Part shown: positions 1-64,000 of the stretch, piece after piece | How the letters are laid out: each line of letters starts with the position of its first letter | How positions within the stretch are numbered: the stretch's first letter is position 1 | From: an uncultured Verrucomicrobiae bacterium | Lineage (GTDB): Bacteria; Verrucomicrobiota; Verrucomicrobiia; Chthoniobacterales; JAFAMB01 | Direction: 5' to 3' | NCBI GenBank assembly: GCA_963775805.1 | Contig: CAVZKG010000004.1 | Coordinates: 70,296-134,295, forward strand | Length of the DNA: 64,000 nt | Made by a program: the position numbers and the translations under genes | Notes under the pieces: model-generated | Seen by the model: only the letters and a program-made list of their open reading frames with translations | Told to the model about the DNA's origin: nothing | Databases searched by the model: none

Positions 1-1287
1 TTCTCGTTCGCTGGTTACTTTCACTTGCAGGCGATCCCAGGGGATGTGAGGGCTCGGCTGTCGGAAGTTTAGATGCTTTGGAATCTCCCGGTGTTCGAGA
101 GCTAGCACCACCTTGATTAATCCGCTGATGCCCGCTGCTGCTTCCAAGTGCCCGACATTGGTCTTTACGGAGCCGATCATTAGTGGCTGCGCGCCCTCTC
201 GACCCGGCCCGAAGACGGCGTTAAGCGCTTGCACTTCGATTGGGTCGCCAAGAGAAGTCCCTGTGCCGTGAGCTTCGACATAGCTGACTTGCTCGGGAGT
301 TACCCGCGCATTGGCCAAGGCGTCACGGATCACCGATTGTTGGGCGGGGCCGTTCGGCGCAGTCAGTCCGCTGCTTGGACCATCCTGATTTACCGCCGAA
401 CCACGGATCAGAGCCAAGATGCGGTCGCCATCTTCCATTGCATCGGTCAATTGTTTTAGAACGATGACGCCGCAACCTTCGCCTCGGACAAACCCATCGG
501 CTGCAATATCAAACGTTTTGCACTTCCCGTCGGGCGCGAGCATCCGGGCACGCGATAACGCAGAAAAGACTTCGGGCGAAAGAATGACATTCACCCCGGC
601 CGCCAGGGCGATACGACATTCATTGTTCCGCAGCCCTTGGCAGGCAAGATGGACTGCAACGAGGGACGAGGAACAAGCTGTGTCGATTGACATGCTTGGC
701 CCTTGGAGGCCGAGGAAGTAAGATAGTCGCCCCGAAGCGATACTGCGTGCGATGCCGGAGGCGTAATACATATCGATTAGCGCCGGATCGCCCGCCTCCA
801 ACAGCAGCTGCGCGTAATCGCTGCCGCAGACACCGACATATACCCCTGTTCGGGTTTGTCCGAGCTTGGCGGGCGATTGGCCAGCATGCTCAAGGGCTTC
901 CCAGCTTACCTCGAGCAGCAGGCGTTGCTGCGGATCCATCGTCAGCGCCTCCCGAGGAGCGATGCCAAAAAATTGCGGCTCGAAGCGATCGATCCTCTCA
1001 AGGAACGCGCCATAACGCGTAGCGATCTTCCCTGGAGAATCGGGGTTCGGATCGTAGTACTCCTCGACATCCCAACGATCCGGTGGGATTTCGCGAATTC
1101 CACTACGTCCCTCACGCAGCAATCGCCAAAATTCGTCCGGCCCGGCCTCGCCTCCCGGAAAACGACATCCTACTCCGATAACCGCCAAAGGCGCGCTCCG
1201 CTGATCCTCGACGGCACCCAGCTTCGCCTGCAATTCTTCAATCGCAAGCAACGCGCGCTTCAATGGCGAGAGGTCAGTCGGTTTCAT
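1..1287 (-). CDS. Type I modular PKS, N-terminal part only (docking helix + ketosynthase); 3' end lies beyond the left window edge
   Basis: Absent from the ORF track because there is no stop in the window. My reverse-complement translation from the ATG at ~1287 gives MKPTDLSPLKRALLAIEELQAKLGAVEDQRSAPLAVIGVGCRFPGG...DTACSSSLVAVHLACQGL...VEAHGTGTSLGDPIE...SVKTNVGHLEAAAG. These are the KS Cys-His-His motifs. The + strand ORFs at 229-1452 are antisense artefacts. Confidence 0.9.
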   Translation of the reverse strand, partial: MKPTDLSPLKRALLAIEELQAKLGAVEDQRSAPLAVIGVGCRFPGGEAGPDEFWRLLREGRSGIREIPPDRWDVEEYYDPNPDSPGKIATRYGAFLERIDRFEPQFFGIAPREALTMDPQQRLLLEVSWEALEHAGQSPAKLGQTRTGVYVGVCGSDYAQLLLEAGDPALIDMYYASGIARSIASGRLSYFLGLQGPSMSIDTACSSSLVAVHLACQGLRNNECRIALAAGVNVILSPEVFSALSRARMLAPDGKCKTFDIAADGFVRGEGCGVIVLKQLTDAMEDGDRILALIRGSAVNQDGPSSGLTAPNGPAQQSVIRDALANARVTPEQVSYVEAHGTGTSLGDPIEVQALNAVFGPGREGAQPLMIGSVKTNVGHLEAAAGISGLIKVVLALEHREIPKHLNFRQPSPHIPWDRLQVKVTSERE

Positions 1288-1318
1288 GTTGGTCAGAAGA
1301 GACGTTTCAGCTGGCGAG

Positions 1319-4300
1319 CTATTTTTTGTCCAGTCGCTTCAGTAAAAGGTCTTCCACCTCCTCCTCAGTCAACGCTTCAATTTCCTGGGCTCGAGAACCC
1401 GACTGTTCATTTTGGCGCGGTTCCGCGGCGGGCTCTGTGCCCGTGCTGGTGAGTGACAGAGATTTCAAAAGAAAGTCGGAGATAGATTCGATCGTGGGGT
1501 AGTCAAACATCAACGTCGCTGGCAGTGCGCCCTTCAGGTCGATGCCCGTTTCGAGGAAGTTGCGCAATTCGACTGCCATTAAGGAATCCATGCCAAGATC
1601 CATCAACCGATCCCGAATCCCGGGACGGCGATCTGCGTCCACGCGGAGGACAGCCATTACCCGTGCCTGGACATATTCGATCATTCTCTCTTGTCGTTCG
1701 TCGGGAAGCGCTGACTCGAGGCGTTGCCGAAATTCACGAGCCGCTTCTGCAGAGTGAGAGAAGTTCGTATCAGGCGCCGGGGCCGAAGCCCGTTGGTTGA
1801 TTGGAGCGATCGGCGTGGATCCTATTTCAGCGGAGGATTGAGGTGTTCTCGCGAGAATCACATGCTGGCCGAAAACCTCTGCCGGCGAGTTTTCTTCTGG
1901 AAAAGCGGCTACTTCGTCAAATCCGCGGTCCGATAGAGCCCTCGTCCACCGTTCGCGGTCGAGAAGGGGGTGATCTCGGCGTAGGTCATCTTGAAAGTGT
2001 TCCCAGCCTTCAATAAGGCCCGTTGTTATGTCAAACCAAGCATGGTGGTGGGTTGCTTCGATCAGGAGCAAAAAGCCGCCAGGTGCCATGAGCCGGCGGA
2101 TTCGTCTCAATGCCGCGTCGAGGTCTCGAGCAGCATGAACGACGTTTGCCGCCACGATCACATCGAACGAGGCGGAAGCGAAGCCCTGAGCTTCGAGGTC
2201 CTTCTCTAAATCGAGCGCCGCAAAGCGGACGAACGAAAAGTCTGCAAAGCGCTCTTGGCCTCGAGACAAGAATAGTTCTGACACATCAGTGAACAGGTAT
2301 TCCGTCTGATCCGGGTCCAGCAAAGGCAGGAGCGTTGAGGATGTGGCGCCGGTGCCGGCGCCGATTTCCAGGATCCGCAAAGGCCGGGGTAGGTCGGATG
2401 CCAGCGATGCTGCTTCAACGGCTGCGGCTGCGATGGCATTCGCATAGCGGTTAATATTGGCGCCCGCATACAAGCGTTCGGCTAAAACAGAAGAGCCTCC
2501 GGGAAAGAGGGTCTCAAGTGCGCTCTCTTTGCCAGCCATTACGCCCGGGAGCTTTTCGGCGCAGTTACGGAGATACGCGAGCAAATCTGGATCGTCTGCG
2601 AGGAGTTGGTCCGCCTCTCGAGTACAGGAGGGCAAATCGAGGTCCGGCAACGCTTTTTCGCTTACGAATCCGCCAACCTCGGCCCGCAGCAATCCTGCCC
2701 CAGTCAGACGCATCATCCATCTGGTCAGTAGAGGTCCATACATCGATGGTATTCGGAACCTCTGAACAAGCGAATCCGCATCGTGCACCTCTCCGGGGCG
2801 GGTGAAAACGCCGAACGAACGTAAAATTTCGGTCGTATTCGCAACAGTCAGACGTTCGAGGCAGGCCCATTTCTCGGCATAGCTATCGACGTTTACTCCA
2901 ATTGGAGTCTGGGTCGATTGTCGGAGCGCCGCTCTGCGTACTGTTCGCCAGAGATTTGCCGGGTCTCTGCGCGTCCTCCTTACCTGGCGGTCTTCTGCTT
3001 CGATCCAATAACGACGTCGCTGAAAAGGGTAGGTTGGCAAAGCCAGGCGTGTCCGGACATAATCACGATCAAATTCCGCCCAGTCGATTTCAGCGCCTGC
3101 AAGATAGAGCACTCGGAGGGATTCGAGCATTTGTAGCCAGTCTCCGCGCCCCGAACGAAGGGAAGGCAGGAATAAGAATTGATCTTTATGCAGTATATGT
3201 CGCGCCATACCCAGCAGGACTGGGTTCGGGCCGATTTCTACGAACGCTTTGACGCCAAGCGTCTCGGCCGCGCGAATGGCGCCTAAAAACTGCACGGGCT
3301 CTCGAATATGGCGGCGCCAGTATTCAGGCCGTCCAATGTTCGGCGCGTCTATTTGTACACCTGTTAGGTTCGAAATAAACCCGATCTCTAAATCCCGATA
3401 GGTCATTCTCGATGCCGCAGCTTCGAATGCATCCAAAATCGGCTCCATGAGCGGCGAATGAAACGCATGAGAAACCTCAAGATCCTTGCTCCGAATTCCC
3501 TGTTCGGTAATTCGTTTCCGTACGGTCTCGACCTGAATTGCGTCGCCTGAAATAACCACGAGATCGGGACCATTGATCGCCGCGACAGAAACTGAATTTG
3601 CGTCTGAAATCGCGGCCTGTACGATCTCCAACCTTGCGAATACAGCCACCATCCGGCCCCGGCTTGAGAGGGATTGCATCAGTCGGCCGCGTTCGGCTAT
3701 GAGTCTTAAACCATCTTCCAGGCTAAAGGCGCCCGCTACGCATGCCGCAACGTATTCCCCGAGGCTGTGACCTAACACGACCGCCGGCTGTATCCCCCAC
3801 GAGCGCCACAATTCCGCCAATGCGTATTCGATTGCAAACAATGCGGGCTGACCCAACGCGGTATTGTTGATCCCGTCAGTGGACCCGCCGGCTGGATAGA
3901 GTATCGAAAGCAACGGTCTTTCAAGAATTGTGCGAAGTAGTTCATCGCACCGGTCAATAGACCGCTTAAAGGTGGGCGATGTTTCGTACAACTCTCGCGC
4001 CATACCCGTGTATTGGGCACCTTGACCCGTAAAAAGGAAGGCTACGGGCGCAGGCGACAGACTCGTGGCCAGCGTATCAGTTCCGTCCACGTTCGCAGGC
4101 GCCTCGTCTCCTGCAAATTCGATCAAATGGCTCCGAAACTGATCTCTCCTTTCGCCAACAATCGCCATCCGCTGTGAGAAATGGGAACGGCCCGAGTTCG
4201 CGGTAAAGCAGACGTCTGCGATATGACTGGTGTCCGCCGTCTCAATACGGTTCGCGACGTTCGTTGAAAGCTGCCTCAACGCTTCAGCGTTTCTGGCGGA

Positions 4301-5743
4301 AAGAGCGAGAATGTGAACTGGTCGATCTTGCTCAGCACGGTGGTTTGTGACTGTCGGAGCCTCTTCGACGATTAGATGAGCGTTCGTGCCACTGAAACCG
4401 AAAGAGCTTATGGCGGCCATGCGTTTCGCATTGACAGGTTCCCAAGGTGTCAACTCCGTTGGGACTGCGATTGCCTCATGATCCCAGTCGATGAATGGGT
4501 TCTTTTTCGTCAAATGAAGATGTGGCGGGATCTCCTTCCGCCTGAGTGCAACTATCACTTTGAGAAGGCCGGCCACCCCAGCTGCGGCCTCCAGATGACC
4601 GATATTTGTCTTGATCGATCCAACCGAAAGCAGACTGTCCGGCGTCCGTCCCTTACACAGGGCTGCGCAAGCGGCGCGTACTTCTATCGGATCACCAAGG
4701 GACGTTCCTGTCCCGTGGGCTTCCAGGTAGCTAATTTCGCCAGGTGCGATTCCAGCCAGGGCCAGTGCCTGGCGGATAACGGCCTCCTGTGCCGGACCGT
4801 TGGGGGCGGTCAGGCCGCCGCTTCGACCATCCTGGTTGACGGCTGATCCTCGAATGACGGCAAGAATCCGGTTTCCCTCGGTCAGTGCGGCTGACAACGG
4901 TTTCAAGACAACGACTCCGCAGCCCTCACCTCTTACGTATCCGTCGGCCGTTGCGTCGAACGTTTTGCATCGACCATCGCGCGCGAGCATTCGCGACTTG
5001 GAGAAGTTAATATGCGCTTCAGGCGAAAGAATCAGATTCACTCCTCCAGCCAGAGCAAGACTGCATTCGCGGGATCGCAGACTTTGACAAGCGAGGTGCA
5101 CCGCCACCAGTGACGCTGAACAAGCCGTGTCGATCGCCATCGATGGACCATGGGTTCCAAGAAAATAAGAGAGCCGCCCTGCTGCGACGCTGTAGGAATT
5201 TCCGAGCGCTGAGTATGCATCGATTCGTTCCTGATCGCGATAAACCATTCGCCAGTAATCGCTGTTGCCGATCCCTACGAAAACGCCGGTTTGACTGCCA
5301 CGAAGCGACGCAGGTGCGATCGCCGCATTTTCCAGCGCCTCCCACGCGCTTTCCATCAGCAACCGATGCTGTGGATCCATGCTAATCGCCTCACGTGGAG
5401 AGATGCCAAAGAACTCCGCATCAAATTGGTCGACGTCGGTTAAGACTGCGCCGTGGCGCGCGTTCATCTTGCCGGGTTTATCCGGATCAGCATCGAAATA
5501 CGCTTCAACATCCCATCGGTCGTTTGGGATTTCTGTAATCGTGTCGATACCGCGTGAGAGTATTTGCCAGAGCGACTCTTCATCGCGGGCACCTCCCGGC
5601 AGCCGAAGCCCCATACCAACAATTGCGATGGGTTGATTCTGGCGATGCTCGCTTTCGTCGAGCCTAGCACGGAGCTCGCGCAGCTCCAAAATGGCGCGTT
5701 TGAGTGGGGATAGCTGGTCCTGCGTATTGGCTGCGTTACTCAT
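1319..5743 (-). CDS. Type I modular PKS, KS-AT-MT-ACP (no reductive domains)
   Basis: ORF track 1319..5857. I place the start at Met39 (MSNAANTQDQLSPLKRAILELRELRARL, ~5743), which overlaps the upstream stop by a few nt. KS: DTACSASL / EAHGTGT / KTNIGHLE. AT: GHSLGE, Arg at +25, SHAFHS (malonyl-type). SAM-MT: LEIGAGTGATSS...ANVVHAARD. ACP: LGMDSLMAVEL. Acidic C-terminal docking tail: EEEVEDLLLKRLDKK. Confidence 0.93.
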   Translation of the reverse strand: MSNAANTQDQLSPLKRAILELRELRARLDESEHRQNQPIAIVGMGLRLPGGARDEESLWQILSRGIDTITEIPNDRWDVEAYFDADPDKPGKMNARHGAVLTDVDQFDAEFFGISPREAISMDPQHRLLMESAWEALENAAIAPASLRGSQTGVFVGIGNSDYWRMVYRDQERIDAYSALGNSYSVAAGRLSYFLGTHGPSMAIDTACSASLVAVHLACQSLRSRECSLALAGGVNLILSPEAHINFSKSRMLARDGRCKTFDATADGYVRGEGCGVVVLKPLSAALTEGNRILAVIRGSAVNQDGRSGGLTAPNGPAQEAVIRQALALAGIAPGEISYLEAHGTGTSLGDPIEVRAACAALCKGRTPDSLLSVGSIKTNIGHLEAAAGVAGLLKVIVALRRKEIPPHLHLTKKNPFIDWDHEAIAVPTELTPWEPVNAKRMAAISSFGFSGTNAHLIVEEAPTVTNHRAEQDRPVHILALSARNAEALRQLSTNVANRIETADTSHIADVCFTANSGRSHFSQRMAIVGERRDQFRSHLIEFAGDEAPANVDGTDTLATSLSPAPVAFLFTGQGAQYTGMARELYETSPTFKRSIDRCDELLRTILERPLLSILYPAGGSTDGINNTALGQPALFAIEYALAELWRSWGIQPAVVLGHSLGEYVAACVAGAFSLEDGLRLIAERGRLMQSLSSRGRMVAVFARLEIVQAAISDANSVSVAAINGPDLVVISGDAIQVETVRKRITEQGIRSKDLEVSHAFHSPLMEPILDAFEAAASRMTYRDLEIGFISNLTGVQIDAPNIGRPEYWRRHIREPVQFLGAIRAAETLGVKAFVEIGPNPVLLGMARHILHKDQFLFLPSLRSGRGDWLQMLESLRVLYLAGAEIDWAEFDRDYVRTRLALPTYPFQRRRYWIEAEDRQVRRTRRDPANLWRTVRRAALRQSTQTPIGVNVDSYAEKWACLERLTVANTTEILRSFGVFTRPGEVHDADSLVQRFRIPSMYGPLLTRWMMRLTGAGLLRAEVGGFVSEKALPDLDLPSCTREADQLLADDPDLLAYLRNCAEKLPGVMAGKESALETLFPGGSSVLAERLYAGANINRYANAIAAAAVEAASLASDLPRPLRILEIGAGTGATSSTLLPLLDPDQTEYLFTDVSELFLSRGQERFADFSFVRFAALDLEKDLEAQGFASASFDVIVAANVVHAARDLDAALRRIRRLMAPGGFLLLIEATHHHAWFDITTGLIEGWEHFQDDLRRDHPLLDRERWTRALSDRGFDEVAAFPEENSPAEVFGQHVILARTPQSSAEIGSTPIAPINQRASAPAPDTNFSHSAEAAREFRQRLESALPDERQERMIEYVQARVMAVLRVDADRRPGIRDRLMDLGMDSLMAVELRNFLETGIDLKGALPATLMFDYPTIESISDFLLKSLSLTSTGTEPAAEPRQNEQSGSRAQEIEALTEEEVEDLLLKRLDKK
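1853..2905 (-). other. SAM-dependent methyltransferase domain in the KS-AT-MT-ACP module
   Basis: LRILEIGAGTGATSSTLLPLL ... YLFTDVS ... DVIVAANVVHAARDL ... GGFLLLIEA ... GWEHFQDDLRRDHPLL. It is clearly paralogous to the MT at 14491-15528. Confidence 0.75.
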
Positions 5744-8700
5744 GAGCGTCCAATTTTCCAGGGTGATCGAGCTCTGCCAGTAGGAGTGATTCTGCTTCAC
5801 TTTCGGACATCTCTTGGAGCCGCTTAAAATCGGGGTCGTCTGCGGGTCCTTCGCCATGCGTTGACGGCTGCGACGAGGGACCCAGATTCAAAACCGCTTT
5901 GGCGAGGTGACCGCAAAGCAAATCGATAGTCGGAAAGTCGAAAAGAACTGTCGGCGACAAGGAACAGTCCAAGGCACTCGCAAGCGTATTACGCAACTCG
6001 ACTGACATGAGCGAGTCGAGACCCAATTCATGCAGCGGACGATGCCTGTCGATCGGCTTGCCTGAGGCAAATCCAAGGGCGCGTGCGACTTCTACTTTCA
6101 CAAAATCCCTCAATCGATCGAGGCGCCGTGCACGCGGCAGCGTGTTCAGCTCTTCAAGAAAATTCGGGCCCTTCCGTCGCAAATCGGAGGAGGATCGGTT
6201 TTCAAAAAAGTGTCCGAAGAGCGCGGCAGAACTCCCGTGCGGAAGCCTTCGGATATACGAATCCCAGTCCGCTTTGACAGCGACAACCTGAGTCATCCCA
6301 AGTGTCAGAACTCGTTCCAGCGCCGCAATTCCTTCGGGAATCGCGATGGGCCGGAAGCCAAGCGCCACCAGCCGATCGCTCTGCTTGGAGCTGAGAGCTG
6401 ATGCCATCCCTGCACCGGCCCATACGCCCCAATTGACAGTCGTTGCCGGCAATCCCTTTTGATGCCGATAGTGAGCCAACGCGTCTAAAAAAGCATTCCC
6501 ACTCGCGTAGTGACTTTGTCCAGATGATCCGAGGACGGAGGCTGCCGACGACAGCAGAATGAAAGCGGCAAGCTGGTCGTGCAACGTCGCTTTGTGCAAA
6601 TTCCAGGCGCCATCTATTTTTGGTTTCATTACCGCGCGATAACGGGACCAATCCAATTGCACGATCGTACCGTCGTCTAGAACGCCAGCAGCATGAATGA
6701 CTCCGCGCAACGGCCCAAGCCGGCTTCGAACTTGATCGAGCACTTCTCGCAATTGCTCCTCCTCACACACGTCGGCGTGAAACGTCTCGACCAAACAGTC
6801 GTCTTTACGAAACAGCTCCAAATGTCCAAGCGCACGGGCATCAGGCGGATGTCGGTTGATGAGTGCCAACCGTTTCACACCATGCGCAATAAGCCATTTA
6901 GCAAGCTCCAGTCCTAGTCCGCCGAGTCCCCCGGTGATGACCCATGTTCCGTCTGTCTGCTGGCTCGAAAAAGGTAGGGCGTCGGTTCGTTCCTCCACTG
7001 CGAGCCGAATCACAATCTTACCCGTATGTCGGCCTTGGGCCATGTGCCGGAAGGCGAGATCGATCTGGTCTGAGGTGAAAAACTCAGTGGGTAAGGCTCC
7101 CACCTGCCCGGTTTCAATCATTGTTTTGAACTTTGAAAACAGCGATCGGATTAACTCGGGATTTTGTTTCGATACGTCGGCCAAATCGAAGGCTGCGTAA
7201 GATATCCCTGGATATTGCTCTGCAATTTCCACAGGAGTCAGCAATTCGCGCTTACCCAGCTCGATGAAGCAACCTCCAGGGCGGACCAATTTCAGGCTTC
7301 GCTTCGCGAACTCACCCGTGAGCGAATTCAGGACAACATCGATTCCGCGGTCCCCGACCAAACTGCGGATGCTATCCGCAAAATCGACGGTGCGCGAATC
7401 GAATACATGCCGCACTCCCCAGGATTTGAGCAATGCCCGTTTTTCGGGGCTGCCCGCTGTTGCGAAGACTTCCGCGCCAGCCAGTTTTGCCAATTGAACG
7501 GCCGCTAACCCCACGCCGCCCGCGGCTGCATGGATGAGTACATTCTCTCCTTTTCGCAAAGAAGCGACCTCATCAAATGCGTACAACACAGTCAAAAAAG
7601 CGACTGGTAGTCCGGCGGCCTGTTCAAGGGCAACGGTTTCCGGCCTATGAATAATTAAATCCGTGGAAACGGTAACGAAAGAGGCGAAGCCGCCCAGTGC
7701 GAAGGCGATGACTTCGTCGCCGATTTGGAATCGTGTCACGCCTTTTCCGATCGAAACGACCCGCCCTGAGCATTCACCACCCAATCGTTCTTCGCGGTTT
7801 GGCACAACCTTCAACGCGGTCAGCACGTCGCGGAAATTCAAACCTGCACAGGTAACTTGGATTTCTACTTCGCCTTTAGAGGGCATTCGCCGCTCCAGGG
7901 ATCGCCACTGCAGTTCCTCCAGGAGGCCGCTGTCGGCCATCTGAAGAGCGACTGACCGATTTGACTTATCAACCCGTGCGGGTCCGGGCCACTCATCGAG
8001 CCTGCAAAGTCTCGCGACGAAACGGCGGCCGTTCCTGAAGGCGACGCGATTATCATTTCCCATTGTCGAGGAGACCAACTCATCCAGCAATTGATCCACG
8101 TCCGTTTGTATGCCCGCTTGCGGAGTATCCAGATCAACATTTGTGCATCGGAATTCGGGGTGCTCCAACCCGATGGATTGTCCGAGGCCCCAAACCGGGG
8201 CTTGGGTTGGCTCAATCACTAACTCCTCTGCTTCTATGGCCGTTGCAGAGCGCGTGATGAGCCAGAGGCGAGGCGCATTCCGGTCGTGCTCCGCAGCCAA
8301 CGCCTGAACCAGGTGCAACACGCTTCCACAGGACAGAAGTTGATCCACTGTGAGAGAATCATTATTAGAAAGTTCCGCCGATTGCTGGTCCGAAGCCCAG
8401 AAATGGATCACGTCGTGTATTGGCCATTGATCTGAGCGGCGAAGTGCATTTAGCAAGGTGCGGAATGCTTCCGGATCCTCGGGTGCCACTTCGAAACTCC
8501 GTTCCCCCGTCTGACGGAAACCGTTCCCCGGCCATACGACGACGCATTCGGCGCCGAGACGTTCTGCGCTTTCAACAAACGTGCGTGATCGATTGCCGAG
8601 ATCACAAAAAACAAGATAGCGTCCGCGGATATCACTGGTTTTAGTCCTTTCCGTTGCCGCCAGCGGTCGCTCTTCCCAACGGATCTCATGGAGCCAGTCC

Positions 8701-11700
8701 TTGCCGAGAGTCTGACTAGGTTTCCCAAGTTGACCAATTTTAGTGCGTTGGAGCCGAAGACCGGCCACGGCACCCACTAATTCCCCTGAATCGTCAAACA
8801 TCCAAAGGTCAACAACAATGATTTGATCCGATGTTTGGTCGCGCAGACGGGCAAAAGACCAGCGGACCCCTTCAAAACGGCCAGAGATCCAAAGCCGGTC
8901 GATTGCCCTTGGAATATAGGCTGCCGGGCGATTATCTTCGGCCGGTTCGCTCGGAAACACCGCAGCGGTTGCTTGCAAACAGGCATCGAGTGTTTCGGGT
9001 TGAACCGCGTGATCGTCGAGAGCCGGTCGAATATGTGTAGTGATGCGAGCCAGTCCTGATCGTTCACCTCGCCAGAGAGCCTCAATTCCACGAAAAAGAG
9101 GACCAAACTCGATTCCGCGCTTTCGCATCTCTTCGTAGTGCGATTCGACATTCAGAGCCTCGTAACAAGCCGCTTGGGCAGTTTCGAGTGTCATAGGCTC
9201 TGATACGGTGTGAGACAAATGGTCAAACGAAGAGATGTCCCGAATCAACCCTTCCGAATGCAGCGTCCATACATCAGGCGTTTCGCTCGGGCGCGAAGGC
9301 GCTGAGAACAGGCGAAATGACCTGCTGCCTACTGTACCCGGTTCAATGCCAAGTTGAAGGGAACGCGATTCATTGTCCGGGATACTGATTGGCTGATCAA
9401 TCGCGACGCCCTCTAAAAGAAAGATTTCGATAGGCAGGCGCACAGGTGTTGCAAGGCCGCGTTGGTACATCCGTTCTCGTGCCGCTGTCGTGAGTGCGAG
9501 GTCGATTATCGCGGCGGCTGGAACAACTGCTCCGCCTTGAAGGCGGTGCTCATCAATAAAGGGCTCGCTCGAAGAGATCTCGCAGCTGGCGATGATTCCC
9601 GCGTGAAAAGGGGAATGCGAAATACGCCCGGGCCATGCTGTGCCAGTGGAGGGTGGGTTTTTGGTTCTTGCGATTGACTCGCGAGACGGGGTAAACCAGT
9701 GCCGTTCCCGCTGCCAGGGATAGGATGGCAGAGAGACGCTCGCTCCCCCTGCGCGATACAGAGATTTCCATTCGATCGATTTTCCCAGCGAAAATAAGGA
9801 GGCCAACGAATTGAGAAGCGAAGTACGTTCGTCCTGACCGCGACGCATCGAAGCCAACACAGCGCCATTCTTTCTGGACGCTTCGAGGCATTGAGTGAGC
9901 GCCCTCGACAAAACCGGATGCGGACTGAGCTCAACAAATGACGAAAAACCGGCATCGATGCTTGTTAGACAGGCTTTGGCGAATTGGACCTGGTCGCTGA
10001 CATTGCGCCGCCAATATTTTGCATCCAACTGATGCCCGAGAATTGTTGCTCCTGTAACCGTCGAATAGATAGCAGTGTTTCCCCCCACCGGTGTGATGTC
10101 GGACAAGGCCTCCTCCAGAGCTGCGGCGCAAGAATGCATCGCCGGTGTATGGAAAGCTCGATCAACTTTCAAACGGTGACTGTTAAAGCCACGCGAAGCT
10201 AGTTCCTGAAGGCAGGCGTCCAGCGCCTTCAACTCGCCCGACAGAGTGACGCTCTTTGGACTGTTGATTGCTGCGATAGCGACTTTGAATTGGTGCTGGG
10301 TGATGATTTCTTTCGCTGTATAAGCCGAAATATCGACCGCTGCCATTCCGCCTGTCGCCGCTGCGGCTTGCATTAATCGGCCTCGCAACACAGCGATCTT
10401 CGCGCCATCACGCAAATTGATAGCTCCGGCGACGTGCGCGGCTGCAATTTCACCAACGCTGTGCCCTATGACCGCGTATGGCGTAATTCCCCACGATCGC
10501 CAAAGGCTTGCGAGTGCGGTTTGGATGGCGAAAAGCACGGGTTGAAAATATTCGGTACTGTCCAGCCGTGAACGATCCGCGGGAAGTGCGAGTTCATCGA
10601 GCACCGACCAGCCGCTCACGGCTCGAAGAGCGGCGTCGCTCTCTTCGATTGTTTGGCGGAAAACTGGTTCACTCTCTAACAACGAACGTCCCATGCCGGG
10701 CCACTGCGAACCGTGCCCCGAAAAGACGAATGCCAATCGCCCGAATTCGTTGGATTGGTTCTCCCGATTTGTGGCTGCTTCCAAATAGCGTGAAATCCGT
10801 TCCGCTACTTCCTCTGCCGTCTCTCCCACGAATGCGGCACGATACGGATAATGCCAACGCCGGAGACTCGCGGTGTAACAAATATCTCTCAGCGACTTGT
10901 TCACTTCTGGCCGTTTGGCCATGAGAAGTTCTGAATAGTCGAGCGCGAGTTGCGCGAGACCCCGGTGGTCCCTGGCAGAAATAGGGAGTATCCACGGGCC
11001 GCGGTTTGGGTTCGTTGTCGAACCCCTTCGATTCGGCAATCGCGGCGGCTCTTCCAGGATAACGTGTGCATTGGTGCCACCGAATCCAAACGAACTCACT
11101 CCGGCAATTCGAGGCGCGGTTGAGATCGGCCAAGGAATCGCGTCGCTTCCAATCTCCAGGCATGTTCCTTCGAGCGAGATGAGAGGGTTGAGCGCCTTGA
11201 AATGCAGATGAGGCGGGATCATTTCGTGCCGCATGCAAAGTATAACCTTGATCAGACCAGCAATGCCTGAGGCGGCTTCCAGGTGCCCAAGATTTGTTTT
11301 GACCGAACCGACTCTGCAACTGCTCCCGTCCTGTCGCGGGTTTCCAATGACAGCCGCCAGCGCCTCGATTTCAATCGGGTCTCCGAGCGCGGTCCCGGTG
11401 CCGTGTGCCTCGACGTAGGTCAATTGATCGCCGGTTACGCGAGCATTGTTCAGCGCCTGGCGCAGCACCGCCTGCTGAGCGAGACCGTTTGGCGCCGTTA
11501 AAACCGCAGACCTTCCGTCCTGGTTTACCGCAGATCCACGGATTACCGCGTAAATGCGATCCCCATCCGATATCGCGTCTGCGAGCCGCTTCAATGTGAC
11601 GATTCCACAACCTTCGCCGCGCACGAAACCGTTTGCTGACGCGTCGAAGGTCTTGCATCGGCCATCCGGTGCTAACATCCCCCACTTGGAAAGCGACACA

Positions 11701-12422
11701 GTCTCTTCGGGCGTGAGCAGAAGGCTCACTCCTCCGGCTATCGCGAGCGAACATTCACCGGCGCGCAGGCTCTGACACGCGAGATGGATGGCCACAAGCG
11801 AAGACGAGCAAGCAGTGTCGATCGCAATGCTTGGTCCGTGAAGATTCAGCAAGTAAGACAATCGCCCGGCAGCAACCCCATGCGATGTGCCCGAGCTTGT
11901 GTGCGCACCGATCGTTAAAGGATCGCTGAATTGCAATCTGGCGTAATCCGAATTGTAAACGGCAAAGAACACGCCTGTCGTGCTGTCGCTCAATGATTCA
12001 GGCGGATACCCGGCATCACTAAAAGCTTCCCAGGCGACTTCCAGCAGCAACCTTTGTTGCGGATCCATGGCAGCCGCTTCCCGAGGAGCGATCCCGAAGA
12101 ATTCTCCATCGAATTGGTCCACCTGATCCAATAAACCTGCCCAGCGTGTGCTCATTTTTGCAGGAGCAGCCGGGTCAGGATCGTAATATGCTTCGGTATC
12201 CCATCGCTCGCGCGGGATTTCGCGGACGGCATCGGTCCCTGCTTCAAGTATGCGCCAAAATCCTTCAGGCGTTGCAGCGTTACCGGGAAATCGGCAACCA
12301 AGCCCGATGACAGCAATAGGGTCCGACTGGATCAGATCGATCCCGCCCATCTCGGCGCGTAGCCGCTGCGCGGTGAGCGCCAATTTCATGGCAGACATCG
12401 ATTTTGCTCCGTCCGCACTCAT
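5736..12422 (-). CDS. Type I modular PKS, fully reducing module KS-AT-DH-ER-KR-ACP
   Basis: ORF track 5736..12506. The likely start is Met29 ([27 protein letters not shown], ~12422), one nt after the upstream TGA. [32 protein letters not shown], Arg +25, RAFHT. [12 protein letters not shown] and [45 protein letters not shown] (LDD, B-type), [23 protein letters not shown]. Confidence 0.93.
   Translation of the reverse strand: [2228 protein letters not shown]
7002..7949 (-). other. Enoylreductase domain (MDR family)
   Basis: [18 protein letters not shown] ... [33 protein letters not shown] ... GRHTGKIVI. Confidence 0.8.
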
Positions 12423-12423
12423 T

Positions 12424-15400
12424 TCAGTCGCGGCCTCCGTTAAGAAGCGCATTGAGGGCATCCTCGTCGGAAAGTTGCTCAACGTCGGCCAATACGGTTG
12501 AGACACCTTCCGTCGAAGTTGAACCGCTCACGTCCTTTTTATCGTGAACTGCCGCTTCTACCGTGTCCGACAATGACACTTCCATTTTCTCCGCCAAATG
12601 CCCCGCCAGGGCGTAGATTGTCGGGTAGTTCCAGACCATCGTCGCGGACAGTGTCGTCCCAGTGGTTTGCTCGCATCGATTTTTTAATTCGAAGCCCATG
12701 AGCGAATCGAGCCCAAGCATACCCATAGGCTTTTCGATATCGATTGAGTTCGGATCGAGCTTGAGGACCGCCGCCAACAATTTCTTAAGATGCATTTCCA
12801 AGGCTGCGCGTCGCGCGAAGCCCGAACTAATCGCAAGCAACTCATCGCGCATTTGCTCTTGAAACCGCCGGGCCGGAACTTGCGAACTTCTTTGGACCGA
12901 TTCAGGATGGGCAGCCGCTCCAATATCTGCGAGCAACGGAGGCTCTTCGCCCATCGGGAAGGTTTGACGGAATTTTGCCCAATCCATGCGCATCACTGCC
13001 GCCTGGGTCGCGCCTTGCTGGAGTAGTAAATCCAGAGTCTTGACTCCAAGTGACGGTTGAAAACCTAAAATGCCACGTTGTTCCAGCGCTTTTATTGTGC
13101 GCTCTCCCCCCGGCGTTAATGCCAGTCCGGAGCCGTACCAGCCACCCCAGTTTACTCCGAGTGCATGCCGTTTGTTTGCACGTCGATGATGGACGAATGC
13201 GTCGACGAACGCATTCGCTGCGGCGTAACTGGTCTGCCCGGTTTGACCGAGCAGCGCACCGATAGAGGAGCAGCATACAAAGAACTGCAATGGCTCTTCC
13301 GACAAGCATCGTTCAAGAGCGAGAGTGCCGAGGATTTTGGGCCTGAAAACCGCCTCGAAGCTCTTCGAGTCAAGCTGTGGAACAAGGCGGTCGTCCGCTG
13401 CCGCCGCGGCGTGGACTACCCCTCGGACCGGCAACCAACCTTCGTCCCCGAGTATTTTGATTACCTTCAGAATGTCCTGTTCGTCGGCGATATCCGCAGA
13501 GAAGGTTCGTACTACCGCTCCCTCTGCTTCGATCTCCTGGACGCTCGAGACCCGATTAAACTCCGGGGTGCCGCGGTGAAGATTCTCCCACGTCGCTCGC
13601 TCCGGAAGTGGTGTCCGCCCGACAAGAACGATCTTGCGCGCGCCTTGGGCGGCCAGGTTTTGAGCAATCTTTAACCCCATTCCACCGAGTCCACCAGTGA
13701 TCAGGTAACAGCCGGGAATCGACCAATCGACCTGCATTTGCGTGGCCTCGGTTTTCCTTGGCTGGACAAGACGCGGAACGAATCGGATACCGTCGCGAAT
13801 TGAGGACTGATCTTCCTTATCCGGTTTCGTGATTTGCTCAATTATCGCTTCAACATTGTCGGCAATGGACGCGTCCGGATCCAGATCCAGCGATCCCCCC
13901 CAAATCTCTGGATGTTCGACTGCAAGGACCCGGCCCAAACCCCAGAGCGATGCACCTGACAGTGAGGGCAATCGGGATGGATGGGGAGGTTGCGCACCGT
14001 ATGTCACCAGCCATAAACGTGGACCCGTCGGTTGTAGAGGACTGCCGATGATCGACTGCGCCGCGCGGAGAGCATCCGAGAAAAGAGTGACCACCTGGTC
14101 GTATAGAGGTTCGATCTCACCAGGTTCCGGTTGTTCGTTCGTTCCCAATAGAAAAACCACATGGCGGCACGGCAGCGTGGTTGCGGCCAGAGCTGCATCA
14201 ATTGCCTGGCGAATCCGGTCCGGACGACTTGCATCGATCACAAATTGCCCTTTAGCGATAGTCCCGAATGTTTCTCCGCGATCGAGCCTAACAACCTGGT
14301 TACCGCGTAATTTGAGCGACCGGATTGTGGTCTCGCAGAGTGCTGAACCATCACCGAACACCAGCCACGCGCAGGGCCGGGAATCCGCTTGTCCGGTCTT
14401 CTCAATTTCAACCTGTATTTTCGGATGAGGAGCGGTCTTGGCGACAATCACCGCCTGCTCAAATATGCTTGGCTCATTTTCCGGATTTGCTTCAATTCCG
14501 CCTGCGTCGGAGTACCCGGTCGAGAGCAGAAGTTCCTTCCACTTTTCGATCGATAAAAGCGGATGCGAAGATCGCAGATCGGTATCTTCGAACCGCCACC
14601 ATCCTTCGGTCATGCCAAAAACCAAGTCAATCCAGCGGGTTGGCTTGATTCCCTCCAAAAGGGCTAGTAAACCTCCAGACGCCAAAATCGATTCCGTATT
14701 GGCGAGCGAACGGCGAAGATCCCGTGTAGCGTGCAAGACATTCGACGCAATGATTACGTCAAAATGCCGCTCCGTGATTCCCTGGAGCTTGTATGATTTC
14801 TCGACGTCGAAGAGCAAGTAGCGGACAAATGGATATTCCGAGAATCTTTTGCGGGCGTTCTCGAGGAATAATTTTGAAACGTCCGAGAAGACGTATTCGC
14901 ACGGTACATCCTTTAACAGCGGCAACAAGTGAGCCGTGGTGCCTCCCGTCCCAGCTCCAATTTCGAGCACGCGCAAAACTTTCCCTGGTGGGAGCGTTTC
15001 GACGACTTCTTGCAAGAATTCCCGCACCAGCTGGTTCGGTCCCCGCGCCATCCTCGAGCCTTCGTAAAAGTGCGTCGTTTTTTCGACCGACCCTTCAGGG
15101 AAGAGCAGCTGCAGTGGATCGCACACTCCGCGCAATACCTCAGATAAATGGCCGGCGCAGCGTTCAAATAAATCCAGCTCCGCACGGTACTGGGGATAGC
15201 GATCGTTAAGATCGTGAATCGTCAACGCCGAACGGTCCTGCGGTAATCTGGCGATGACCTCCCACTCGTCTCTGACCGCTCGGGCTTTACCTTCTTCGCA
15301 GAGTATCTGCAGCATCCGAGCCACCAACCGGGTATGTTGAGGGGCAATTCCTAATTTTCTGATCAATTCCTCCGTGGAAATATGATCCCCCGGAGCTGGT

Positions 15401-18400
15401 GCCCATCCCAATTCTTGAAACGTGCGAATCACCAGATTTGCGCTGACTACGTCCAGCGCAGCAATCGTTTCCGTCTCTGCATCTGATTCCGTTGGGTGCT
15501 TTGCCAATTCGGTTCGAAGTCGGTTCTCGCATTGTTCAATATCGGGGAGATAGAGCGGATCCGACCGCCGGAGCATTTGCGCGGGAGAACTCCAAGGTTT
15601 CCATTCGACTCCGAACAGCATCCCTGACGCTATTCGGTCTTCCGACGAGGTCAGCGAATCCGGCGATATCGGATGGAAATGGACGGCTTCAATTTCCGCT
15701 ACGATTCGTCCATTCTCATCGGAAACACGGACATCGCCGCGCAGAATACTAGGCGTGGCGTTCTCCGGAGGAACCAGAACCGCATGGCAAATTAATTGAG
15801 TAGCCGTGCTGCGTAAGGCCCTCAAACGCCGAAAGCCACCGAAGCCCCAAAGCGATTCTTCCGTTTCTCTTTTCCCGGCTGTGTGGATACGAGTTAGAAC
15901 AATGGTTTGCAGGGCGGCATCCAGGAGTACTGGGTGGATCAAATAGTCAGAACGCTCCGAAGCGAGGCGTTCGGGCAACCGAATGCGTGCGATCGTTTCC
16001 GATCTACCCGCGTTTGCTTGCTCAACTACTCGAAAAGCCGGGCCGAATTGTGCACCTCTGGCGGCGAAAAGTTCGTAATAGTCGTTTTCAGAAATGGCAG
16101 CCGCACAGCGACTCAAGACCGCGTCTATTTCAAGTCTCTCCGGACTGTCCAAATCTTGTCGAAGAGGTCCTCTGCGCACGATCAATCGGCCTGTCGCATG
16201 CAGAGCCCAATCGAGTTCTGTCTCTTCGAGTCGTTCAGCGCTGTGCAATTCGAATCCTGCGACTCCATCGACCGACGGTTCCAGTACAACGTGAACGATT
16301 CTTTCGCGGTTCTCCGTCAATATCAACGGCCTGTGCACCACAAAATCGTCCACTTCAGCCGGAGTGGAGGAAAATGCTTCCGTTGCACAGGAGAAAACCA
16401 TTTCGGTCATCAATGGCGCCGGCACGACAATTGCCCCGAACACCCGATGGTCTCGCAAAAACCCAAGCGACGCCGGATGCAGAGACGACTCGTAGATGAA
16501 TCCACGAATGCCAGGCGAACTCAATTTGCGGTGGTTCAAAGAGCGTTGAGCAGATTTCAGCGACGGTATTGAGACAGTTGAGAGCACCGGTGTGGGTGGG
16601 GCTTCGAACCAGTGAGGCGTGCGCTGCCATTGATAAGTCGGGAGTTCCGCGACACGGCCGCCGTCCGGGTACACAGTTGACCAATCGATTTTTGCGCCTG
16701 CCGCGTAAATTCCGCCGAGCGATTCAAACATTTGTTGCCGGTCGGAGCGGGCGTGTCGTAACGACGGGAATACATGAGCTTTGCGCGAGACCGAGGCTGC
16801 ACACTGGAGGATCGCGCTGCACAGGACAGGGTGTGGACTCAATTCAACAAACGCGTTGACGCCCGCATCGAGCATCGCGAAGACGGCATCCGCGAAGTGG
16901 ACGGCCTCTCGGATATTACGCTTCCAATAAGCGGCACCAAAATCTTCGTTCGTTGAAAGGGCGCCGGTGACGGTTGAATAGACTGGAACTCTCGCTTTTC
17001 GCGTTGTCAGACCAGAAACCGAGTCGGTCATCTCTGTCAGAAACGGCTCCATTAGAGGGCTATGAAATGCGTACACTCCCTGCAAAATCTTGCTACGCGC
17101 TCCCTCGGATTTAGCTGCTTCCACGATCTCGTTGATCGCCGTTGCCTCGCCAGAGATAACGATCGAGGAGGGGCCGTTGATTGCCGCGACGGATACTCTT
17201 CCGAAATGCTTTCCTATTAGTCGATCGGCCGCGGATCGATTGATTTCCAGCGCAGCCATCCTGCCGGAATTTTCCGCGCGTTGCATCAGGCGGGCGCGAG
17301 TACAGACTACAAGTACAGCCTCCTCAAACGAGAGAATGCCGCCTAGATAGGCCGCGGCGACCTCTCCAACGCTATGACCGACGATCGCGAAAGGGTTGAT
17401 GCCCCACGACCGCCAGACGGCTGCGAGCCCAATTTGCAACGCGAACAAAGCGGGCTGGGCGAATTCGGTCTTGTGCAGCCGGGATTCCGGTTCGTTGCGA
17501 CGCAATTCGTCCAGTAAATCCCAGGTCGCGTGCCGTCTTACTTCGTCGGCGCACCGGGCGACCTCCATGCGGAACGCTGGGTTTGACGCCATAAGCTCAC
17601 GCCCCATGCCCCACCATTGAGGGCCTTGTCCTGAACAAACCAAAGCGATTTGAGACTGTGCGCCGGAACGTACCGTTCCAACAAATGCGTTCGAAGGGTT
17701 TCCACCCTCCGCGAACTCGCGAAGAGTTGAACATAACGCTTCGCGATGGCCGCCAACGACTGCCATGCGGTGTTCGAGATGCGCGTGACGCGCGGCCGCC
17801 GTGTAAACGAAATCGGCCAAGCTGGTGTCGCGTTTCTCTTCAAGCCAGCGCCGGAAGGAGCGCGCTTGGTCTCTTAGAGCATTCGCTGTATGGCCTGAAA
17901 CTGGCAGAACGTAAAGTTTTTCTGTACGGAGATCAACCGGCGCCTCCTGCCATCGCGGGATCGACTGAGCAGGGAGAGCAACGTTATCTTGGCCATCACG
18001 CTCGACCAATTGCCAATCAATCGGCCAGCCCCGAACATAAAGTTCGCCGGCACTTTTTAAGAGCGACAAGCGTTCGTTCTCGGTGCGGCGGCAAGATCCG
18101 ATAGCAATCCCTTCAGCGTCAAGCGCGCCAAGATTTTGCCGCATCGCACCGACCAGCAACGGATGCGGACTGATCTCAAGGAAGAGTGTGCATCCGTCCC
18201 TTGAGAGGCGCTCCACCACAGATCTGAAGAGCACCGGGCGCCGAACATGTTGTGCCCAGTGTTCCGGTCCTAATTCTCCGCCGGCAACATGGTCACCGGT
18301 AACAGAGGAGACGAATTGCGTCGTCGCTCGCGCCGGATTCAATCCGGTCAAAGAGGCCCTTAAAATCTCGGCTGCCGAGTCCATCTGCGGACTGTGTGCC

Positions 18401-20865
18401 GCCACATCGACGTCGATGAGTGAGCAGGTCAGGCCCTCGTTTTTCCAGGTTGCGACAATCGATTCCAGGCAAGATGCATCCCCGGAAAGCACGCTCGAAC
18501 TAGGACTGTTGAGCCCGGCGACAAACACTTTTCCGGTCAATTCTTGAATACGCGCGGCGACATCCGCTTCAGAAAGTTCCACGACAGCCATCCCACCGCC
18601 TTGCCCAGTCCGCGATTGGGCTCGGCTAGACTCAACAACGACCCGCATCGCATCCTCGACCCCTAGAGCACCGGCTGCGCATGCGGCAGCCCACTCGCCC
18701 AGGCTGTGAGCCCCGACAAAGTCAGGTCGTACACCCCAGGAATTCCAGAGATCGGCGAGAGCCACCTGAAAAGCAAAGAGAGCCGGTTGGACCACTTCCG
18801 TGCGGTTCAAACGAGACTCGTCAGGCGTGGCAAGCAACTCGTCGAATAGCGACCACTCGGCAAATTTGGCAAGCGCATGGTCACATTCAGCAAGTTTTGC
18901 CCGGAACCGGGGCTCGGTCTCGATCAGACTTCGCCCCATTCCAAGCCACTGCGAGCCTTGTGGCGAAAAAATGAATGCCAGTTTCGGTCGGACTGCCGGA
19001 GCGCGCCCTATCGCGATGCGTGGGTGTTGTTCGCCCTTTAGAAATGATTTGAGGAGCGTACATAGTTCCTCCGTTGAGCAGGCAGTAAGCGCGACTCTTT
19101 CGGGTCCCGAGTTGCTGTGCTTCATGGCATTGGCGCAGATTTCCGCCAATTTGTGTTTCGGACCTCCAATAGACAGACCAACTTGCAATTCCTCTGCGAT
19201 CCGCTTTAAAGTGACCGGATCCGCTCCGCTTAACGGCAGCAAATGAATGTCACTGCGCATCCGTTCTTCGACGACAACGTGGCAGTTGGTTCCTCCCCAA
19301 CCAAACGCGCTTACACCTCCGACTGCCGGCTTTGCTGGCTCTGGCCAAGTCTCGAGCTCCGTCACGACGCGAAGGCGTGAACTGGCAAAATCGATGTAGG
19401 GATTGGGGCTGCGATAATTCAGGCTTGGCGGAACTTGTCGGTGATAGACTGAAAGTACGAGTTTAATGAGACCTGCGATTCCTGCCGCGCCCTCAAGATG
19501 GCCGATATTGGTCTTAACGGAGCCGATCAATAATGGCTGACTCGCCGGTCGGTCCTTGCCAAAAACTTCGCCCAGCGCATACGCTTCAATTGGATCGCCA
19601 AGAGGGGTCCCGGTTCCATGCGCCTCGACATAATGAATATCGGTGCCAGCGAGATGCGCGCGTGCAGCGGCTTCTTGCAGAACGGCTTCCTGAGCAAGCG
19701 GATTTGGAGCAGTGAGGCCGTTGCTGGCCCCGTCGTTGTTAACGGCGGTTCCGCGAATCACCGCGTAGATTCGGTCTCCCTCGGCCAGCGCTTGGTTTAA
19801 CGATTTCAGAACAACGAATCCACCTCCTTCGCCGCGCACAAAGCCATTCGCTCCGGCGTCGAATGCAGAGAGTTGGTCGGTCGGAGAAAGGCCACCGAAT
19901 TTCGAAAGTGCGACGGTGGTCTCTGGATCAATAATCATATTCACGCCCCCGGCGATCGCCAACGTGCTATCACCGGCTAACAGGCTTTGACATGCTAGGT
20001 GAACGCTTACCAGAGAGGAAGAACAGGCCGTGTCCAGGGCGATGCTGGGGCCCTGAAATCCCACCGCGTACGAAATTCGATTCGCGACAATGCTGAATGC
20101 TTGTCCGGTTCCTGAATGGATCGTGATCTCCGCACCCGTTTTTCGGGCGATAGTTTCGTAGTCGTGCCAAACAACTCCGACAAACAATCCTGTACGGCTG
20201 CCTCGCAGGGTTTCTGGGTCGGCGCCCGCGTTTTCAAGCGCTTCCCACGTTAGCTCGAGAGCCAAGCGCTGTTGAGGATCCATTTGATCCGCTTCGCGAG
20301 GGGAGATTCCAAAAAAGCCGGGATCGAATTGGTCAATCTGTTCGAGCAGACCAGCTCTCCGCGAATTCATTTTTCCTGGTGAGCCGGGATTCGGATCGTA
20401 CCATGCGTCAATATCCCAACGCTGCTGTGGAATAGGACGAATGGCACAACCTCCCGTTCTCAACAGTTCCCAGAAAGCTCCAGGAGAAGGTGCGCCAGGA
20501 AATCGACACGCAATCCCAACTACGGCAACGTCAAGTTGGCGGTTCGACGCCGAAGAAGAGCGGGTAGTTCGATTGTTCGAACTTGATTTCTCCGTTGTAC
20601 ATACATAATTCGCAAGTGTTTCGACTGTCGGATAGTTCCATACGAATGTTAGTGGAATTTTCCGACCCAGGTATTCGCCCATTCGGTTCAGAAGACCGAC
20701 GGCTTTGATGGATTCAAGCCCCAGGAGACTGAACGGCTCGTTTGTAGGAACCGTTTCGGGCCGGACGCCGAGTGCACGGGCAAGCTCCTCTACCAGCCAG
20801 CCTTTTACGGCCTCCACCTGAGGGCGGTTATTTTCTGATTTTTCGCTGACGGCGCTATCCTGCAT
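12424..20865 (-). CDS. Type I PKS, combined loader + first extension module: ACP-KS-AT-AT-DH-MT-KR-ACP
   Basis: 2813-aa ORF. N-terminal carrier domain: LLGLESIKAVGLL. KS: DTACSSS/EAHGTGT/KTNIGHLE. AT no.1: GAHSLGE, Ser instead of Arg at +25, VAAHS. AT no.2: GHSVGE, Arg +25, YAFHS. DH: HRVFGAIVVP, LLDAALQ. MT: LEIGAGTGGTT...SNVLHATRD. KR: TGGLGGMG, SYAAANAF. ACP: LGLDSLMGFEL. Confidence 0.93.
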   Translation of the reverse strand: MQDSAVSEKSENNRPQVEAVKGWLVEELARALGVRPETVPTNEPFSLLGLESIKAVGLLNRMGEYLGRKIPLTFVWNYPTVETLANYVCTTEKSSSNNRTTRSSSASNRQLDVAVVGIACRFPGAPSPGAFWELLRTGGCAIRPIPQQRWDIDAWYDPNPGSPGKMNSRRAGLLEQIDQFDPGFFGISPREADQMDPQQRLALELTWEALENAGADPETLRGSRTGLFVGVVWHDYETIARKTGAEITIHSGTGQAFSIVANRISYAVGFQGPSIALDTACSSSLVSVHLACQSLLAGDSTLAIAGGVNMIIDPETTVALSKFGGLSPTDQLSAFDAGANGFVRGEGGGFVVLKSLNQALAEGDRIYAVIRGTAVNNDGASNGLTAPNPLAQEAVLQEAAARAHLAGTDIHYVEAHGTGTPLGDPIEAYALGEVFGKDRPASQPLLIGSVKTNIGHLEGAAGIAGLIKLVLSVYHRQVPPSLNYRSPNPYIDFASSRLRVVTELETWPEPAKPAVGGVSAFGWGGTNCHVVVEERMRSDIHLLPLSGADPVTLKRIAEELQVGLSIGGPKHKLAEICANAMKHSNSGPERVALTACSTEELCTLLKSFLKGEQHPRIAIGRAPAVRPKLAFIFSPQGSQWLGMGRSLIETEPRFRAKLAECDHALAKFAEWSLFDELLATPDESRLNRTEVVQPALFAFQVALADLWNSWGVRPDFVGAHSLGEWAAACAAGALGVEDAMRVVVESSRAQSRTGQGGGMAVVELSEADVAARIQELTGKVFVAGLNSPSSSVLSGDASCLESIVATWKNEGLTCSLIDVDVAAHSPQMDSAAEILRASLTGLNPARATTQFVSSVTGDHVAGGELGPEHWAQHVRRPVLFRSVVERLSRDGCTLFLEISPHPLLVGAMRQNLGALDAEGIAIGSCRRTENERLSLLKSAGELYVRGWPIDWQLVERDGQDNVALPAQSIPRWQEAPVDLRTEKLYVLPVSGHTANALRDQARSFRRWLEEKRDTSLADFVYTAAARHAHLEHRMAVVGGHREALCSTLREFAEGGNPSNAFVGTVRSGAQSQIALVCSGQGPQWWGMGRELMASNPAFRMEVARCADEVRRHATWDLLDELRRNEPESRLHKTEFAQPALFALQIGLAAVWRSWGINPFAIVGHSVGEVAAAYLGGILSFEEAVLVVCTRARLMQRAENSGRMAALEINRSAADRLIGKHFGRVSVAAINGPSSIVISGEATAINEIVEAAKSEGARSKILQGVYAFHSPLMEPFLTEMTDSVSGLTTRKARVPVYSTVTGALSTNEDFGAAYWKRNIREAVHFADAVFAMLDAGVNAFVELSPHPVLCSAILQCAASVSRKAHVFPSLRHARSDRQQMFESLGGIYAAGAKIDWSTVYPDGGRVAELPTYQWQRTPHWFEAPPTPVLSTVSIPSLKSAQRSLNHRKLSSPGIRGFIYESSLHPASLGFLRDHRVFGAIVVPAPLMTEMVFSCATEAFSSTPAEVDDFVVHRPLILTENRERIVHVVLEPSVDGVAGFELHSAERLEETELDWALHATGRLIVRRGPLRQDLDSPERLEIDAVLSRCAAAISENDYYELFAARGAQFGPAFRVVEQANAGRSETIARIRLPERLASERSDYLIHPVLLDAALQTIVLTRIHTAGKRETEESLWGFGGFRRLRALRSTATQLICHAVLVPPENATPSILRGDVRVSDENGRIVAEIEAVHFHPISPDSLTSSEDRIASGMLFGVEWKPWSSPAQMLRRSDPLYLPDIEQCENRLRTELAKHPTESDAETETIAALDVVSANLVIRTFQELGWAPAPGDHISTEELIRKLGIAPQHTRLVARMLQILCEEGKARAVRDEWEVIARLPQDRSALTIHDLNDRYPQYRAELDLFERCAGHLSEVLRGVCDPLQLLFPEGSVEKTTHFYEGSRMARGPNQLVREFLQEVVETLPPGKVLRVLEIGAGTGGTTAHLLPLLKDVPCEYVFSDVSKLFLENARKRFSEYPFVRYLLFDVEKSYKLQGITERHFDVIIASNVLHATRDLRRSLANTESILASGGLLALLEGIKPTRWIDLVFGMTEGWWRFEDTDLRSSHPLLSIEKWKELLLSTGYSDAGGIEANPENEPSIFEQAVIVAKTAPHPKIQVEIEKTGQADSRPCAWLVFGDGSALCETTIRSLKLRGNQVVRLDRGETFGTIAKGQFVIDASRPDRIRQAIDAALAATTLPCRHVVFLLGTNEQPEPGEIEPLYDQVVTLFSDALRAAQSIIGSPLQPTGPRLWLVTYGAQPPHPSRLPSLSGASLWGLGRVLAVEHPEIWGGSLDLDPDASIADNVEAIIEQITKPDKEDQSSIRDGIRFVPRLVQPRKTEATQMQVDWSIPGCYLITGGLGGMGLKIAQNLAAQGARKIVLVGRTPLPERATWENLHRGTPEFNRVSSVQEIEAEGAVVRTFSADIADEQDILKVIKILGDEGWLPVRGVVHAAAAADDRLVPQLDSKSFEAVFRPKILGTLALERCLSEEPLQFFVCCSSIGALLGQTGQTSYAAANAFVDAFVHHRRANKRHALGVNWGGWYGSGLALTPGGERTIKALEQRGILGFQPSLGVKTLDLLLQQGATQAAVMRMDWAKFRQTFPMGEEPPLLADIGAAAHPESVQRSSQVPARRFQEQMRDELLAISSGFARRAALEMHLKKLLAAVLKLDPNSIDIEKPMGMLGLDSLMGFELKNRCEQTTGTTLSATMVWNYPTIYALAGHLAEKMEVSLSDTVEAAVHDKKDVSGSTSTEGVSTVLADVEQLSDEDALNALLNGGRD
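14491..15528 (-). other. SAM-dependent methyltransferase domain (between DH and KR) in the 2813-aa PKS
   Basis: VLRVLEIGAGTGGTTAHLLPLL ... YVFSDVS ... DVIIASNVLHATRDL ... GGLLALLEG ... GWWRFEDTDLRSSHPLL. Confidence 0.75.
16711..17652 (-). other. Second (extender, malonyl-type) AT of the tandem AT pair
   Basis: CSGQGPQWWGMG ... GHSVGEVAAAYLGGILSFEEAVLVVCTRARLMQ ... YAFHSPLM. Confidence 0.75.
18061..18984 (-). other. First (loading-type) AT of the tandem AT pair
   Basis: FSPQGSQWLGMG ... GAHSLGEWAAACAAGALGVEDAMRVVVESSRAQS ... VAAHSPQM. Counting from the active Ser, position +25 is Ser, whereas the three active-site-Ser extender ATs and the GHGVG AT-like domain (counting from the Gly at that position) in this window all have Arg there. 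Confidence 0.65.
20596..20823 (-). other. N-terminal loading carrier domain (ACP/PCP-like) of the 2813-aa PKS
   Basis: WLVEELARALGVRPETVPTNEPFSLLGLESIKAVGLLNRMGEYLGRKIPLTFVWNYPTVETLANYV. The Ser is in GLES where GxDS is usual. Confidence 0.7.
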
Positions 20866-20874
20866 GCAAAGCGA

Positions 20875-21693
20875 TTAATATTGCGTCAATGTGCCCTCAA
20901 TCCGGCCCTTCCGAACCATCGCTGCAAAAACAGCCAGACTGAGAGGAAGGAGGATTGCCGCCATCAATCCCAGGGTGACTATCGGTTGGACGATCATACC
21001 TATTGAGTATCCTTTCAAGATTGTCAGCCTGAGCGCATCAAGGGAATAGGTGATTGGAATCAGAAACGAGATTTTTTGAACCCACGCTGGAAGGATGTCG
21101 ATTGGAAAATAAGCGCCCCCAAGCATGGTGCCCATCCCGCCGAGTATCCAGGCAAGCGGATCACCTTTCTTGAGCCACAGAATCGTTGCTGCCGACAACA
21201 CTCCGAATGCAACGAAAGTGAGAAGCGAAAATGCTAGAACCAGGATTGTCGAGAGAATATTCACGTGGCTGAGATTAACACCCATCACAAGCACTCCGGC
21301 GGCGATTATTACCAAAGGTTGCAACGCTCCGGAAATCAAGCCGTACAAAGATGACATCAGCACGATCGTTAGTGAATCGGTCTGGCTGCTCAGCATCGCC
21401 TCCAGGCATCCACTTAGCTGAGCTGCACGAATCGAGTCTGAGAACATCCTGAGCGTCAATTGAAAGTACCGAGCAAATGCAACGCCGATCACCACAAATG
21501 CGAGGTAGTTTCCACCATATCGGGCCGTAAATCGCGAATCTCCGCTGGATACTAATCCGTTAAGAAAGTAGAAAAAGATCAGGACCATCAGCGAGTCGAT
21601 GGCGTTCATTACAAAACTCATTTTGTAACTCGACTCGATCTGGAAATCGCGTCTGATAAAAGCGGCAGCTTTGCGTATCAATAGGGCCATCAT
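20875..21693 (-). CDS. ABC-2 type transporter permease (exporter membrane subunit)
   Basis: 272 aa and strongly hydrophobic, with about 6 predicted TM stretches. The N-terminus MMALLIRKAAAFIRRDFQIESSYKMSF is typical of ABC-2 permeases. Its start overlaps the stop of the ATPase gene (21690-21693). Confidence 0.8.
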   Translation of the reverse strand: MMALLIRKAAAFIRRDFQIESSYKMSFVMNAIDSLMVLIFFYFLNGLVSSGDSRFTARYGGNYLAFVVIGVAFARYFQLTLRMFSDSIRAAQLSGCLEAMLSSQTDSLTIVLMSSLYGLISGALQPLVIIAAGVLVMGVNLSHVNILSTILVLAFSLLTFVAFGVLSAATILWLKKGDPLAWILGGMGTMLGGAYFPIDILPAWVQKISFLIPITYSLDALRLTILKGYSIGMIVQPIVTLGLMAAILLPLSLAVFAAMVRKGRIEGTLTQY

Positions 21694-22499
21694 CGTTTCA
21701 CCGCCACGTTTTGACGATAATAGTCGGAAAGAGAGATCCCTCGCGCATTGACATCCGCAATATGGTCGTAAGCCATTAGCTCCCCTTCATTGATCACCAG
21801 AACTCTGTCGCATAGCTTTATTGCTTCTTCGAGCTGGTGTGTCGCGATCAGGATCGTCTTGCGAGAGCCCTTGTGAAGCCGTTCGTTGATCAACTCGATC
21901 AAGTCTTCGCACGCGACAGGATCGAGTGTCCGGGTAGGCTCATCGAGTATCAGCACTTCGGGCTCTGCGATCAGGCCGCGTGCCAGCGCCAAACGCTGTT
22001 TCATTCCCGACGAATAAGTTGAAACGGGTTTGTCCACAGTTTCTTCGAGTCCCACAAAATGGACTAGCTCTCGAATGCGTTCACTCATGCTCTCTCCGCT
22101 CAAGTTGTCGAGTGCAGCGAAGAATTCGAGGTTCTGCGTTCCTGTTAGTCGCCAAAAAAAACTACGCTCTTCGTTCATAACGAATCCGACTGATCTTCTC
22201 GCCGCAGCGTTATGGCGCAAGGTGTCGTGACCGTTCACCAGGATGTCGCCTTCTGTGGGAAGTAAAAGTCCTCCTACAAGTTTGAGAAGAGTTGTCTTCC
22301 CGGCGCCATTTGGTCCCAACACCGCAACCCGGTCGCCTTTTGCGATTTCGAGGTTGATTGATTTGAGGGCGGTGAAAAGGCGCCTTGCCTTGAACGGAGA
22401 CAATAAGATTTCCCGATAACGTTTAGCGATCGGAAATCGCATCGACACGCTTCGCGCTGAAATCAGACCCTGGGTTGGAACGGCTGAACTATTTGGCAT
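21690..22499 (-). CDS. ABC transporter ATP-binding protein (partner of the ABC-2 permease)
   Basis: Walker A GPNGAGKTT, signature YSSGMKQRLALARGL, Walker B LILDEPT. The ORF track starts at 22673, but that extension runs inside the NRPS TE region. I use Met59 (MPNSSAVPTQ, ATG at 22499), which overlaps the NRPS stop by 11 nt. Confidence 0.85.
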   Translation of the reverse strand: MPNSSAVPTQGLISARSVSMRFPIAKRYREILLSPFKARRLFTALKSINLEIAKGDRVAVLGPNGAGKTTLLKLVGGLLLPTEGDILVNGHDTLRHNAAARRSVGFVMNEERSFFWRLTGTQNLEFFAALDNLSGESMSERIRELVHFVGLEETVDKPVSTYSSGMKQRLALARGLIAEPEVLILDEPTRTLDPVACEDLIELINERLHKGSRKTILIATHQLEEAIKLCDRVLVINEGELMAYDHIADVNARGISLSDYYRQNVAVKR

Positions 22500-25400
22500 G
22501 CAGCGGAGTGTTTTCTCCCTGGACGCTTGCAAGACATTTGAGGAGTCGTTTTGCGATCTCTTCTCCATGCAGATACCGAGTCCAGTGGTCGCCTCGTGTG
22601 ACGTGAACTTCGAGACCACCCTTCGGTACGCCACGCCAGCCCATGTTCTTGTCGAAGCTGTGCTGCTTTTCATTTATTATCAATGCGATACTGCCCGGGT
22701 AGGTCTTAACTCGATTGCGATACATTGTTCGCATATAGTCCATTCTTAGTTTGTATAGGCGGCGAGTGGCCGATACCTCCTCGGTTTTTGTCTCTTCCGC
22801 GCCGAGCTTGCGGCGACGCAGATCTTCTAGGATGGCCGACCGTGAGCTTCCAGTGCTCCGGATAATTTGAGCGAGAACATGAATAATATGCTTTGCCCGA
22901 TTCCATGCATTGTACAAATCAAGCCCCAAGGAGCGAAGCACGGTCGGTCGGTGAGTATCAAAAAGGACGAGCAAGCGGACTTCTTCGCCCTGTTGCATGA
23001 GCTTTTCGGCCATGACTAGCGCTACAACACCGCCGGCGCAGTCACCTCCGAGAATATAAGGACCTTTTGCTTGGACGCCTCGAAGTTCAACCAGGAACTC
23101 TGTCGCTACCTCGTTCGCATCTCGGTACCGATCTGACACTCCATCAAGCCAGCGCGGTTGAAACCCGTAAACGGGCTGATCGAGACCAACATGAGGAATG
23201 AGTCTGGAAAGGACACGGAGCGTATCGTCTGCATCCATGAAGCCGGCTACTAGAAAGAATGGTACCCGTGAGCCCTTCGGCTGAGCTGGGACTAGCCGGT
23301 TCCATCTGCAGATTTCGCCTGCGTGATAGTACCTGTCGGCATAGTCGTCGTATTTGATCGTCTTGGACAGCCCAGCAATTGTTGGCTCGATGAAGATACT
23401 TCTCAAAGGGAGATCTATTTTAAATATCGACTCCAAACGCGCGACAAGGCGCGTCGCTGAAAGCGAGTGCCCCCCAAGTTCGAAGAAATGATCAAAGACT
23501 CCGACCTTCGGAATCTCCAGGATTTCACTCCAAGCGTCGGCCATTATCTGCTCTACCTGGTTGCGGGGAGGTACGTACCCCCCTGTGGAATCCGGCTCGT
23601 TTGATTCTGGAGCAGGCAGCGCGTTTCTGTCGACCTTTGCATTCGGCGTAAGAGGAATGCTGTCCAGAAATACAAAGCCGGAAGGAATCATGTATTCGGG
23701 CAGGACAGATTTGAGGCGATTGCGCAATTCCTCGATCGTCGGACGCTGAGAACTTGCTGAAACGACGTATGCTGTCAAGCGCACGTCGCCTGTGTTCGTT
23801 TTGCGAGCTGCTACTACGCACTCTCGTACTCCTGGGTGCGAAGAAAGTGTCGCCTCAATCTCGCCTAATTCGATACGATAACCTCGGATCTTGACCTGGT
23901 TATCAACACGTCCAAGGCACTCCAGACGTCCGTCCGAAAGATGCCTGCCAAGATCACCTGTCCAATACATACGTGTTCCCGGGCGAAACGGATCCGAAAC
24001 AAATTTTTCGGCGGTTAATTCCGTCCGGTTAAGATATCCGCGGGCGACACCGTCGCCGCCGATCCACAAGTCTCCCACCACTCCGCGCGGCACCGGTTCG
24101 AGATTTTTATCCAGTACGTATATTCGCGTGTTGGCGATCGGTCGCCCGATTGTTACCTCGTTGGATTCAATTTGAGCGATCGCCGACCAGATCGTTGTCT
24201 CCGTTGGGCCGTACATATTCCAGGCCGATTTGCATGCTCCAACCAAGCGGAGTGCCATTTCACGGTCCATGGTTTCACCGCCGCATAAGGCCGTTAACCG
24301 CTGGTTGCCTCCCCAACCTGACTCGAATAATAGGCGCCACGTCGCAGGGGTCGCTTGCATTATGGTCGCTCCCGAGTCTTCAAGAACATGTGATAAAGCG
24401 ACTCCGTCTGTAACCGTCTCTCGGCTCGCCACGTGGATCCGTGCTCCGGTGGTTAAAGGCAAGAATAATTCCAAGGCCGCGATATCGAAAGCCGGCGTCG
24501 TTACCGCGAGGAATATATCTACCTCATTAATTCCCGGCTCCCGGGCCATTGAACACAAAAAATTGGTTAGCGCTTTGTGTTCAATTTCGACTCCTTTGGG
24601 CAGACCCGTTGAACCGGAAGTGTAAATGACGTATGCCCGGTCGGACGACTTTGCGATAGTCGGTATCGGTGCGTTGTCGTGCTGTTCAATCGCGTCCTTG
24701 TCGGCGTCCATGCAGACCTTTGTGAGCGTCGAATTCGAAAATAACGTTTCGAGAAGCCCTTTCCGGGTGATTAGCACTCTTGCTCCGGAGTCCTCGAGCA
24801 TGTATCGCAGACGTTCCGCCGGAAAGGCGGGATCCAATGGCAGGTAGGCGCCACCGGCCTTGAGGACAGCCAAGAATCCGACGACCATCTCTAATCCGCG
24901 CTCGATGCACACGCCGACCAATGACTCCGATCCAACTCCGAGCGATTGGAGATGCCGTGCCAAACGCGTAGAAATGGTGTCCAGCTCTTCATACGTGAGT
25001 CCGACCTTTTCGTATCTAACCGCTTCGGCATTCGGTCTGCGGACGACCTGTTGCCGAATGAGGTCTACAACGGTTCGCTCCTTTGGATAGTCTCGGTCGG
25101 TTTCATTTAGTCCTGCTACCAGTTGCTCCCGCTCGGTTCTTGTGAGGATTGGAATTTGCGATGCATTGGTATCCGGTAAAACCACTACTGCCTGTAGCAG
25201 CGTTTTGTAGTTCTCCGCGAGCTGCGTGACCGTCGAATCTTCAAATAGATCCGGGTTGTATTTTAGAACGCCACCATAGGCCCCGGACTTCTCAATGAGC
25301 TCGATTGACAACTCAAATTGACCTTCTTGTTGTGGAATCCAGAACTGTTCCAGAACCAGACCCGCAAACTCGGTTTGCACGCCGGACTCCCCGTATCCGA

Positions 25401-26670
25401 CGATCTCTTCGAGTCCCGCGATTTCTTTGAACTTTTGGAGAATAAATACGGTTTGGAATACAGGTGTGCGCGAAAAATCACGATTTGGGTGCAGCTTTTC
25501 GACTATTAGCGGGAAAGGATAATTTCCATGACGTATGCCGTCGACGACCGCTTGGCGGACCTGTGCAAGAATTTCCCGGAAGGTTGGGTCATTGTGAAAC
25601 GACCCTAACAGCGGAATCATGTTGATAAAGTCACCAACGATATTGCCGAACTCCGGGCGATCGCGACCGTACGTCGGCGACCCAACAATAACCTCCTGTT
25701 GACCGGTATATCGGTGTAAAAGAATGTGATAGGCTGTCAGCAGAACAACGTATGGAGTTGTATTTTCTGCGGCGGCTAGAACGCGTACCGCCTTGCTGAG
25801 TTCCGCGCCCAGATCGACAGGAACCGATGCACCTATTTCAATTAACGAAGCCTGTCGCGGACGATCGGTTGGCAAGTTGAGAGACGAATGGAGGCCCGAA
25901 AGTTTGGATATCCAATAGTCTTCGTGTTCCTTCCCCTCGGGACTCGAGAGCATTGCTTCCTGCCAACGTGCGTGTTCGAGAATATCGTGCCCGGGACGGG
26001 GCGGCGGCGGCGCAGTTCCGCCCCTTTCTGATGGATAGATTTGACGCAAATCGTCTAATAGCAGGAAGAGTGACCAACCGTCCGCGGCAATGTGGTGGAC
26101 GCTGAAAACTAGCACGTAGTCGTCAACCTCACGCGAAAACAGGTCGACTCGCATGAGCGGACCGTTTTGCAGGTCGAACGGGGCTCGAGAAGCCTCAAGA
26201 ACTTCTTTTCGCAGCGCTGGCAATTCGATACCGGGCCGACTATGAAGTTCGAAATGGACCGGCATATAGCCATGAACCACTTGGTTAAGACCATTCAAAT
26301 CGGCGCGAAATGTAGTGCGTAACGAAGCGTGCCGATCTACCAACGCTTGGAACGAGCGGCGCAAAGCAGGCAGATCAATTGAGGACCGAATCCGAGCTGA
26401 AAAGACCACGTTGTACGCGGCGCTCCCAGGGTTCGCCTGATGCACGAACCAAAGGGCTCGCTGCCCATGGGAGGCCGCTTGAGTGACAGTTTCGCGGGTG
26501 GCGCGCTCGCGCCAGTCGACTAGAATCGTATCTTTTTGCGATGCCAGCTGCGATCGCAAATTCTCGGTGAGGGTCCCTTTTGTCGCTCGATACCGAAGCC
26601 GGCTTCCTTCGCCCCAGACCGTCACCCCTTGTTCGCGAAGGGTATCCATCAATGCGATTTTATCGCTCAC
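22489..26670 (-). CDS. NRPS termination module: TubC-type docking domain - C - A - T - TE
   Basis: Dock: LREQGVTVWGEGSRLRYRATKGTLTENLRSQL. C: VHHIAADGWS. A: YTSGSTGLPKGV, NMYGPTETT, YWTGDLG, GRVDNQVKIRGYRIELGEIE, PNAKVDR. T: FFELGGHSLSATRL. TE: PFFLVAG...GPYILGGDCAGG...LVLFDTH...RGDHW. Confidence 0.95.
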   Translation of the reverse strand: MSDKIALMDTLREQGVTVWGEGSRLRYRATKGTLTENLRSQLASQKDTILVDWRERATRETVTQAASHGQRALWFVHQANPGSAAYNVVFSARIRSSIDLPALRRSFQALVDRHASLRTTFRADLNGLNQVVHGYMPVHFELHSRPGIELPALRKEVLEASRAPFDLQNGPLMRVDLFSREVDDYVLVFSVHHIAADGWSLFLLLDDLRQIYPSERGGTAPPPPRPGHDILEHARWQEAMLSSPEGKEHEDYWISKLSGLHSSLNLPTDRPRQASLIEIGASVPVDLGAELSKAVRVLAAAENTTPYVVLLTAYHILLHRYTGQQEVIVGSPTYGRDRPEFGNIVGDFINMIPLLGSFHNDPTFREILAQVRQAVVDGIRHGNYPFPLIVEKLHPNRDFSRTPVFQTVFILQKFKEIAGLEEIVGYGESGVQTEFAGLVLEQFWIPQQEGQFELSIELIEKSGAYGGVLKYNPDLFEDSTVTQLAENYKTLLQAVVVLPDTNASQIPILTRTEREQLVAGLNETDRDYPKERTVVDLIRQQVVRRPNAEAVRYEKVGLTYEELDTISTRLARHLQSLGVGSESLVGVCIERGLEMVVGFLAVLKAGGAYLPLDPAFPAERLRYMLEDSGARVLITRKGLLETLFSNSTLTKVCMDADKDAIEQHDNAPIPTIAKSSDRAYVIYTSGSTGLPKGVEIEHKALTNFLCSMAREPGINEVDIFLAVTTPAFDIAALELFLPLTTGARIHVASRETVTDGVALSHVLEDSGATIMQATPATWRLLFESGWGGNQRLTALCGGETMDREMALRLVGACKSAWNMYGPTETTIWSAIAQIESNEVTIGRPIANTRIYVLDKNLEPVPRGVVGDLWIGGDGVARGYLNRTELTAEKFVSDPFRPGTRMYWTGDLGRHLSDGRLECLGRVDNQVKIRGYRIELGEIEATLSSHPGVRECVVAARKTNTGDVRLTAYVVSASSQRPTIEELRNRLKSVLPEYMIPSGFVFLDSIPLTPNAKVDRNALPAPESNEPDSTGGYVPPRNQVEQIMADAWSEILEIPKVGVFDHFFELGGHSLSATRLVARLESIFKIDLPLRSIFIEPTIAGLSKTIKYDDYADRYYHAGEICRWNRLVPAQPKGSRVPFFLVAGFMDADDTLRVLSRLIPHVGLDQPVYGFQPRWLDGVSDRYRDANEVATEFLVELRGVQAKGPYILGGDCAGGVVALVMAEKLMQQGEEVRLLVLFDTHRPTVLRSLGLDLYNAWNRAKHIIHVLAQIIRSTGSSRSAILEDLRRRKLGAEETKTEEVSATRRLYKLRMDYMRTMYRNRVKTYPGSIALIINEKQHSFDKNMGWRGVPKGGLEVHVTRGDHWTRYLHGEEIAKRLLKCLASVQGENTPLHAK
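22516..23283 (-). other. Type I thioesterase domain with a Cys nucleophile (GGDCAGG; Cys codon TGC at 23038..23040)
   Basis: Residues ~1130-1385 of the NRPS. The alpha/beta-hydrolase TE pattern is PFFLVAG ... VYGFQ ... GPYILGGDCAGGVVALVMA ... LLVLFDTH ... RGDHW. I read the DNA as gga ggt gac tgc gcc ggc ggt. Confidence 0.8.
23617..25083 (-). other. Adenylation domain, hand-extracted specificity code D-I-L-Q-L-G-M-I-W-K (glycine-type)
   Basis: Aligned by eye to the GrsA-Phe landmarks. FDIAALE gives D235 I236 L239. IMQATPAT gives Q278. ALCGGE gives L299 G301. WNMYGPTETTIW gives M322 I330 W331. PNAKVDR gives K517. Confidence 0.6.
26515..26664 (-). other. TubC-like beta-hairpin docking domain at the NRPS N-terminus
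   Basis: MSDKIALMDTLREQGVTVWGEGSRLRYRATKGTLTENLRSQLASQKDTIL matches the remembered TubC_N pattern (L..L...GV.LW.EG..LRY.AP.G.LT.EL...L...K..IL). Confidence 0.7.
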
Positions 26671-29600
26671 AGCACACCCTCCTCAAATTCGAGAACCGGT
26701 GCATTTGACCCTCTTGACATGTCAGGAGTTTGCATTGTGGCCAGCAGCTCGGTTATCCATTCTGTTAGCTCCGCAGGCGTTGGACCCTGAATGAGCTGCG
26801 CCATTGCGACACTCACACCCAAGTCGACATCGATTTGGTTCTTCAACTCGATCGACATGAGTGAGTCGAAACCCATCGCCGATATTGGCTTTTGGGGTTC
26901 AACCGAGTCAATCGGTACCTTGAGAATTCGGGCTATTACCTGCTTCAGATAATCCTGTACGAGGGTCGAGCGGTTACCGGCGTTCGTGGCCAGGATTCGC
27001 TCGCGGGTCTCGACGTCAGCGCTCTTAGCGGGAGATGTCGAACCTTCCCCAGAAACCAGCAGCGACAGATAAGGGGCGATTGCCATATCGCCGTAGGAGC
27101 GCCGCCACTCCTTCCAATCGATAGGCATGACTCCGACTTGGATATCCCCTTCATCCAGGAATAGTTCCATGGCCTCCAAAGCTTCCTGATTCGACAATGT
27201 GCCGATCCCTTTCGTGGCTCCAGTCCGGCCATGGCGTTTCGATTCCTGTTCAGTCTGAAAACGGGTGGCCATTCCCGCTTGCTCCCAGGTACCCCAGTTC
27301 ACACTCAGCGCCGGGAGACCCATCGCTCGCCGATGGTGAGCAAGCGTATCAAGGAAAACGTTCGCTGCCGAATAACCTCCCATCATTGGCGAACCCAAGA
27401 GCGCTGACGAAGACGAAAATAGAACAAACAGTTCCAAAGGAACAGTTGCCAAGAACCGATGCAAAAGCCATCCTCCGATCATTTTGGGCGCCAAGACATC
27501 TCGTATTTGCTGCGGCGTCTGGTTGCAAAATGGTTCGTACTGCATCACGCCGGCGGCATGAAATACACCTCGTAGCGGCGGTTGACCGCCCAATAAGCAT
27601 TGGTTAACGAGTTCCCGCACCGATTCCTCGTTTCCCATATCGACAATTTTTGTTTGCACGTTTGCGCCCCGTTTCTCCAGTTCGCGAATCGCCGCAATCC
27701 GGGATTCTTCGATCGATCCCCGCTCAAAGTTGTTCCATTGCTCGCGTGAGGGCATTGCCGTCCGTCCTGCCAAAGTCAAATGACGGGCGCCATGAGCGAC
27801 CAGCCAATCGGCGATGACCAGTCCAATTCCACCTAACCCACCCGTGAGCAGATAATTTGCATCCGGCCGGATCGAGATCGGGTCAGACGTTGACCTCATT
27901 TTCGACCGCCGCCCCAAGCGGAGGACGTGCTCCCGTCCGCCGCGAAAAGCAAACTGGTCATCAGCGCTACGTTTCTCTAACCGTGCGGCCAGCATATCGG
28001 CCGCTGCGTCCGGAGTATCACTCGGATCAAGGTCAAGTTGCCCGCCCCAGAAGTCAGAACATTCCATCGCGATGGCGCGACCAAATCCCCAGAGCGGAGA
28101 TTGAAGCAAGGAAATAGGGGAAGGCTTCGAATCTGCAGGTTGCGCACCTGCGGTGATCAACCACAGCTTCGGAGGAACCGTTAGCCGCAGGCGATCGAGC
28201 GATTGCGCGACCCTCAAAACGCTGATCGGTCCGAGTGACTGAGCATCTTGAAGAGCTGCTAGGTCAGCGCGTTCGAGGGTTTGCGCGTCAAGACTCCACA
28301 GATGCACAACACGCTTTAGCTCAGGTGTCAGCTTCCTTGCTTCGGAGAAGATTTGGTCATAATCAGAGGCTTGGTCGCGCCGAATCGTAATGAGTGCTTC
28401 GCCCGAACGGGAGAATTGATCCCCGTAATCCACACACAGGCATGTTGCTCCTCGTCCTCTCAGTCGTGCGCACAGTGCGTCGCCAACCCCTTGACGATCG
28501 CGAAAAATGACCCATGTTCCGGTCGCCGATGCGTCTGGAGCCCGTTCGAGATCCCTGTCACTCGGAATCCATCGAGGTTCGTAAAGCCAGTTCTGCACGT
28601 TTCGGAGCGCCTTCTCTTGTTGTTTCGAGTCCAAGTACCACAGCCGCGCTCCGATCGTCTCTGTGATGAGGTTTCCGGCGAGGTCGAACACTTTGACGTC
28701 GCCGACTAGGGTGTTATCCGCAGTAGAGTCCCTGCCGCGAATTTTTGCATAAGCGTAGAATCTTCTGCCCTCAGGCCGCCGATATAGTCGGACTTCGTCG
28801 ATACCCGCACCGACAAAGGCACCACCAAGAGCATCGTTCGATTTTTCAAGAGGAATCGTTGCGGTGAGGATGTGCCCCAAACTATCCGCAAGAGCCGGGT
28901 GAAAAACATAACTCGAGGTCTCTTGTTCGATGCCGATTGGGATTGTCACCTCGCTTAACGCTTCTCCGTTTCCCTGCCAGATCCGAGTGACGCCTTGAAA
29001 GCAGGGTCCCCACTGGTTGCCCCGATCGCTTTGCAATCGATAGAACTCGCTCCCATCCAAGGAACGGGTCAAGTTCCTTTGAAGTGCTACTCGTTCGAGT
29101 TCGTTCCATTTCTCATCCGGAATCCGGATCTCTCCGGTTCTCAGCGCACCCGTGGCGTGCAGTGTCCAATTCGTATTTCGATTTTTTCTTCGGCTGTGGA
29201 TCTGGAACTCAATGATTCCTGAACCCTGTTGCGCGAGGCGAGTTTGGATCTCAAATGTTCGACCCGACTTAAGTTGCAGTGGTCTCGCTATGTCGATCCG
29301 TGTCAAAACCACTGGCAATTCCGAAATCGCTTCGACGGCGGCAGCAATGGCCATTTCGACATACGCAGTCGCAGGGACGACGGATACGCCTTGTACGCGG
29401 TGGTCGTCGATCCAGGAGACTTTTTCCAGACTGATCTCGCCAAACCAGATATGCTCTCCTGGATGGAATGCCAGAGGTACATGCGTTCCAAGTAAGGGAT
29501 GACCGTCAGTCCGTTTGAGGTCGGGGTCAGGGCTCGAGACGGGAATCCAGTGACGCTTCCGTTGAAATTGATAGTTCGGTAGCGTAACGCTTTTGCGACG

Positions 29601-32300
29601 ATACGGTTTATCATAGGACCGCCAATCGGGGGTTGCGCCCGAAACAAAGAGCGCTCCGAGGCTCGACAGCATTTGATAGTGATCCGTCACCGCCGGATTT
29701 AACGAAGTTAGCCATGTCGTCTCCGAGTCTTGCAGACATTGGCGACCAATGCGCGCAAGTGTCGAGGAAGGTCCGACTTCGAGGAAGGTCCGGATCCCGC
29801 GAGTGTGCAGAGTTCGCAGCGATTCTTGGAATTGGATTGGTTCGCGGAGCTGTCGACGCCAATATCGAGCATTCAACGGTAAATCTTCGTCCACCAGGTG
29901 CCCCGTAAGAGTGGAGATCATGTCTACTTTTGGGATGGCACACGGAAGGCCTTCGGCAAATCGCTCTAGTTCTCCCAGGATCGGCTCAACAAGCGGTGAA
30001 TGGAGCGCGTGCGAAGACGACACCAATTGCGCATCGATGCTCAGGGAGCGGAAACGTTCAATTAAACGGTGAATAGCGTCCGATCTCCCAGAAATTACCG
30101 TGTTTTGTGGCGAGTTTACTTCGGCGATAGCGACCAAATCGGCATAGCTTGTGATTTCCTTCCGTACTAGTTCCTGTCCGGAGAACACGCGGGCTATCGC
30201 ACCATCCCGGGGTAAATTTTGAATGAGGCGCGATCGGAAGGCTACTAAACTTATCGCGTCCTCGAGAGCCATCGCCCCTGCAATACAGGCGCCTACATAT
30301 TCGCCTACGCCGTGGCCAAGGATCGCTGACGCTTCAATTCCCCAAGAACGCCACAGGGAAGCAAGCGCATACTCGAGTGCGAACAGAGCTGGTTGGCTGT
30401 AGCGAATTTCATCGGGAATGATCTCAGATTCAAAATGGTCAACGTAGTGGAGGAGTTTCAATAAAGGACGATCGCAGTGCTTGGTAAGCGCAACTGCGCA
30501 TTCCTCAATCGCATTGCGGAATATCGGTTCGGTTTCATACAGGGTCCGTCCCGCGCCCCTCTGTTCCGTTCCTTGCCCAGCAAACAAAAATGCGACTCTG
30601 GAGTCGGAGCGAACGCGCCCGTGCACGAGTTCGGAATTCAATTGACCCAGAGCGAAATCATTGAGCGATTTGCACGCTATCGCAATCTCTGGCGCTGAAA
30701 AAGCCAAGCGGTGGGAGAGGGGTGATCGGTCTGCCATAGCCGAATGACAGATGTCCGCTAAAAATTGTTCTGTGCCTTCTCCGAAATGCTTGGAGTACGT
30801 CAAAGCTAGTTCCTTCAACGCAGGCTCGGTGTCGGCAGAAAGAACAAACAGGTGGACTGAACGATCCTCCCGCGCCGGTTCGGTATCTAACTGCTTTTCA
30901 GGAGGTGGCTCTTCCAGAACAACGTGGGCATTCGTGCCGCTAAACCCGAACGAACTTACTCCTGCCAGACGCGGACGCCAGGATCGGGGCCAACTCACCG
31001 TTTGAGTGCAAATCTCGATCGGTGCCTGACCTAAGGAAATTCGTGAGCTGAGCTTTTGAAAATGAAGCTGAGGCGGTATTTCCTGATGCCCCATCGATAG
31101 GACCACCTTGATTAGGCCCGCGATGCCCGCGGCTGACTCAAGATGTCCTAGGTTGGTTTTTACCGATCCTACACGCAACGGCTGATTTGTCGGGCGATTC
31201 TTACCAAGAACCTTCGCCAAAGCTTCGAGTTCGATTGGGTCGCCGATCGCGGTTCCGGTGCCATGGGCTTCCACGTAGTCCACATCTTCAGGTTGGATGC
31301 GAGCAGCCTTCAACGCGGCTCGAACCACGCTCTGTTGCGCCAGCCCGTTGGGAACGGTCAATCCGCTACTTGCACCATCCTGATTGACTGCACTGCCGCG
31401 GATCAGGGCCATGATTCGGTCTCCTGCCGCCACTGCGTTGTGAAGACGTTTCAACGCAACGACGCCGCACCCTTCCGCTCTTACGAAGCCATCCGCCCTC
31501 TCATCGAAAGTCTTGCATCGTCCATCCATCGCCATCATGCCCCACTTTGCAAAACAGACGAACGGTTCGGGTGTAAGAAGCATGTTGACCCCGCCGGCCA
31601 GTGCCAGGTCGCACTCGCGCGCGCGAAGACTCTGGCAGGCTAGATGGACAGCGACCAACGAGGACGAACACGCCGTATCAATTGCGATGGATGGCCCGGT
31701 GAAACCGAACACAAAAGAAAGCCTGCCCGCTGCGACGTTTAGTGCTCCACCGGTGGCAGTATAGACATCGAGACTCGCTGAGCTGTTTGCCGCCAATCGA
31801 GCGTAATCGGAAGTTGTTATCCCGACAAATACTCCTGTCGGCGATCCTCGCAGACTATTTGCGGCAATCCCCGCGTTTTCCAAAGCTTCCCAAGTGACTT
31901 CCAGCAGAAGTCGCTGTTGGGGATCCATGCTCTCGGCTTCCCTGCCTGAGATGCCAAAAAGCCCTGCGTCAAAGCGGTCGACCTGATCCAGAAAGCCGCC
32001 AAACGGCGCGTGCATTTTACCGGGCGCGGACGGGTCCGGATCGTAGTATGCGTCCTTGTCCCAACGATCGGGCGGCACTTCTTTGATCGCATCGACGCCA
32101 TGGCTCAAAAGTTTCCAATAGGCTTCGGGATTGTCGGCCCCTGGGAATCTGCATGAAAGGCCGACGACAGCGATCGGTTCGTCCTGGGAGCGTTCGGCAA
32201 TTTCGAGACGGCTTTGGAGCGAATCAATCGCCTCCATAGCTTTTCGCAAAAGGACCTTACGCTCGCCTTCTTGGCGAGCGGCAATGTTGAGATCTGCCAT
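26667..32300 (-). CDS. Type I modular PKS, KS-AT(like)-DH-KR-ACP; first gene of the operon
   Basis: 1877 aa. N-terminal coiled-coil dock: RKVLLRKAMEAIDSLQSRLEIAE. KS: DTACSSS/EAHGTGT/KTNLGHLE. AT-like: FAGQGTEQRGAG, GHGVGE, SHALHS. DH: HRVQGVSVVP, LADSLGH. KR: TGGLGGIG, GGYSAANVF. ACP: MGFDSLMSIEL. The stop overlaps the NRPS start (ATGA-type coupling at 26667-26670). Confidence 0.95.
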   Translation of the reverse strand: MADLNIAARQEGERKVLLRKAMEAIDSLQSRLEIAERSQDEPIAVVGLSCRFPGADNPEAYWKLLSHGVDAIKEVPPDRWDKDAYYDPDPSAPGKMHAPFGGFLDQVDRFDAGLFGISGREAESMDPQQRLLLEVTWEALENAGIAANSLRGSPTGVFVGITTSDYARLAANSSASLDVYTATGGALNVAAGRLSFVFGFTGPSIAIDTACSSSLVAVHLACQSLRARECDLALAGGVNMLLTPEPFVCFAKWGMMAMDGRCKTFDERADGFVRAEGCGVVALKRLHNAVAAGDRIMALIRGSAVNQDGASSGLTVPNGLAQQSVVRAALKAARIQPEDVDYVEAHGTGTAIGDPIELEALAKVLGKNRPTNQPLRVGSVKTNLGHLESAAGIAGLIKVVLSMGHQEIPPQLHFQKLSSRISLGQAPIEICTQTVSWPRSWRPRLAGVSSFGFSGTNAHVVLEEPPPEKQLDTEPAREDRSVHLFVLSADTEPALKELALTYSKHFGEGTEQFLADICHSAMADRSPLSHRLAFSAPEIAIACKSLNDFALGQLNSELVHGRVRSDSRVAFLFAGQGTEQRGAGRTLYETEPIFRNAIEECAVALTKHCDRPLLKLLHYVDHFESEIIPDEIRYSQPALFALEYALASLWRSWGIEASAILGHGVGEYVGACIAGAMALEDAISLVAFRSRLIQNLPRDGAIARVFSGQELVRKEITSYADLVAIAEVNSPQNTVISGRSDAIHRLIERFRSLSIDAQLVSSSHALHSPLVEPILGELERFAEGLPCAIPKVDMISTLTGHLVDEDLPLNARYWRRQLREPIQFQESLRTLHTRGIRTFLEVGPSSTLARIGRQCLQDSETTWLTSLNPAVTDHYQMLSSLGALFVSGATPDWRSYDKPYRRKSVTLPNYQFQRKRHWIPVSSPDPDLKRTDGHPLLGTHVPLAFHPGEHIWFGEISLEKVSWIDDHRVQGVSVVPATAYVEMAIAAAVEAISELPVVLTRIDIARPLQLKSGRTFEIQTRLAQQGSGIIEFQIHSRRKNRNTNWTLHATGALRTGEIRIPDEKWNELERVALQRNLTRSLDGSEFYRLQSDRGNQWGPCFQGVTRIWQGNGEALSEVTIPIGIEQETSSYVFHPALADSLGHILTATIPLEKSNDALGGAFVGAGIDEVRLYRRPEGRRFYAYAKIRGRDSTADNTLVGDVKVFDLAGNLITETIGARLWYLDSKQQEKALRNVQNWLYEPRWIPSDRDLERAPDASATGTWVIFRDRQGVGDALCARLRGRGATCLCVDYGDQFSRSGEALITIRRDQASDYDQIFSEARKLTPELKRVVHLWSLDAQTLERADLAALQDAQSLGPISVLRVAQSLDRLRLTVPPKLWLITAGAQPADSKPSPISLLQSPLWGFGRAIAMECSDFWGGQLDLDPSDTPDAAADMLAARLEKRSADDQFAFRGGREHVLRLGRRSKMRSTSDPISIRPDANYLLTGGLGGIGLVIADWLVAHGARHLTLAGRTAMPSREQWNNFERGSIEESRIAAIRELEKRGANVQTKIVDMGNEESVRELVNQCLLGGQPPLRGVFHAAGVMQYEPFCNQTPQQIRDVLAPKMIGGWLLHRFLATVPLELFVLFSSSSALLGSPMMGGYSAANVFLDTLAHHRRAMGLPALSVNWGTWEQAGMATRFQTEQESKRHGRTGATKGIGTLSNQEALEAMELFLDEGDIQVGVMPIDWKEWRRSYGDMAIAPYLSLLVSGEGSTSPAKSADVETRERILATNAGNRSTLVQDYLKQVIARILKVPIDSVEPQKPISAMGFDSLMSIELKNQIDVDLGVSVAMAQLIQGPTPAELTEWITELLATMQTPDMSRGSNAPVLEFEEGVL
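29706..30599 (-). other. Acyltransferase-like domain with the catalytic Ser replaced by Gly (GHGVG; Gly codon GGC at 30309..30311)
   Basis: Residues ~568-865 of the 1877-aa PKS. I read the DNA directly: ctt ggc cac ggc gta ggc gaa = L G H G V G E. The upstream GQGxQ box also deviates (GQGTEQ). Arg +25 is retained. Confidence 0.8.
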
Positions 32301-32400
32301 TTACGACTTTGGTTGGTTAGTGCTCGCTTCGGATACACGACGAGCTACCGCCATTTGTGCCGGTTTGCCGGATGCACGCACTCCTTGTTTCTCCAGGCTC

Positions 32401-32421
32401 AATGAATGGGTGACATTCATT
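32401..32421. promoter_or_regulatory. 8-bp inverted repeat AATGAATG-ggtga-CATTCATT in the divergent PKS/PPTase intergenic region
   Basis: Read directly from the sequence. It lies 101 bp upstream of the PKS operon start (32300) and 191 bp upstream of the PPTase ATG (32612). Function is unknown. Confidence 0.25.
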
Positions 32422-32611
32422 ACGGTTAATCGACATTGGGCGCAATTTATTTAGCTAAATTGTCTTGCAGAACGCGAATAAATTGCAAAATGCAGACCTG
32501 CCCCAAAAAAAGCAAGTGTCTCCTCCAGCGTTTTAGTGCGTTTGTAGAGTTCGTTTGTCTAGAGCGCCCAGGTTTTCTATAACACGGAACAGCCAAGAGG
32601 AAATCGTTTGG

Positions 32612-33367
32612 ATGAATTTGGAAATCGTGAAAGGGGATTCCGCGTTGTTTACCCGCCGGGACGTGCAGATTTGGGGAATCTGGTTAACCGCGCCCGATTC
32701 GGTGGTCGGTCAGTATCAACTATTGCTTTCCGTCGACGAACGTCAACGGTCGGATCGGTTCGGCTCCGCAAAGTTGAAGAGCCTCTATGTTTTATCAAGG
32801 AGCGGATTGCGGATCTTGCTCGGCCACTATCTCAATTCATCGCCAGAAAAGATAGAGTTGACTCACAGGCCAAACGGGAAGCCGGAGTTGCGAAGTGCGG
32901 TACCGCTGCGGTTCAACGTTTCGCATTCAGGGCAGATGGCGGTCTACGCGTTCACGGTTGGCTGTGAATTGGGTATAGACATCGAAGAACTCCGTCCGCT
33001 GGAAGATGCAGAGGCGATCGCGGCACGCCACTTTTCGAACGCCGAGATTAGTGAATTACGATCTCTGGAAGGTGAGGAGAGAAACCTGGCGTTTTTCCGA
33101 TGTTGGACGCGAAAAGAGGCCTATCTGAAAGCGATCGGTGAGGGGCTTACCGTCCCGCTCGATTTGTTTCAGGTCACTCTCCTTCCGGAGACGCCGGCGC
33201 GGCTGGTTCACATTGGAGGGGATATCGCGGCTGCCGGCGATTGGATATTTCACAACCTCGACATGGCCCCGGGATACGTCGGAGCTTACGTTTACCGCGA
33301 CAAGCTGCGTCCGGTCACGATCTATCCGATGATTCGAGCCGACGAGCTCCCGGAATTGCTAGCGTAG
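32612..33367 (+). CDS. Sfp-type 4'-phosphopantetheinyl transferase
   Basis: FNVSHSGQMAVYAF ... LGIDIEE ... CWTRKEAYLKAIGEG are the PPTase motifs. The ORF track begins at TTG 32555. I prefer ATG 32612 (MNLEIVKG), which has an AAGAGG 11 nt upstream. Confidence 0.88.
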   Translation: MNLEIVKGDSALFTRRDVQIWGIWLTAPDSVVGQYQLLLSVDERQRSDRFGSAKLKSLYVLSRSGLRILLGHYLNSSPEKIELTHRPNGKPELRSAVPLRFNVSHSGQMAVYAFTVGCELGIDIEELRPLEDAEAIAARHFSNAEISELRSLEGEERNLAFFRCWTRKEAYLKAIGEGLTVPLDLFQVTLLPETPARLVHIGGDIAAAGDWIFHNLDMAPGYVGAYVYRDKLRPVTIYPMIRADELPELLA

Positions 33368-33397
33368 TCTCGCGCCCATTCTGCTTGGCGAAAATTA

Positions 33398-34312
33398 ATG
33401 AAAATCACTGAATTGAGAAGTTCGTATGATGAAGTAGGCGGGATCGTCCATTTTGGACGGATGATCGACAAAATACGTCTCTGTGCGGCTGGGGATCTGC
33501 CTGGCCAGTACCATGCGTACCTTGGCGAGACAAACCCGTACGCTTTTGATAGCCGCTGTTGCCGGTTTCTGAAAATCGATTACGGCGCATTTGCGACACA
33601 GGTGAAAGAAGGCGAATCGGACGAAGCGCTTTTCGAATGGGCCTGCAATCGCGGGCGGAAACCATCGGAATTCGAGATTGAGGTCTGGAACGGTTTCATG
33701 AAAAAACGGGGCTGGCGAGACAGAACCGCAAAAACGCTGCAGCAAGAAGCGAAAGAGTCCGGAATCTCGGATCGCGTTGTGGCTACGTTTTTCGATTTGT
33801 ACGATGCAGAGGAGGGTCGGCCGTCCCGTTTTCCGAACGATTCGCCAGCAACCGGAATCCCACCGGCGCCGGATCGGGTTACGGTGATCCCAGGATTGCG
33901 GAGCCCGAGGGAGACGGTCGGGGGTGTCTACCATTTTGGCCGCATGCTGGATAAAATCCGATTGCATCACCGCGGAAAACTTCCCGGGCCGTGGGCTGAG
34001 GCGAAGGGTGCTGTGGGCGGATTCGACGGTATCTGTTGCCGCTTCCTGCAGATCGACTATGCCGCTGTGGAAGAAGAGACTCTAAAAGGGCTGGGAGACT
34101 CCGAGTTGTTCGAATGGGCGACGACAGCAGGGCGCAGGCCGAACGACGAAGAAATCGAAATCTGGAACGCCTATCTTTCAAAGCGATGCTGGCGCGACAA
34201 GTACATCCACCGAGTGCACGCCCGCCTTGGGGAAGTCGGAATGGCCGTTGGTTCGGTGTACACTATGTTCGACTTCATCGACCTCGATGAGGGTCGACCC
34301 TACCAAGCCTGA
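33398..34312 (+). CDS. Tandem-duplicated DUF5069-like protein (function unknown)
   Basis: Two internal copies of about 140 aa. Copy 1: GGIVHFGRMIDKIRL...CCRFLKIDYGAF...LFEWACNRGRKPSEFEIEVWNGFMKKRGWRD...DAEEGRP. Copy 2: GGVYHFGRMLDKIRL...CCRFLQIDYAAV...LFEWATTAGRRPNDEEIEIWNAYLSKRCWRD...DLDEGRP. The family assignment is from memory of the DUF5069 pattern. Confidence 0.75.
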   Translation: MKITELRSSYDEVGGIVHFGRMIDKIRLCAAGDLPGQYHAYLGETNPYAFDSRCCRFLKIDYGAFATQVKEGESDEALFEWACNRGRKPSEFEIEVWNGFMKKRGWRDRTAKTLQQEAKESGISDRVVATFFDLYDAEEGRPSRFPNDSPATGIPPAPDRVTVIPGLRSPRETVGGVYHFGRMLDKIRLHHRGKLPGPWAEAKGAVGGFDGICCRFLQIDYAAVEEETLKGLGDSELFEWATTAGRRPNDEEIEIWNAYLSKRCWRDKYIHRVHARLGEVGMAVGSVYTMFDFIDLDEGRPYQA

Positions 34313-34331
34313 CCAATTCCGCATTTCCCAC

Positions 34332-35318
34332 TCACCGGGAAAGAATCTGCGCTGCGATTTCGAACGACCGCAAACGGGCCTGATGATCGTAAAAATGGCC
34401 CGCCAGGATGATTTCGTCGGTCCCTGTTTCGGTAATGAATGCACGGAGCGCCGCTTCCACGGCTGCCGGAGAACCGACTGCGGAACAGGAGAGCGCGTGA
34501 TTGACCTGCGCGATCTCAAACGAAGACGCGTACTCAGTTATATTGTCAATCGGAGGTGGAACCTGGCTCGGCATACCGCGACGAAGATTGACAAACGATT
34601 GTTGAGCGGAAGTGAACAAGCGAGTCGCTTCCTGCTCTGTGTCCGCAGCAAAGACGTTTGCAGCGACCATCGTATGGGGATGGGCAAGGTGAGTGGAAGG
34701 TTTAAACAGCTCACGGTAAATCGCGAGGGCCTGCATCAGGTTATCCGGCGCAAAGTGGGACGCAAAGGCGAACGGCAACCCGAGTTGCGCTGCCAGTTGT
34801 GCGCTGAAAAGACTCGAACCGAGCAACCAAATTGGCACACCGTTCCCACCACCTGGGAGCGCCTGGATCCGGAGCCCGTCTACGGAAGGCTCGGTATAGA
34901 TCAAGAGCTCCTGCACATCGCGTGGAAACGAGTCGGCGCTGGCAACCGGATCACGCCGCAGCGCTCTCGCTGTGGACATATCCGTCCCGGGCGCCCGACC
35001 GAGTCCGAGATCGATTCGATCGGGATAAAGCGCTGCCAACGTACAGAATTGCTCGGCGATGACGAGTGGAGAGTGATTCGGAAGCATAATGCCGCCAGAC
35101 CCGACACGGATTGTTTTGGTCCCGTTGGCGACATAGCCGATCACGACAGCTGTCGCCGCACTTGCTATCCCCGGCATATTATGGTGCTCAGCAAGCCAGT
35201 AACGTTTATACCCCCAGCTTTCCGCGTGTCGGGCGAGATCGAGGGCGTTGTGCAAAGCGTCGGCAGCGGTTTTACCCTCTGCGACCGGCGCGAGGTCGAG
35301 AACCGAAAAGGGAATCAT
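34332..35318 (-). CDS. LLM-class (luciferase-like) flavin-dependent oxidoreductase, YhbW-like
   Basis: [63 protein letters not shown]...[41 protein letters not shown] closely resembles E. coli YhbW. The start is moved to Met37 (ATG 35318). The equal-length + strand ORF 34227..35321 is its mirror artefact. Confidence 0.88.
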
Positions 35319-35398
35319 TAGTAACTCGGTAAGATACAATCGACCGAACGCAAGCCGGGAACAGATTTCGGCCCGATACGTTGGCGATTCGGAAAATT

Positions 35399-35416
35399 GG
35401 TCCAAAAATTTGGACC
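35399..35416. promoter_or_regulatory. Palindrome GGTCCAAA-aa-TTTGGACC upstream of the LLM oxidoreductase gene
   Basis: Read directly from the sequence. It lies about 80 nt upstream of the ATG at 35318, on the minus-strand promoter side. Function is unknown. Confidence 0.2.
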
Positions 35417-35465
35417 GGTTCGGCAAAAATTGCCGTCGGGTTTACTGCAAACTTATTCCTGAGCG

Positions 35466-35519
35466 GATTCCGGGAATTTCTGCGGTATTGCAATATTGGG
35501 ATCGATTTCTCCCGGAATC
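35466..35519. promoter_or_regulatory. 10-bp perfect inverted repeat GATTCCGGGA ... TCCCGGAATC with a 34-nt spacer
   Basis: Read directly from the sequence. It sits in the 870-bp gap that has no convincing ORF. It could be an RNA stem-loop or a protein-binding site. Confidence 0.2.
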
Positions 35520-36186
35520 GGGAAAATGCACGCTCTATCAACGACTTCCATCTGAAAGAACCGTATCGTAACTCTCTAATTTACCTCGGGTTATGATTGA
35601 GTGAATCAAGTTGGCATCGATTGTGCTTTACCTCCCATCATGAGAGAGGTAGCAACAGGTTTCCTAATGCTAATGGTCTGCGGTTCGCTGTATCTCCAAA
35701 GCGATCCGCTGATATGGGATAACCTGGTTCGCTTAGTGGGGCGGATCGTTGGTTGAATGTAGGGAACCATCGTGATGACCAGGATCGAACACGCCTCGGG
35801 GAACTTGTAAGTGTCGCTCACCTAGCAACTAAAGCGGCGCAGCGGGTTCATTAGCACGAAGACAAAGAATCAAAGAATACCAACGACACATATGATAACG
35901 ATCGAGCAAAAACCGAATCAATGGATCGACTCAATTCTAAAGAGACAGGGCGCGACTGTTAAATCGAAGAAATCGAATGGCCTAACAAATTCGCGCCGCC
36001 GCAGCGCTGGTCACGATCGACCGCTGAATGTCCTTGGATGCCTGGCGCTGATCCACGCGGTGCGAACGGCAGAGGCGGCGAGCAAGCGGTAAATGATGTT
36101 AGCGCCGCCGCGCGACGCGTAGCGGCTATTTTCGGTGACGAGAGAAAGAGACGCCGGTTCTTCTCTTCGTCGGTCCACTCAATGAT

Positions 36187-38217
36187 TTACTTATCCGTCG
36201 CTGGCAATCCAACAGTGCGACCGTCGAACCCGGCAGCCTGAAAATAGCAGGTATCGCCTACCAGTTGATAGCTTAGCTTGGTTCGCATTCCCGAGGCGCT
36301 AGCTTCCGATTCTTTGATTCCGCGTTGGAAAGGGATTGTCTCCGGACCTCCCATCAGTGATTCAACGATCACCCGGTTTTTGAGCTGACCTTTTGAGGAA
36401 AGGTCGAACTTGAGGATGTGCGCCAGAGTCGGCGCGATATCCGCGTTGCTGACTGGCGCTTTGTCGATGTACCCCTTTTTAAAATCTGGCCCGATCGCTT
36501 CCATGTTGTTCAGCGTGTCCGCTCGGCTAAAACTCCCGTGCATGCCCTGGCCCTCTTGTAACCCGGCATCGCAAACAGTTACCGCCGATTGAAGCGGATC
36601 CGATACGTCCTCAGAAAAGCTGCGAAAGTTGACGACGATGCCTGGGACCGGCAGAGCTGTAGACCCTTTTAATTTAATATCGCTTAGCGTGAGCGCACCT
36701 TTAATTTGGCCAAACTCAGGGTCTGTAAATACACCGCTGACGTAGTCCAGGCTGGTTAGAAAATCGACCAGATCCTGCACGAACGCCGGGCTGCGATAAT
36801 TTAAATAAATTAAATCGGATCCGCCGTTTGCAGCGACGACCACTTCCGCATCCGTCGGCGTGGCGATTGCGCCTGTCCCGCCAATAAAGCAATTTCCTGA
36901 AAACGGCCGGACGGATTTCTCTGCCGTCGGTTGCCCTATTGTCGGGTCAACCATTCTGTATTGTTCTGTGGCGCCAATCGTTACTGTGTAATCCGAATCG
37001 AAGATCGGAAGATTCAGGTGGTGTGCAAGGTCGATAGCGAGGAAACCGGGCGGCAGAAATCCGCTGTTCACTTCCTGACGAGCGTTCGCATCTCGGTAAG
37101 TTTGTGTCGCTGCGTAGCTGGTGGTGAACGCTTTACCGGTTGAGTCGATCTCATGTTTGCTGATCGTCGAAAACCCGTGATCAGAAGTGATAAAAATGTC
37201 GGTGTCATTAGCGAGGCTCGGTGTTGCCGCAACGAAGTTCATGATCTGGAGAAGATCGTCATCCGCATTGTGGATGGCCGCTTTTGACGTCGCTCCGTTG
37301 ATTCCCGGGGTAAGCCGGTTCAGGCTGTCCCCTTGGTTATGCTGCGTCCCGTCCGGATCACGCGACCAGAAGACCGCTACGAATGGCTTCCCCTCTTTTG
37401 CGAACAAAGGAAGCACAACTTTCGTGAATGCATCGGCGAAATATTGCTGTTGAACCCTGTTCGCCTCTAGGGTTCCTGGGGTGGAGCTATTGCCGGTGAA
37501 TCCGTTATCTTTTTGCGTTTTCGCGGGTCCACCGTTTGATCGATCTGGGGCGATCACGGCGAGCTGGGCTTCAACGAGAGCTTTTGAAATTTTAGGATCG
37601 AGCGGGATACCGCCGCTCTTACCCGTGGTGTCGTCTATAATGACGGTTGCCGGAACGGAGACATTGCCACGGGATGGGGCTGCCTCCCCTGCATCCTGTA
37701 TCAGGACTGGACCCAATTTGCCGATTGCGGCCGTATTATAGCCGTGCTTTGTCGCAACCGAAATCAACGTCTCTTCGTTTAGATAGTTTCCTCCAAAATG
37801 TTCATCCAGGTTTCCGAGCACACGATCATTTTCGATGAACGGCACCTGCGTCTCTCCCGCGACAGAAAGGGGGTAGCCGGCATATAGAAAATTTCCGAAA
37901 TCTCCGGTATCCCCCAAGTTATGTCCGGTTGCGATGGCAGACGCATTCGGTGTGGTGAGGGTCGGAAAAAGCGCATGGCTATTTTCAAAAAACACGCCCT
38001 TCTGGCGGATCAGATTCATTGTCGGAGCATCCGCGCTGTTGACGGAGCCTTGCCGAAGCCCATCCGCGACAAAAAGAATCACGTTGCGCGCCTCCGACTC
38101 GGCGACACTGCACAAGAAAATCAAAAGAGCCCACGTGATCGCGAGAATCGATCGTTTGCAGCTAAACAAAGGGTATGAACAGCGCTGCAGCCTGAATAAG
38201 AGGAGCATATCGATCAT
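36187..38217 (-). CDS. Secreted alkaline-phosphatase superfamily enzyme (nucleotide pyrophosphatase/phosphodiesterase-like)
   Basis: Signal-like N-terminus: MIDMLLLFRLQRCSYPLFSCKRSILAITWALLIFLCSVAESEA. Metal and nucleophile motifs: NVILFVADGLRQG and FPTLTTPNASAIATGH. Distal metal motif: FITSDHGFS. The start is moved to Met78 (38217), because the longer ORF would run into the galT promoter and coding start. Confidence 0.75.
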   Translation of the reverse strand: MIDMLLLFRLQRCSYPLFSCKRSILAITWALLIFLCSVAESEARNVILFVADGLRQGSVNSADAPTMNLIRQKGVFFENSHALFPTLTTPNASAIATGHNLGDTGDFGNFLYAGYPLSVAGETQVPFIENDRVLGNLDEHFGGNYLNEETLISVATKHGYNTAAIGKLGPVLIQDAGEAAPSRGNVSVPATVIIDDTTGKSGGIPLDPKISKALVEAQLAVIAPDRSNGGPAKTQKDNGFTGNSSTPGTLEANRVQQQYFADAFTKVVLPLFAKEGKPFVAVFWSRDPDGTQHNQGDSLNRLTPGINGATSKAAIHNADDDLLQIMNFVAATPSLANDTDIFITSDHGFSTISKHEIDSTGKAFTTSYAATQTYRDANARQEVNSGFLPPGFLAIDLAHHLNLPIFDSDYTVTIGATEQYRMVDPTIGQPTAEKSVRPFSGNCFIGGTGAIATPTDAEVVVAANGGSDLIYLNYRSPAFVQDLVDFLTSLDYVSGVFTDPEFGQIKGALTLSDIKLKGSTALPVPGIVVNFRSFSEDVSDPLQSAVTVCDAGLQEGQGMHGSFSRADTLNNMEAIGPDFKKGYIDKAPVSNADIAPTLAHILKFDLSSKGQLKNRVIVESLMGGPETIPFQRGIKESEASASGMRTKLSYQLVGDTCYFQAAGFDGRTVGLPATDK

Positions 38218-38317
38218 AAATACCGGGATTTTAGCGGCGCGATGTGAAACACTCTTAGTTGGTTGTCGCAATTGAGCGTCAACCCAGCCTTTACTGCCAC
38301 TAACTTCGCACGCAAGA

Positions 38318-39367
38318 ATGTTCCATTTCATGAACTTTGCGAACCCCCATCGTCGCCTTAACGCCCTCACCGGCGATTGGATACTTGTTTCTCCCCAACG
38401 CACTTCCCGCCCATGGCAAGGGAAACAAGAATCTGTCACGTCTGCCACACGACCACAGTATGATCCGAAGTGTTACCTCTGTCCCGGAAACAACCGTGCA
38501 GGCGGGGCAAAAAATCCGACATACGATTCGACATTCGTTTTCACGAATGATTTCGCGGCGATCACCCCCAATGTTGAGACCACCGAAGTCAACGAGGGTT
38601 TGTTGCGAGCGCGATCTGTCTCCGGCACCTGTCGAGTCATTTGCTTTTCACCTCGACACGATTGGACTCTGCCGGAAATGCCGGTCGAAGCTATCTGCGG
38701 CGTGGTGGATGTCTGGGCTGAACAGACCGAAGAGCTCGGACGTGAATATCGATGGATCCAGGTCTTCGAGAATAAGGGGGATATTATGGGATGTTCAAAC
38801 CCGCACCCACACGGTCAGATTTGGGCGAGTGATTTCCTTCCAAACGAGCCGGCCAAAGAAGAGAAGCGCCAGTTGGCGCATTTTCATGAATCAGGTTCGG
38901 TTCTTTTACTCGATTATTTGAAACTCGAACTAGAGCAGGAACGGGAAGTCCGGGTCGTCGTTGAAAACGCAGACTGGGTCGCCATGGTGCCCTATTGGGC
39001 GACCTGGCCATACGAAATTCTGTTGATACCCAGGCGACGGGTGGGTCACTTGCCCGATTTGACCAATTCCGAAAGGCTTTCGCTCGCCCAAATTATGAAA
39101 CGTCTTCTGACTCGTTACGATAACCTCTTTGAGGTCTCGTTCCCGTATTCGATGGGCTGGCATGGGGCGCCGTTCGGCTCGAATGAAACTGAGCACTGGC
39201 AGCTTCACGCGCACTTCTACCCGCCGCTATTGCGCTCCGCGACGGTGAAAAAATTTATGGTCGGTTACGAGATGCTCGGTGAGGCACAGCGCGATTTGAC
39301 TCCCGAACAGGTTGCTGAGACCCTTCGCAACCAGTCCGAATCTCATTTTAAGGAGAAACGCTCATGA
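38318..39367 (+). CDS. galT: Galactose-1-phosphate uridylyltransferase
   Basis: [27 protein letters not shown] ... [13 protein letters not shown] (His-Pro-His active site) ... [12 protein letters not shown]...[39 protein letters not shown]. The protein is near-colinear with E. coli GalT. The start could instead be Met5 (38330). Confidence 0.93.
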
Positions 39368-40368
39368 AAATTCTTGTGACCGGCGGAGCCGGGTACATCG
39401 GCAGTGTGGTTGTCGAGGAGCTGATCAGCAAAGGAGAGTCCGTTGTGGTGTTCGACAACTTGTCTCAAGGGCACCGGGAGGCTGTGCATCCCAAAGCGCA
39501 GTTTGTCGAAGGAGATCTCTCAAATCGGGAACAGATCGACGCAGTTCTCACCCAGCATCGTCCAGATGCAGTAATGCATTTCGCTTCGAAGACGCTCGTT
39601 GGAGAGTCGATGCAAAACCCGTTCTTTTACTTGGGAGACAATGTAACGAACGGTCTCAATCTCTTCCAAAGCACGGTCGACCATGGTGTCAAACGGGTAA
39701 TTCTCTCCTCCACGGCCAATCTTTTCGATCAGCCGGAGAGAATGCCGATCGACGAGTCGGAACGGATCCTCCCTGGCAGTCCGTACGGCGAATCGAAATT
39801 CATCCTGGAGCGGTTACTGCACTGGCTCGACAGGATTTATGGTGTCCGTTTTGCTTGTTTGCGATACTTTAACGCCGCCGGTGCAACTCCGACTCGGGGC
39901 GAAGACCATTATCCCGAACTGCACCTTATTCCGATCGTGATTCAAGTCGCGATGGGGAAACGGGAAAAGGCGCTCATATTCGGTTCTGACTATCCCACGC
40001 GCGATGGTACCTGCGTGCGGGACTATGTGCATGTTGTTGATCTGGCTCAGGCACATATTCTGGCGCTTGAGGCGCTGGACAAAGGGAGCCGCTCTTACAA
40101 CCTCGGGAATGGGGAGGGATTTACGGTGAAGGAAGTGGTTGATACAGTACGCGAAGTGACTGGCACGAAGATCAGCACGGAAATCGCGCCCCGCCGAGCG
40201 GGAGACCCCGCCGTCCTCGTCGCGGCAAGCGGCAAAATCCGGAAAGAGCTTGGTTGGAGCCCTCGGTTCCCTCACGTACGCGAAATCATTGAAAGCGCTT
40301 GGCGCTGGCATGCCGCAAATCCAAATGGGTACTCGCGTTCGACCGCGGGCGTTCCTCAGGCCAACTGA
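39364..40368 (+). CDS. galE: UDP-glucose 4-epimerase
   Basis: [20 protein letters not shown] (Rossmann fold) ... [11 protein letters not shown] (YxxxK) ... RYFNAAGA. The ATGA overlap with the galT stop indicates coupling. Confidence 0.92.
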
Positions 40369-40824
40369 GAACGTCCGTTCTGTTTCTCCCCTGGTTTCTT
40401 CTGATTTGGCATCTCAGCTCATTCTGGTCCATAGATCCCCAGTACAGTTACGGGTCACTCCAGTGATCGCTTGCTTTATTGCGGAATTGGCAAGTACGTG
40501 AGCCCGGAGTTGGCGGATCCTTAACTCGTGAAGAGTATTCTGCGCCCAATCGGTTGCGGCGAATTTTGTTAGGTTAACGGAATGTTGGCCAACAAAGTGT
40601 TGAAATTCTAATCTTCGGCGCGCAAAGCGAGCAGGAGGCTCGCGACGCCATCAAGGCAAAACTGGCGACCTTCGTTCGTATGAATACGCCGCACAGAAGT
40701 TCCTAGCCTGAACATCTCAGAAGTTTTTCAAACTTGTAGGGTGCGCATTTCTCACAGGGATCAGAGGAATGCGGGATAATTCGAGAATTTTACGAGTACT
40801 TTGGCTAGTAAGAACCAGCCGCGC

Positions 40825-40847
40825 AGATCGGCTCGCAGAGCCGATCT
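40825..40847. promoter_or_regulatory. Perfect 10-bp hairpin/palindrome AGATCGGCTC-gca-GAGCCGATCT
   Basis: Read directly from the sequence. It lies 52 nt upstream of the ABC ATPase ATG and is followed by only TTT, so the U-tract is poor. Confidence 0.3.
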
Positions 40848-40857
40848 TTGACGTGGT

Positions 40858-40882
40858 GGATATTGCATCTCATGCAATATCC
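40858..40882. promoter_or_regulatory. Perfect 11-bp palindrome GGATATTGCAT-ctc-ATGCAATATCC immediately upstream of the ABC importer operon
   Basis: Read directly from the sequence. It ends 17 nt before the ATG at 40899. It is a candidate operator or a 5'-UTR hairpin. Confidence 0.3.
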
Positions 40883-40898
40883 AGGCTAGCTTCTACCG

Positions 40899-41960
40899 AT
40901 GATAACGATTGAGCGGCTCTCCAAAAGATTTGGCGCATTCACCGCTCTCGACCGGGTCGACTTCGTTATTAAAGGGGGCGATCTATTTTTCCTTTTGGGT
41001 CCAAGCGGCTGCGGCAAGACAACCCTGTTGCGGCATATCGCCGGATTTTATATGCCGGACGAAGGCCGGATTCTATTCGACGCCAAGGACGTTACAAGCG
41101 TGCCTCCGCATCTTCGAAATGCTGCGATGGTATTTCAGAACTATGCATTGTGGCCACATTTGACGGTCGAAAAGAATGTCGCGTTCGGTCTCGAGGAACG
41201 CAGGCTTGCTAAGACAGAAATCGATCGACGTGTAAATGAAGCGCTCGAAGCTGTCCGGCTCGAGGGTTTTGCCAAGCGGAAGATACATGAGATTTCCGGG
41301 GGCCAACAACAACGGGTCGCCTTGGCGCGTGCGCTGGTCGTCCGACCTGCTTGCCTCCTCCTGGACGAACCATTGTCAAACCTCGACACTAAACTCCGCC
41401 TTGAGATGCGAGCTGAGATCCGGCGGATCTGCCGAGAGTTTAAACTGACCGCTGTATACGTTACTCATGATCAGCAGGAGGCTCTTGCGATCGCGGATCA
41501 AATGGCAATTTTGAATGCCGGGCAGTTGCTTCAGGTCGGAACTCCGACGGAAGTATATCGCCGTCCCAAAAACCGTTTTGTTGCCGAGTTTATCGGAGAT
41601 GGAAACTTTCTAAACGGGCGCGTCGCTGACCGGAGAGACTTAATGCAAGTCGATCTCGGTAACCGCAACCTGTTGGTTCAGATTCCATCCACCGGTGCGC
41701 CAAGCGTCGGTTCCTCGTTGACACTCTGTTTGCGCCCCGAAATTTTCCGCGTCTCTGAATCGCCTCCATCAGGGCAGGCCTGGATCGCGACCCTGGTTGA
41801 AACCGCCTATCTCGGCCAGATTGCGCAGCACCTCTTTCGCTGTGGCGCCGATCTACTGAAGGTGACAGAGTTCAATCCGCGACCGGCTCACTATCGCCCG
41901 GGGATCGAATATTACCTGGGCTTCGATCCGGACGACATCATCCTGCTCGGCGAACAATGA
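40899..41960 (+). CDS. ABC importer ATP-binding protein (PotA/FbpC/CysA-type with C-terminal TOBE-like region)
   Basis: Walker A GPSGCGKTT, Q-loop VFQNYALWPH, signature ISGGQQQRVALARAL, Walker B LLLDEPLSNLD. Confidence 0.9.
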   Translation: MITIERLSKRFGAFTALDRVDFVIKGGDLFFLLGPSGCGKTTLLRHIAGFYMPDEGRILFDAKDVTSVPPHLRNAAMVFQNYALWPHLTVEKNVAFGLEERRLAKTEIDRRVNEALEAVRLEGFAKRKIHEISGGQQQRVALARALVVRPACLLLDEPLSNLDTKLRLEMRAEIRRICREFKLTAVYVTHDQQEALAIADQMAILNAGQLLQVGTPTEVYRRPKNRFVAEFIGDGNFLNGRVADRRDLMQVDLGNRNLLVQIPSTGAPSVGSSLTLCLRPEIFRVSESPPSGQAWIATLVETAYLGQIAQHLFRCGADLLKVTEFNPRPAHYRPGIEYYLGFDPDDIILLGEQ

Positions 41961-43588
41961 TCCGTCGACTTCTACCGATCCTGGTTGCTTTGGCTGTTCT
42001 CCTCTCGGTCCCTTTCTTATTTCGCCATCCGCAGATTGGAACGAACGCAGCCCAGGACAAACTCGTTATTGTTTCACCGCACAACGAGGCAATTCGGTTC
42101 GAGTTCACCCGCGCTTTCTCGGATTACTACCAGAAATTGACCGGGCGCACCGTCTACATCGATTGGAGGTTACCAGGCGGTACCACCGAGATTGTACGAT
42201 ATCTCAATTCGGAATTTGAAGCTTCGTTTCGCGACGAATGGACCCGGAAGTTGAAGCGCCCCTGGACCCGTGAAGTCCTGGACGGTTATTCCAACTCCCA
42301 TTTGAACGCAGAAGTTGACGCCGGTTCAGATGCTCAACGCGCTCGATTCGCATTTCTCCATTCCAATGCCGGGTGCGGGATTGATTTGCTATTTGGCGGC
42401 GGGAGTTTCGACTTCATCAATATGGCTGGCCGTGGTCTTTTGGTGAATAGCGGGGTGCTGGCTCGGTTCCCTGAACTTTTCAGCGGAACAGGGGATTTAT
42501 CCATTCCTCGAACGCTTGGAGGCGAGCAGTTCTGGGATTCCGAAGGGCGCTGGACCGGCGTTTGTCTTTCCGATTTTGGGATTTGCTACAACACCGATAC
42601 TCTGCGTCGACTCGGAATAACCGTGCCGCCGACTCAATGGGTTGATTTGCAGGATGGCCGATTCTTTAATGCGATTGCGCTGGCAGATCCCACAAAAAGT
42701 GGATCGGTCGCCAAAGCGTTTGAACTGATTATTCAGCAGCAGATGAGTCAGCGACTAACAGAGCTGATCTCCTCGAACTCTGGTCTGCAAAAGACTGAGT
42801 TGGAAAAACAGGCCGTCCGTGAGGGATGGGCAAGGGGACTTCAGCTCCTGATTCGGCTTGCAGCGAATTCTCGATACTTCAGCGATGCCGCTCCGAAAAT
42901 CCCTATCGATGTCGCCTATGGAGAGGCCGCTGCTGGGATGTGCATCGATTTTTATGGCCGGTTCGAGAGCGAAGCCGTGGCCGACAACAAGGGCCGAAGC
43001 AGGTTAAAATACGTTGGTGTCGTCGGTGGAACCTCCGTTGGAGCCGATTCTATCGCGCTGTTGCGCGGGTCTCCGCACTCGCAAGTGGCGAAGGCTTTCA
43101 TTGATTTTGTTCTCACCGAAGAAGGCCAAAAACTCTGGAACTATCGGGTTGGTACACCCGGCGGTCCCGTGCGATTTGCGTTGAGACGACTTCCGATTCG
43201 CAAAGAGTTCTACCGACCGCCGCTTCAAGCATTCATGGCCGATGGCGACGCCGATCCCTATCGTTCGGGCCACGCTTTCGAGTACCACGAAGCGTGGACG
43301 GCGCCACTATTTTCCGCCATTCGGTTTCTGGTTCAGGTGATGTGTATTGATTCCCGCGAAGAGCTTGTGGCGGCTAGAATGAAAATCGGCAATCAGTCCT
43401 TCGATTCGCCCGCCTTTCAAAAACTGACCGATGTATCGCGCGTTCGTTATGATGTGGCGATGAGCGAAATCCGTCAGGCGCTCCAGTCGGCAGACCGCTT
43501 GAAAGAAGTTCTGCTGGCAGAAGAATTAACGACCTGGTTTCGTAATCAATATCGGCAAGCTGGAGGGCTGGCTGAACGGAGCAGATGA
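41957..43588 (+). CDS. ABC transporter periplasmic substrate-binding protein (family-1 / iron(III)-type), unusually long at 543 aa
   Basis: N-terminal signal/anchor: MIRRLLPILVALAVLLSVPFLF. It is coupled by ATGA overlaps to the ATPase upstream and the permease downstream. Family assignment rests on context and general composition only. Confidence 0.65.
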   Translation: MIRRLLPILVALAVLLSVPFLFRHPQIGTNAAQDKLVIVSPHNEAIRFEFTRAFSDYYQKLTGRTVYIDWRLPGGTTEIVRYLNSEFEASFRDEWTRKLKRPWTREVLDGYSNSHLNAEVDAGSDAQRARFAFLHSNAGCGIDLLFGGGSFDFINMAGRGLLVNSGVLARFPELFSGTGDLSIPRTLGGEQFWDSEGRWTGVCLSDFGICYNTDTLRRLGITVPPTQWVDLQDGRFFNAIALADPTKSGSVAKAFELIIQQQMSQRLTELISSNSGLQKTELEKQAVREGWARGLQLLIRLAANSRYFSDAAPKIPIDVAYGEAAAGMCIDFYGRFESEAVADNKGRSRLKYVGVVGGTSVGADSIALLRGSPHSQVAKAFIDFVLTEEGQKLWNYRVGTPGGPVRFALRRLPIRKEFYRPPLQAFMADGDADPYRSGHAFEYHEAWTAPLFSAIRFLVQVMCIDSREELVAARMKIGNQSFDSPAFQKLTDVSRVRYDVAMSEIRQALQSADRLKEVLLAEELTTWFRNQYRQAGGLAERSR

Positions 43589-45375
43589 ATGCTACACTTC
43601 CAGCCGGCGATCCGGGCGAAAAAAGCTTTATTGCCCTCCGAATACTCGATCGCATGCGGGTTTCCCTGCACTCCGTTAAAGGGGTTTCCCGCTGGAGCTT
43701 TTCTCTTTACATCGGGTCAATCCTGTTTTTCGCGATTTTCCTGCTCCTGCCAATTGCCGTGGCTGTTCAAGGCGCGTTTACCGACCAGACAGGCGCGTTT
43801 ACTTTCGCCTATATCAGCGAGGTTTTTCGGAACCCGATTTATGTCGAAGGTTTTGTAAACGCTTTAAAACTCGCAATCGGCAGTACGGTTCTCGCATTTC
43901 TCATTGCTGCTCCTTTGGCTTGGATCAGCCAGAGATTCGAGTTCCCACTGAAGGGTGGTTTGTCGGCCTTTTTGTTATTTCCAATGATGTTGCCGCCGTT
44001 TGTTGGGGCAATTGGATTCAGGCAGCTTTTCGGCCAGGAAGGATCCGTTAACGCCATACTCCACGGTGTCGGACTGCTTCAGCCCGATCAAGTAATCGAC
44101 TGGTTCAGCGCCGGACGCGAGTGGGGCATCGTATTGCTGAACGCGCTCCATCTCTATCCGATTCTGTACCTCAATATTGTCGCGGCGCTTGCCAATGTGG
44201 ATCCGGTCCTGTCAGAGGCTGCAGAAAATCTCGGTTGCACGGGCTTCCGCTTGGCTTGGCGAGTGACTCTGCCGCTGGTGATGCCAGGCATTTTTTCCGG
44301 AGGGAGTATCGTTTTCATCTGGGCCTTCACTGAACTCGGCGTGCCATTGATGTTCGATTATTACCGGGTCACGCCCGTTCAGATTTTCAACGGGTTAAGC
44401 ACAATCGATAGCAACCCGTTTACGTATGCCCTGGTCACTGTGACTCTTGCCGGTTCGGCTCTGATCTATCTGGCCATCCGATTTTTTGCCGGTACCCCGT
44501 CGCCCGCGATGCCTGGTCGCGGTGGGCATTTTGGACAAATTGTCCATCTGAGAGGAGTCCGGGGTCTCCTCTGCACTTTTTTTTTCCTGCTTGTTGCCGG
44601 CACAGCCCTTCTACCTCAGATCGGTGTAATTCTCGTGTCCTTCTCCAAGGATTGGTACCGGTCTGTTCTTCCCCATTCCTTCACCCTCGAACACTACGCT
44701 TATGCTCTCGGAAACGATCTTACGGTGCCCGCCATTAAGAATAGCCTCGTGTACGCCTCGTTATCGACTGCTCTTGATTTATTGCTTGGGGTTTCAATCG
44801 CTTGGTTGATCACCAGAACGCGAATTTTCGGGCGGACGCTGCTCGATGCGCTGACAATGCTTCCGCTTGCCGTTCCGGGTCTCATTCTGGCCTTCGGGTA
44901 TCTCGCTCTTACTCGATCCGGCAGCCTTCTAAGCTTTCTGACACCGGCGGGAAGCCCCCTCATCCTCCTGGTTCTCGCATACGCGGTCCGTCGAATCCCG
45001 TATGTAGTCCGCTCCGCCGTGGCAGGCTTTCAACAAGCCAGCGAAACGCTCGAGGAAGCCGCACAAAGCGTGGGAGCCACCCCAATCCGCGCGTTGACAC
45101 GCGTCACGATTCCGTTGATTAGCGCCAATCTTTTCTCGGGCGCAATCCTCGCGTTTGCGTTTGCAATGTTGGAGGTCTCCGATTCTCTCCTTTTAGCCCA
45201 GAAACAGGCGGATTATCCCATCGCCAAAGCCACCTATGAGCTCTCAAACATTCTTGGCGAAGGCCGTTATCTTGCGGCCGCCCTCGGCGTCTGGGCGATG
45301 TTCTTTCTCGGTCTGACGATCGCCGCCGCTGCTCAAGCAATCGGTGGACGCTTGGGTGCACTATTTAGGGGATAA
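43585..45375 (+). CDS. ABC importer permease, duplicated (two fused transmembrane domains, FbpB/ThiP-like)
   Basis: 596 aa with about 12 hydrophobic segments. There are two EAA loops: LSEAAENLGCTGFRLAWRVTLPLVMPG and LEEAAQSVGATPIRALTRVTIPLISAN. Confidence 0.88.
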   Translation: MNATLPAGDPGEKSFIALRILDRMRVSLHSVKGVSRWSFSLYIGSILFFAIFLLLPIAVAVQGAFTDQTGAFTFAYISEVFRNPIYVEGFVNALKLAIGSTVLAFLIAAPLAWISQRFEFPLKGGLSAFLLFPMMLPPFVGAIGFRQLFGQEGSVNAILHGVGLLQPDQVIDWFSAGREWGIVLLNALHLYPILYLNIVAALANVDPVLSEAAENLGCTGFRLAWRVTLPLVMPGIFSGGSIVFIWAFTELGVPLMFDYYRVTPVQIFNGLSTIDSNPFTYALVTVTLAGSALIYLAIRFFAGTPSPAMPGRGGHFGQIVHLRGVRGLLCTFFFLLVAGTALLPQIGVILVSFSKDWYRSVLPHSFTLEHYAYALGNDLTVPAIKNSLVYASLSTALDLLLGVSIAWLITRTRIFGRTLLDALTMLPLAVPGLILAFGYLALTRSGSLLSFLTPAGSPLILLVLAYAVRRIPYVVRSAVAGFQQASETLEEAAQSVGATPIRALTRVTIPLISANLFSGAILAFAFAMLEVSDSLLLAQKQADYPIAKATYELSNILGEGRYLAAALGVWAMFFLGLTIAAAAQAIGGRLGALFRG

Positions 45376-45394
45376 TTCGCCGAAGGGCTAGATA

Positions 45395-46078
45395 TTGCGA
45401 AAAATGCCTTTCCACCCCACAACATATTGTATACTGTGGGCCAAAACCTTCCATGAACAGACACTATCGTTTGCCGCTGAGGACCCGACCGAAAAACGTG
45501 TCGACCACCGTTCGTCGACGCCGGAGTACGCCCAGTCTTGTGACGACCAGTCTAATTGCGGTTGGCGGGATTGCGGCGCTGTTGCCTTTGGTCTTGCCGC
45601 GTTTTTTGTGTACAAGCATTTCTCCCACAAAGGAGCCCGAGTTGTGACCTCGGCTCCGGTCTCGTCCGCTGCGCCTTCCCCAGCTGCTACACCGTTTGTT
45701 GCGACAACTGACGTTCTAAAGCCGCTGTCGGACCCAAACCATCCTGGTTCTCCGGCACCTGCTCCAACGGTTGCCACTGGGATTCAGAGCCCATCGACGC
45801 CTACTTTGACCTCAACGTCGACTCCAACTTCTTCGGGTGCTTCAGTCAGCCAGAACGAAAAGAAGACGGAGGCGACTCCGGTAGATCAGCAGGAAAAAGC
45901 GAACTTGAAAACGGCGCGGAAGAGCCTCGAAAAGAAGAGGCAAACTGCAGAGCGAAAACGGGCACGCCTTGAGCACCAATATCAGAATCACGAAATTTCG
46001 ACCGCCGATTACAATAAGGGCGAGCAGGAATACAAAGACGAGATCCAGAAGTACCGGAAGGAAATGAGCACGGAGTAG
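45395..46078 (+). CDS. Hypothetical membrane-anchored protein with a Pro/Ser/Thr-rich linker and a Lys/Glu-rich C-terminal helix; the 5' end is uncertain
   Basis: The ORF has a TTG start. The C-terminal two thirds look real: APSPAATPF...STPTLTSTSTPTSS...KKRQTAERKRARLEHQYQNHEISTADYNKGEQEYKDEIQKYRKEM. The N-terminal 60 aa look non-protein-like. An overlapping frame (45453..45647) gives a better anchor sequence; see findings. Confidence 0.45.
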   Translation: MRKMPFHPTTYCILWAKTFHEQTLSFAAEDPTEKRVDHRSSTPEYAQSCDDQSNCGWRDCGAVAFGLAAFFVYKHFSHKGARVVTSAPVSSAAPSPAATPFVATTDVLKPLSDPNHPGSPAPAPTVATGIQSPSTPTLTSTSTPTSSGASVSQNEKKTEATPVDQQEKANLKTARKSLEKKRQTAERKRARLEHQYQNHEISTADYNKGEQEYKDEIQKYRKEMSTE

Positions 46079-46080
46079 GT

Positions 46081-46863
46081 TTAATCGATCAGTTTTCTCC
46101 GGACTCGCACATGCGCCCAAAATCCGAGGACGATTCCGTAACCGAGAATTACGGCTAAATGCTCCAAGCCTTGCATCGCCGAATAGCGATTCCACGCCAC
46201 CATTTGCAGCAAGCTCACCCCGTGAAAGAAGGGCGAGACCTGAACGATGGTTCCAAGAACTGGATTATCGCCAATCGGAAAGAATGTGCCGGATATGAAA
46301 TACATTGGCGCGATTAGAAACGAATAAACGGTTTGGAACTGGTTGATGTTCCGAACATAGGTCGACGCGAGAAGGCCGATTGCACCGCAAGGGATAGAAA
46401 GAATTGCCCCAATGAATGGGAATAGAAAAACAGCCCAGGGATTGGGCAACAATCTCAGCGCTACCAACACAAGGCCAACTCCCCCAGCCATTAAACCGGC
46501 TCTGATCGATAGCCAGATAAATTCCCCCAGTACAACTTCTCGAGTCCCGATCGGTGTGGTTAGCATCGCCTTGAAAACGGACTCAAACGCCATCCTGACA
46601 TAAAAGCCGTAGCTGCATTCGAAAAATGCGGTGAACAGCACTGTGGTTGCCGCCATTCCAGGTGCGAGGTACTGAGCGTAACTCAATCCGTGGATGCTGC
46701 CGATAAACGGCGAAAGGCCCATTCCGAGCGCGGTCATCATCAACGCGGGGTCGGCAAGCGTCGGAGAAATATTTGCAAGGAAGTCTTTGCGATAGACGAC
46801 CCAGTTTCTGACAACCACTGACCATGCTAGCCTGAGGGCAATCAGGAGTTCACGCATCTTCAC
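46081..46863 (-). CDS. ABC-2 type transporter permease
   Basis: 260 aa with about 6 hydrophobic segments. Its start overlaps the upstream ATPase gene by 14 nt. Confidence 0.8.
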   Translation of the reverse strand: MKMRELLIALRLAWSVVVRNWVVYRKDFLANISPTLADPALMMTALGMGLSPFIGSIHGLSYAQYLAPGMAATTVLFTAFFECSYGFYVRMAFESVFKAMLTTPIGTREVVLGEFIWLSIRAGLMAGGVGLVLVALRLLPNPWAVFLFPFIGAILSIPCGAIGLLASTYVRNINQFQTVYSFLIAPMYFISGTFFPIGDNPVLGTIVQVSPFFHGVSLLQMVAWNRYSAMQGLEHLAVILGYGIVLGFWAHVRVRRKLID

Positions 46864-47776
46864 TCAGTTGCTCTCCGGTGAGTTTCAGATAGACATCCTC
46901 GAGATTCGCCGGACGCATTTGAATCGCTGTCACCCGCGAAGCGGCCTGTAGCGTGATAAGATCTTCAATTTGTGGCGCACGGACGCAATATTGTTTTGCC
47001 TGGAAAAACGTCTGCCAGTTTGGCGCCAGATGGGTTTTGAGGACACTTTCCTGGTCCGATTCAAATATGCCGACAAACCCCGGTGTCTCTGTCTGGATTA
47101 GCTCTTTTGGCGACCCTGTTGCAACAGCAACGCCATGATTGAGTATGACCACCTCGTCGCAGAGAAGTTCCGCTTCGTGCATATAGTGTGTGGTTACGAG
47201 AACGGTTTTGCCGGCCTCGCGATAGTAAAGTACCTTTTCCCATAAGAGATGGCGCACCGCTGGATCGAGTCCTGTGGTCGGCTCATCGAGAATCAGCAGT
47301 TCCGGATCGGAAAGCAGAGCCCGCACAAATGTGAGTCTTCTTTTCATCCCTCCGGAGAGCGATTTAATCTGAGCATCGCGCTTATGACCAAGTGACATAT
47401 GCTCCAATAGGTCCTCGATCCGGTTCTGCGGATCCCTGACAGACTGGAATCGCGCATAGATATCCATATTTTCGAACACGGTGAGGCCTTCATCGAGCGC
47501 GTTCTCCTGCGGTACAACGCCGATTCGTTCTTTGATGCTCCGGACCTTCAGATTTGGATCAAGACCAAATACCTGAAGCGCACCGCCGCTTCGAGTCACT
47601 GCGCCGTAAAGGCATCCAATGAATGTCGACTTCCCCGCGCCATTCGGTCCGAGCAATCCCACACATTGCCCGGAATGAACCTCGAGGCTTAACTCCTTAA
47701 GTGCTTCGAAATCGCCGAAACGCTTCGTGACACCGCGAGCCGTAACCGGAATCGGGCTGGTTGAATGGATGGTCAT
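46850..47776 (-). CDS. ABC transporter ATP-binding protein (DrrA/NodI-like exporter ATPase)
   Basis: Walker A GPNGAGKST, signature LSGGMKRRLTFVRAL, Walker B LILDEPTTGLD. Confidence 0.88.
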   Translation of the reverse strand: MTIHSTSPIPVTARGVTKRFGDFEALKELSLEVHSGQCVGLLGPNGAGKSTFIGCLYGAVTRSGGALQVFGLDPNLKVRSIKERIGVVPQENALDEGLTVFENMDIYARFQSVRDPQNRIEDLLEHMSLGHKRDAQIKSLSGGMKRRLTFVRALLSDPELLILDEPTTGLDPAVRHLLWEKVLYYREAGKTVLVTTHYMHEAELLCDEVVILNHGVAVATGSPKELIQTETPGFVGIFESDQESVLKTHLAPNWQTFFQAKQYCVRAPQIEDLITLQAASRVTAIQMRPANLEDVYLKLTGEQLSEDA

Positions 47777-47873
47777 CGCTATAGGATTCGCTGCCTACCA
47801 CTACGCGGACGGATCAAACTGGCAAGCCTCAACCCGCTGGAATTAGGCAATTGAACAGTTTACCCTTCGAACG

Positions 47874-48590
47874 GTGACGATTTGGCGGGCCGCATTCCTC
47901 ATCTACCGTGCGATAGACGTTCGATTTCTGGACGCGGCGCACACCGACCGGCGTTTTGCCTATTCCCTTTCAGAAAGTGAACTGCGCGACGCGGTTGAAT
48001 CTTTTGACCATTTTCCTGGGCTGGTCGAATCACTCACTTCTCAGAGAGCAACTGTCCAATACCAGATTCATCCGGTCGAGCGCACGCTGACATCGGTGAC
48101 GAAAATGGGGGATTTTCTTTATTGGCCGTCCCCGGATGACACTCGGAAGGAAATCGACCAGATAGCGACGTCCCGGACTTGTGATTCGATTTTTGTCCTG
48201 TGGCCGCAGCGGAACCTCTTCGACGGGGCGTCAGTTCCGTGCGGCGGTTGGGGGCTTGGGATGGCGGCTTCCTCTTGGTCAAACGGCGCGACTTACGCCG
48301 CCGTCGGCAATGCCCCATCGGACATTTGGCGAATTCCAATTGTCGGAGAAGTATGGCTCCATGAATGGCTGCACGGAGTGTGCGCCCATTTTCGTGACTT
48401 GGGGCACCAGATGCCGGCAGGCGATGCAGATGGCGGTGCCCGCCATGGATATGTACAGTCTCCTGTCTCTGGCTGGACGGACTATTACCGAGATTTGATG
48501 AGCGGAAACGTTCTGGAAGAAAGCCTCAAGACCGGGATCCCTAGAGAGGCCTGGGAACTTCCGCCGTGCTCTGGCCGGTATTTGGGTTAG
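47874..48590 (+). CDS. Hypothetical protein with an HExxH motif (possible zinc-dependent hydrolase)
   Basis: 238-aa ORF with a GTG start. The motif is IVGEVWLHEWLHGVCAHF. I recognise no family. Confidence 0.5.
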   Translation: MTIWRAAFLIYRAIDVRFLDAAHTDRRFAYSLSESELRDAVESFDHFPGLVESLTSQRATVQYQIHPVERTLTSVTKMGDFLYWPSPDDTRKEIDQIATSRTCDSIFVLWPQRNLFDGASVPCGGWGLGMAASSWSNGATYAAVGNAPSDIWRIPIVGEVWLHEWLHGVCAHFRDLGHQMPAGDADGGARHGYVQSPVSGWTDYYRDLMSGNVLEESLKTGIPREAWELPPCSGRYLG

Positions 48591-49045
48591 CCCGCGTCGT
48601 GCCACCGCCTGTAAATCGCTGCTTGTCCATGCAGCGCCCCGACAGCGTCGACAAGTTGCCAGACTGTCACGTCCTCAATCCAGAATCGCCTCCCGGATTT
48701 GGCGATTCTGAGTCCGCGGTAACCTGTTGCGAAGCCCTTTTGCTTGACCTGCTCTAGCAAATGCCGGCGTTCGTTACGGTTCATTTGTTCAGCAGATAGG
48801 CTGGACGGGAGCGATGTCAGCTCCCCCCACGAGTATTCAAAACAGGCCTGGGCCATTTTGTTCCCGTAAATGAAAATCGGATCTTCCGCGGTGTTATGGG
48901 CCAACAGACAAAACGGCGCTGTCTCATAGAGCCAGAGCGCCGCATTCAGAGTTTCCTGTTCCGGAGGAATGAGCCGTTGGCCGACGATTCGAAAATAACT
49001 ACCCGTCAGCAATTCACAAAAGATTGGGTCAGCCGATAGATCCAT
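48587..49045 (-). CDS. MEKHLA-domain (PAS-like) protein
   Basis: APFCLLAHNTAEDPIFIYGNKMAQACFEYSWGELTSLPSSLSAEQMNRNERRHLLEQVKQKGFATGYRGLRIAKSGRRFWIEDVTVWQLVDAVGALHGQAA matches my recollection of bacterial stand-alone MEKHLA proteins. Confidence 0.75.
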   Translation of the reverse strand: MDLSADPIFCELLTGSYFRIVGQRLIPPEQETLNAALWLYETAPFCLLAHNTAEDPIFIYGNKMAQACFEYSWGELTSLPSSLSAEQMNRNERRHLLEQVKQKGFATGYRGLRIAKSGRRFWIEDVTVWQLVDAVGALHGQAAIYRRWHDAG

Positions 49046-49156
49046 CTCACTGCAAGTTATCTCTCTTCAAATGTATGAACAGGAGAGGGCAAAGGAAAAA
49101 CTATCTCCAAGTGTACAAACATTCCCTTTTCTGAAAATTATTGCTAGTATCAACGG

Positions 49157-52100
49157 ATGCGAAATTGTCACGGTTGGCAAAAATCGCTTCGCATCCCATT
49201 CCTTCTCGCGGCGCTTACATTTGTTTGGTTTTCTGGATTGGAATCTTCGCGCGCTCAAGATCTGACTTGGAGTCCCGAAGCGGCGGACGGTAACTGGTTT
49301 ACAGCCGGCAACTGGGTGCTCAACAACGAGGGCGCCACTGCGCCGCCGACTGCGGCCGAAAGCGCGAGTGTCAATGGGACGGCGCCGGCGACCGCGGTCC
49401 CGGCTCCCAATATTGGGACTCCTGGTGCCGTGGCAAATCAATTGCTAATAGGCGCAACTATCGGCGAAGGAGGTGTCATCGCCGCAGCTGCCGGTCAGGT
49501 GAATGTGAGTGGGAACGGTGCCTCCTTGACGCTCTCAGGGACGGATCTAACAGTTGGCCGGTCTTTGGAAGTTGTCGCCGGGACGCTCTCGGTCACGAAC
49601 GGAGGATCTTTGATCACTTCCGGGACGGAAGTTGGGGCGATTGAGGCCGGCGCGCAGTCAGTTGTCGAGATCGAAGGGGCAGGATCGACTTGGACGGAGA
49701 ACGGAACGCTCGATATCGGCGCCGGGAACACTGCGAATGTGATCGTTGCTGATGGGGGTTCGTTTCGAGGAGCGCAGCCGGTGACAATCGAATCATTTAA
49801 CGGCACGATTCAGATCGGTGAGGGAGGAGCCGCCGGTACCTTTAACGCACCATCAATTGTTAACAATGGAGAGATCGTAGCTGACTTTACAGACGCGACG
49901 ACGATCAGCGCGCAGATTTCTGGAGAAGGTGAAGTGGACATGGATGGCCCCGGAGTGCTGACGCTCACCGGAAACAATTCCTTCGCGGGGGAAATTTTCA
50001 TCGACGAAGGCACCATTGTGGCCGGAGCAACGAATGCGTTGGGTTCCAGCTTCGTTCAGGCCACCGGCACTACGAGCACCCTGCAGATCAACGCCGGTAC
50101 GACGCAGACGAACGACGTTACTCTCGCGGGGGGTGCAACTCTGAATAATTTTGGGACACTTATCGGGCCGGTAGAAGAAGGGCCAACCGTCGTCGTCTTT
50201 AGTGATGGAACTGTCAATAACGCGGCTGGAGCCTCCATTATCAATGCATCCGACGTGGCCATCGCTGGGGAAGTAGAAGAAGAGGGAGGACCCGAGGAAT
50301 CGGTGGGAGCGTCTCAGCTGCGCGCTGCCGCAATAGCTCCGGATCCGCTGGTTGTAACGAACGCGGGCATGATCTCCGGCACGACGGGCATTCAAGTGTT
50401 CGACTTGGTCGATGGGTCCATCACGAACGCGTCCACAGGAACGATCATCGGGACTGCTGGAACAGCGATCGATGGAACTCAGGGCGGTACCGTGACGCTG
50501 TCCAACGCCGGTATTATTCGCGGGAATGTGCTTCTCGCCGCGTTCCCGAATACGGTGACACTGATCACGGGAGGGCAAATTGTTGGAGATTTGAACCTGG
50601 GGGACGCCACCGAAGCCAGTCTTATTCTCGACGGAACCGGGGCCTCGAATTTGAGCCAGGCCGTGACCGGTGCGATCACGAATTTTAATTCGCTGACTAA
50701 ACAAAACACCGGCACCTGGACAATCGACGAAGCCCTCACTTATTCCGGGGGGACCAATATTAATGGAGGTACTCTCGTTGCAGGGGTAAACAACGCGTTC
50801 GGCTCCGGCTTGGTGAGCGCAAACGGCTCGGGGGTTTTGCAAGTGAACGCCGGGATAACGGTCCAGAATTTTATCCAATTAAACAACGGGGGAAGCCTGG
50901 TGAACGGTGGTGTCGTAGGAGTTAGCGGGGACGGTTCCTCGCTGACCGCTGCGATTACAGCTGCTGGCGGCGCAACGATCACAAATAACCGGGGCGCAAC
51001 AATAACCGGAACGGGGTTAATCGGGATCCAAAGCGCCAGCGGATCCACAACCGTAACGAACGCCGGATCCATTTCAGGGATTCAAGGCGTTGAACTGAAC
51101 GGGGGCGGCACAGTCACCAACAACGCCACAGGCGTCGTGACCGGATCTAGCGGAACGGCGGTTTCCATGGCAGGGAATAACGCCATGCTTTCCAATTCGG
51201 GCTTGATCAGCGGGAACGTTGCTCTCAACGCACTGAGTAATTCCGTTCAGCTCTTCTCTGGCAGCAGGATAGCTGGGAGCTTGGCGCTGAGTTCTTCTGG
51301 GACGAACCAGCTAATTCTCGATGGAGCCGGGACGGCGACAATCAGCCAGGCCGTGACAGGCTCCATAACCAATGCCGGAACGTTGATCAAACAGGGGAGT
51401 GGGACCTGGGTAATCGATACCCCGACAAGCGCGCCAACAGGTACCGACGTCAATCTCGGAACATTGCAGGTTGACTCGAGACTGGCCACGGCCGTTCTGA
51501 TGGTGCAACAAGGTGCGACGTTGAAGGGGTCCGGCGTTATCGATCTGGCCGGGGGAACCGTCGTAAACGCAGGCATGCTTGCGCCTGGCGATTCGCCGGG
51601 CACACTGACGCTCATAGGAAATTTTACTCAAACTTCCAGCGGCACATTTAATGTGCTGATTCTGTCACCGACCGAATTTGACAGGCTCAATGTGACAGGT
51701 CACGCCAGTTTGGCTGGAACGCTGAAGCTCACGCTCGGCAGCGGATATATCCCTGCACCAGGGACACAATTTACGATCCTGACAGCGGCCGGGGGAATTA
51801 GTGGGACATTCCAAAAAATCGTGACCTCGGGTGGCGGGAACTTTGGGGTCACGTACAAAAATGGAGTCGTCCAGATTGTCGCCAGTAGTCCGGCCAAGAT
51901 TGAACCGACCATATTCCATTTCTCTGATGGAACTCCAAGCAGCACGACCGCTCTAATGGCCGACGCGATGTTCTACGACTTTACATCGTTGTCCACCGAG
52001 ATGGCTGAGTCCGGAAAAGCGAATTCAATCGGTGTCTCATTCGATGGGGGCACCTTCACTTATCAAGGCCACCACGGAGATCAGTACGGTTTCCCTATCA

Positions 52101-52705
52101 GCGGCGAGTTCAAAGTGAGCGACCGCAGCAACCTGGACTATCAAATCCCGCTCCAGTATCTGGAGATTGCGAATACGGCGACGTTTCAGTCAGGACTGAC
52201 ACTATCGCTCCCGACGAGACTGATTATAGCGACACCCGATCAGCCGTTCTCCTGGGATACGTCTCCTGCGGTTGGCGTCGCGGCATCGGGAAGCCGAGAG
52301 ATTATTGGCGCTGGAGCACTTACGAATGTTTTTGCATACCGGTTCCCGGGATTTACGCTCACGTACGGAAACTACATCAGCTTTTTCGACGGAGATGTGA
52401 TGAGCGATGATGACGAGCAGTTTCCAGTCGGGGTGGATCAATCGATCTTGAAAAACGGCCTGAAATTAACGGTGCCGTTCGGCAAGGGGTGGATCGTCCA
52501 ATGCTACGGCATTTACACTGAGTTTTTGCGCACTGCAGCAGTCTCCTCGTACGTCACGGTCGGTTTCGAGCTGGGCCGTCATTTTGTCTGGAACGTGGAG
52601 GGCAAGGATGTCGATCTTGGTTATCTAAGTTTTGGACTCTATACGGAGCAGGGTAACCGATACAGCTCCGGTCACTTTCGCGTCGGGTCCGCGTGGCGGT
52701 TTTGA
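49157..52705 (+). CDS. Autotransporter-like outer-membrane protein with autotransporter-associated beta-strand repeats and a C-terminal beta-barrel
   Basis: Signal peptide: SLRIPFLLAALTFVWFSGLESSRAQ. Repeated G.G.L.L.G.N.F.G...I..GT units include GPGVLTLTGNNSFAGEIFIDEGTIVAG, NTGTWTIDEALTYSGGTNINGGTLVAG and GSGTWVIDTPTSAPTGTDVNLGTLQVD. The C-terminus alternates beta-strands and ends in ...RVGSAWRF, an aromatic terminal residue typical of OMP barrels. Confidence 0.85.
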   Translation: MRNCHGWQKSLRIPFLLAALTFVWFSGLESSRAQDLTWSPEAADGNWFTAGNWVLNNEGATAPPTAAESASVNGTAPATAVPAPNIGTPGAVANQLLIGATIGEGGVIAAAAGQVNVSGNGASLTLSGTDLTVGRSLEVVAGTLSVTNGGSLITSGTEVGAIEAGAQSVVEIEGAGSTWTENGTLDIGAGNTANVIVADGGSFRGAQPVTIESFNGTIQIGEGGAAGTFNAPSIVNNGEIVADFTDATTISAQISGEGEVDMDGPGVLTLTGNNSFAGEIFIDEGTIVAGATNALGSSFVQATGTTSTLQINAGTTQTNDVTLAGGATLNNFGTLIGPVEEGPTVVVFSDGTVNNAAGASIINASDVAIAGEVEEEGGPEESVGASQLRAAAIAPDPLVVTNAGMISGTTGIQVFDLVDGSITNASTGTIIGTAGTAIDGTQGGTVTLSNAGIIRGNVLLAAFPNTVTLITGGQIVGDLNLGDATEASLILDGTGASNLSQAVTGAITNFNSLTKQNTGTWTIDEALTYSGGTNINGGTLVAGVNNAFGSGLVSANGSGVLQVNAGITVQNFIQLNNGGSLVNGGVVGVSGDGSSLTAAITAAGGATITNNRGATITGTGLIGIQSASGSTTVTNAGSISGIQGVELNGGGTVTNNATGVVTGSSGTAVSMAGNNAMLSNSGLISGNVALNALSNSVQLFSGSRIAGSLALSSSGTNQLILDGAGTATISQAVTGSITNAGTLIKQGSGTWVIDTPTSAPTGTDVNLGTLQVDSRLATAVLMVQQGATLKGSGVIDLAGGTVVNAGMLAPGDSPGTLTLIGNFTQTSSGTFNVLILSPTEFDRLNVTGHASLAGTLKLTLGSGYIPAPGTQFTILTAAGGISGTFQKIVTSGGGNFGVTYKNGVVQIVASSPAKIEPTIFHFSDGTPSSTTALMADAMFYDFTSLSTEMAESGKANSIGVSFDGGTFTYQGHHGDQYGFPISGEFKVSDRSNLDYQIPLQYLEIANTATFQSGLTLSLPTRLIIATPDQPFSWDTSPAVGVAASGSREIIGAGALTNVFAYRFPGFTLTYGNYISFFDGDVMSDDDEQFPVGVDQSILKNGLKLTVPFGKGWIVQCYGIYTEFLRTAAVSSYVTVGFELGRHFVWNVEGKDVDLGYLSFGLYTEQGNRYSSGHFRVGSAWRF

Positions 52706-52792
52706 GATGATTGCGAGTGATTTTCAACAACAAGTGTGTCCGACTACCTTTATAATTTGTTTCGTTGACTGGCGCTCTGTTAAATTCCTCCC

Positions 52793-52984
52793 ATGGAATC
52801 AACCAGCACGAAGACATCTTGCGCAGCCTGCGCTTATTGGAAAGGAACTGGAGAAGAAAAAGGGGAATGCCACCGTCACGCACCTCAAGCGATCGTATTC
52901 AACGTCGACGCCGGGCTTAAATTTGAATCGCATTTCCCTGTCACCTCGGGTGACGACTGGTGCGGCGATTTTTTTCAGAAATAG
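52793..52984 (+). CDS. Small Cys-rich hypothetical protein (63 aa)
   Basis: MESTSTKTSCAACAYWKGTGEEKGECHRHAPQ...FPVTSGDDWCGDFFQK. It shows the pattern CxxC ... GxC(H/R)RHAP ... DWCG(D/E)F, which I have seen recurrently in small bacterial hypotheticals. Confidence 0.45.
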   Translation: MESTSTKTSCAACAYWKGTGEEKGECHRHAPQAIVFNVDAGLKFESHFPVTSGDDWCGDFFQK

Positions 52985-53048
52985 AACAACTATTTGTTCG
53001 CTTTGGCGTGCGATTTGCCAAAGTCAAAAAGTTCGATAACTTCCACCG

Positions 53049-53429
53049 GTGTTCAGTGATCCGGTGGAAGCGGTTATTGCAAGGCTTTGCCCCCTCTTTT
53101 CGAGGCAGGCCGACGAAATTCTGGATTTGAGAGATTCCGTTCAAAGGCGTGTCCGACCCGGACTCTGTGTAAGTTGTTATTTCAAGCTTAGCTCCGGCAG
53201 TACTTCCGCTTCGGAGTCTCTTTTATTTCCATTGCGTACATGGTTGGAATCGAACATCGAAGTGGTCGCTTTTGACAGCTCGGCAACTGTGCTCGAACAT
53301 CTTCCTTTGAGGCTTGATCGTCCCGATCTGGAATCTTATTGCACCCAGGTCATTGAGGAATTCAGGGACAACCGCGCCTATTCGAGTGAGGTGTTGACGC
53401 TTGAGTTCCGGTACAAGGAAGCGGCCTAG
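53049..53429 (+). CDS. Hypothetical protein (126 aa, GTG start)
   Basis: This is only an open frame in an otherwise empty gap, with no recognisable motif. Confidence 0.3.
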   Translation: MFSDPVEAVIARLCPLFSRQADEILDLRDSVQRRVRPGLCVSCYFKLSSGSTSASESLLFPLRTWLESNIEVVAFDSSATVLEHLPLRLDRPDLESYCTQVIEEFRDNRAYSSEVLTLEFRYKEAA

Positions 53430-53434
53430 GGCAA

Positions 53435-54481
53435 CTACACTCGCTTCTTTCGAGGAGCCGTGGTGCTTTCGCGAACGATCATTTCCGGCCGGAAGACTCT
53501 CCGAAGATTGGCTCCTGGGGTCCCTCGAATTCGAGCAAATAGAATTTCGAGACTTTCTCGTGCCATGACGCCGAAGTCCGACGTCGCCGTCGTGAGAGGC
53601 GGATGGAAAAAACGGCCTTCCGGCATATTGTCGAACCCGACCACCGACACCTCCCGTGGAACTTCAACCCCGGCTTCATGGAGCGCGAGCAGCGCTCCCA
53701 TCGCGATCAAATCGTTTGCGGCGAATATTGCCGTGAATTTTGATGCCGAATTCTTGATTAACTCCTTCGTCGCCTCGTAGCCGCCTTCCGGAGTCCAGGG
53801 CGTGTCCCTGATTGGACCTGGCGTCAGTCCAGAAGCCTTGAGTTCGGCTAACCATCCGTTTCGCCTCAGTTTCGAACTTCTGTAGGGTTTGTACCCGATC
53901 AATCCCGCGATGTGCCGATGGCCGAGTGCGACGAGGTGCCGGGTCGCCAGTCTCGATCCATGGACATGATCGACTCGATAGGACGGAAACAGATCACCTC
54001 CATCGATATCGAGAGTGACAAACGGAAATTTCCCAAGAGCATTTGCCAGCGCATTTCGGTTGATATCAACCGGCACGTCGACAATCAGTCCCTCGGCCGA
54101 ATTTGCAATCAGCTCCTCGGCACCGATTTTGGCTTCCGCGATAGTCAAATCGCGGAGTCCAAAGATCATGAGCGTATAGCCATGCAACCTTGCCTCCTGC
54201 TCAAGACTAAGGATCGCGTGGGCAGGTCCGTACACGCCTGGGTCATCTGTCACCAGACCGATGAGAGTCGAACGACGATTGGCCAAAAATCTCGCAGCCT
54301 GATTTGGCCTGTACCCCATCACGTCGATTGCTTGAAGGACGCGTTGGCGAGTCTCGGGTAGCACCCTTGGGTGGTTATTTATGACGCGCGAAACTGTCTG
54401 ATGTGAGACGCCCAACGTTTTGGCGACATCGTTTAGTGTTGGACGCTTGCTATCCGGGGGCGAAAGTTGACTCAGTCTCAT
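53435..54481 (-). CDS. LacI-family transcriptional regulator
   Basis: HTH region: PTLNDVAKTLGVSHQTVSRVINNHPRVLPETRQRVLQAIDVMGYRPNQAARFL, followed by a periplasmic-binding-protein-like sugar-binding core. The start is placed at Met40 (ATG 54481, MRLSQLSPPDSKRPTL). Met16 (54553) is also possible. Confidence 0.88.
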   Translation of the reverse strand: MRLSQLSPPDSKRPTLNDVAKTLGVSHQTVSRVINNHPRVLPETRQRVLQAIDVMGYRPNQAARFLANRRSTLIGLVTDDPGVYGPAHAILSLEQEARLHGYTLMIFGLRDLTIAEAKIGAEELIANSAEGLIVDVPVDINRNALANALGKFPFVTLDIDGGDLFPSYRVDHVHGSRLATRHLVALGHRHIAGLIGYKPYRSSKLRRNGWLAELKASGLTPGPIRDTPWTPEGGYEATKELIKNSASKFTAIFAANDLIAMGALLALHEAGVEVPREVSVVGFDNMPEGRFFHPPLTTATSDFGVMARESLEILFARIRGTPGANLRRVFRPEMIVRESTTAPRKKRV

Positions 54482-54715
54482 TAACCTCTCTGATTCTGCG
54501 TTCGCCGGATTGACTGGTCGACTCAAAATTTCGGTTTTGGCTGACTTTCTCATCTTCAGACTGCGTAAATCAACCGATTCGCAAACCGAATGAATCACAT
54601 TTCAAATGGATCATTGTGCAGCAAGTTGAAACGACCTTTTAACCGGCTTCGGGTGTTGGACTCGATGGTCGGATCGCTTTGGACTCAGGCGGAATGAAAA
54701 TTTGACGCTCGACGA

Positions 54716-54729
54716 TGTTCACGCTAACA
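54716..54729. promoter_or_regulatory. Candidate LacI-type operator TGTTCA-CG-CTAACA (10/14 symmetric) between the LacI and GH116 genes
   Basis: Read directly from the sequence. It has a central CG and TGT/ACA ends like LacI/GalR-family operators, but the symmetry is imperfect. Confidence 0.2.
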
Positions 54730-54856
54730 TTCGGTCGGTTTTTTTACCCTCGTCGTAACGCTTCCCCCTAATCGATGCACCTCCGCTTATGCTGCTCGGC
54801 TCGTTAATGGTCCCAAACCAGATAACTGCCATCTCAGGCTTAAAAGGTTAATCTCA

Positions 54857-57382
54857 ATGGAATTCGAATCTGGGTCGAGCTGGCCCATACTGCGTCGTTA
54901 TCAAAAAGAACACACTCATAAGATCGCTTTACCGCTGGGCGGAATCGGGACAGGCACAGTCTCGCTTGGCGGCAGAGGCGATCTGCGCGATTGGGAAATA
55001 GTCAATCGACCCGCGAAAGGATTCGCTCCGCGCCATGGATTTTTTGCAATCCGTGTGGCGGAACCTGGCAAAGATCCGATTGCCAAGGCGCTCGAAGGCG
55101 AGATCCCAGAAGAATTGTATGAGGGCTGGAGCGGCAGCGCAGTCCCAAATGCGGGGTTACCCCGGTTCAATGAACACCGATTCGAAGCGTGTTATCCGTT
55201 CGGGCGTGTCCTCTTGAGCGATCCGGAAATACCCTTGCAGGTCCGATTGGAAGCATTTAATCCCCTCATTCCGCCGGACGCCGACGTGAGCGGCTTGCCC
55301 ATTGCCGTTCTGCGCTTCGTATTAGTCAATGAGCGTGCGGTAGATATCGGTGCTACGATTTGTGGTTCGATTCAGAATTTCATCGGCGCAGACGGATCGC
55401 AGGGCGCGCCGCAGAAAAACCGAAACGCGTTCAGAGAAGACGGCAATCTGAAAGGCATCTATTTCGCTTCGAATGGCGTCAATTCAAGTGCTGAACAATG
55501 GGGGACAATTGCGCTGACGACAACCAGCCCCGGTCAGGTTTCCTATCGTACGAGCTGGGCCGATCTGATCTGGGGCGATTCGCTTCTTGATTTCTGGGAT
55601 GATCTTCTCGTGGATGGGCGTCTGGATGAGCGAAAGAGCGAATTGGATGCGCCTACCGGTTCACTTGCGGTGTCCGTGGTAGTTCCTGCCAATGGGACAT
55701 TGGATGTCACGTTTTTGCTGACGTGGGATTTTCCGAACCGGTTGTCGTGGCGCGCTCCCGACCGGAATCCTCAAACATGGGATAACGATCTTCGCCGCAT
55801 TGGAAACTACTATTCTGAGAAATTTGCCGATGCGTGGGACGTTGCCAGGAGTGTCGCTCCTCAATTGACGGAGCTTGAGCGGCGCTCAAAAGAGTTCGTG
55901 GCCGCGATCTGTGAAAGCGATCTGCCGTTGGCGGTCCGGGAGGCGGCCCTGTTTAATCTGAGCACGCTGCGGACTCAGACCTGTTTTCGCACACCGGACG
56001 GCTATCTGTTCGGGTGGGAAGGATGCCAGGATAAGTTTGGATCCTGTTTTGGGAGTTGCACGCATGTCTGGAATTACGAGCAGGCCACAGCATTTCTATT
56101 TGGTGATTTGGCCAGGAGCATGCGGGAGGTAGAGTTTCTCTATTCCGTGGACGAGCGCGGTTTGATGAGTTTTCGAGTGAACCTTCCGCTCGAGTACGGA
56201 AAGCAATTCGGGGTTGCAGCTGCCGATGGTCAAATGGGGTGCATTATCAAGGTCTTTCGCGATTGGAAACTCTCCGGCGAGGAATCGTTTCTGGCTAAGC
56301 TTTGGCCGCAGGTTCGCAGGACGCTTGAGTTCTGCTGGGTCGAAGGAGGGTGGGATGCCGACCAGGACGGTGTCATGGAAGGATGCCAGCACAATACGAT
56401 GGACGTGGAGTATTACGGTCCCAACCCGCAAATGGGCTTCCTCTACCTTGGCGCACTGAGGGCCGCCGAAGAGATGGCGCGCAGCATGGGTGAAAAGACA
56501 TTTGCAGATCGATGCCGCGCGCTTTTCGAGAATGGCAGCCGGTTGATCGATGAAATCTTGTTTAACGGCGAATATTACGAGCATCGGGTGCAACCGCCCA
56601 AAGGCGGGGAAATAGCCGAAGGTCTGCGATGGAATTTGGGCGCTCAGGACTTTGATAACCCTGAACTGCAGCTCGGTGCGGGCTGTCTTGTAGACCAGCT
56701 TTTTGGACAGTTTTTTGCGCACATTACAGGACTCGGATATTTGGCCAAACCCGAAAACATTTCCCGTGCACTTGCCAGCGTTCTGAAATTCAATTTCAGG
56801 CGCAGCTTTGAAAATCATTTCAATCACATGCGTTCCTATGTTTTGAACGACGAGGCGGCTCTCTTGATGGCCTCCTATCCGCATGGCAACAGACCCACAA
56901 GACCGTTTCCCTATTTTAACGAAGTGATGACCGGATTTGAATACACCGCGGCCGTCGGAATGATCTACGAAGGAGCTCTGGAGGATGGCCTCGTTTGCAT
57001 CGAAGCGGTTCGTAATCGCTATGATGGGAAACGACGCAGTCCCTTCAACGAGGCGGAGTGCGGGCATCACTATGCACGAGCGATGGCGAGTTGGGCTGCC
57101 ATATTGGCGCTGACAGGCTTCCAATACGACGGCGTCGCTGCCGGAATCAGTTTCGCGACTGCCACGAAGCGCTCGCGGCAATTCTGGTCAAATGGTAGTT
57201 CGTGGGGAACGATTCTTCAGGAACCCGAAAGGGACGCGATCACTTGTCACTTGGCTATTGGCGCAGGGATCTTAAAGGTGCAAACATTGACCCTTACCGG
57301 ATTCGGATCCGCAAGCCTCGAGACGAATCAGAGTCTGGCAGCCGGCGAGGTAGTCTCTCTGACTGTCCGGCGAGAGCATTAG
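54857..57382 (+). CDS. Glycoside hydrolase family 116 (GBA2-type beta-glucosidase / glucosylceramidase-like)
   Basis: The N-terminal signature is IALPLGGIGTGTVSLGGRGDLRDWEIVNRPAKGF. The size (841 aa) and the (alpha/alpha)6-like C-terminal half (GWEGCQDKFGSCFGSCTHVWNYEQA) fit GH116. Confidence 0.82.
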   Translation: MEFESGSSWPILRRYQKEHTHKIALPLGGIGTGTVSLGGRGDLRDWEIVNRPAKGFAPRHGFFAIRVAEPGKDPIAKALEGEIPEELYEGWSGSAVPNAGLPRFNEHRFEACYPFGRVLLSDPEIPLQVRLEAFNPLIPPDADVSGLPIAVLRFVLVNERAVDIGATICGSIQNFIGADGSQGAPQKNRNAFREDGNLKGIYFASNGVNSSAEQWGTIALTTTSPGQVSYRTSWADLIWGDSLLDFWDDLLVDGRLDERKSELDAPTGSLAVSVVVPANGTLDVTFLLTWDFPNRLSWRAPDRNPQTWDNDLRRIGNYYSEKFADAWDVARSVAPQLTELERRSKEFVAAICESDLPLAVREAALFNLSTLRTQTCFRTPDGYLFGWEGCQDKFGSCFGSCTHVWNYEQATAFLFGDLARSMREVEFLYSVDERGLMSFRVNLPLEYGKQFGVAAADGQMGCIIKVFRDWKLSGEESFLAKLWPQVRRTLEFCWVEGGWDADQDGVMEGCQHNTMDVEYYGPNPQMGFLYLGALRAAEEMARSMGEKTFADRCRALFENGSRLIDEILFNGEYYEHRVQPPKGGEIAEGLRWNLGAQDFDNPELQLGAGCLVDQLFGQFFAHITGLGYLAKPENISRALASVLKFNFRRSFENHFNHMRSYVLNDEAALLMASYPHGNRPTRPFPYFNEVMTGFEYTAAVGMIYEGALEDGLVCIEAVRNRYDGKRRSPFNEAECGHHYARAMASWAAILALTGFQYDGVAAGISFATATKRSRQFWSNGSSWGTILQEPERDAITCHLAIGAGILKVQTLTLTGFGSASLETNQSLAAGEVVSLTVRREH

Positions 57383-57424
57383 CCGGAAGGTCGGAAGTCT
57401 GCGTCTCCGCATATAGGACGTATC

Positions 57425-60400
57425 CTACCGTAGCCAGACTTCAACGCGCCGATTTTGTTCGCGGCCCTCCTCTGTATCGTTCGGAGCGACCGGCATGGCT
57501 TTCCCGTAGCCGGTAATAAGCGCCGGATTGAGATTTTGCTTTTTCAGTTCTTCCGCGACGACTTGAGCGCGTATCTTCGAGAGCCTGGTGTTTGATCTTG
57601 TTCCACCGATGTTATCCGAGAACCCGAACAACAGCAAAGTTTTGCCTTGGTAAGCAGGACTTTGAAGCAATTCGATCAATCTCCGCACATTCTCCATCGC
57701 TTCGTCGTCAAGCCGGGTGCTCCCCGGATGAAAATGAAGGATGATGTTCAGCTTTCCGGCACCGCGGGCGTCGTCCGCATACCCAGGCGGTGCGTCGGCA
57801 GGGATTACAGGACTGACTAGTTCAATTTTCTGACTCGAGAATTGCAGCCGCCCAATGTTGCTCGCGCCCATATTCTTGGCGGCCTGAACCAGCGCGGTGG
57901 CGAATGTGTCGACGTTCTTATTCTGAACGAACAGTGTAACCGCGTCGTTTAAAGCCTTCTGGAAAGACTCCGGGGCCGCGCCTCCGTGAACACAGCTCGC
58001 AACGAGTTTGTCCTTCGCGAACTCGTCCATTGACCATTGGTGGTATACGTCAAATTTTGACTTGTCTACGTCTGTCCTTGCCGGAATAGAACCTTTCAAA
58101 GGATTGAAGGCTTCCTGAGCTTCCTTGCTGCCGATGCTTTTCAACCACGCGATCGCCGATTCTTTATGCGGCGCGCCTTTCGCGAGCGTAAATCCATCCG
58201 CAACGATAATAAATGATCCGCTGGTTCCTGGATGGTTTACCCACCCGAAGTCCTGATTCTCCTTGAGATTGGCTTTGATGAACTCGCCGTCCGCCCAATC
58301 TCCCATCGAGTTGAACGCAACTTTACCGTCCATTAATTCCTTAACCGCCTGGTCCCAGGTAAGATTGGCGTGATCCGGGTTAATGTAGCTCTGCATCTTC
58401 GCGAAGTACTCCATCGCCTTTTTCACTCTCGGATCGTCCCATCTCGCGCGACCGCTAAAGAGATCAGCCCAATCTTGGGGACCGACTACGCCAAGAAGCG
58501 TATTTTCGAAAAGCTGGGCCGAAGCCCAGATCCCGGAGTCACCCACCCCGAGCGCTGGAATGCCAGCCTGCTTCAATTTGTCGCAAATCGCGAAGAACTG
58601 GTCGAATGATAAATCGCCACTGATTTTAATTCCGTATTTTTCCAGTAACTTCTTGTTGTACCAGAGAACGTTGCCGTGGTGTACACCGGTTAACACGGCG
58701 TAGGCTTTGCCGTCTTGGGACACCATGTCGACGAGTGCTTTTGGATAGGCTTTGTTCCAGTCGTCACTTTGATATAGCTCGGTGATCGGGTCGCAGTAAC
58801 CCGGCGCAACATATTGGCCGATCAATTCCCAACCAGGATGCGTTTGCCAGGTATCGGGCGGGTTATTGACCGCCAGTCGAGTCTGGAGAACCGGTTTGGC
58901 GCCGCTGCCGCCGCCGCCTGCAACGGTGGCGTTGATGATTCCCACACCAGGATATTGTTGTTTGTATGTATTGAACAAAGCGTTGAGCGCCGCCGCTTCA
59001 CCGCCGGATGTCCACCAGGAAAAAACCTCCAGCTTCGGACGTGTGAATTCAACGAACTTGCGCGTCCAGTTGTTTTGAGGATTCGCCGGAATATACAGAT
59101 AAAGCCGGCGGGAGAGAGGGTACGATTGGGTGGCGATAGAGAGCGTTGTCGGCAGAATCGGTTTTCCGGCAGCATCGGCGATTCCGAGAACTTTTGTGCT
59201 TCGTGAAAAGGATTGGCCGGTTAAGCCGATTCCATTCGGATCGGTTGCGACCGCATCGGCAAGCCTCGCGTTGTCTTCAAAACGGGAAGCGCGCGCCGAG
59301 ATCTTTTGCGAACCGAGCACCAACGAATTAAACGTATCCAGCGTACCGGAATTATCATCGGGAGCGTAGAGATAGATTGGACCTGAAGTGCCGCCTAACT
59401 GCGACCAGTCATTCGTCTTACCGGTGAAGATGTCTGCCAACTGCTGTTTCGTTAATGAATTAACCGGATTGTTCCGATTGACGACGATCGCAATTCCGTC
59501 CAGGCCCAGAAGATTCTGGCTCGTTGACGAAGTTAGGTTCCCAAGTCCGGCCGCAGCACATTTGTTGGACTCGTCCGAATTGATAGGGCGAGATGACATG
59601 GCAATGTCGCAGTTGCCACTGGCGAGATCTTGGAAGCCGGTCGAGGAACCGTGCGCTTGAATCTCGAACGTGACGTTCTCGTTAGACTCGCCCGGCAACA
59701 CCGCCTCGATCTCAACTTCATCATCTCTGGAGCCCGGCCTCAGCTGCACAGAGGTTGCTCCTTCGTATTTCAAAAAATCTTCGCACAAGGTCGGGATCAG
59801 CTCTTTCCCGATCGTATTTGAGCCATGGAGTCGTAGCGCGATCTTGTGATCGGCCGGACTTGGAAGAGTTGGTGGGGGAGCAGGGGTGTTTGCCGGTGCC
59901 GGCGCAGGAGTAGAAGCTTGTGCTATAACAGGTGTTGGCTGCGCCGTGACCGGAGCAGGCTGGGAAGTTTGTGTCGCAGTCGGGGCCGGCCGCGGAGATG
60001 CTGGAGCCGCTTGAGCAGCCGGTTCTCCACCTCCTTGTGAACTTGCGTTGATAACCCGGAGGCTCGCAAACTCCCAGGTATTCTGCGTGTTCTGGGCCGA
60101 CCCTCCCGAAATTCCGACGCAGCCGCCGCCTTGCGGCGGCTGACCGTTGATGCTGATGATCTGTTTATCGTTTATGTAAGCTGTCGCCTGGCGACCTTTG
60201 GTTACGACTCGGAGCTTGTTCTCTTGGCCAATGCCTTTGTTGATTGCCGTGCTTTCAGTCCACCCAACAGGAGTGAGCCATCGATCCGTCACGAAATGAC
60301 TGATCTTGAAAGAACCATTTGCTGAAATACTAAAACAATAAAAATTAGAGTAATCTTTTGCCCAGAATATCAGCCCGCCCGGCACGACGGGGTCTCCTGC

Positions 60401-60664
60401 CGCCAGCTTGATGTCGAGCTGAATATCGGCATCGTCGAAAACATTCGACTCATTCAGGACGCTCTGTGTCGTGTTCAGCACCGGCTTGAGCACTAACTTT
60501 CCATCCTTTACGCTCAGGATATCACCCGCCGTTCCCCAACTCGGGTCGAGGTTTGTAAAATCATCCTCGTAGAGGACGTCTGCCCCGTATGTGTATTTCA
60601 CGGAAGTAGAAATCAGAAATGCGATAACTACGGAAATGCAGGCTTTATAAACTGTCGGCTTCAT
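57425..60664 (-). CDS. Secreted four-domain fusion: LamG/DUF1080-like jelly-roll, Pro/Ala/Thr linker, PstS-like phosphate-binding domain, carbohydrate family-1 SBP domain, OmpA-like peptidoglycan-binding domain
   Basis: Signal: MKPTVYKACISVVIAFLISTSVKYTYG. Jelly-roll: aa ~30-205. Linker: aa 210-270 (PAPTATQTSQPAPVTAQPTPV...). PstS-like: aa ~272-540 (LHGSNTIG...GFQDLASGNCDIAMSSRPI...LGLDGIAIVVNRNNPVNSLTKQQLADIFTGK...YPLSRRLYLYIP). Sugar SBP: aa ~543-935 (LEVFSWWTSGGEAAALNALF...DTWQTHPGWE...). OmpA-like: aa ~970-1079 (FHPGSTRLDDEAM...LLLFGFSDNIGGTRSNTRLSKIRAQVV...NRRVEVWLR). Confidence 0.8.
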   Translation of the reverse strand: MKPTVYKACISVVIAFLISTSVKYTYGADVLYEDDFTNLDPSWGTAGDILSVKDGKLVLKPVLNTTQSVLNESNVFDDADIQLDIKLAAGDPVVPGGLIFWAKDYSNFYCFSISANGSFKISHFVTDRWLTPVGWTESTAINKGIGQENKLRVVTKGRQATAYINDKQIISINGQPPQGGGCVGISGGSAQNTQNTWEFASLRVINASSQGGGEPAAQAAPASPRPAPTATQTSQPAPVTAQPTPVIAQASTPAPAPANTPAPPPTLPSPADHKIALRLHGSNTIGKELIPTLCEDFLKYEGATSVQLRPGSRDDEVEIEAVLPGESNENVTFEIQAHGSSTGFQDLASGNCDIAMSSRPINSDESNKCAAAGLGNLTSSTSQNLLGLDGIAIVVNRNNPVNSLTKQQLADIFTGKTNDWSQLGGTSGPIYLYAPDDNSGTLDTFNSLVLGSQKISARASRFEDNARLADAVATDPNGIGLTGQSFSRSTKVLGIADAAGKPILPTTLSIATQSYPLSRRLYLYIPANPQNNWTRKFVEFTRPKLEVFSWWTSGGEAAALNALFNTYKQQYPGVGIINATVAGGGGSGAKPVLQTRLAVNNPPDTWQTHPGWELIGQYVAPGYCDPITELYQSDDWNKAYPKALVDMVSQDGKAYAVLTGVHHGNVLWYNKKLLEKYGIKISGDLSFDQFFAICDKLKQAGIPALGVGDSGIWASAQLFENTLLGVVGPQDWADLFSGRARWDDPRVKKAMEYFAKMQSYINPDHANLTWDQAVKELMDGKVAFNSMGDWADGEFIKANLKENQDFGWVNHPGTSGSFIIVADGFTLAKGAPHKESAIAWLKSIGSKEAQEAFNPLKGSIPARTDVDKSKFDVYHQWSMDEFAKDKLVASCVHGGAAPESFQKALNDAVTLFVQNKNVDTFATALVQAAKNMGASNIGRLQFSSQKIELVSPVIPADAPPGYADDARGAGKLNIILHFHPGSTRLDDEAMENVRRLIELLQSPAYQGKTLLLFGFSDNIGGTRSNTRLSKIRAQVVAEELKKQNLNPALITGYGKAMPVAPNDTEEGREQNRRVEVWLR

Positions 60665-60731
60665 ATTTCGTCCATGGGGTGGGGAACCAGATTTACGGCG
60701 GGTTTTTCCTGCCGAGTCCTGATGCGTGGCC

Positions 60732-63700
60732 TTACTGATTTGGGGGCTCGGCCGGAGAAGACAATGGTTGAGTTGAAGTTTTCGCTCCGGGGTTTTGACC
60801 CGCGTCTAGTGGCAAGGAAATGCCTGATCGGCCCGTCGCTGCAGGTTCCTTGTTCTGGGGATCGGCCGTTGTAGTACCGTTCGACGTCGGGTGCACCTGG
60901 GCCGCGACCAGATCCGCGATCTTTTGCGCCAACTCTGCTTTGTTCTCGGCCTCCTTTAGTTTGGCTTCTAACAAATCACGCCCGCTTGTTACTTCATCGG
61001 CCTGTTGTCGGGCTGTTCGCGCGTTTGCTTCTGATTTTGCGAGTTGCGCCTCCAAAGCCGAAGTTCGAGCAATAGCCTGACTCGCGTTCTGTACGGCCGA
61101 TTCCAACTTCTCCTGAACCTGCTTGAGTTGAGCTTCAAAATCAGATCGTTGAGCCGCGGCTGCGGCGGATACCTGCTGACTTTGCTGGAGCTTGCTCCTG
61201 GCATCCTTCAACTGCGCTTCGAGACCCGACCGCTGCGTAGCGGTAGTGTCAACGGTTTGCTGAGCCTGAACGAGTTTGTCCTGCGCTTCTTTTAGTTGAG
61301 CATCAACGGACGCGAGCTTTGATGTGGCCGCATCTGCGGCCTGCTGGTTTTGCGCCATCTTCTCTTGCGCCTGCTTGAGTTGTGACTCCAGGGAGGAACG
61401 TTGTGCAACCGCTGACTCCGCAGCTGCTTGGGCTGATTGGAGATTGTCCTGCGCTTGCTTCAGCTGCACCTGAATGTCGCCGCGCTGATTTGCCATTTGT
61501 TCAGCGGCTTGCTGCGAGACCTGAAGTCTATCCTGGGCCTGCTTGAGCTGAGCCTCCAGCAATGAACGCTGAGCCGAAACTGATTCTGCGGCCTGTTGAC
61601 TCTGTTGGAGCTGCTGTTCTACCTGCTTAAGTTGAGCCTCCAGGTTGGTCTGAAGAGACTTCGATTGATCCGGTGTCCGTTGAGCTTCTTCAAGTTTGTC
61701 CTGAACCTCTTTGAGTTGGGTTTCCAAGGACGAACGTTGAGCAGTGACGGCGTCGGATGCTTGCTGAGATTGCTCAAGCTTGCTCTGGGTCTCCTTTAGC
61801 TGCGCTTCAACTACAGACCTTTGTGTCGTGGCCGCCTCGGCTCTCAGCTGAGACTGTTTGAGTTTCTCCTGAGCATCCTTTAGTTGAGCGTTGACGATCG
61901 TGAGCTGAGAAGCGGCAGTTTCAGCGGTCTGTTGGTTCTGCTGAAATTTGTCCTGCGCTTCTTTTAGCTGCGTCTGCAGAGCAGCGATCTGTGAAGCGGC
62001 AACGCCGGAAGCCGCTTGCGCCTGCTGCAATTTTTCTTGGGAAGTTTTTAGTTCCGCTTCGGACGCCGAACGTTGGGAGGTTGCAAGGTTGGCTCCCCGT
62101 TCAATCTCTTTTAGCTTGTCCTGCAGGGTCTTGATTTGAGCCTCGAGCGCCGAACGTTGAGACGAAACTTTCTCTCCTTCCTTCTGGCTCAGTTGCTCTT
62201 GATCCGAGCCGTGGCCGTTGTGGGCGAGCTCTGCGATTTTTCGCTCGAGATTGCCGTACTCCAGGATGATCGCTCTTTTTCCATCGCTCGTAAGGCGCTG
62301 AACTGCTGCGATTGTAGCGACGCAAGCCAGCGCGACAAGGACCGCGACAAGCACTCCGTAAGTGGTTCGTCGGCTGCGTTTTTGGTCGGTAATGCTCTTC
62401 TCGATATATTCAATCTGTGCCGCGGAGAGCGAGGCGTGAAAATGGTTTAGCAGGGTCTCGCCATCCGCGAGACTCAGGCCAGGAGTCAAAAGATCATGTG
62501 TTCGTTTCCCATTCTTGAGCCAAAGCTTCATGCAACCGTCAACCCGGTCCCGCATCCGAACGAACTCCTGGTCTGCGTTCAGCCATTCCTGTACTCTTGG
62601 CCAATTTCGAAGAAGCGCCGGATGGGCGACCTGAATCATCAAATCCTGTTTGTGATCTGCCTCGGTGCGAAAGAGACCCTCGGAAACCATGGCATCCACG
62701 AAGGCTTGCGCGCCGGTTTGGAGATGGCTATCCAGTTCACGCGATGAAATAAGATCTCGGTATGGCACCAGGCGGCAACCGGCGCGCCCGTCATGATCAA
62801 GAAAAACGAGCCTGCGCATGACGAAGTCGAACGTCTGTTGGGCCTCGATGCTCAGCGAGTTGAAAACTCTTTCGGCGTGATTCGATAATGCACCAGCAAA
62901 CCCGTCCAAATCTTGATAGTCGGCCCATCGCAATAGCCCATCTTTGCGAACGGTCTGTCGGGCGTATAATTGCGAAAGCAAATACTCGAGCAGTGGCAGG
63001 GAATCAGCAGAAGCGAGAGCCGTATCGACAAGTTTGTCGTCGAGGCTTTGACCGGTTTTCGGCTCCGTTTCAAATCTTAATCCAGCGGCCTGCGCTGGAG
63101 ACCGGATCATCCGGCCGTATTCGTCTCGTGTTGGAGCCTGCAGGTCGAAACGTCCGCTTGGGTTCGTTAAGGCGATCAGCTCAGGAAATTGTTGGTATGA
63201 ACTGTAGTATTCACTTCGCAACGCGGCGAGCACATGAACCCTTTGGCTGTGAACCAAAGCCGAGATGGCCGAAATGAAATCCTGTTGCGTCTTTTCCGGG
63301 TAGTTGCCCGAAAAAAGATCCTCGAGTTGGTCAACAAAGATCGCGAGTTGCGCTTTCGGTTTCGCCCTGCGAAGTCTCCGGTGCCGGGCTAGCTCCACGC
63401 TCTCAATCCGACCGGTTGCCGGTGACAGCTCCTTTTCCCGGATAATAAGTGAATTCAGTTCTTCCGTGCTGATCTGATCGAGAATTTCCCCGATCCGGGC
63501 CGCCAATGCACCCGGGTGGTCCTTGAGTTCAGCGGCGAGTGTTTGAAGCGCCTCTTCGGATTTGCCTTGTTGAAGCTCCGGCAACGCCTTGTCAGATAAA
63601 AGCGCGGCGGCCAGCGCAACAAAGGGATCGGTTGCAGAACCGGGTCGTGCGATTGCCCGGCGCCACGGACCTTCTCCCATAACGGTCGCCAACTCCCCCA

Positions 63701-64000
63701 AAAGCGGGAGAACTCCCCCTCGGATCAGTGAAGATTTTCCTGAGCCGCTCGGACCCAGGACAAGAACAAACGGTTTTCTTCCAATTGCCTGTTCGTTGAG
63801 AGCGTCAACAACTGCGCCGATTGCTTTCGTTCGCCCATGGAAAACTGGCGCATGCTCAAAATCGAAAAATTGGAGTCCGCGGAACGGGTCGAAATCCCAC
63901 GACCTTCCGCTCGCCGGAGTCTTGCGAGGAACAATCTCGTTCTCAACCTGTCTCTTAAGGAAAAGGCGGAAGTGCTCTCGAAAAAGAGACTCAAATTCTT
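60732..64000 (-). CDS. STAND-type (nSTAND-like) P-loop NTPase with one TM helix and a long C-terminal coiled-coil repeat array; 5' end lies beyond the right window edge
   Basis: The ORF track starts at TTG 63701, but the frame stays open to 64000. My translation upstream is ...FDPFRGLQFFDFEHAPVFHGRTKAIGAVVDALNEQAIGRKPFVLVLGPSGSGKSSLIRGGVLPLLGELATV... Walker A GPSGSGKSS is at 63729-63755. Walker B LAIFVDQLEDLF is at ~63321-63347. The TM helix YGVLVAVLVALACVATIAAV is at ~62301-62363. Confidence 0.85.
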   Translation of the reverse strand, partial: EFESLFREHFRLFLKRQVENEIVPRKTPASGRSWDFDPFRGLQFFDFEHAPVFHGRTKAIGAVVDALNEQAIGRKPFVLVLGPSGSGKSSLIRGGVLPLLGELATVMGEGPWRRAIARPGSATDPFVALAAALLSDKALPELQQGKSEEALQTLAAELKDHPGALAARIGEILDQISTEELNSLIIREKELSPATGRIESVELARHRRLRRAKPKAQLAIFVDQLEDLFSGNYPEKTQQDFISAISALVHSQRVHVLAALRSEYYSSYQQFPELIALTNPSGRFDLQAPTRDEYGRMIRSPAQAAGLRFETEPKTGQSLDDKLVDTALASADSLPLLEYLLSQLYARQTVRKDGLLRWADYQDLDGFAGALSNHAERVFNSLSIEAQQTFDFVMRRLVFLDHDGRAGCRLVPYRDLISSRELDSHLQTGAQAFVDAMVSEGLFRTEADHKQDLMIQVAHPALLRNWPRVQEWLNADQEFVRMRDRVDGCMKLWLKNGKRTHDLLTPGLSLADGETLLNHFHASLSAAQIEYIEKSITDQKRSRRTTYGVLVAVLVALACVATIAAVQRLTSDGKRAIILEYGNLERKIAELAHNGHGSDQEQLSQKEGEKVSSQRSALEAQIKTLQDKLKEIERGANLATSQRSASEAELKTSQEKLQQAQAASGVAASQIAALQTQLKEAQDKFQQNQQTAETAASQLTIVNAQLKDAQEKLKQSQLRAEAATTQRSVVEAQLKETQSKLEQSQQASDAVTAQRSSLETQLKEVQDKLEEAQRTPDQSKSLQTNLEAQLKQVEQQLQQSQQAAESVSAQRSLLEAQLKQAQDRLQVSQQAAEQMANQRGDIQVQLKQAQDNLQSAQAAAESAVAQRSSLESQLKQAQEKMAQNQQAADAATSKLASVDAQLKEAQDKLVQAQQTVDTTATQRSGLEAQLKDARSKLQQSQQVSAAAAAQRSDFEAQLKQVQEKLESAVQNASQAIARTSALEAQLAKSEANARTARQQADEVTSGRDLLEAKLKEAENKAELAQKIADLVAAQVHPTSNGTTTADPQNKEPAATGRSGISLPLDAGQNPGAKTSTQPLSSPAEPPNQ
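60894..62162 (-). repeat. In-frame tandem repeat: 14 exact-register 84-nt (28-aa) units plus one degenerate unit, consensus about (A/S)QRSxLEAQLKxAQDKLxQSQQAAxxAx
   Basis: I segmented residues 514-936 of the ORF by hand. Every unit is exactly 28 aa (four heptads) with no indels, for example SQRSALEAQIKTLQDKLKEIERGANLAT / AQRSLLEAQLKQAQDRLQVSQQAAEQMA / AQRSSLESQLKQAQEKMAQNQQAADAAT. Confidence 0.9.

Follow-up and report, generated by a model that had tools for sequence, protein, structure and literature searches.

A left-truncated cis-AT PKS–NRPS operon of an uncultured soil bacterium, with an ABC-2 exporter among its genes and an Sfp-type PPTase beside it

Gene content and integrity of the operon

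The analysis supported the presence of a cis-AT PKS–NRPS operon, intact but left-truncated, at the left end of the window (the whole stretch of 64,000 nucleotides that was analysed). An ABC-2 exporter is encoded within the operon, and the gene of an Sfp-type PPTase adjoins it. Eight co-directional genes, g1–g8, lie on the minus strand and span positions 1–32300. They are translationally coupled, with neighbours that overlap by 11 nt at most or stand apart by 31 nt at most, and both the open reading frames and the overlapping or nearly abutting junctions match the description in the initial annotation. All the domains listed there for the eight genes were recovered with Pfam, with E-values from 1e-8 to 1e-150, which are far beyond chance. 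Disruption into pseudogenes, which had been named as evidence against a new pathway, was not borne out within the window: the ORF reading found no internal stops or frameshifts, and the frames are uninterrupted over about 32 kb.

The gene g1 (26667–32300), read as the last PKS module, consists of an N-terminal docking helix, KS, AT0, DH, KR, ACP and an EFEEGVL docking tail. It is followed by the terminating NRPS g2 (22489–26670), the ABC transporter ATPase g3 (21690–22499), which resembles the DrrA subfamily but falls under the NCBIfam model cut-off, and the ABC-2 type permease g4 (20875–21693). The loader and module 1 are joined in g5 (12424–20865), with the domains ACP_L, KS, AT_L, AT1, DH, C-methyltransferase, KR and ACP. 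Module 2, g6 (5736–12422), is fully reducing and includes KS, AT (GHSVGE/RAFH), DH, ER, a B-type KR (LDD) and ACP; an alternative start at 12452 is called on a Logan contig. Module 3, g7 (1319–5743), has KS, AT (GHSLGE/HAFH), C-methyltransferase and ACP, and g8 (1–1287), the start of module 4, shows only a KS before the gene exits the left window edge. The divergent Sfp-type PPTase of the initial annotation (32612–33367, plus strand) stood up as a 4'-phosphopantetheinyl transferase, with a plausible ribosome-binding site before its ATG, a Pfam match and a match to the Sfp/HetI-type model of NCBIfam (HetI 1e-43, under the cut-off).

The catalytic motifs are largely complete. All five KS domains have DTAC[SA]S, HGTGT and N(I/V/L)GH and thus the full Cys-His-His set, and each DH has HxxxGxxxxP together with the Asp of LD/AD. 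Also the GGVG of the ER, the SAM motif of the C-methyltransferases and the carrier Ser are present. Pfam placed an integrated AT together with KS and ACP in each PKS module on the large multidomain proteins g1, g5, g6 and g7, g8 ending after its KS. The nucleophilic Ser of GHSxG is found in four of the five integrated ATs, the exception being the AT of g1. The N-terminus of g5 is an ACP, and the remaining PKS proteins begin with KS docking helices.

An exact-sequence look-up of g7 found an identical protein on an independent 32.6-kb Logan contig, which ends 0.4 kb past g7, and the same type of look-up with P0001 and g1 gave no record. When the KS fragment of g8 served as a homology query, the matches listed were all short or fragmented proteins, without a full-length g8.

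The flanking genes, including GalT and a PATR-repeat protein, point to a Chthoniobacterales-like member of the Verrucomicrobiota. The best named matches of GalT were Chthoniobacterales or Verrucomicrobia with 73–77% identity, one named match being annotated as Acidobacteria. STAND and OmpA proteins are also present in the neighbourhood, and the search for tRNA genes found none. The region probably represents a functional orphan operon for a hybrid type I (cis-AT) PKS–NRPS, carried by an uncultured soil bacterium that is probably a Chthoniobacterales-like Verrucomicrobium.

Loader, extension modules and terminating NRPS

The tandem-AT loader proposed in the initial annotation is real: the N-terminal order of g5 is ACP-KS-AT-AT, with an N-terminal PP-binding domain and two Acyl_transf_1 stretches after the KS in Pfam. 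The same order is found in SorA of the myxobacterial cis-AT PKS of soraphen, where the loading ACP and loading AT are merged into the first extension module. This layout has been described for SorA, and there the first AT selects the starter (PMC5655351). The g5 protein differs from SorA in the motifs of AT_L (AHSLGE/AAHS), in its non-myxobacterial host and in having also DH-cMT-KR in the module. The motifs of AT1 are GHSVGE/YAFH, and the KR has ADD and is B-type-like. In AT_L the position of FabD Arg117 appears to be Ser in an ungapped alignment made by eye. The earlier reading of all the ATs with an intact Ser as malonyl-type holds for the three extender ATs (YAFH, RAFH and HAFH), for which malonyl specificity would follow from xAFH as a rule of thumb, but not for the loader AT, whose AAHS predicts nothing.

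Of the relatives with a solved structure, CurL of curacin comes closest to the g7 KS-AT (E = 4e-301). With cyanobacterial and myxobacterial cis-AT PKS–NRPS lines the cluster shares the CurL-like linker and TubC_N dock (Pfam), the embedded SAM methyltransferases for C-methylation and the putative malonyl-type ATs. The module string and the phylum are different, and the sequences are too distant to imply the same product.

The NRPS g2 begins with a TubC-type N-terminal dock and continues with C (HHIAADG), A, T with its Ser and a release domain with a Cys/Asp/His triad. The database gene call for this gene starts from the ATG at 26649 on the minus strand and gives 1386 aa, P0001 being 100% identical. 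The claim of a glycine-terminating NRPS was substantiated by the A-domain code DILQLGMIWK, which is the glycine code and was read manually in the alignment. Orthologous NRPS clusters with 61–70% identity, about 34 in number, were found, all of them in metagenomes or MAGs, and the A-domain motifs FDIxxLE and NMYGPTETTIW are present in 34/34 orthologs. Among solved structures, the best match of g2 was the Gly module of LgrA, and AB3403 was also found.

The Cys thioesterase reported earlier was likewise recovered: the nucleophile motif is GGDCAGG (23029–23049, minus strand; Cys codon 23038–23040), with the Asp in LVLFDT and the His in GDHW. The motif is conserved in 31 of the 34 orthologs, a pattern search finding no such motif in the other three, and the Cys nucleophile is present in 129 of 146 representatives of the TE clade. 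The Cys is thus a trait of the clade, and the triad is arranged as in AB3403 and not as in ObiF or SulM. No function is known among the close relatives of this thioesterase, and its layout is unlike that of the two studied Cys-TEs.

AB3403 (ABBFA_003403 of Acinetobacter baumannii, PDB 4zxh) is a stand-alone C-A(Gly)-T-TE protein, sharing with g2 the four-domain order and the Cys thioesterase (phmmer E = 1e-186, residues 57–1236). The A domain of AB3403 uses glycine. The Cys and the canonical Asp of the two thioesterases align residue for residue (GGDCAGG/LFDT in g2, GGWCFGG/MIDT in AB3403), and the Asp of g2 also lines up with the one at the canonical position in NocB and the Skyxy-type TEs. 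For AB3403 the Cys nucleophile and the Asp at the usual position have been described (PMC11298585). Unlike g2, AB3403 lacks both a TubC docking domain and a modular PKS that feeds it. Its product is itself uncharacterised, and therefore no functional prediction for g2 follows from the similarity.

The beta-lactone and beta-lactam forming Cys-thioesterases ObiF and SulM share the GxCxG nucleophile with g2. In both the catalytic Asp is relocated, in SulM to the loop after strand beta7 (PMC11298585), and enzymes of this type are characterised by the relocated Asp (position II) and a beta-hydroxy or beta-amino last building block (PMC11298585, PMC6668435). In g2, by contrast, the Asp is canonical and the last residue is glycine, which rules out beta-lactone or beta-lactam chemistry, since glycine without a beta-nucleophile cannot give a four-membered ring. 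ObiF was also absent among the listed matches of the g2 TE sequence search. Tetramic-acid (Dieckmann) release was judged unlikely in the window, because the DH and KR of g1 are apparently active and no beta-keto-acyl-glycine would be expected.

The serine-less acyltransferase of g1

The AT of g1 lacks the nucleophilic Ser, as had been noted in the initial annotation: the active-site motif (30300–30317, minus strand) is GHGVGE, with Gly in place of Ser. Also two other motifs of the domain deviate, GQGTE replacing GQGAQ and HALH replacing HAFH. The KS of the same protein keeps Cys-His-His including the decarboxylation His, neither the DH nor the KR has lost its catalytic residues, and in the alignment the EFEEGVL tail (EIEEGVL in L088) is kept in five orthologs.

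At sites invariant in the intact orthologs, 38% of the positions are changed in the g1 AT, while the corresponding values are 9% for the KS, 20% for the DH, 18% for the KR and 17% for the ACP. In g5 the same measure gave 17–23% for the functional ATs and 13% for the KS. The excess divergence of the g1 AT was significant (Fisher p about 1e-3 to 6e-7), it is confined to the AT, and only this domain looks unconstrained. An AT swap, instead of decay, could also account for so high a divergence.

A more degenerate terminal module was found in the related locus L085. There the module is KS0-AT0-ACP, with the KS reading EAQGTGT (His to Gln) and DH-KR deleted, and the AT has an independent AGT to GGT change, seen in an independent assembly. 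The remainder of the locus compared (about 24 kb) has intact ORFs. By the identity matrix, the terminal AT has been inactivated independently twice, in two lineages. Sequencing error was ruled out as the cause of GHG by the two further deviating motifs, by the raised divergence of the whole AT and by the independent change in L085. The L085 module shares its KS0 (His to Gln)-AT0-ACP order before an NRPS with the non-elongating KS0 modules of trans-AT PKSs, and the g1 module shares the AT0 part. Both differ from these, however, in being of cis-AT type with a vestigial AT, and the KS of the window retains the decarboxylation His. For modules of the L085 type tetramic-acid release is conceivable, but solely on condition that a beta-keto group remains after the module before.

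As the g1 AT is dead, extension by this module would require malonylation of its ACP in trans by another AT, and we infer from the pattern of conservation that the module is trans-loaded rather than dead. In a less likely reading, the cluster is functional with g1 as a non-elongating transfer module. Its ACP would then stay unloaded, the KS would pass the chain to the ACP, the DH and KR would perhaps finish the beta-carbon of the previous module, and the product would be one C2 unit shorter than that of the relatives with an intact AT. The loss of the Ser and of two further catalytic motifs, as well as the repeated inactivation, fit this. L085 could be the end-point of such a path, and since it shows that the family tolerates losing this extension, the g1 module may be non-elongating too. 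The complete Cys-His-His of the KS, which is the best-conserved domain of g1, argues against this, and DH and KR domains conserved like working domains would be unexpected if they had no substrate.

Related clusters and proposed biosynthesis

Gene order was conserved in the six related loci compared, the same order being seen in L083–L089, and the contig L091, methyltransferase-rich and with multiple modules, was left out of the comparisons. The relatives vary by single domains, such as the DH in module 1 and the cMT in module 4. Relatives lack the ABC pair or carry it inverted, and its role in the pathway is therefore not secure. Where g8 is cut, the frameshifted relatives L081 and L082 continue as KS-AT-DH-(MT)-ER-KR-ACP with one further module behind it, which suggests that at least two further modules lie left of the window. 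The absent left end limits the prediction of the structure.

The unusual features that the initial annotation had seen as occurring together are all present, but they are less unusual than was thought: the SorA layout is known, the Cys-TE is the norm of its clade and the gene order is family-wide. Orphan assembly lines are common in MAGs. The metagenome scan found two loci only, and the plasmid megablast gave no match. All the parts are of standard types, with CurL, LgrA and AB3403 as the closest solved relatives, and the window could in principle hold a divergent homologue of an already characterised producer of a glycine-terminated polyketide. This appears unlikely: no characterised counterpart was found among the closest relatives, the NRPS matches reaching at most 70% identity and being all metagenome or MAG proteins, and the best PKS matches in 185,579 species genomes reaching at most 56% and being all unrelated PKSs. 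Furthermore, the literature searches found no matching architecture and no Verrucomicrobial cis-AT product. It is very improbable that the cluster is in decay and no longer makes a product, the change from Ser to Gly having killed the terminal module and pseudogenisation being under way. One essential AT has indeed lost its nucleophile, but the reading frames are open, all the other catalytic motifs and the translational coupling are preserved, the excess divergence is in the AT alone, and in L085, whose terminal module is more degenerate, the remainder of the line is intact.

The line would act in the order g5, g6, g7 and g8, then one or more modules beyond the left window edge, and finally g1 and g2. 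The step from g1 to g2 is based on the overlap of stop and start, the TubC_N dock on g2 and the conservation of the g1 tail in the orthologs. The first AT of g5 would charge the N-terminal ACP with a starter acyl group in the SorA manner. Module 1 would then add malonate, which would be C-methylated, reduced and dehydrated to a 2-methyl-enoyl unit, and module 2 a fully saturated C2 unit. Module 3 would add a C-methylated unit, the beta-keto group being kept because g7 has no reductive domains. Module 4 and the later modules are probably strongly reducing and partly C-methylating, judging by the relatives, and g1 would add the last C2 unit as an enoyl. The EFEEGVL tail would dock onto the TubC-type domain of g2, which would join the chain to glycine. 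The Cys-His-Asp thioesterase would take over the acyl-glycine as a thioester and then set it free, either through hydrolysis or through attack of a chain hydroxyl that closes a macrocycle. The ABC-2 pair may export the product, and the PPTase would prime the seven carrier domains that the window contains. The product should be a methyl-branched, fatty-like polyketide with a glycine cap, as far as can be predicted from the domains.

The about 34 clusters may represent a new family of glycine-capped, C-methylated and highly reduced polyketides of uncultured soil Verrucomicrobiota, released by a large and functionally unstudied clade of Cys-TEs, with the last module of the window working with a dead and decaying AT through malonyl transfer in trans; we offer this as a tentative proposal. 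If it is true, g1 would be a natural intermediate of cis-AT and trans-AT logic, beside a relative with KS0-AT0-ACP. Current understanding is not overturned. The cluster adds a further example to a well-known kind of pathway, one with an unusual release enzyme and a dead loading domain. As far as the literature searches reach, soil Verrucomicrobiota are abundant, hardly any have been cultured, and they have not been credited with a cis-AT polyketide product. Heterologous expression or synthetic-bioinformatic chemistry could reasonably be directed at such a conserved family of intact lines. The natural series from intact modules to AT0 and further to KS0-AT0 with the reductive loop deleted bears on the silencing and re-use of modules in assembly-line evolution, and the single-domain differences among the relatives form a natural set of analogues.

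Gene content and predicted chain

The ORF list together with inspection of start codons reproduced the eight-gene minus-strand map proposed in the initial annotation (1–32300), and Pfam matched each protein to the domain string read there. The cluster consists of g1 (26667–32300; KS-AT-DH-KR-ACP), g2 (22489–26670; TubC_N dock-C-A-T-TE, with the public gene call P0001 beginning at ATG 26649), the ABC ATPase g3 (21690–22499), the ABC-2 permease g4 (20875–21693), g5 (12424–20865; ACP-KS-AT-AT-DH-cMT-KR-ACP), g6 (5736–12422; KS-AT-DH-ER-KR-ACP), g7 (1319–5743; KS-AT-cMT-ACP) and g8 (1–1287), of which only the KS is present before the gene leaves the window at its left edge. The gene transcribed divergently from these at 32612–33367 encodes a HetI/Sfp-type PPTase, also as proposed. 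The junctions of g1–g8 range from an 11-nt overlap to a 31-nt gap, and the genes are therefore translationally coupled or nearly so. Because the Pfam E-values reach down to 1e-150, chance matches are of no concern. Internal stops are absent from the reading frames, an identical g7 is present, together with g5 and g6, in an independent Logan assembly of run ERR11523669, and the GC content is 55–57% in the cluster versus 52–56% in the flanks. The interpretation as a modular cis-AT PKS-NRPS cluster, here from a phylum that has been little explored, is supported.

Cys-His-His is kept in all KS domains, and HxxxGxxxxP with the downstream Asp in all three DH domains. The KR of g6 has LDD and that of g5 ADD; in the g1 KR both LDD and the A-type Trp are missing. 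By the usual rule of thumb the extender ATs, with GHS(V/L)GE and YAFH, RAFH or HAFH, would be of malonyl type, which would leave the two embedded methyltransferases as the source of the methyl branches. This specificity had been assigned to all ATs with an intact Ser; it stands for the extender ATs but not for the loader AT, the motifs of which (AHSLGE, AAHS) fall outside the malonyl xAFH rule. The tandem ATs noticed in the loader are present in g5, and the same layout is already known from SorA (PMC5655351). The closest solved structure to the KS-AT of g7 is CurL.

The specificity code of the g2 A domain, as read manually in an alignment with the core motifs of GrsA, is DILQLGMIWK, by this reading a canonical glycine code. 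The best solved relative of g2, the LgrA glycine module, agrees with the code, as both do with the glycine-terminating NRPS suggested earlier. The visible modules predict a chain of starter-2-methyl-enoyl-saturated-C2-(2-methyl-3-keto), which would then be extended further, probably end with an enoyl unit and be amide-linked to glycine.

By analogy with relatives, the cluster probably runs at least two modules (>10 kb) to the left of the window. In L081 and L082, the closest relatives of modules 2–5, the module-4 KS domains are 81–83% identical to the g8 KS and are followed by the rest of a KS-AT-DH-(cMT)-ER-KR-ACP module and a further KS-AT-DH-cMT... module. Both are frameshifted long-read contigs with each megasynthase split into many short ORFs. 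Full-length homologues of g8 were not found, the search with the KS fragment giving almost only frameshift fragments. Another contig, L091 (ERZ25039494 contig_69948), includes at least three consecutive KS-AT-(DH)-cMT-KR-ACP modules within 28.9 kb; the homology search also assigned to it a KS (P0132) 82% identical to that of g8, which was not located in the locus as read. L091 may be the downstream part of a related cluster or may belong to a different one.

The cysteine thioesterase and the related clusters

Orphan assembly lines are very common in MAGs; the foremost points in this one are a conserved, unstudied clade of cysteine thioesterases (Cys-TEs) and a terminal-module AT that has been silenced repeatedly and in steps. 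In the g2 TE, the proposed Cys nucleophile was located in GGDCAGG, the Asp in LVLFDT and the His in GDHW. Scanning 1.84 billion representatives in full with HMMER, with the TE domain as query, produced 102 matches below 1e-30 and 8487 below 1e-10. Among the best 150 matches (P0371–P0520), 146 align across the nucleophile site, and since 129 of these carry Cys (Ser in 14), Cys is the norm in a large NRPS/PKS TE clade that is essentially unstudied. Glycine-code motifs were present in nine of the best 45 matches.

The solved relatives of the g2 TE are weak (best 7crn/7dxo, E = 2e-14). The dock of g2 is TubC-type. The terminating module resembles AB3403 (C-A(Gly)-T-TE with a Cys nucleophile), and as both Cys and Asp align between the two TEs, the triad geometry is canonical. 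ObiF and SulM, which form a beta-lactone and a beta-lactam, have a relocated catalytic Asp (PMC6668435, PMC11298585), unlike g2. Release as a four-membered ring is ruled out by glycine being the last residue; the candidate modes of release are hydrolysis and macrocyclisation.

The search with g2 found, besides the window's own protein on a 602,493-bp NCBI/ENA contig, about 34 clusters of full-length orthologues (61–70% identity), all unnamed, from metagenomes or MAGs, and sharing the six-domain architecture. All 34 retain the glycine motifs and 31/34 the Cys nucleophile, these 31 being the ones where the pattern located the motif. Searches of the literature on Cys-TE polyketide–glycine systems and Verrucomicrobial PKS products yielded general surveys only, which mention PKS/NRPS clusters of Verrucomicrobia that are divergent and uncharacterised (e.g. 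PMC8692599). Judged from this literature and from the lack of named close homologues, the cluster appears uncharacterised.

Seven related loci (L083–L089) were read, representing five distinct clusters (L084, L086 and L087 share one, L088 and L089 another). All seven share the arrangement [last PKS module][dock-C-A-T-TE][ABC pair][ACP-KS-AT-AT... loader][KS-AT-DH-ER-KR-ACP]..., with the ABC pair present, inverted or absent. The non-colinear gene order, initially listed as unusual, is thus real but a conserved trait of the family. Single-domain differences include module 1 without DH in L084, L086 and L088, and an extra cMT in module 4 of L082. In a distant cluster with 49% identity (L090:6692-24299, within a 4.3-Mb contig), [KS-AT-ACP][dock-C-A-T-TE(Cys)] is retained, the A-domain code (FDVSVWE...) being a non-glycine one. 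A type II TE and a PPTase come next, and the PKS starts with an AprA-like (pseudo-GNAT/methyltransferase) loader.

The acyltransferase of g1

The AT of g1 is serine-less, as first described: it reads GHGVGE at a site where other ATs have Ser, and in the window also GQGTE (vs GQGAQ) and HALH (vs HAFH). GHSLGE is present in three of the five aligned g1 orthologues, and also in L084, almost identical to L086. The orthologue in L085 (L085:6807-10001, on a 2.4-Mb ENA contig) has GHGLGE with DPFH in the AT, Gln in place of His in the KS (EAQGTGT) and a clean deletion of DH-KR, leaving KS0-AT0-ACP, where 0 denotes a lost catalytic residue. L085 retains intact NRPS and loader genes next to it and lacks the ABC pair. 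Pairwise KS-AT identities place the window outside the other four (66–67%) and L085 nested among intact relatives (77–86%), which indicates that the AT was inactivated twice independently.

Of the positions invariant in the three intact g1 orthologues, the window differs at 38% of those in the AT, versus 9% in the KS, 20% in the DH, 18% in the KR and 17% in the ACP. By the same measure, the two working ATs of g5 differ at 17–23% and its KS at 13%. By Fisher's test the g1 AT excess is significant (p 9e-4 and 6e-7). Because the AT looks unconstrained while its neighbouring domains look constrained, the preferred reading is that g1 would still elongate, with malonate supplied in trans. A non-elongating g1 is a serious rival, as L085 shows such a state to be viable within the family. 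Decay of the whole module is countered by the constrained KS, DH, KR and ACP beside the divergent AT, and sequencing error as the source of GHGVGE by the additional deviant motifs and the AT-confined divergence.

Genomic surroundings

To the right of the PPTase, the window includes a DUF5069 protein, an LLM oxidoreductase, a phosphodiesterase, galT, galE and ABC importers, and farther right a second ABC-2 pair, a MEKHLA protein, a PATR-repeat protein, a GH116 enzyme and a STAND NTPase. The relatives' clusters have none of these as conserved neighbours, and the right boundary is therefore placed at g1 and the PPTase. The best named matches of GalT are from Chthoniobacterales and Verrucomicrobia MAGs (73–77% identity), one being labelled Acidobacteria. 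The PATR (autotransporter-associated) repeats, in a 1182-aa protein at 49157–52705 (+), are consistent with Verrucomicrobiota; a stand-alone MEKHLA-domain protein is encoded divergently from it at 48587–49045 (−).

The second ABC-2 exporter pair (46081–47776, −), a NodI/DrrA-like ATPase and a NodJ-like permease, lies 13 kb to the right of the cluster and is positionally unrelated to g3 and g4. A 989-aa nSTAND1 NTPase with a long tropomyosin-like coiled coil (60732–63701, −) adjoins a 1079-aa fusion of two solute-binding-protein domains and an OmpA domain (57425–60664, −); for these neighbours PADLOC gave weak LmuB- and ZorB-like matches only and no assignment to a defence system. Mirror-image 364-aa ORFs overlap on opposite strands at 34227–35321 (+) and 34332–35426 (−). 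The minus-strand ORF, the one scanned, matches the MsnO8-type LLM oxidoreductase family, and the plus-strand one probably represents a shadow ORF.

Follow-up and report, generated by a model that had tools for sequence, protein, structure and literature searches.

The cluster described here most probably (about 87%) encodes one cis-AT PKS-NRPS assembly line whose genes stand in a rotated version of their working order, which, judged from sequence, would run E-F-G-H-I-A-B. This order follows from the elimination of docking partners, from a genome that offers no other partners and from a colinear orthologous cluster. In the proposed pathway, the first acyltransferase of E (AT1) would load a monocarboxylic starter onto the N-terminal ACP of E, and the chain would pass from E through F, G and H to I by pairing of acidic, two-helix-like tails at the C-termini with coiled-coil heads at the N-termini; for F to I, gene order is taken as the working order, and it is the same in the colinear relative. 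The tail of I would then dock on the N-terminal helix of A, the first gene of the cluster, 30 kb upstream. A would add the last ketide, with its ACP probably malonylated in trans as its own AT lacks the serine, and the EFEEGVL of A would bind the beta-hairpin dock of B, which would add one amino acid and release the product through its Cys-thioesterase. J, a RifR-like type II thioesterase after I, would edit, and an ABC-2 pair would export the product. The original prediction that the terminating modules are encoded first and the loader fifth was borne out, each feature on which it drew being found in its place on the minus strand, and its proposed path from the loader through the downstream genes to the 1877-aa PKS and the NRPS-TE gains support from docking elimination, genome content and the colinear relative.

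Layout of the gene cluster

The stretch of DNA analysed (the window) comprises 64,000 nt of contig CAVZKG010000004.1, and two genes of the cluster lie beyond it. Domain content was established by Pfam for all ten genes of the cluster, which run on the minus strand in the order A, B, ABC-2 exporter pair, E, F, G, H, I and J:

26667..32300, minus strand: gene A, 1877 aa; N-terminal coiled-coil dock, KS(Cys)-AT(GHGVG)-DH-KR-ACP, C-terminal EFEEGVL (Pfam, motifs)
32181..32300, minus strand: N-terminal docking helix of A, residues 1-40 (orthologue identity, PDB match)
26670..26699, minus strand: C-terminal short linear motif of A (...PVLEFEEGVL), predicted ligand of the hairpin dock of B
22489..26670, minus strand: gene B, 1393 aa; TubC-type beta-hairpin dock, C(HHIAADG)-A-PCP-TE(GGDCAGG) (Pfam, PDB matches, TE alignment, motifs)
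21690..22499, minus strand: ABC transporter ATPase (Pfam; true start at 22499 from orthologue alignments)
20875..21693, minus strand: ABC-2 permease (Pfam, junction)
12424..20865, minus strand: gene E, 2813 aa; ACP(L)-KS-AT1-AT2-DH-cMT-KR-ACP and C-terminal acidic dock (Pfam, motifs, AT alignment)
5736..12422, minus strand: gene F, 2228 aa from its true start; N-dock, KS-AT-DH-ER-KR-ACP, C-dock; module 2
1319..5743, minus strand: gene G, 1474 aa from its true start; N-dock LSPLKRAILELRELRARL, KS-AT-cMT-ACP, C-dock; module 3
1..1287, minus strand: 5' part of gene H, in full 2259 aa and running off the window to G000:C4:64803; N-dock, KS-AT-DH-ER-KR-ACP, C-dock; module 4
Off-window, C4:57844-64806: gene I, 2320 aa; KS-AT-DH-cMT-KR-ACP, C-dock, without TE; module 5
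Off-window, C4:57101-57847: gene J, type II thioesterase, 248 aa, GYSVG
32555..33367, plus strand: Sfp/HetI-like phosphopantetheinyl transferase, divergent from A; NCBIfam 4PPT_HetI E 4e-43, below the equivalog cut-off

Since neighbouring genes overlap or lie 1-31 nt apart, the ten genes appear to form one operon. The start of B overlaps the stop of A by 4 nt, that of the ATPase (22499) overlaps the stop of B by 11 nt, the permease overlaps the ATPase by 4 nt and stops 10 nt before the start of E, and J overlaps I by 4 nt; beyond J, the unrelated genes GH39 and guaA mark the end of the cluster. For F, G and the ATPase, the ORF list gave starts too far upstream; they were corrected to 12422, 5743 and 22499, respectively. 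The original prediction had placed acidic tails and N-terminal helices on the downstream genes; these are present, but the starts from which it took F and G were wrong, the true lengths being 2228 and 1474 aa. All six KS domains carry the C/H/H triad, every module has an in-line AT, and all ACPs carry their serine in G(L/F/M)DS or GLES, as in modular cis-AT type I PKSs, the AT of module A lacking its nucleophile. An Rfam search of the window gave no match, and a scan of 13-33 kb for promoter and terminator consensus sequences gave counts at or below those of shuffled sequences.

The two ends of the proposed assembly line

As originally predicted, the fifth gene holds the only loader-like architecture in the cluster, ACP-KS-AT-AT being found in E alone, after the exporter genes. 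E begins with an ACP (residues 20-95, motif LGLES) and has no N-terminal docking head; its KS motif, DTACSSS, has the extender-type Cys. In the AT alignment, AT1 reads AHSLG and VAAH and has Ser in the column equivalent to Arg117, and thus is without the carboxylate-binding Arg, which AT2 (GHSVG) keeps. E thereby has every part of a split loader of the SorA/MtaB type, and we infer that in E such a loader is joined to module 1 and that biosynthesis begins there. The same ACP-KS-AT-AT arrangement is common to E and to SorA (soraphen), MtaB (myxothiazol), MxaF (myxalamid), CmdA (chondramide) and MiuA (miuraenamide). The clusters of these five are described as beginning with the loader gene, whereas here it is the fifth gene, and the five loaders are myxobacterial, whereas the host here is probably a verrucomicrobium. 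In myxobacterial split loaders, the N-terminal ACP is served by the first AT (PMC10051162, PMC5655351).

At the other end, the 1877-aa product of A has the features of an extender that had been ascribed to it. Its KS carries the Cys-His-His triad (DTACSSS, HGTGT, NLGH) and is preceded by a helical segment of ~40 residues that aligns with the N-terminal docking regions of CurL and DEBS (PDB match to CurL 4mz0, E 1.2e-6). This helix is 48-70% identical across four orthologues, the whole C-terminal tail 36-39%, and no partner for the helix is encoded upstream of A. At the C-terminus, 38 of the 39 orthologues of A retain the acidic-hydrophobic tail (E/D)(F/Y)EEGVL, and, among the synthases of the cluster, an EFEEGVL-type tail occurs on A only. 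These features suggest that A, though encoded first, is the last PKS module (module 6).

The first ~57 residues of B resemble the beta-hairpin docks of TubC, EpoB and AerJ, both by Pfam (TubC_N, PF18563, residues 7-50, 43.8 bits, cut-off 26) and in a PDB sequence search (AerJ 8aqq E 1e-8, EpoB 7e-5, TubC 2e-4). Upstream partners of hairpin docks end their carrier protein in an acidic-hydrophobic five-residue motif (PMC9113145). The tail of A is likewise acidic-hydrophobic, and its EFEEGVL is predicted to fit the TubC-type dock of B only. B is built as a terminal NRPS module, with C-A-PCP followed by a release domain in the same protein; in this TE the nucleophile is Cys (GGDCAGG), which aligns with the Ser of TEs of known structure. 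The TE of the NRPS was originally noted as the only one seen; B does have the only integrated TE in the cluster, but the off-window J is a second, discrete thioesterase of type II.

J is, by its sequence, a RifR-like type II thioesterase of the editing family. It has the ~250-aa length of discrete enzymes of this kind, matches PF00975 (E 5.7e-43) over positions 2-224 of 226, and aligns over its full length with RifR (E 7.7e-41) as well as matching RedJ, SrfA-D and YbtT. With RifR-type enzymes it shares the GxSxG and GDH motifs, here intact as GYSVG and GDH. Whereas the type II thioesterase follows I here, it follows B in relatives L022 and L024. A search of the G001 genome, whose cluster is otherwise fully syntenic with all seven synthase genes, did not find J.

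Docking partners and alternative readings

C-terminal tails are found on five proteins (E, F, G, H and I) and N-terminal coiled-coil heads on five (F, G, H, I and A). F, G and H have both an N-terminal helix and an acidic C-terminal tail. In the 70 kb to the left of the window, the last PKS, I, proved to end as the original prediction had it, in an ACP and a docking tail without a TE; the tail is a conserved acidic helical one, ...LSEDEMAALLLKKLEQMK. With five tails, five heads and a tail on A predicted to fit only the dock of B, the order would be E, then F, G, H and I, then A, then B. Across the whole genome there is no other modular PKS or NRPS, the sole other locus being a single HR-PKS without docks, accompanied by a free C domain. 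A second release domain or a loader of A's own had been named beforehand as the mark of two colinear pathways; the genome-wide search found neither a second integrated release domain nor a separate loader for A. The stand-alone J is the only item resembling either.

Assignment of the docks to known classes succeeded in part, for four heads and for B. In G, H, I and A the head aligns with the N-terminal dock of CurL (L-S-x-L-K-R-A-L-L-A...), a member of class 2 (curacin-type; CurG/H and CurK/L), and for H and A the alignment spans CurL residues 2-53 (E 1.3e-7 and 1.2e-6), including the stretch before the KS. Docking domains of class 2 have been reported chiefly in Gram-negative producers. B matches the TubC hairpin. 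The C-terminal tails, in contrast, have no significant match to solved docking domains such as the class 2 C-docks of CurG, CurK and Bamb_5925, which consist of two alpha-helices: PDB sequence searches with the tail of I alone and with an 11-tail profile gave nothing significant, the best match being an XpsB docking construct (E 0.5). A single-sequence AF2 model of the ACP and tail of G has two short terminal helices, at low confidence (mean pLDDT 49).

Could the operon instead hold two independent lines, a polyketide line from E to I released by J and an acyl-amino acid line of A and B that takes its starter from primary metabolism? J lies directly after I with its active site intact, and L020, L021 and L023 have A-B in a transcription unit apart from the loader arm. 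We nevertheless consider this very unlikely, since J is closest to editing enzymes and was not found in G001, where all seven synthase genes are kept; the C-dock of I and the N-dock of A are conserved and have no other partner in the genome; the KS of A has the extender Cys, and nearby genes offer nothing to load A; and the colinear relative puts I before A. It is no more credible that A and B end the chain while F, G, H and I work in an order other than that of their genes. G and H have almost the same head (LSPLKRAILELRELRARL, LSPLKRALLAIEELQAKL), and F resembles G in its tail, so that docking alone may not fix the order of F to I, but F-G-H-I is kept both in G001 and in the colinear relative, and most docking pairs in known clusters are encoded adjacently (PMC1994986).

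The remaining alternative accepts the order and holds that the line is broken in this strain; the operon would then be in decay, and its gene order would serve no function today. In the AT of A, the catalytic Ser is replaced by Gly (GHGVG), the GQG box is degenerate (FAGQGTEQRGAG) and HALH stands for HAFH; it is also the fastest-evolving AT of the cluster, at 52% identity against 65-73%. Without the Ser, module 6 would not be self-loading, which could impair the line in this strain. That the cluster is decaying is, however, improbable in our view. Some 47 kb of synthase and accessory reading frames are all open, and the KS (83%), the ACP (75%) and both docks of A are as conserved as in the other genes. 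Moreover, loss of the Ser recurs in the A orthologues of G001, P0009 and P0040, in genes otherwise intact. In all, the nucleophile is lost in 4 of ~40 members, at least twice independently, a tree placing the losses in the window and in G001 apart. Recurrent, independent loss in intact genes points to tolerated trans-loading rather than decay, and the ACP of A is probably malonylated in trans. The preferred reading remains a single line in the order E-F-G-H-I-A-B.

Relatives and the probable origin of the rotated order

An uncharacterised metagenomic contig, contig_59913 of ENA ERZ25039547 (loci L025 and L028-L031), carries the colinear arrangement F-G-H-I-EamA-A-NRPS. Its orthologues, located by walking gene by gene (a search with F had missed the F orthologue), are 51% (F), 62% (G), 72% and 58% (H, in two pieces), 60% (I), 58% (A) and 50% (NRPS) identical. 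The docks are as in the window cluster, with ELEFEEGAL as the tail of A. It differs in that the E-equivalent is an ordinary extender with further modules before it, the NRPS is bimodular and the ABC genes are not orthologous. A divergent layout is found in L024, whose PKS arm is partly in view: A-B-TEII-PPTase and the loader arm are operons that diverge from each other, with A-B beside the loader. The rotated A-B-loader order occurs in seven relatives (56-69% identity), among them G001, G002, L020, L021, L023 and L026 with the loader seen; L027 has A-NRPS first at the cluster edge, with the loader outside the view. The cluster of G001 is fully syntenic, and the TE of B is its only thioesterase; in the fragmented assembly of G002, the I orthologue was not found. 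In L020, L021 and L023 the intervening ABC pair is inverted, which splits A-B and the loader arm into two transcription units. In a sample of 400 genomes of the phylum there was no B orthologue, the best match being 42% identical; the cluster itself is probably verrucomicrobial.

In a paralogue-rooted tree, the rotated loci, eight with L027, and the window form one clade (support 79%; nodes below, 71-75%) nested inside the colinear and divergent relatives, which suggests that the rotation was a single, inherited block move. Most likely, the A-B-first order arose once, when the block was transferred from last to first place in a colinear cluster. A cyclic permutation that included the ABC pair was rejected, as the ABC genes in contig_59913, at 33% identity, are no orthologues. 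It is conceivable, though doubtful, that A-B is a portable cassette for termination, joined by recombination to various upstream lines, the rotated order marking a site of re-insertion; the ACP of A would then normally be malonylated in trans within an otherwise cis-AT line. Candidate partners of such a cassette are the five-gene line primed by ACP-KS-AT-AT here, the line primed by an AprA-type GNAT/methyltransferase in L024 and the longer line in contig_59913, and A-B possibly stands alone in L022.

The rotated order is an ordinary member of a known phenomenon, in an uncharacterised cluster. Among benchmark cis-AT clusters, 27 of 90 are non-colinear, and 19 of these 27 differ by one gene only (PMC11199612), whereas here a two-gene terminating block has moved to the very front. 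As in the non-colinear cis-AT type I PKS clusters of MIBiG used to benchmark Seq2PKS and DDAP, gene order differs from biosynthetic order, and the latter is recovered from docking ends. Since PKS function is known not to need gene order, nothing changes in principle. The cluster is a small example of a block move that reorders genes without breaking the pathway, and product prediction for this orphan cluster needs the module order E-F-G-H-I-A-B rather than the gene order. With its orthologous synthases arranged in three ways (rotated, colinear and divergent), this family makes a clean natural test set for programs that predict module order from docking domains.

Layout and extent of the cluster

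The window (G000:C4:70296-134295) belongs to a genome of 5.53 Mb with 53.5% G+C in 8 contigs. All relevant genes lie on the minus strand and are transcribed in the order A, B, ABC ATPase, ABC-2 permease, E, F, G and a partial KS gene, H, which was completed from the sequence left of the window together with I and J.

Genes of the cluster in order of transcription
A: 32300..26667, minus; 1877 aa; KS-AT-DH-KR-ACP
B: 26670..22489, minus; 1393 aa; TubC_N dock-C-A-PCP-TE
ABC ATPase: true start 22499, minus; 3' of B
ABC-2 permease: minus; after the ABC ATPase, before E
E: 20865..12424, minus; 2813 aa; ACP-KS-AT-AT-DH-cMT-KR-ACP
F: true start 12422, minus; KS-AT-DH-ER-KR-ACP
G: true start 5743, minus; KS-AT-cMT-ACP
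H: minus; KS gene cut by the window edge, completed off-window; 2259 aa; KS-AT-DH-ER-KR-ACP
I: minus; after H; 2320 aa; KS-AT-DH-cMT-KR-ACP
J: minus; overlaps the stop of I by 4 nt; 248-aa discrete thioesterase

Genes overlap by 4 or 11 nt or are separated by gaps of 1-31 nt, and Cys-His-His is present in 6/6 KS domains. The gene features on which the original prediction drew (A an extender PKS, an NRPS-TE next to it and the loader as fifth gene) were confirmed as written. The ACP-KS-AT-AT loader of E has an arrangement known from SorA, MtaB, MxaF, CmdA and MiuA. In the AT alignment, its first AT (AHSLG) has Ser in the column of the carboxylate-binding Arg, which fits a loading AT for a monocarboxylic acyl-CoA, and its second is a normal extender AT. 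The AT of F (window 9807-10730) shows GHGSQ vs. GQGSQ and RAFH vs. HAFH/YASH, and may therefore select an unusual extender unit. In the TE of B (window 22543-23124), the nucleophile is Cys (GGDCAGG) at the alignment position where solved NRPS TE domains have Ser, and the Cys recurs in each of the four close orthologues examined (G001, G002, L020, L021). On the cluster's other side, a HetI/Sfp-like PPTase gene diverges from A, followed by a double-DUF5069 protein and a neighboring, minus-strand luciferase-like monooxygenase (the two at window 33398-34312 and 34332-35426), either or neither of which may belong to the cluster.

The original prediction had proposed that the last PKS left of the window be checked for an ACP plus docking tail without a TE, and I does end in an ACP with the tail ...LSEDEMAALLLKKLEQMK and no TE. 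J matched type II thioesterases (RifR at E 7.7e-41, RedJ, SrfA-D and YbtT), and has the motifs GYSVG and GDH. Beyond J, a GH39 gene (opposite strand) and guaA mark the end of the cluster. When KS, AT, C, A and both TE types served as tblastn queries against the whole genome, only one other PKS locus was found, on contig C1 (G000:C1:2666292-2679090; L007:4292-17089). It encodes a single 2570-aa KS-AT-DH-cMT-ER-KR-ACP protein whose KS starts at residue 10, leaving no dock, and its neighbors are a free C-domain protein, a fatty-acid desaturase, a MacB-type ABC pair and a LolA-like protein. A second TE or a separate loader for A had been named as the sign of two colinear pathways. The tblastn searches revealed no other loader for A and no other acceptor for the chain of I anywhere in the genome, while a second, discrete type II-like thioesterase (J) does follow I. 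Its candidacy as terminator of an independent line from E to I is argued against by the relative's genome G001, in which the cluster is complete and syntenic (A'-B'-E'-F'-G'-H'-I', followed by an SDR on the opposite strand, an IS remnant and a histidine kinase). When the whole G001 genome was searched, no J homologue was found, which leaves B' as the only thioesterase there.

Docking ends and the proposed working order

E starts with a carrier domain, without an N-terminal dock, and must therefore open the line. The acidic tail L-S/D-E-D/E-E-x-x-x-L-L is found at the end of five proteins (E, F, G, H and I), and five (F, G, H, I and A) start with a helical head; for H and A, this head can be aligned with the CurL docking region (4mz0; E 1.3e-7 and 1.2e-6, respectively) and also with DEBS module 5. 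Only A ends in ...EFEEGVL, and a beta-hairpin dock occurs only at the N-terminus of B (PF18563, 43.8 bits, cut-off 26); it resembles those of AerJ (1e-8), EpoB (7e-5) and TubC (2e-4). Docks of this kind bind a short C-terminal motif of the upstream carrier protein (PMC9113145). From this tally and the unique A tail and B dock, the predicted order E -> {F, G, H, I} -> A -> B is the only closed chain, an argument by elimination for which a docking code is unnecessary.

Comparison with orthologues showed that the docks are conserved and the adjoining linkers are not. The last 18 residues of I read LSEDEMAALLLKKLEQMK in the window strain vs. LSEDEISALLLKKLEQMK in G001, and the A head is 48-70% identical across orthologues. 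Identity over the whole A tail is 36-39%, but EFEEG(V/E)L is always terminal; (E/D)(F/Y/I/W)EEG-x-L closes 38 of the 39 protein-database orthologues of A.

A colinear relative was found on the 345-kb contig_59913 (ENA ERZ25039547), which carries an A homologue of 58% identity (P0036). Walking along the contig, we read its genes as follows, all on one strand.

Genes of contig_59913 in order (identities to the window cluster)
E-like extender: three ORFs; DH-cMT-KR-ACP part 42-53% identical to that of E
F: 2198 aa; 51%
G: 1476 aa; 62%
H: two ORFs; 72% and 58%
I: 2319 aa; 60% full-length; tail ...ASEEELASELLKRLEQIK
EamA gene: small; between I and A
A: 1885 aa; head ARQEAERKAVLRKSLEAIDTLQTRL; tail ELEFEEGAL
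NRPS: bimodular, last; first module 50% identical to B

Each synthase gene had the expected gene of the window cluster as its best match. Since the I orthologue is placed just ahead of the A orthologue, synteny lends independent support to the proposed hand-over from I to A. Elimination of docking partners and this relative thus agree with the original prediction that the loader gene works first and the line returns to A and then the NRPS-TE.

Relatives and the probable origin of the rotated order

The cluster's closest relatives bear the labels uncultured Verrucomicrobiae, Chthoniobacterales and Verrucomicrobia MAGs, which makes the source organism probably a verrucomicrobium. B is 68% identical in L003/G001 and 64% in L004/G002, two species genomes; the others are metagenome contigs L020 and L021, and L023, L026 and L027, reached via A homologues. 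A, then B, then an ACP-KS-AT-AT gene occur in six of the seven (G001, G002, L020, L021, L023 and L026), the loader gene of L023 being seen as frameshifted KS, AT and MT fragments. L027 has unrelated genes before A and a bimodular NRPS after it, and stops at an inverted permease with the loader outside view. The ABC pair is co-directional in the window only, inverted in L020, L021, L023 and L027, and absent in G001, G002 and L026.

The A orthologue of G001 (L003:6810-10004; 1064 aa) has lost DH and KR and is KS-AT-ACP only, so a beta-keto group should remain before the amino acid in that line; with the Cys-TE, one may speculate, this would allow a tetramate-type Dieckmann release. Synthase ORFs are split in I' of G001 (within the AT; L005:7497-14446) and in the H and E-like genes of contig_59913 (L028-L031), which probably reflects long-read indel errors in the assemblies and no real split.

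L024 (P0039, 56%) has A-B-TEII-PPTase on one strand; an AprA-type loader gene and other PKS genes are transcribed divergently from it. Its 2788-aa initiation protein (L024:923-9289, minus) carries AprA_N, WHD_AprA and Methyltransf_36 ahead of its ACP-KS; the locus uses the A-B-TEII-PPTase unit with a different initiation gene. L022 (P0051, 54%) has A-B-TEII with unrelated genes upstream, and its contig ends just after. A tree was built from the N-terminal 940 residues of A and of its orthologues, with the paralogues F, G, H and I as root. In it, L022, L024 and the colinear contig separate one after another, and every locus that has A-B in front falls into a single clade (79% support; nodes below it 71-75%). 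The simplest reading is that the A-B block, at first the end of a colinear cluster, would have been relocated to the front once and then inherited, a step with a probability of about 60% because tree support is modest. TEII lies 3' of B in L022 and L024 and 3' of I in the window, which fits excision of A-B from between I and TEII and hence a single relocation, as do the positions of the PPTase gene, beyond A-B in L024 and adjoining A in the window.

The AT of A and the place among known systems

The AT of A (window 29706-30599) has GHGVG vs. GHSxG in the others, a degenerate GQG box and HALH vs. HAFH. In G001 this AT reads GHGLG, and its catalytic His is missing too (DPFH). Gly replaces the catalytic Ser in P0009 and P0040 as well; the motif was unmatched in P0025 and P0027, and Ser is kept in the remaining 33 A orthologues with a readable AT motif. 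Since the A proteins of the window and G001 are sisters in neither of two trees, the Ser was lost at least twice. Between these two strains the A AT is the least conserved (52% identity vs. 65-73% for the other six ATs), and the KS (83%) and ACP of A show the same level of conservation as other parts of the cluster. We infer that the ACP of A can be malonylated by another AT; alternatively, the AT defect might impair the line in the window strain.

Docking ends are the standard means of ordering non-colinear cis-AT PKS clusters, and 27 of 90 clusters in a benchmark were of this kind (PMC11199612), and PKS function has been shown not to need gene order (PMC1994986). The cluster itself is uncharacterized; its rotated order, with A-B encoded before the loader gene, is very probably correct but, as non-colinear cis-AT clusters are common, ordinary.

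Follow-up and report, generated by a model that had tools for sequence, protein, structure and literature searches.

A natural cysteine nucleophile in the release thioesterase of a predicted polyketide-glycine assembly line from an uncultured Verrucomicrobiae bacterium

Introduction

Natural Cys types make up only about 2% of known thioesterases (TEs) (PMC13288461), in line with the rarity that the original prediction, made from the letters of this DNA alone, had ascribed to them. One such enzyme appears to be encoded in a stretch of 64,000 nucleotides from an uncultured Verrucomicrobiae bacterium (contig CAVZKG010000004.1, positions 70,296 to 134,295; hereafter the window), at the end of a polyketide synthase (PKS)/non-ribosomal peptide synthetase (NRPS) line. 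The locus thereby raises the questions of whether the Cys is genuine and catalytic, and by which reaction such a domain would release a chain predicted to end in Gly. Our overall reading is that the gene encodes the terminal dock-C-A(Gly)-PCP-TE module of a cis-AT PKS/NRPS line, and that its Cys-TE probably releases the chain via a thioester, possibly by macrocyclisation.

The terminal module and its neighbors

The features of the locus are collected in Table 1. The TE follows the PP-binding domain (residues 1044-1104, GGHS) and runs to the stop codon of the NRPS gene. The Stachelhaus code extracted from the A domain, DILQLGMIWK, is identical in the related loci L001, L002, L007 and L009, and we take it to be the glycine signature found among published codes; Gly is thus predicted to be the last residue loaded, as originally proposed.

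Table 1. Features of the thioesterase locus, in window positions.
Feature	Position	Strand	Basis
Terminal NRPS gene, 1393 aa, TubC_N docking-C-A(Gly code)-PCP-TE	22489..26670	-	ORF, translation, Pfam
Type I thioesterase domain, residues ~1130-1385	22516..23283	-	PF00975, AlphaFold2, Foldseek
Cys1211 codon (TGC), nucleophile	23038..23040	-	Alignment, model, relatives
Asp1238 codon, predicted triad acid in LVLFDTH, canonical position directly past the strand following the nucleophile helix	22957..22959	-	Alignment, model
His1362 codon, predicted triad base in GDHW	22585..22587	-	Alignment A2, model, clade
Ser1069 codon (GGHS), PCP phosphopantetheine attachment site	23464..23466	-	PF00550 at 1044-1104, motif
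Adenylation domain, residues 539-1012, code DILQLGMIWK	23635..25056	-	Pfam, code extraction
Condensation domain, residues 65-518, HHIAADG	25117..26478	-	Pfam, motif
PKS_A, penultimate module KS-AT-DH-KR-ACP	26667..32300	-	Pfam, DH motifs, termini
ABC transporter ATPase, start as on L023	21690..22442	-	Pfam, gene call
ABC-2 type permease, probable exporter partner	20875..21693	-	Pfam, orthologues
PKS_C, loading + module 1: ACP_L-KS-AT_L-AT-DH-cMT-KR-ACP	12424..20865	-	Pfam, sequence
PKS_D, module 2: KS-AT-DH-ER-KR-ACP	5736..12506	-	Pfam
PKS_E, module 3: KS-AT-cMT-ACP	1319..5743	-	Pfam; 1474-aa start, exact look-up
Further PKS gene, 5' part (docking helix + KS), runs off the window	1..1287	-	Translation
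Sfp-type phosphopantetheinyl transferase	32555..33367	+	Pfam

PKS_A overlaps the start of the NRPS gene by 4 nt and begins with a docking helix, and its C-terminal tail suits the TubC_N dock on the NRPS. N-terminal docking helices are likewise present on PKS_D, PKS_E and PKS_F, while PKS_C has none and starts with a carrier domain. By this docking logic the NRPS is placed last, and we infer the module order PKS_C (loading), PKS_D, PKS_E, PKS_F and so on to PKS_A and the NRPS. Synteny is kept in L001, L002 and L009. What the modules seen in the window add to the chain are enoyl, saturated and beta-keto units, not free hydroxyls. Furthermore, the DH of PKS_A has both the HxxxGxxxxP and the DxxxH motif, and with DH and KR of this penultimate module apparently active, no beta-keto group would precede the Gly; release as a tetramic acid, i.e. 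by Dieckmann condensation, was rejected on this ground. The most likely substrate of the TE is an N-(2-enoyl-polyketide)-glycyl thioester.

Certain neighbors recur in related loci: orthologues of the permease adjoin the TE gene in L003, L004, L005 and L010, and homologues of the phosphopantetheinyl transferase do so in L005, L006, L007 and L011. An upstream luciferase-like monooxygenase gene (34332..35426) was considered as a trans-acting partner on the model of MtaG, in which alpha-hydroxylation of glycine leads to a terminal amide. This idea was dropped as unsupported, since none of the relatives has a homologue within 10 kb of its TE.

Nucleophile and catalytic triad

A check of the sequence gave TGC as the codon of residue 1211 on the coding strand (23038-23040), in a GGDCAGG elbow (1208-1214) where Asp precedes the Cys. 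The other landmarks of the fold are PFFLVAG (1137-1143), VYGFQ (1167-1171), GPYILGG (1203-1209), LVLFDTH (1234-1240) and GDHW (1360-1363). Pfam placed PF00975 (Thioesterase) at 1183-1376 with an E-value of 3e-13, above the cut-off, and no other Pfam family on the domain; NCBIfam held no specific family for it, the only matches being weak, partial ones to Pks13 and EntF. When the domain was compared with PDB sequences using phmmer, Cys1211 paired with the catalytic Ser of GWSLG in SkyXY-TE (7crn), as well as with the Ser in GWSSGG of the PksA TE (3ils) and in GWSFGG of the NocB TE (6ojc), and Asp1238 paired with the acid position of all three.

The structure of the domain was modeled by AlphaFold2 from a 35-sequence alignment (A3), with a pLDDT of 91.5 and a pTM of 0.89; a model from a 10-sequence input (pLDDT 57.8) was set aside. 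In domain numbering, where Cys1211, Asp1238 and His1362 become Cys91, Asp118 and His242, the model puts the Cys between strand 85-90 and helix 93-106, i.e. on the nucleophile elbow; strand 111-117 is followed by the Asp and strand 233-238 by the His, and a three-helix lid (124-197, approximately residues 1244-1317) is inserted past the acid-bearing strand. The best Foldseek matches were all type I TEs, namely SkyXY-TE, Pks13 TE, NocB TE and AB3403 TE, and the probability was 1.00 against many enzymes of this type.

An alpha/beta-hydrolase core with a lid, C-terminal fusion behind the last carrier and the positions of Asp and His are all as in type I TEs, and the elbow is correctly placed but reads G-D-Cys-A-G rather than G-x-Ser-x-G. 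The domain is therefore a Cys-type member of the type I TE fold family and not an outsider to it. The Asp118 and His242 columns are invariant in alignment A2, as is that of Cys1211. It is very likely that this is a functional Cys-His-Asp release TE, with the predicted triad Cys1211-His1362-Asp1238 in canonical geometry. The original prediction of a type I TE with a Cys nucleophile, Asp before it and this putative triad has thus stood: its coordinates and all of its motifs were reproduced, Pfam, phmmer, AlphaFold2 and Foldseek agree on the domain, the phmmer alignment puts Cys1211 over the catalytic Ser of solved TEs, and the model has it on the elbow.

Conservation of the cysteine

The TGC codon is one base away from TCC or AGC, which would fit a sequencing or assembly error for Ser; another possibility is a TE domain that has decayed and become inactive. 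The data make either explanation hardly credible. A second assembly, the Logan assembly of run ERR11523669 (L023), carries the same Cys codon; its contig of 32.6 kb, which stops about 400 bp past PKS_E, differs from the window at 3 out of 20,819 bases and matches it throughout the NRPS gene, and the same 1393-aa gene was called on it. Relatives with 51-71% identity, in which the Cys is invariant, come from metagenome-assembled genomes (MAGs) of soil Verrucomicrobiota and Acidobacteriota, and the Cys is kept in every close relative from such MAGs, encoded by the synonymous codons TGC (in 10) and TGT (in 4). Decay is further contradicted by the complete triad and fold of the TE domain, and by the intact C, A and PCP motifs in the rest of the NRPS.

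In the analysis of a 148-domain alignment, the window TE falls inside a clade of 99 representatives, all of them with Cys; at the 50% identity level the clade thus holds 99 or more clusters. Among the domain matches from the best 150 representatives, 140 out of 197 have Cys. The clade is distributed over Verrucomicrobiota, Acidobacteriota, myxobacteria, actinobacteria and proteobacteria; His1362 is kept across it, and the position ahead of the Cys holds D, E, N, H, Y or F in the wider clade. Ten members that were looked up by cluster had no characterised name, and a literature search with the elbow motifs GYCFGG, GECIGG, GECVGG, GNCVGG, GHCVGG and GDCAGG gave no relevant match. The release chemistry had originally been described as possibly new, which is overstated in view of the size of this all-Cys clade.

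Members of the clade sit behind modules for Gly, Val-like residues, Thr and Ser, and also behind PKS ends without any A domain; Cys is therefore not tied to one chemistry. As judged from the sequences, its strict retention in the 99-member clade suggests that Cys offers something that Ser does not. A more far-reaching view, that the clade is a large, old and uncharacterised lineage in which Cys is ancestral and whose release reaction is not one carried out by Ser-TEs, is doubtful. If it were true, candidate reactions would be the capture of weak or unusual nucleophiles, intermolecular amide formation and thiol-to-thiol hand-over, and uncultured soil phyla would then be the source of a structurally new class of products.

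The release reaction

In the reading that we favor, the PCP would hand the N-(2-enoyl-polyketide)-glycyl thioester to the TE, where Cys1211, deprotonated by His1362, which in turn is oriented by Asp1238, would take over the chain in a near-thermoneutral transthioesterification. The resulting acyl-enzyme, which we infer to be a thioester, would then be attacked not by water but by a nucleophile of the chain itself, closing a macrolactone or macrolactam, and the product would be exported by the adjacent ABC-2 transporter. That release occurs by macrocyclisation and not by hydrolysis is tentatively proposed by analogy, at somewhat less than an even chance. The characterised natural Cys-TEs are all cyclases and none is a dedicated hydrolase (PMC6668435, PMC11536411, PMC11792885, PMC13288461), in a small and biased sample of five enzymes picked because their products are cyclic. 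When Cys is replaced by Ser in ObiF, BulbE and MacB-TE, cyclisation is lost and acylation or hydrolysis is left (PMC6668435, PMC11536411, PMC11792885, PMC13288461), and for the polymyxin TE the account in PMC11792885 gives a 60-fold loss of activity upon the same exchange. The release chemistry had been called not predictable from the outset, and in detail it is still unpredicted.

Alternatively, water may attack the acyl-enzyme, in which case the Cys-TE would be a plain hydrolase and a linear N-(polyketide-acyl)glycine acid would be exported. The Gly given by the A-domain code has no side-chain nucleophile, the enoyl, alkyl and beta-keto units from the visible modules offer no obvious free hydroxyl or amine, and the reactivity of thioesters towards water is about that of oxoesters (PMC11536411), so that hydrolysis is compatible with a Cys. 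Set against this are the absence of any dedicated hydrolase from the characterised enzymes, the strict retention of Cys in the clade, and the appearance of hydrolysis as a trait of the Ser variant in several Cys-TEs (PMC11536411, PMC11792885, PMC13288461, PMC6668435). Hydrolysis is on balance unlikely, although it carries real weight.

Transfer of the chain to a free amine or thiol, or to another carrier such as ACP_L, would make the Cys-TE an acyl-transferase. Thiol-to-thiol transfer through a Cys is energy-neutral (PMC6668435) and aminolysis strongly favors thioesters over oxoesters (PMC11536411); the next PKS gene downstream of the TE gene moreover starts with ACP_L, both here and in L001, L002 and L009. 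However, the KS of PKS_A lies behind a docking helix of the type seen on PKS_D, PKS_E and PKS_F, so an upstream PKS partner is needed, and PKS_C, which lacks such a helix, brings a loading AT of its own; this makes the order C...A-B far more economical than A-B-C. Nor is there a conserved candidate gene for supplying an amine beside the TE, and a transferase is accordingly quite improbable.

The window TE is an uncommon but known type of enzyme, and its large clade from uncultured soil bacteria is unstudied. In the release TEs that have been studied, a natural Cys marks a ring closure that is beyond the reach of the Ser version, and Cys-TEs are therefore useful as flags in genome mining and as biocatalysts. 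Knowledge of the Cys-TE mechanism as such is unchanged by the window TE. What it adds is a Cys-TE on a polyketide-glycine line instead of a peptide line, membership in a broad all-Cys clade rather than a one-off substitution, and a source in soil Verrucomicrobiota-like bacteria, from which, to our knowledge, almost no natural products have been characterised. The chemistry of the clade, if worked out, would bear on the question of why Cys rather than Ser became fixed in some lineages.

Comparison with known thioesterases

The closest solved structure is SkyXY-TE (7crn/7dxo), with E-values of 2e-14 (phmmer), 5e-42 (profile) and 1e-16 (Foldseek). The two share the landmarks PxF...G, YGLQxRGL, GPYxLxG-x-Nu-x-G and LLxxxD, but SkyXY-TE has a Ser nucleophile (GWSLG) and works on a peptide as both epimerase and cyclase, and identity is only about 23%. 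A natural Cys-His-Asp triad on an alpha/beta-hydrolase fold, with a G-x-C-x-G-G elbow, is also found in the dienelactone hydrolase family. That elbow resembles the clade variants GGYCFGG and GGYCLSG, but dienelactone hydrolase belongs to a separate family with a small-molecule lactone substrate and no assembly line, whereas the window TE falls in PF00975.

ObiF, which forms the beta-lactone of obafluorin, and SulM, which forms the beta-lactam of sulfazecin, resemble the window TE in that they are C-terminal NRPS domains of the type I TE fold whose nucleophile is Cys. They had been named originally as the characterised Cys-TEs; as formers of strained rings they were rightly described, but they are not the sole cases, given BulbE, the polymyxin TE and MacB-TE. 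They are not relatives of the window TE: neither ObiF1 (6n8e) nor the SulM TE turned up in the phmmer matches at E<=1, in the best 60 of 69 profile matches (E<=10) or in the Foldseek top 50. In ObiF and SulM the triad Asp has moved to a later strand (RifR-like, 'position II'), its canonical site being taken by Gly, and the SulM motif is Gln-Cys-Asn (PMC6668435, PMC11298585), as opposed to a canonical Asp and the motif Asp-Cys-Ala in the window TE. Their last residues furthermore bear a beta-hydroxyl or beta-amine group, which the predicted Gly does not have. With the Cys nucleophile as the sole point that speaks for it, construction of a strained four-membered ring by an ObiF/SulM-like TE is extremely improbable here.

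Cys has also been introduced in the laboratory, namely into the Ser enzymes Pik TE (S148C) and McyC TE, where, as cited in PMC11792885 and PMC6668435, the thioester acyl-enzyme favors cyclisation and widens the scope of nucleophiles; the window TE, in contrast, belongs to a natural Cys lineage.

Similar by its published description is the BulbE TE, a type I TE with a natural Cys-Asp-His triad that ends an NRPS and yields an N-acylindole macrolactam (PMC11536411, PMC11792885). The spacing from Cys to Asp is 27 in both (961/988/1097 in BulbE, PMC11536411; 1211/1238/1362 here), and the solved structures reported as nearest to BulbE, Pks13 TE and NocB TE (PMC11792885), are near the top for the window TE too. 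BulbE is described as having a 'second lid' insertion, and it differs in its substrate, a ureido-hexapeptide closed via the indole nitrogen of Trp instead of a polyketide-Gly chain.

Lastly, ordinary macrolactamisation with a Cys-Asp-His triad is performed by MacB-TE (PMC13288461) and, according to Galea 2017 as cited in PMC11792885, by the polymyxin TE. Both belong to lipopeptide NRPSs of Paenibacillus (macolacin and polymyxin, respectively) and close the ring via the side-chain amine of Dab. In the excised MacB-TE domain, Cys89, Asp116 and His218 (PMC13288461) have the same spacing of 27 as Cys91 and Asp118, which with His242 form the predicted triad here. Ring closure by MacB-TE depends on its Cys; with Ser in that place the enzyme acylates but cannot cyclise. 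MacB-TE is reported to cluster among Ser-type cyclases (PMC13288461), unlike the window TE with its large all-Cys clade. The rings made by MacB-TE and the polymyxin TE are unstrained, and in view of these two and of BulbE a natural Cys does not in general go with strained-ring formation.

The cysteine nucleophile of the release thioesterase

All thioesterase (TE) motifs on which the original prediction of a release TE with a Cys nucleophile (GGDCAGG) rested were found where expected in the translation of the 22489..26670 reading frame. The domains ahead of the TE retain HHIAADG (C), SGSTGLPKG and GRVDNQVKIRG (A) and GGHS (PCP), and therefore look functional from their motifs. A mechanically called ABC ATPase ORF (21690..22673, minus strand) overlaps the TE 3' end by 185 nt; this is a start-codon artefact, the gene call beginning at ATG 22442, downstream of the TE stop.

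Features of the assembly line and its surroundings in the window
Feature	Position	Strand	Basis
NRPS ORF, 1393 aa	22489..26670	-	ORF list, translation
TubC_N docking domain	residues 7-50 of NRPS	-	Pfam
Condensation	residues 65-518 of NRPS	-	Pfam
AMP-binding	residues 539-880 of NRPS	-	Pfam
AMP-binding_C	residues 937-1012 of NRPS	-	Pfam
PP-binding	residues 1044-1104 of NRPS	-	Pfam
Thioesterase PF00975, E 3e-13	residues 1183-1376 of NRPS	-	Pfam
Cys1211 codon TGC	23038-23040	-	motif in GGDCAGG
Asp1238 codon	22957-22959	-	triad acid position
His1362 codon	22585-22587	-	triad base position
PKS_A: KS-AT-DH-KR-ACP	26667..32300	-	Pfam
PKS_C: ACP_L-KS-AT_L-AT-DH-cMT-KR-ACP	12424..20865	-	Pfam; no docking helix
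PKS_D: KS-AT-DH-ER-KR-ACP	5736..12506	-	Pfam
PKS_E: KS-AT-cMT-ACP	1319..5743	-	Pfam
PKS_F: further PKS, starts at 1287, runs off window	1..1287	-	translation
PPTase	32555..33367	+	Pfam

By phmmer against all PDB chain sequences, GGDCAGG was aligned to the solved TE elbows GWSLGS (SkyXY-TE, 7crn), GWSSGG (PksA TE, 3ils) and GWSFGG (NocB TE, 6ojc), with Cys1211 on the catalytic Ser and the Asp of FDT on the corresponding acid in all three alignments. An AlphaFold2 model of the TE built from 10 input sequences was poor (pLDDT 57.8), while a second, built from 35 diverse relatives, was confident (pLDDT 91.5, pTM 0.89). The latter has a nucleophile elbow of classical form (strand 85-90, Cys91, helix 93-106, in domain numbering), Asp118 immediately C-terminal of strand 111-117, His242 after strand 233-238 and a lid of three helices at 124-197, placing the putative triad Cys1211-Asp1238-His1362 in canonical positions. 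Its top Foldseek matches in the PDB were all type I thioesterases (SkyXY-TE, Pks13 TE, NocB TE, AB3403, EntF and FAS TE). An elbow elsewhere carrying a Ser was placed by none of phmmer, AlphaFold2 or Foldseek, nor was there any Ser within or close to the elbow in the alignments or the model. Together, these analyses show that the Cys-His-Asp triad is conserved and sits in a type I TE fold, which ends a complete module.

A sequencing or assembly error at this codon is ruled out. Cys is conserved in 19 homologous proteins at 45-71% identity. When genomes were scanned, one for each species, 10 close loci came up in soil MAGs (Verrucomicrobiae, Chthoniobacterales and Acidobacteriota); the nine with sequence across the elbow all have Cys. 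Both synonymous codons occur among the relatives (TGC in 10, TGT in four), the pattern expected under selection on the amino acid. The Logan assembly of run ERR11523669 has the identical Cys codon, with three differences in 20,819 bases and none in the NRPS gene, although this is weaker evidence than the conservation since it may share reads with the window. The differences (28276, 29136 and 29274), the sole ones across 20.8 kb, all fall inside PKS_A and may be strain variation or consensus differences.

Assembly line, predicted substrate and neighboring genes

All assembly-line genes in the window are on the minus strand. As PKS_C has no docking helix, it was placed at the start of the line. 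The N-terminal docking helix of PKS_A is of the same kind as those of PKS_D, PKS_E and PKS_F, its C-terminus is a short tail suiting the NRPS dock (TubC_N), and its gene and the start of the NRPS gene share 4 nt. From the docking helices and the fit of tail and dock, the assembly order was read as C-D-E-F...-A-NRPS(TE). Gene order is not colinear with this, since the genes for the penultimate PKS and for the NRPS with the TE lie upstream of the one for the loading module; the order PKS_A, NRPS-TE, PKS_C is also found in three related MAG loci (L001, L002 and L009). With two acyltransferases, PKS_C combines loading and first extension in one "mixed" module. Elsewhere this layout is characteristic of myxobacterial PKSs; the genome in question has Verrucomicrobiota MAGs as its closest relatives.

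Both DH motifs, HxxxGxxxxP and DxxxH, are retained in PKS_A. The NRPS A-domain code DILQLGMIWK, identical in L001, L002, L007 and L009, is probably, by published codes, a glycine signature, in agreement with the last residue originally predicted. On these two grounds, the TE substrate is most likely an N-(2-enoyl-polyketide)-glycyl thioester. The KR of PKS_A (residues 1481-1680) has no LDD motif (HAAGVMQYEP at that place), its paired DH being apparently active, while the KR of PKS_D has one; by KR typing, presumably, a cis double bond adjoining the glycine could result.

An ABC-2 exporter pair (20875..22442, minus strand) adjoins the TE gene, as it does in four relatives. In the window its genes share the strand of the TE gene and PKS_C and stand between them; L003, L004, L005 and L010 have the pair on the opposite strand, and L001, L002 and L009 lack it at this place. 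Farther upstream are genes for a luciferase-like monooxygenase, a DUF5069 protein and a phosphodiesterase; as conservation of these near the TE was seen in no relative, they were left out of the cluster. Also unrelated to it are a 1182-aa protein (49157..52705, plus strand) whose sole Pfam match is one PATR repeat, and an nSTAND1 NTPase of 989 aa (60732..63701, minus strand) that bears a long coiled-coil tail.

A broad clade of Cys-type thioesterases

Cys types make up about 2% of known TEs (PMC13288461). A search of 1.84 billion representative proteins with the family profile yielded 31,270 matches at E<=1e-3, 515 of them at E<=1e-30. In the best 150 proteins of the 31,270, the nucleophile column holds Cys in 140 of 197 domain hits, Ser in 28 and Asp or Gly in a few; with a query made from Cys forms and only these proteins counted, the Cys figures describe the nearest relatives and are a lower bound, not a census. 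Frequent elbows here are GGECIGG, AGNCVGG, GGYCFGG, GGHCVGG and GGDCAGG. A neighbor-joining tree of 148 near-complete domains puts the window TE inside a group of 99 sequences (again a lower bound), every one with Cys, the Ser forms being on separate branches. Ten clade members looked up were all metagenomic and carried no informative characterized names, no dedicated NCBIfam model for the domain was found, and a literature search for the elbow motifs gave nothing relevant. According to A-domain codes, the last residue before the clade's Cys-TEs varies, Gly being commonest beside Val-like, Thr, Ser and the unassigned code DPRHFGFQAK, and 12 have no preceding A domain; the Cys is therefore not bound to one substrate type.

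Some relatives (P0066, P0067, P0151, P0155, P0044 and P0056) have tandem TE-like domains, in which the nucleophile position is Cys in one copy and Asp or Gly in the other (elbows GGKDIGG, LGLDMGG and GGIGFGG); the latter may be pseudo-enzymes or perform different chemistry. Another relative, P0017 (469 aa; 30 member sequences, five contigs), joins an N-terminal Cys-TE half, including the elbow, to an aldo/keto reductase, and is either a true fusion or the result of a truncation or frameshift that recurs.

Release route and comparison with known Cys-TEs

In the proposed mechanism, the chain would leave the pantetheine thiol and be taken up by Cys1211, a near-thermoneutral exchange giving a thioester that should be more open than an oxoester to amines and weak nucleophiles without greater hydrolysis (reasoning of PMC11536411 and PMC6668435). 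With the assembly line read as far as the window's left end, macrocyclisation is tentatively ranked first, since all characterized natural Cys-TEs are cyclases. Hydrolysis to a linear N-acylglycine comes second and seems rather unlikely, and intermolecular transfer of the chain, placed last, would be very surprising.

ObiF and SulM, originally proposed as comparators, are indeed natural Cys-TEs, but not the sole characterized ones (also BulbE, polymyxin TE and MacB-TE). In both, the catalytic Asp is shifted to a later strand and the last residue acted on is beta-hydroxy or beta-amino, and SulM TE has a Gln-Cys-Asn motif (PMC6668435, PMC11298585); the window TE has none of these features. Neither was among its matches by phmmer at E<=1, in the best 60 of 69 profile matches or in the Foldseek top 50. 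On account of both the missing features and the missing sequence, profile and fold matches, the Cys of the window TE is of independent origin.

The suggestion that the release TE may be new goes too far, Cys-type release as such being already known from BulbE, polymyxin TE and MacB-TE. What the window TE adds is a predicted polyketide-glycine substrate, a Verrucomicrobiota-like source and a place in a broad all-Cys clade, which appears to have been studied by nobody so far. That this clade performs a release reaction beyond Ser-TEs is improbable; if true, the finding gains weight.

Canonical triads are found in polymyxin TE, where Cys-to-Ser costs 60-fold activity (Galea 2017, as cited in PMC11792885), in MacB-TE (Cys89/Asp116/His218), whose Ser variant acylates without cyclisation (PMC13288461), and in BulbE TE (Cys961/Asp988/His1097), which makes an N-acylindole macrolactam (PMC11536411, PMC11792885). 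Conversely, cyclisation by Pik TE and McyC TE is better after a Ser-to-Cys change (PMC11792885). BulbE TE and MacB-TE share with the window TE a Cys-to-Asp spacing of 27 residues, and the two structures reported as nearest to BulbE TE, namely Pks13 TE and NocB TE (PMC11536411, PMC11792885), are structural neighbors of the window TE as well.

Follow-up and report, generated by a model that had tools for sequence, protein, structure and literature searches.

A full-length acyltransferase domain lacking its nucleophilic serine in an otherwise conserved cis-AT polyketide synthase module of a Verrucomicrobial gene cluster

The window, that is, the whole 64,000-nucleotide (64-kb) stretch of DNA analyzed here, carries a polyketide/peptide assembly line of a soil Verrucomicrobial bacterium known from metagenome-assembled sequence. 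The following genes were located:

1–1287, minus strand: start of a further PKS (docking region and KS), running off the left edge, so that the assembly line is incomplete in the window
1319–5857, minus strand: 1512-aa PKS, KS-AT-cMT-ACP, with AT motifs GHSLGE and HAFH; this paralogous AT is the nearest to that of the 1877-aa PKS (41% identity)
5736–12506, minus strand: 2256-aa PKS, KS-AT-DH-ER-KR-ACP, with AT motif GHSVGE
12424–20865, minus strand: 2813-aa PKS for loading and first extension, ACP-KS-ATa-ATb-DH-cMT-KR-ACP
22489–26670, minus strand: NRPS, a TubC-type docking domain followed by C-A-T-TE; the terminal module, predicted to receive the chain from the ACP of the 1877-aa PKS
26667–32300, minus strand: 1877-aa type I PKS, KS-AT°-DH-KR-ACP, from the ORF and Pfam
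32555–33367, plus strand: Sfp-type 4'-phosphopantetheinyl transferase, divergently transcribed

The operon opens with the gene for the 1877-aa PKS, which is the penultimate module of the line and is predicted to feed the NRPS-TE; loci L001, L002, L005 and L007 share the gene order PKS, NRPS-TE, loading PKS. The neighboring synthase ORFs are intact (2813, 2256, 1512 and 1393 aa), and approximately 30 kb of synthase ORFs run uninterrupted. The other ATs in the window, four to five in four modules, all carry the active-site Ser (GHS[VL]GE or GAHSLGE); in the 2813-aa PKS, ATa (GAHSLGE, without the Arg) and ATb (GHSVGE, YAFH) were both counted as active from their motifs. This is not the organization of a trans-AT PKS, whose modules generally lack integrated ATs. 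No discrete AT was found in the 64-kb window, beyond whose left edge the cluster continues and where a phmmer search with the AT against all six-frame ORFs returned integrated ATs only, nor at the starts of four related clusters.

We then focused on the 1877-aa protein, in which the following domains and motifs were recognized, all on the minus strand:

30891–32180: KS domain (Pfam, aa 41–414), with Cys211 (DTACSSS) and both His (EAHGTGT and NLGHLE) intact
29634–30590: AT°, a full-length acyltransferase without nucleophile (PF00698, Acyl_transf_1, aa 571–889)
30549–30584: degenerate oxyanion/GQG box, FAGQGTEQRGAG, with the first Gln kept
30303–30317: GHGVG replacing GHSxG (aa 662–666)
30234–30236: Arg689, the carboxylate-binding residue equivalent to Arg117 of FabD, kept in the alignment to orthologues
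30000–30011: HALH (aa 764–767), with the dyad His764 kept and the invariant Phe766 of HAFH replaced by Leu
28623–29501: DH domain (Pfam, aa 934–1226), with HPLLGTHVP and DSLGH intact
27282–27860: KR domain (Pfam, aa 1481–1673), with GGLGGIG, Lys, Ser and YSAAN intact
26754–26954: ACP (PP-binding, aa 1783–1849), with the phosphopantetheine Ser of GFDSL present

AT° belongs to the Acyl_transf_1 family by a full-length match above the curated cut-off (176.9 bits against 32.7; profile positions 2–317 of 319), and its Pfam envelope is slightly wider than the span given in the initial annotation (29706–30599), which had the domain itself right. That annotation had also described an AT of intact length with the Arg and the HALH motif kept, and indeed both were located and the domain shows no indels relative to its orthologues (1 gap column in the alignment). 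The replacement of GHSxG by GHGVG was likewise confirmed: Gly664 is encoded by GGC at window positions 30309–30311 (GCC on the plus strand), the discriminating first base being 30311, and 36 of 39 orthologues read GHS[LV]GE. A misassignment of the motif, a possibility raised at the same time, was ruled out by phmmer searches against PDB structures, in which the AT° region aligned without large gaps to the CurL KS-AT 4MZ0 (298 bits, query aa 14–366), Gly664 sitting exactly beneath the Ser of CurL 'GHSVGEY' and that of GfsA.

The GQG box of AT° reads GQGTEQRGAG, while the Ser-type orthologues are invariant for GQG[AS]Q..[GA]MG; the degeneracy first remarked upon thus comes down to Q579E and M583A, at two positions invariant in all 36 of them. 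Among the residues that mark an active FabD-type transacylase, the nucleophilic Ser is absent and the dyad His and the Arg are present, His663, Gln576, Gln636, Arg689 and His764 all being kept. No new Ser or Cys was found at or beside the nucleophile elbow, and Cys672 is common to all orthologues. AT° is best read, from these residues, as a fold-retaining but catalytically dead domain of the kind known as naturally inactive AT°: a full-length, nucleophile-less AT in a module whose KS, ACP and reductive-domain catalytic residues are kept. The domain leaves the ACP of the 1877-aa PKS as a carrier that must be malonylated without an AT of its own. Overall, AT° is 55% identical to its orthologous AT and 31–41% to the other ATs of the window, again without indels; these identities point to vertical descent, and on their basis we rejected a domain swap, or gene conversion, with another cluster AT as the donor.

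To place the domain in context, we used 39 full-length orthologous proteins, including that of the window, of which 36 are Ser-type and three Gly-type (the window protein, P0009 and P0040). Within the AT, 15 of the 79 columns that are invariant in the 36 Ser-type orthologues are altered in the window protein (19%), against 0–3% in the other domains (KS 2/145, both conservative; DH 1/37; KR 1/47; ACP 0/11), an excess with a Fisher p of 4e-7. The ratio of AT to other-domain divergence is 1.52, compared to 0.985 ± 0.087 in the Ser-type orthologues (z = 6.2), making the window AT the top divergence outlier among the 39 proteins, with approximately 50 excess substitutions in this domain alone. In agreement with this, identity to the 36 Ser-types drops to 54% in the AT, where the Ser-types share 73% among themselves, while the corresponding values stay close in the KS (77.5% and 80%), DH (63% and 64%), KR (67% and 71%) and ACP (64% and 67%). 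Loss of constraint is therefore confined to the AT domain of the 1877-aa PKS. As loss of the Ser comes with this AT-specific loss of constraint, a base-calling error in the GGC codon is excluded. The nearest available DNA is only about 65% identical at the protein level, at which synonymous sites would be saturated. Moreover, the AT alone, searched against a set of 5.8 billion proteins, returned no closer relative of the dead AT; as the best matches are only 53% identical, there is no sister sequence by which to date the Ser loss. A search of species genomes with AT peptides for close relatives gave 209 pattern matches, none of which was confirmed.

Conservation of the Gly among orthologous clusters, a point of the initial annotation, proved to be partial: it recurs in P0009 and P0040, and the remaining 36 proteins keep Ser. 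The catalytic codon is AGT or AGC in the Ser-types, which bears out the earlier remark that GGC lies one transition from AGC, and GGC or GGT in the Gly-types. In the tree, P0009 nests with the Ser-type proteins P0002 and P0003 and, in AT-only identities, the highest values for every Gly-type AT are those to Ser-type ATs, and the lowest those to its fellow Gly-types. These relationships, from neighbor-joining trees without bootstrap of sequences 55–65% identical, indicate that the three Ser-to-Gly losses were independent, each by one AGY-to-GGY transition; the independence of P0009 from the window protein is firm, and that of the P0040 loss less so. We also considered a single Gly allele spread by recombination, suggested by the T632I substitution common to the window protein and P0009, and rejected it as each Gly-type AT is nearest to Ser-types. 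The AT-only tree places P0001 beside P0040, which was discounted as the joining of two long branches, only 48% identical. Similarly, P0241, the best AT match, reads 'TQRLG' at the motif and was not accepted as a fourth dead AT; the garbled stretch has normal flanks, which suggests a long-read assembly with a compensated frameshift.

The P0009 lineage carries the dead allele in at least six full-length copies from independent assemblies, which fall into two sub-lineages with S-to-G and Q-to-E in common and with differences at the former Arg and His sites. Its AT is eroded further, Gln, Arg and His being lost (as they are in P0040), and its 1881-aa gene is intact in many samples through approximately 5% further divergence; these copies show stable inheritance of the dead allele. 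None of the three Gly-type proteins has lost the KS Cys-His-His, the DH His, the KR Lys/Ser/Tyr/Asn or the ACP Ser. The DH of P0040 is eroded as well (9 of 37 invariant columns altered), and in its contig (locus L002) frameshifts interrupt the loading PKS, so that this lineage, at least, may be decaying rather than trans-loaded.

The initial annotation had reasoned that, without an acyl-O-enzyme, the module either has its ACP loaded in trans or adds no extender unit, and the comparative data support and strengthen that reasoning. We consider it somewhat probable, from these sequences, that the dead but folding AT sits in a module still active in chain extension, its ACP being malonylated in trans by another malonyl-specific transferase. 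Under such a scheme, the nucleophilic Ser would have been lost by a single A-to-G transition (AGY to GGY), after which the AT would evolve like a structural linker, with length and fold kept and catalytic and pocket positions drifting, and its sole role would probably be that of a scaffold in the KS-AT didomain. The KS, DH, KR and ACP and the other giant synthase genes would meanwhile stay under purifying selection, which argues that the module still extends the chain. The malonyl donor could be the housekeeping FabD or one of the megasynthase's own active cis-ATs. The malonyl signature (ETxYTQ, HAFH) is found in the Ser-type orthologues, so that the product would be the same with a generic malonyl donor, and this would explain why loss of the AT is tolerated and recurrent.

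Of the alternatives offered from the start, trans loading is thus favored, and skipping or non-extension is disfavored, by the conservation of KS Cys-His-His, KR, DH and ACP in all three Gly-type lineages. If the module no longer extended, its KS would merely hand the chain over to the ACP, or transfer would go from ACP to ACP past the module, yielding an analogue two carbons shorter, and AT death would be a natural route to structural diversification. This is the simplest biochemical outcome with neither a cis-AT nor a discrete AT in the window, and the ACP and docking regions required for pass-through are conserved. However, a pass-through KS needs neither decarboxylation His, and KR and DH would lack a fresh β-keto substrate to act on; nonetheless, three independent lineages have kept them all, and the invariant columns of KS, KR and DH are essentially untouched in both the window protein and P0009. 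In addition, the related locus L004 has a fully reducing module (KS-AT-DH-ER-KR-ACP) as the last one on the far side of its cluster, which would leave the KR and DH here without substrate, so that we hold non-extension to be unlikely. Still less weight goes to a broken pathway, in which loss of the AT ended production and left the cluster as a silent remnant or as a pseudogene array in its early stages: P0040, next to its frameshifted loading PKS and with its eroded DH, has that appearance, but the synthase ORFs of the window are uninterrupted, neutral decay long enough for the excess AT substitutions should also have hit other domains and added stops or frameshifts, and the P0009 lineage has kept its gene intact. 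Moreover, the frameshifts in L002–L004 come from one project's long-read 'contig_N' assemblies, affect Ser-type relatives as well, and look like assembly errors. One such case in L004, a seemingly AT-less module (KS / DH / ER-KR-ACP), was discarded as a gene-calling frameshift artefact once tblastn found the AT in another frame.

Activity without the Ser, by direct CoA-to-ACP transfer, through another nucleophile or in a new role (malonyl-CoA binding, decarboxylation or ACP docking), could be suggested by the full-length domain and its five kept residues. Nevertheless, the elbow offers no replacement Ser or Cys, Cys672 being no novelty of this protein, and the two remaining Gly lineages have lost the Arg, Gln and His themselves, as fits a dead pocket rather than new catalysis; the irumamycin paper also holds that replacing this Ser abolishes AT activity (PMC11672594). 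We regard such activity as very improbable. Finally, the Ser and Gly codons lie one A/G apart, so a sequencing or assembly error could in principle conceal a true AGC codon and a normal AT, but 14 further positions invariant in the Ser-types are altered in this AT, including the GQGxQ Gln, the GMG Met and the HAFH Phe, and the domain is the strongest outlier of its set, leaving this explanation next to no probability.

A dead AT in a cis-AT module is a rare but already described kind of finding, and not a new principle. The consequences of natural dead ATs in cis-AT synthases have mostly been guessed, as trans loading, skipping or iteration, and the comparative frame available here is unusually good: 36 live-AT orthologues and three dead-AT lineages at different stages of erosion, with modules otherwise conserved. 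With this frame of live and dead orthologues, whether a cis-AT module can run without its own AT, and which enzyme then loads it, becomes directly testable. More speculatively, the cluster family might represent a natural time-series of a cis-AT module turning trans-loaded, in which another AT of the megasynthase, or FabD, could load the last-module ACP even in strains that retain the Ser. The module's own AT would then be redundant and lost repeatedly, the Ser going before Gln, Arg and His while the fold persists as a scaffold; these lineages would be living intermediates on the route from cis-AT to AT-less modules, and inter-module AT sharing would be a normal property of some cis-AT lines. 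The case also bears on PKS engineering, where AT-null modules with trans-ATs are used for changing extender units, and it carries a warning for genome-mining pipelines, in which the window AT would score as a normal malonyl-AT.

In trans-AT PKSs, the KS is followed by a non-catalytic AT-derived docking segment, and an AT outside the module loads the ACP. The window module resembles these in having a non-catalytic AT-derived segment after its KS, and differs in that its AT is full length and the other four modules of the window have active cis-ATs. Natural precedents for dead ATs include irumamycin module 12, bengamide, gephyronic acid and others. In module 12 of the irumamycin PKS (Streptomyces), the Ser of the AT GHS motif is replaced by Gly and the other conserved motifs show low similarity; trans loading of its carrier by the neighboring AT11 was proposed, and module iteration was also discussed (PMC11672594). 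Both cases thus combine a cis-AT line, a late module, a Ser-to-Gly AT and degenerate other motifs. Irumamycin module 12, however, belongs to an actinomycete macrolide PKS with the TE directly after the module, whereas the module of the window is predicted to hand its chain to an NRPS (C-A-T-TE), within a Verrucomicrobial cluster known from sequence alone; in addition, most orthologous clusters here keep a Ser-type AT, which makes the loss datable and its recurrence visible. Other full-length ATs without the catalytic Ser in cis-AT modules have likewise been judged inactive from sequence and described as rare; those were tied to premature termination or module skipping, whereas conservation of the KS, KR and DH speaks for extension in the present module. 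Laboratory constructs provide the closest mechanistic parallel: Ser-to-Ala AT-null modules have been rescued in trans, DEBS module 6 by a malonyltransferase or BryP, and AT6, AT9 and AT10 nulls of auroramycin by the disorazole AT (PMC6943886). There, a nucleophile-less cis-AT module extends with a separate malonyl transferase, which is the mechanism proposed here; those systems depend on an added or overexpressed donor, often with reduced yields (PMC6943886), whereas the state found in the window is natural and inherited.

The 1877-aa type I PKS belongs to a synthase cluster that extends past the left edge of the window, and its synthase genes there are all encoded on the minus strand. Listed in gene order, and followed by a divergently transcribed neighbor, the features are:

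26667..32300, minus, ORF of the 1877-aa PKS, with Pfam domains KS (aa 41-414), Acyl_transf_1 (aa 571-889; 176.9 bits, cut-off 32.7), DH (aa 934-1226), KR (aa 1481-1673) and PP-binding (aa 1783-1849)
second, minus, 1393-aa NRPS, TubC-type docking domain followed by C-A-T-TE
20875..22673, minus, ABC ATPase and ABC-2 permease
12424..20865, minus, 2813-aa PKS, ACP-KS-ATa-ATb-DH-cMT-KR-ACP (ATa ~18001..18993, ATb ~16666..17658)
fifth, minus, 2256-aa PKS, KS-AT-DH-ER-KR-ACP
sixth, minus, 1512-aa PKS, KS-AT-cMT-ACP
1..1287, minus, start of a further PKS (docking helix and KS) running off the left edge
32555..33367, divergently transcribed, Sfp-type phosphopantetheinyl transferase

As the 2813-aa PKS has an N-terminal ACP and tandem ATs, it was assigned to loading and first extension, while the TE places the NRPS at the end of the assembly line; this makes the 1877-aa PKS the penultimate module, although its gene comes first. 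The other synthase ORFs are unbroken across approximately 30 kb, and all other ATs in the window (four to five) keep Ser, in GHS[VL]GE or, for ATa, GAHSLGE. No free-standing AT gene was found in the 64-kb window. The window GalE is 80-85% identical to those of Verrucomicrobiota, Chthoniobacterales and Ca. Udaeobacter MAGs, the same group to which the named PKS orthologues belong.

The layout of the 2813-aa PKS is of the 'mixed loading/first extension' type. Its ATa has SPQGSQ replacing GQGSQ, DVAAHS replacing HAFH, and Glu (VVESSRAQ) where the carboxylate-binding Arg is expected, a residue pattern as would be expected for an AT loading a monocarboxylic starter; these features are common to Ser-type and Gly-type relatives (loci L001, L005 and L007 of other assemblies). 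The counterpart of the left-edge PKS in the related loci L003 and L004 is KS-AT-DH-ER-KR-ACP, followed by at least one more module in L003 and by the cluster end in L004; of the relatives seen, L003 also comes closest to the left-edge KS (83% identity). In the window, the ABC pair separates the NRPS-TE from the loading PKS; it is degraded or inverted in L002, and L001, L005 and L007 lack it, their NRPS being directly followed by the loading PKS. Because the 327-aa ABC ATPase ORF shares 185 nt with the NRPS, the real start codon of the ATPase probably lies downstream of the ORF start. Outside the cluster, the window encodes an nSTAND1 NTPase of 989 aa that carries a long tropomyosin-like coiled coil (60732..63701, minus), a stand-alone MEKHLA-domain protein (48587..49045, minus) and an 1182-aa protein containing PATR (autotransporter passenger) repeats (49157..52705, plus).

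The initial annotation had described the AT of the 1877-aa PKS as full-length, with Gly in place of the catalytic Ser, and all of its sequence statements were confirmed. The active site reads GHGVG instead of GHSxG (aa 662-666), Gly664 being encoded by GGC on the coding strand (30309-30311); the N-terminal box, FAGQGTEQRGAG, is degenerate, Arg689 is kept, and HALH occupies the HAFH position. When the protein was searched against the PDB with phmmer, the CurL KS-AT crystal structure 4MZ0 aligned end to end with the region (298 bits), and the Ser of CurL 'GHSVGEY' and that of GfsA fell over the window Gly. This confirms the assignment of the motif and rules out the mis-assignment allowed for in the annotation.

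Searching 5.8 billion proteins gave 38 full-length orthologues (39 proteins with that of the window), which share 54-65% identity, 1871-1938 aa and the domain order. The conservation of Gly among orthologues, proposed as a check, is only partial: Gly occurs in three of the 39, the window protein included, and the other 36 (Ser-types) have GHS[LV]GE, a GQG[AS]Q..[GA]MG-type box and the Arg, as well as HAFH in all but P0018 (HPFH), i.e., 35/36. Mean identity between the window protein and the Ser-types was 77.5% for KS (80% among Ser-types), 63% for DH (64%), 67% for KR (71%) and 64% for ACP (67%), as opposed to 54% for AT (73%). Moreover, 15 of the 79 AT columns invariant in Ser-types are altered in the window protein (Fisher's test, p = 4e-7), against a background of approximately 1.5% for a leave-one-out Ser-type sequence; elsewhere the changes amount to 2/145 in KS, 1/37 in DH, 1/31 in ψKR, 1/47 in KR and 0/11 in ACP, all of them conservative (F→L, I→V, S→T, E→D, L→F). 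The ratio of AT to catalytic-domain divergence is 1.52, compared to 0.985 ± 0.087 in Ser-types (z = 6.2). The window protein is thus normal in all domains but the AT, and since the divergence is confined to this domain, a single miscalled base cannot account for the pattern, and a base-call error is very unlikely to explain the Ser loss. The window AT is 55% identical to orthologous ATs, from which no indels separate it, and 31-41% identical to other window ATs, which argues for vertical descent with the fold kept. Its identity has come down to about the level of the structural linkers of the same protein (49-52%), and its substitutions indicate an AT long free of catalytic constraint.

The other two Gly-types are P0009 (GHGLGE), which has also lost the equivalents of FabD Gln63, Arg117 and His201, and P0040 (GHGLGE, box GQGGPLQAAG, Arg→Lys). 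The three form no clade, as P0009 nests with the Ser-types P0002 and P0003 in a neighbor-joining tree of non-AT columns, built without support values; in an AT-only comparison, each Gly-type AT is closest to Ser-type ATs and farthest from the other Gly-types. From these relationships, the same AT appears to have died independently in up to three lineages. As annotated, the change is one transition: Ser-types use AGT or AGC, Gly-types GGC or GGT. Judging from α/β-hydrolases in general, Gly should be the best tolerated, in the strained nucleophile elbow, of the one-step products of AGY. In an HMM survey of all AT matches among retrieved proteins, Gly outnumbers the other non-Ser residues at the column by a wide margin (281 Ser, 40 Gly, 3 others), and most Gly cases belong to truncated AT remnants in bimodular PKSs of myxobacterial type. 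Many of these PKSs (~3100-3250 aa; P0044-P0112), e.g., P0050, P0059, P0061 and P0064 of Archangium/Vitiosangium, have a short second-module AT remnant (~115 aa matched, ~aa 2050-2180) in which x-G-x-G (QGVG, RGVG, LGVG and others) replaces GHSxG; P0075 (HGLG) and P0257 (HGVG) are further full-length Ser→Gly ATs. The Thr632 column ('ETxYTQ', ~30405..30407) is invariant in Ser-types, and is Ile in the window protein and P0009 and Pro in P0040, apparently a column that changed in parallel in ATs that died independently.

The P0009 lineage is a 90%-identity cluster of 26 members, with at least six full-length 1881-aa copies (P0009, P0361, P0364, P0365, P0371, P0372; L001 816..6461) from independent JGI, ENA and NCBI assemblies. 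Its two sub-lineages, approximately 5% apart, share S→G and Q→E, and differ at the former Arg (R689G versus R kept with R691H) and the former His (H764E versus SH→AD); the dead state was therefore inherited in an intact gene whose pocket is still eroding. In P0009, the catalytic Gln, Ser, Arg and His account for four of the seven altered AT-invariant columns, a share far above random picks (estimated at ~2e-5), which suggests that charged pocket residues may be removed fast, or even favorably, after Ser loss.

In all three Gly-types, catalytic residues outside the AT are retained: Cys and both His in KS, His in DH, Lys/Ser/Tyr/Asn in KR and Ser in ACP. Together with the unbroken ORFs of the window, this retention argues that decarboxylative condensation, ketoreduction, dehydration and carrier function would have remained under selection after the AT died. 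Most likely, and most simply, the module still extends the chain, with malonyl delivered to its ACP in trans. Malonyl could come from one of the active cis-ATs in this assembly line or from FabD, and sequence singles out none of these candidate donors. Malonyl-type signatures (ETxYTQ, HAFH) are present in Ser-type orthologues, so any malonyl-specific transferase would yield the same product; AT loss would then be nearly neutral, which would explain its recurrence.

The main alternative is that the module is skipped or non-extending; Ser-less ATs have been linked with skipping (PMC9301873). This reading leaves the retention of KS His, KR and DH in three lineages unexplained. That the pathway is dead is unlikely in the case of the window and P0009, since their remaining ORFs and domains are all intact. 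It is possible for P0040, which has an eroded DH (9/37 invariant columns) and a frameshifted loading PKS on its contig; however, long-read 'contig_N' assemblies of the same project (L002, L003 and L004; ENA ERZ25039475, ERZ25039496 and ERZ25039537) are also frameshifted in PKS genes, and the P0040-contig frameshifts may therefore be assembly errors. In L002-L004, frameshifts split the PKS genes into many short calls that mimic AT-less or fragmented modules, and for this reason these relatives drop out of full-length protein searches. Residual or new AT activity is not supported, as no substitute nucleophile was seen in the AT and the remaining pocket residues are lost in other Gly-type lineages.

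Extension with malonyl supplied in trans has precedents: engineered Ser→Ala AT-null modules are rescued by a malonyltransferase, BryP or the disorazole AT (PMC6943886), and irumamycin module 12, whose AT has a GHS→G change like that of the window, was proposed by its authors to have its carrier loaded by AT11 (PMC11672594). A trans-AT PKS was considered and rejected, given the active integrated ATs of the other modules and the lack of a discrete AT in the window. Inactive Ser-less ATs are described in the literature as rare, and the window AT belongs to this known, uncommon sort; the dead-AT family does not establish a new principle. The new element is comparative, namely an AT that is, by its residues, alive in most lineages and in graded decay elsewhere, within otherwise conserved modules, and such a graded family makes cis-AT dispensability experimentally approachable.
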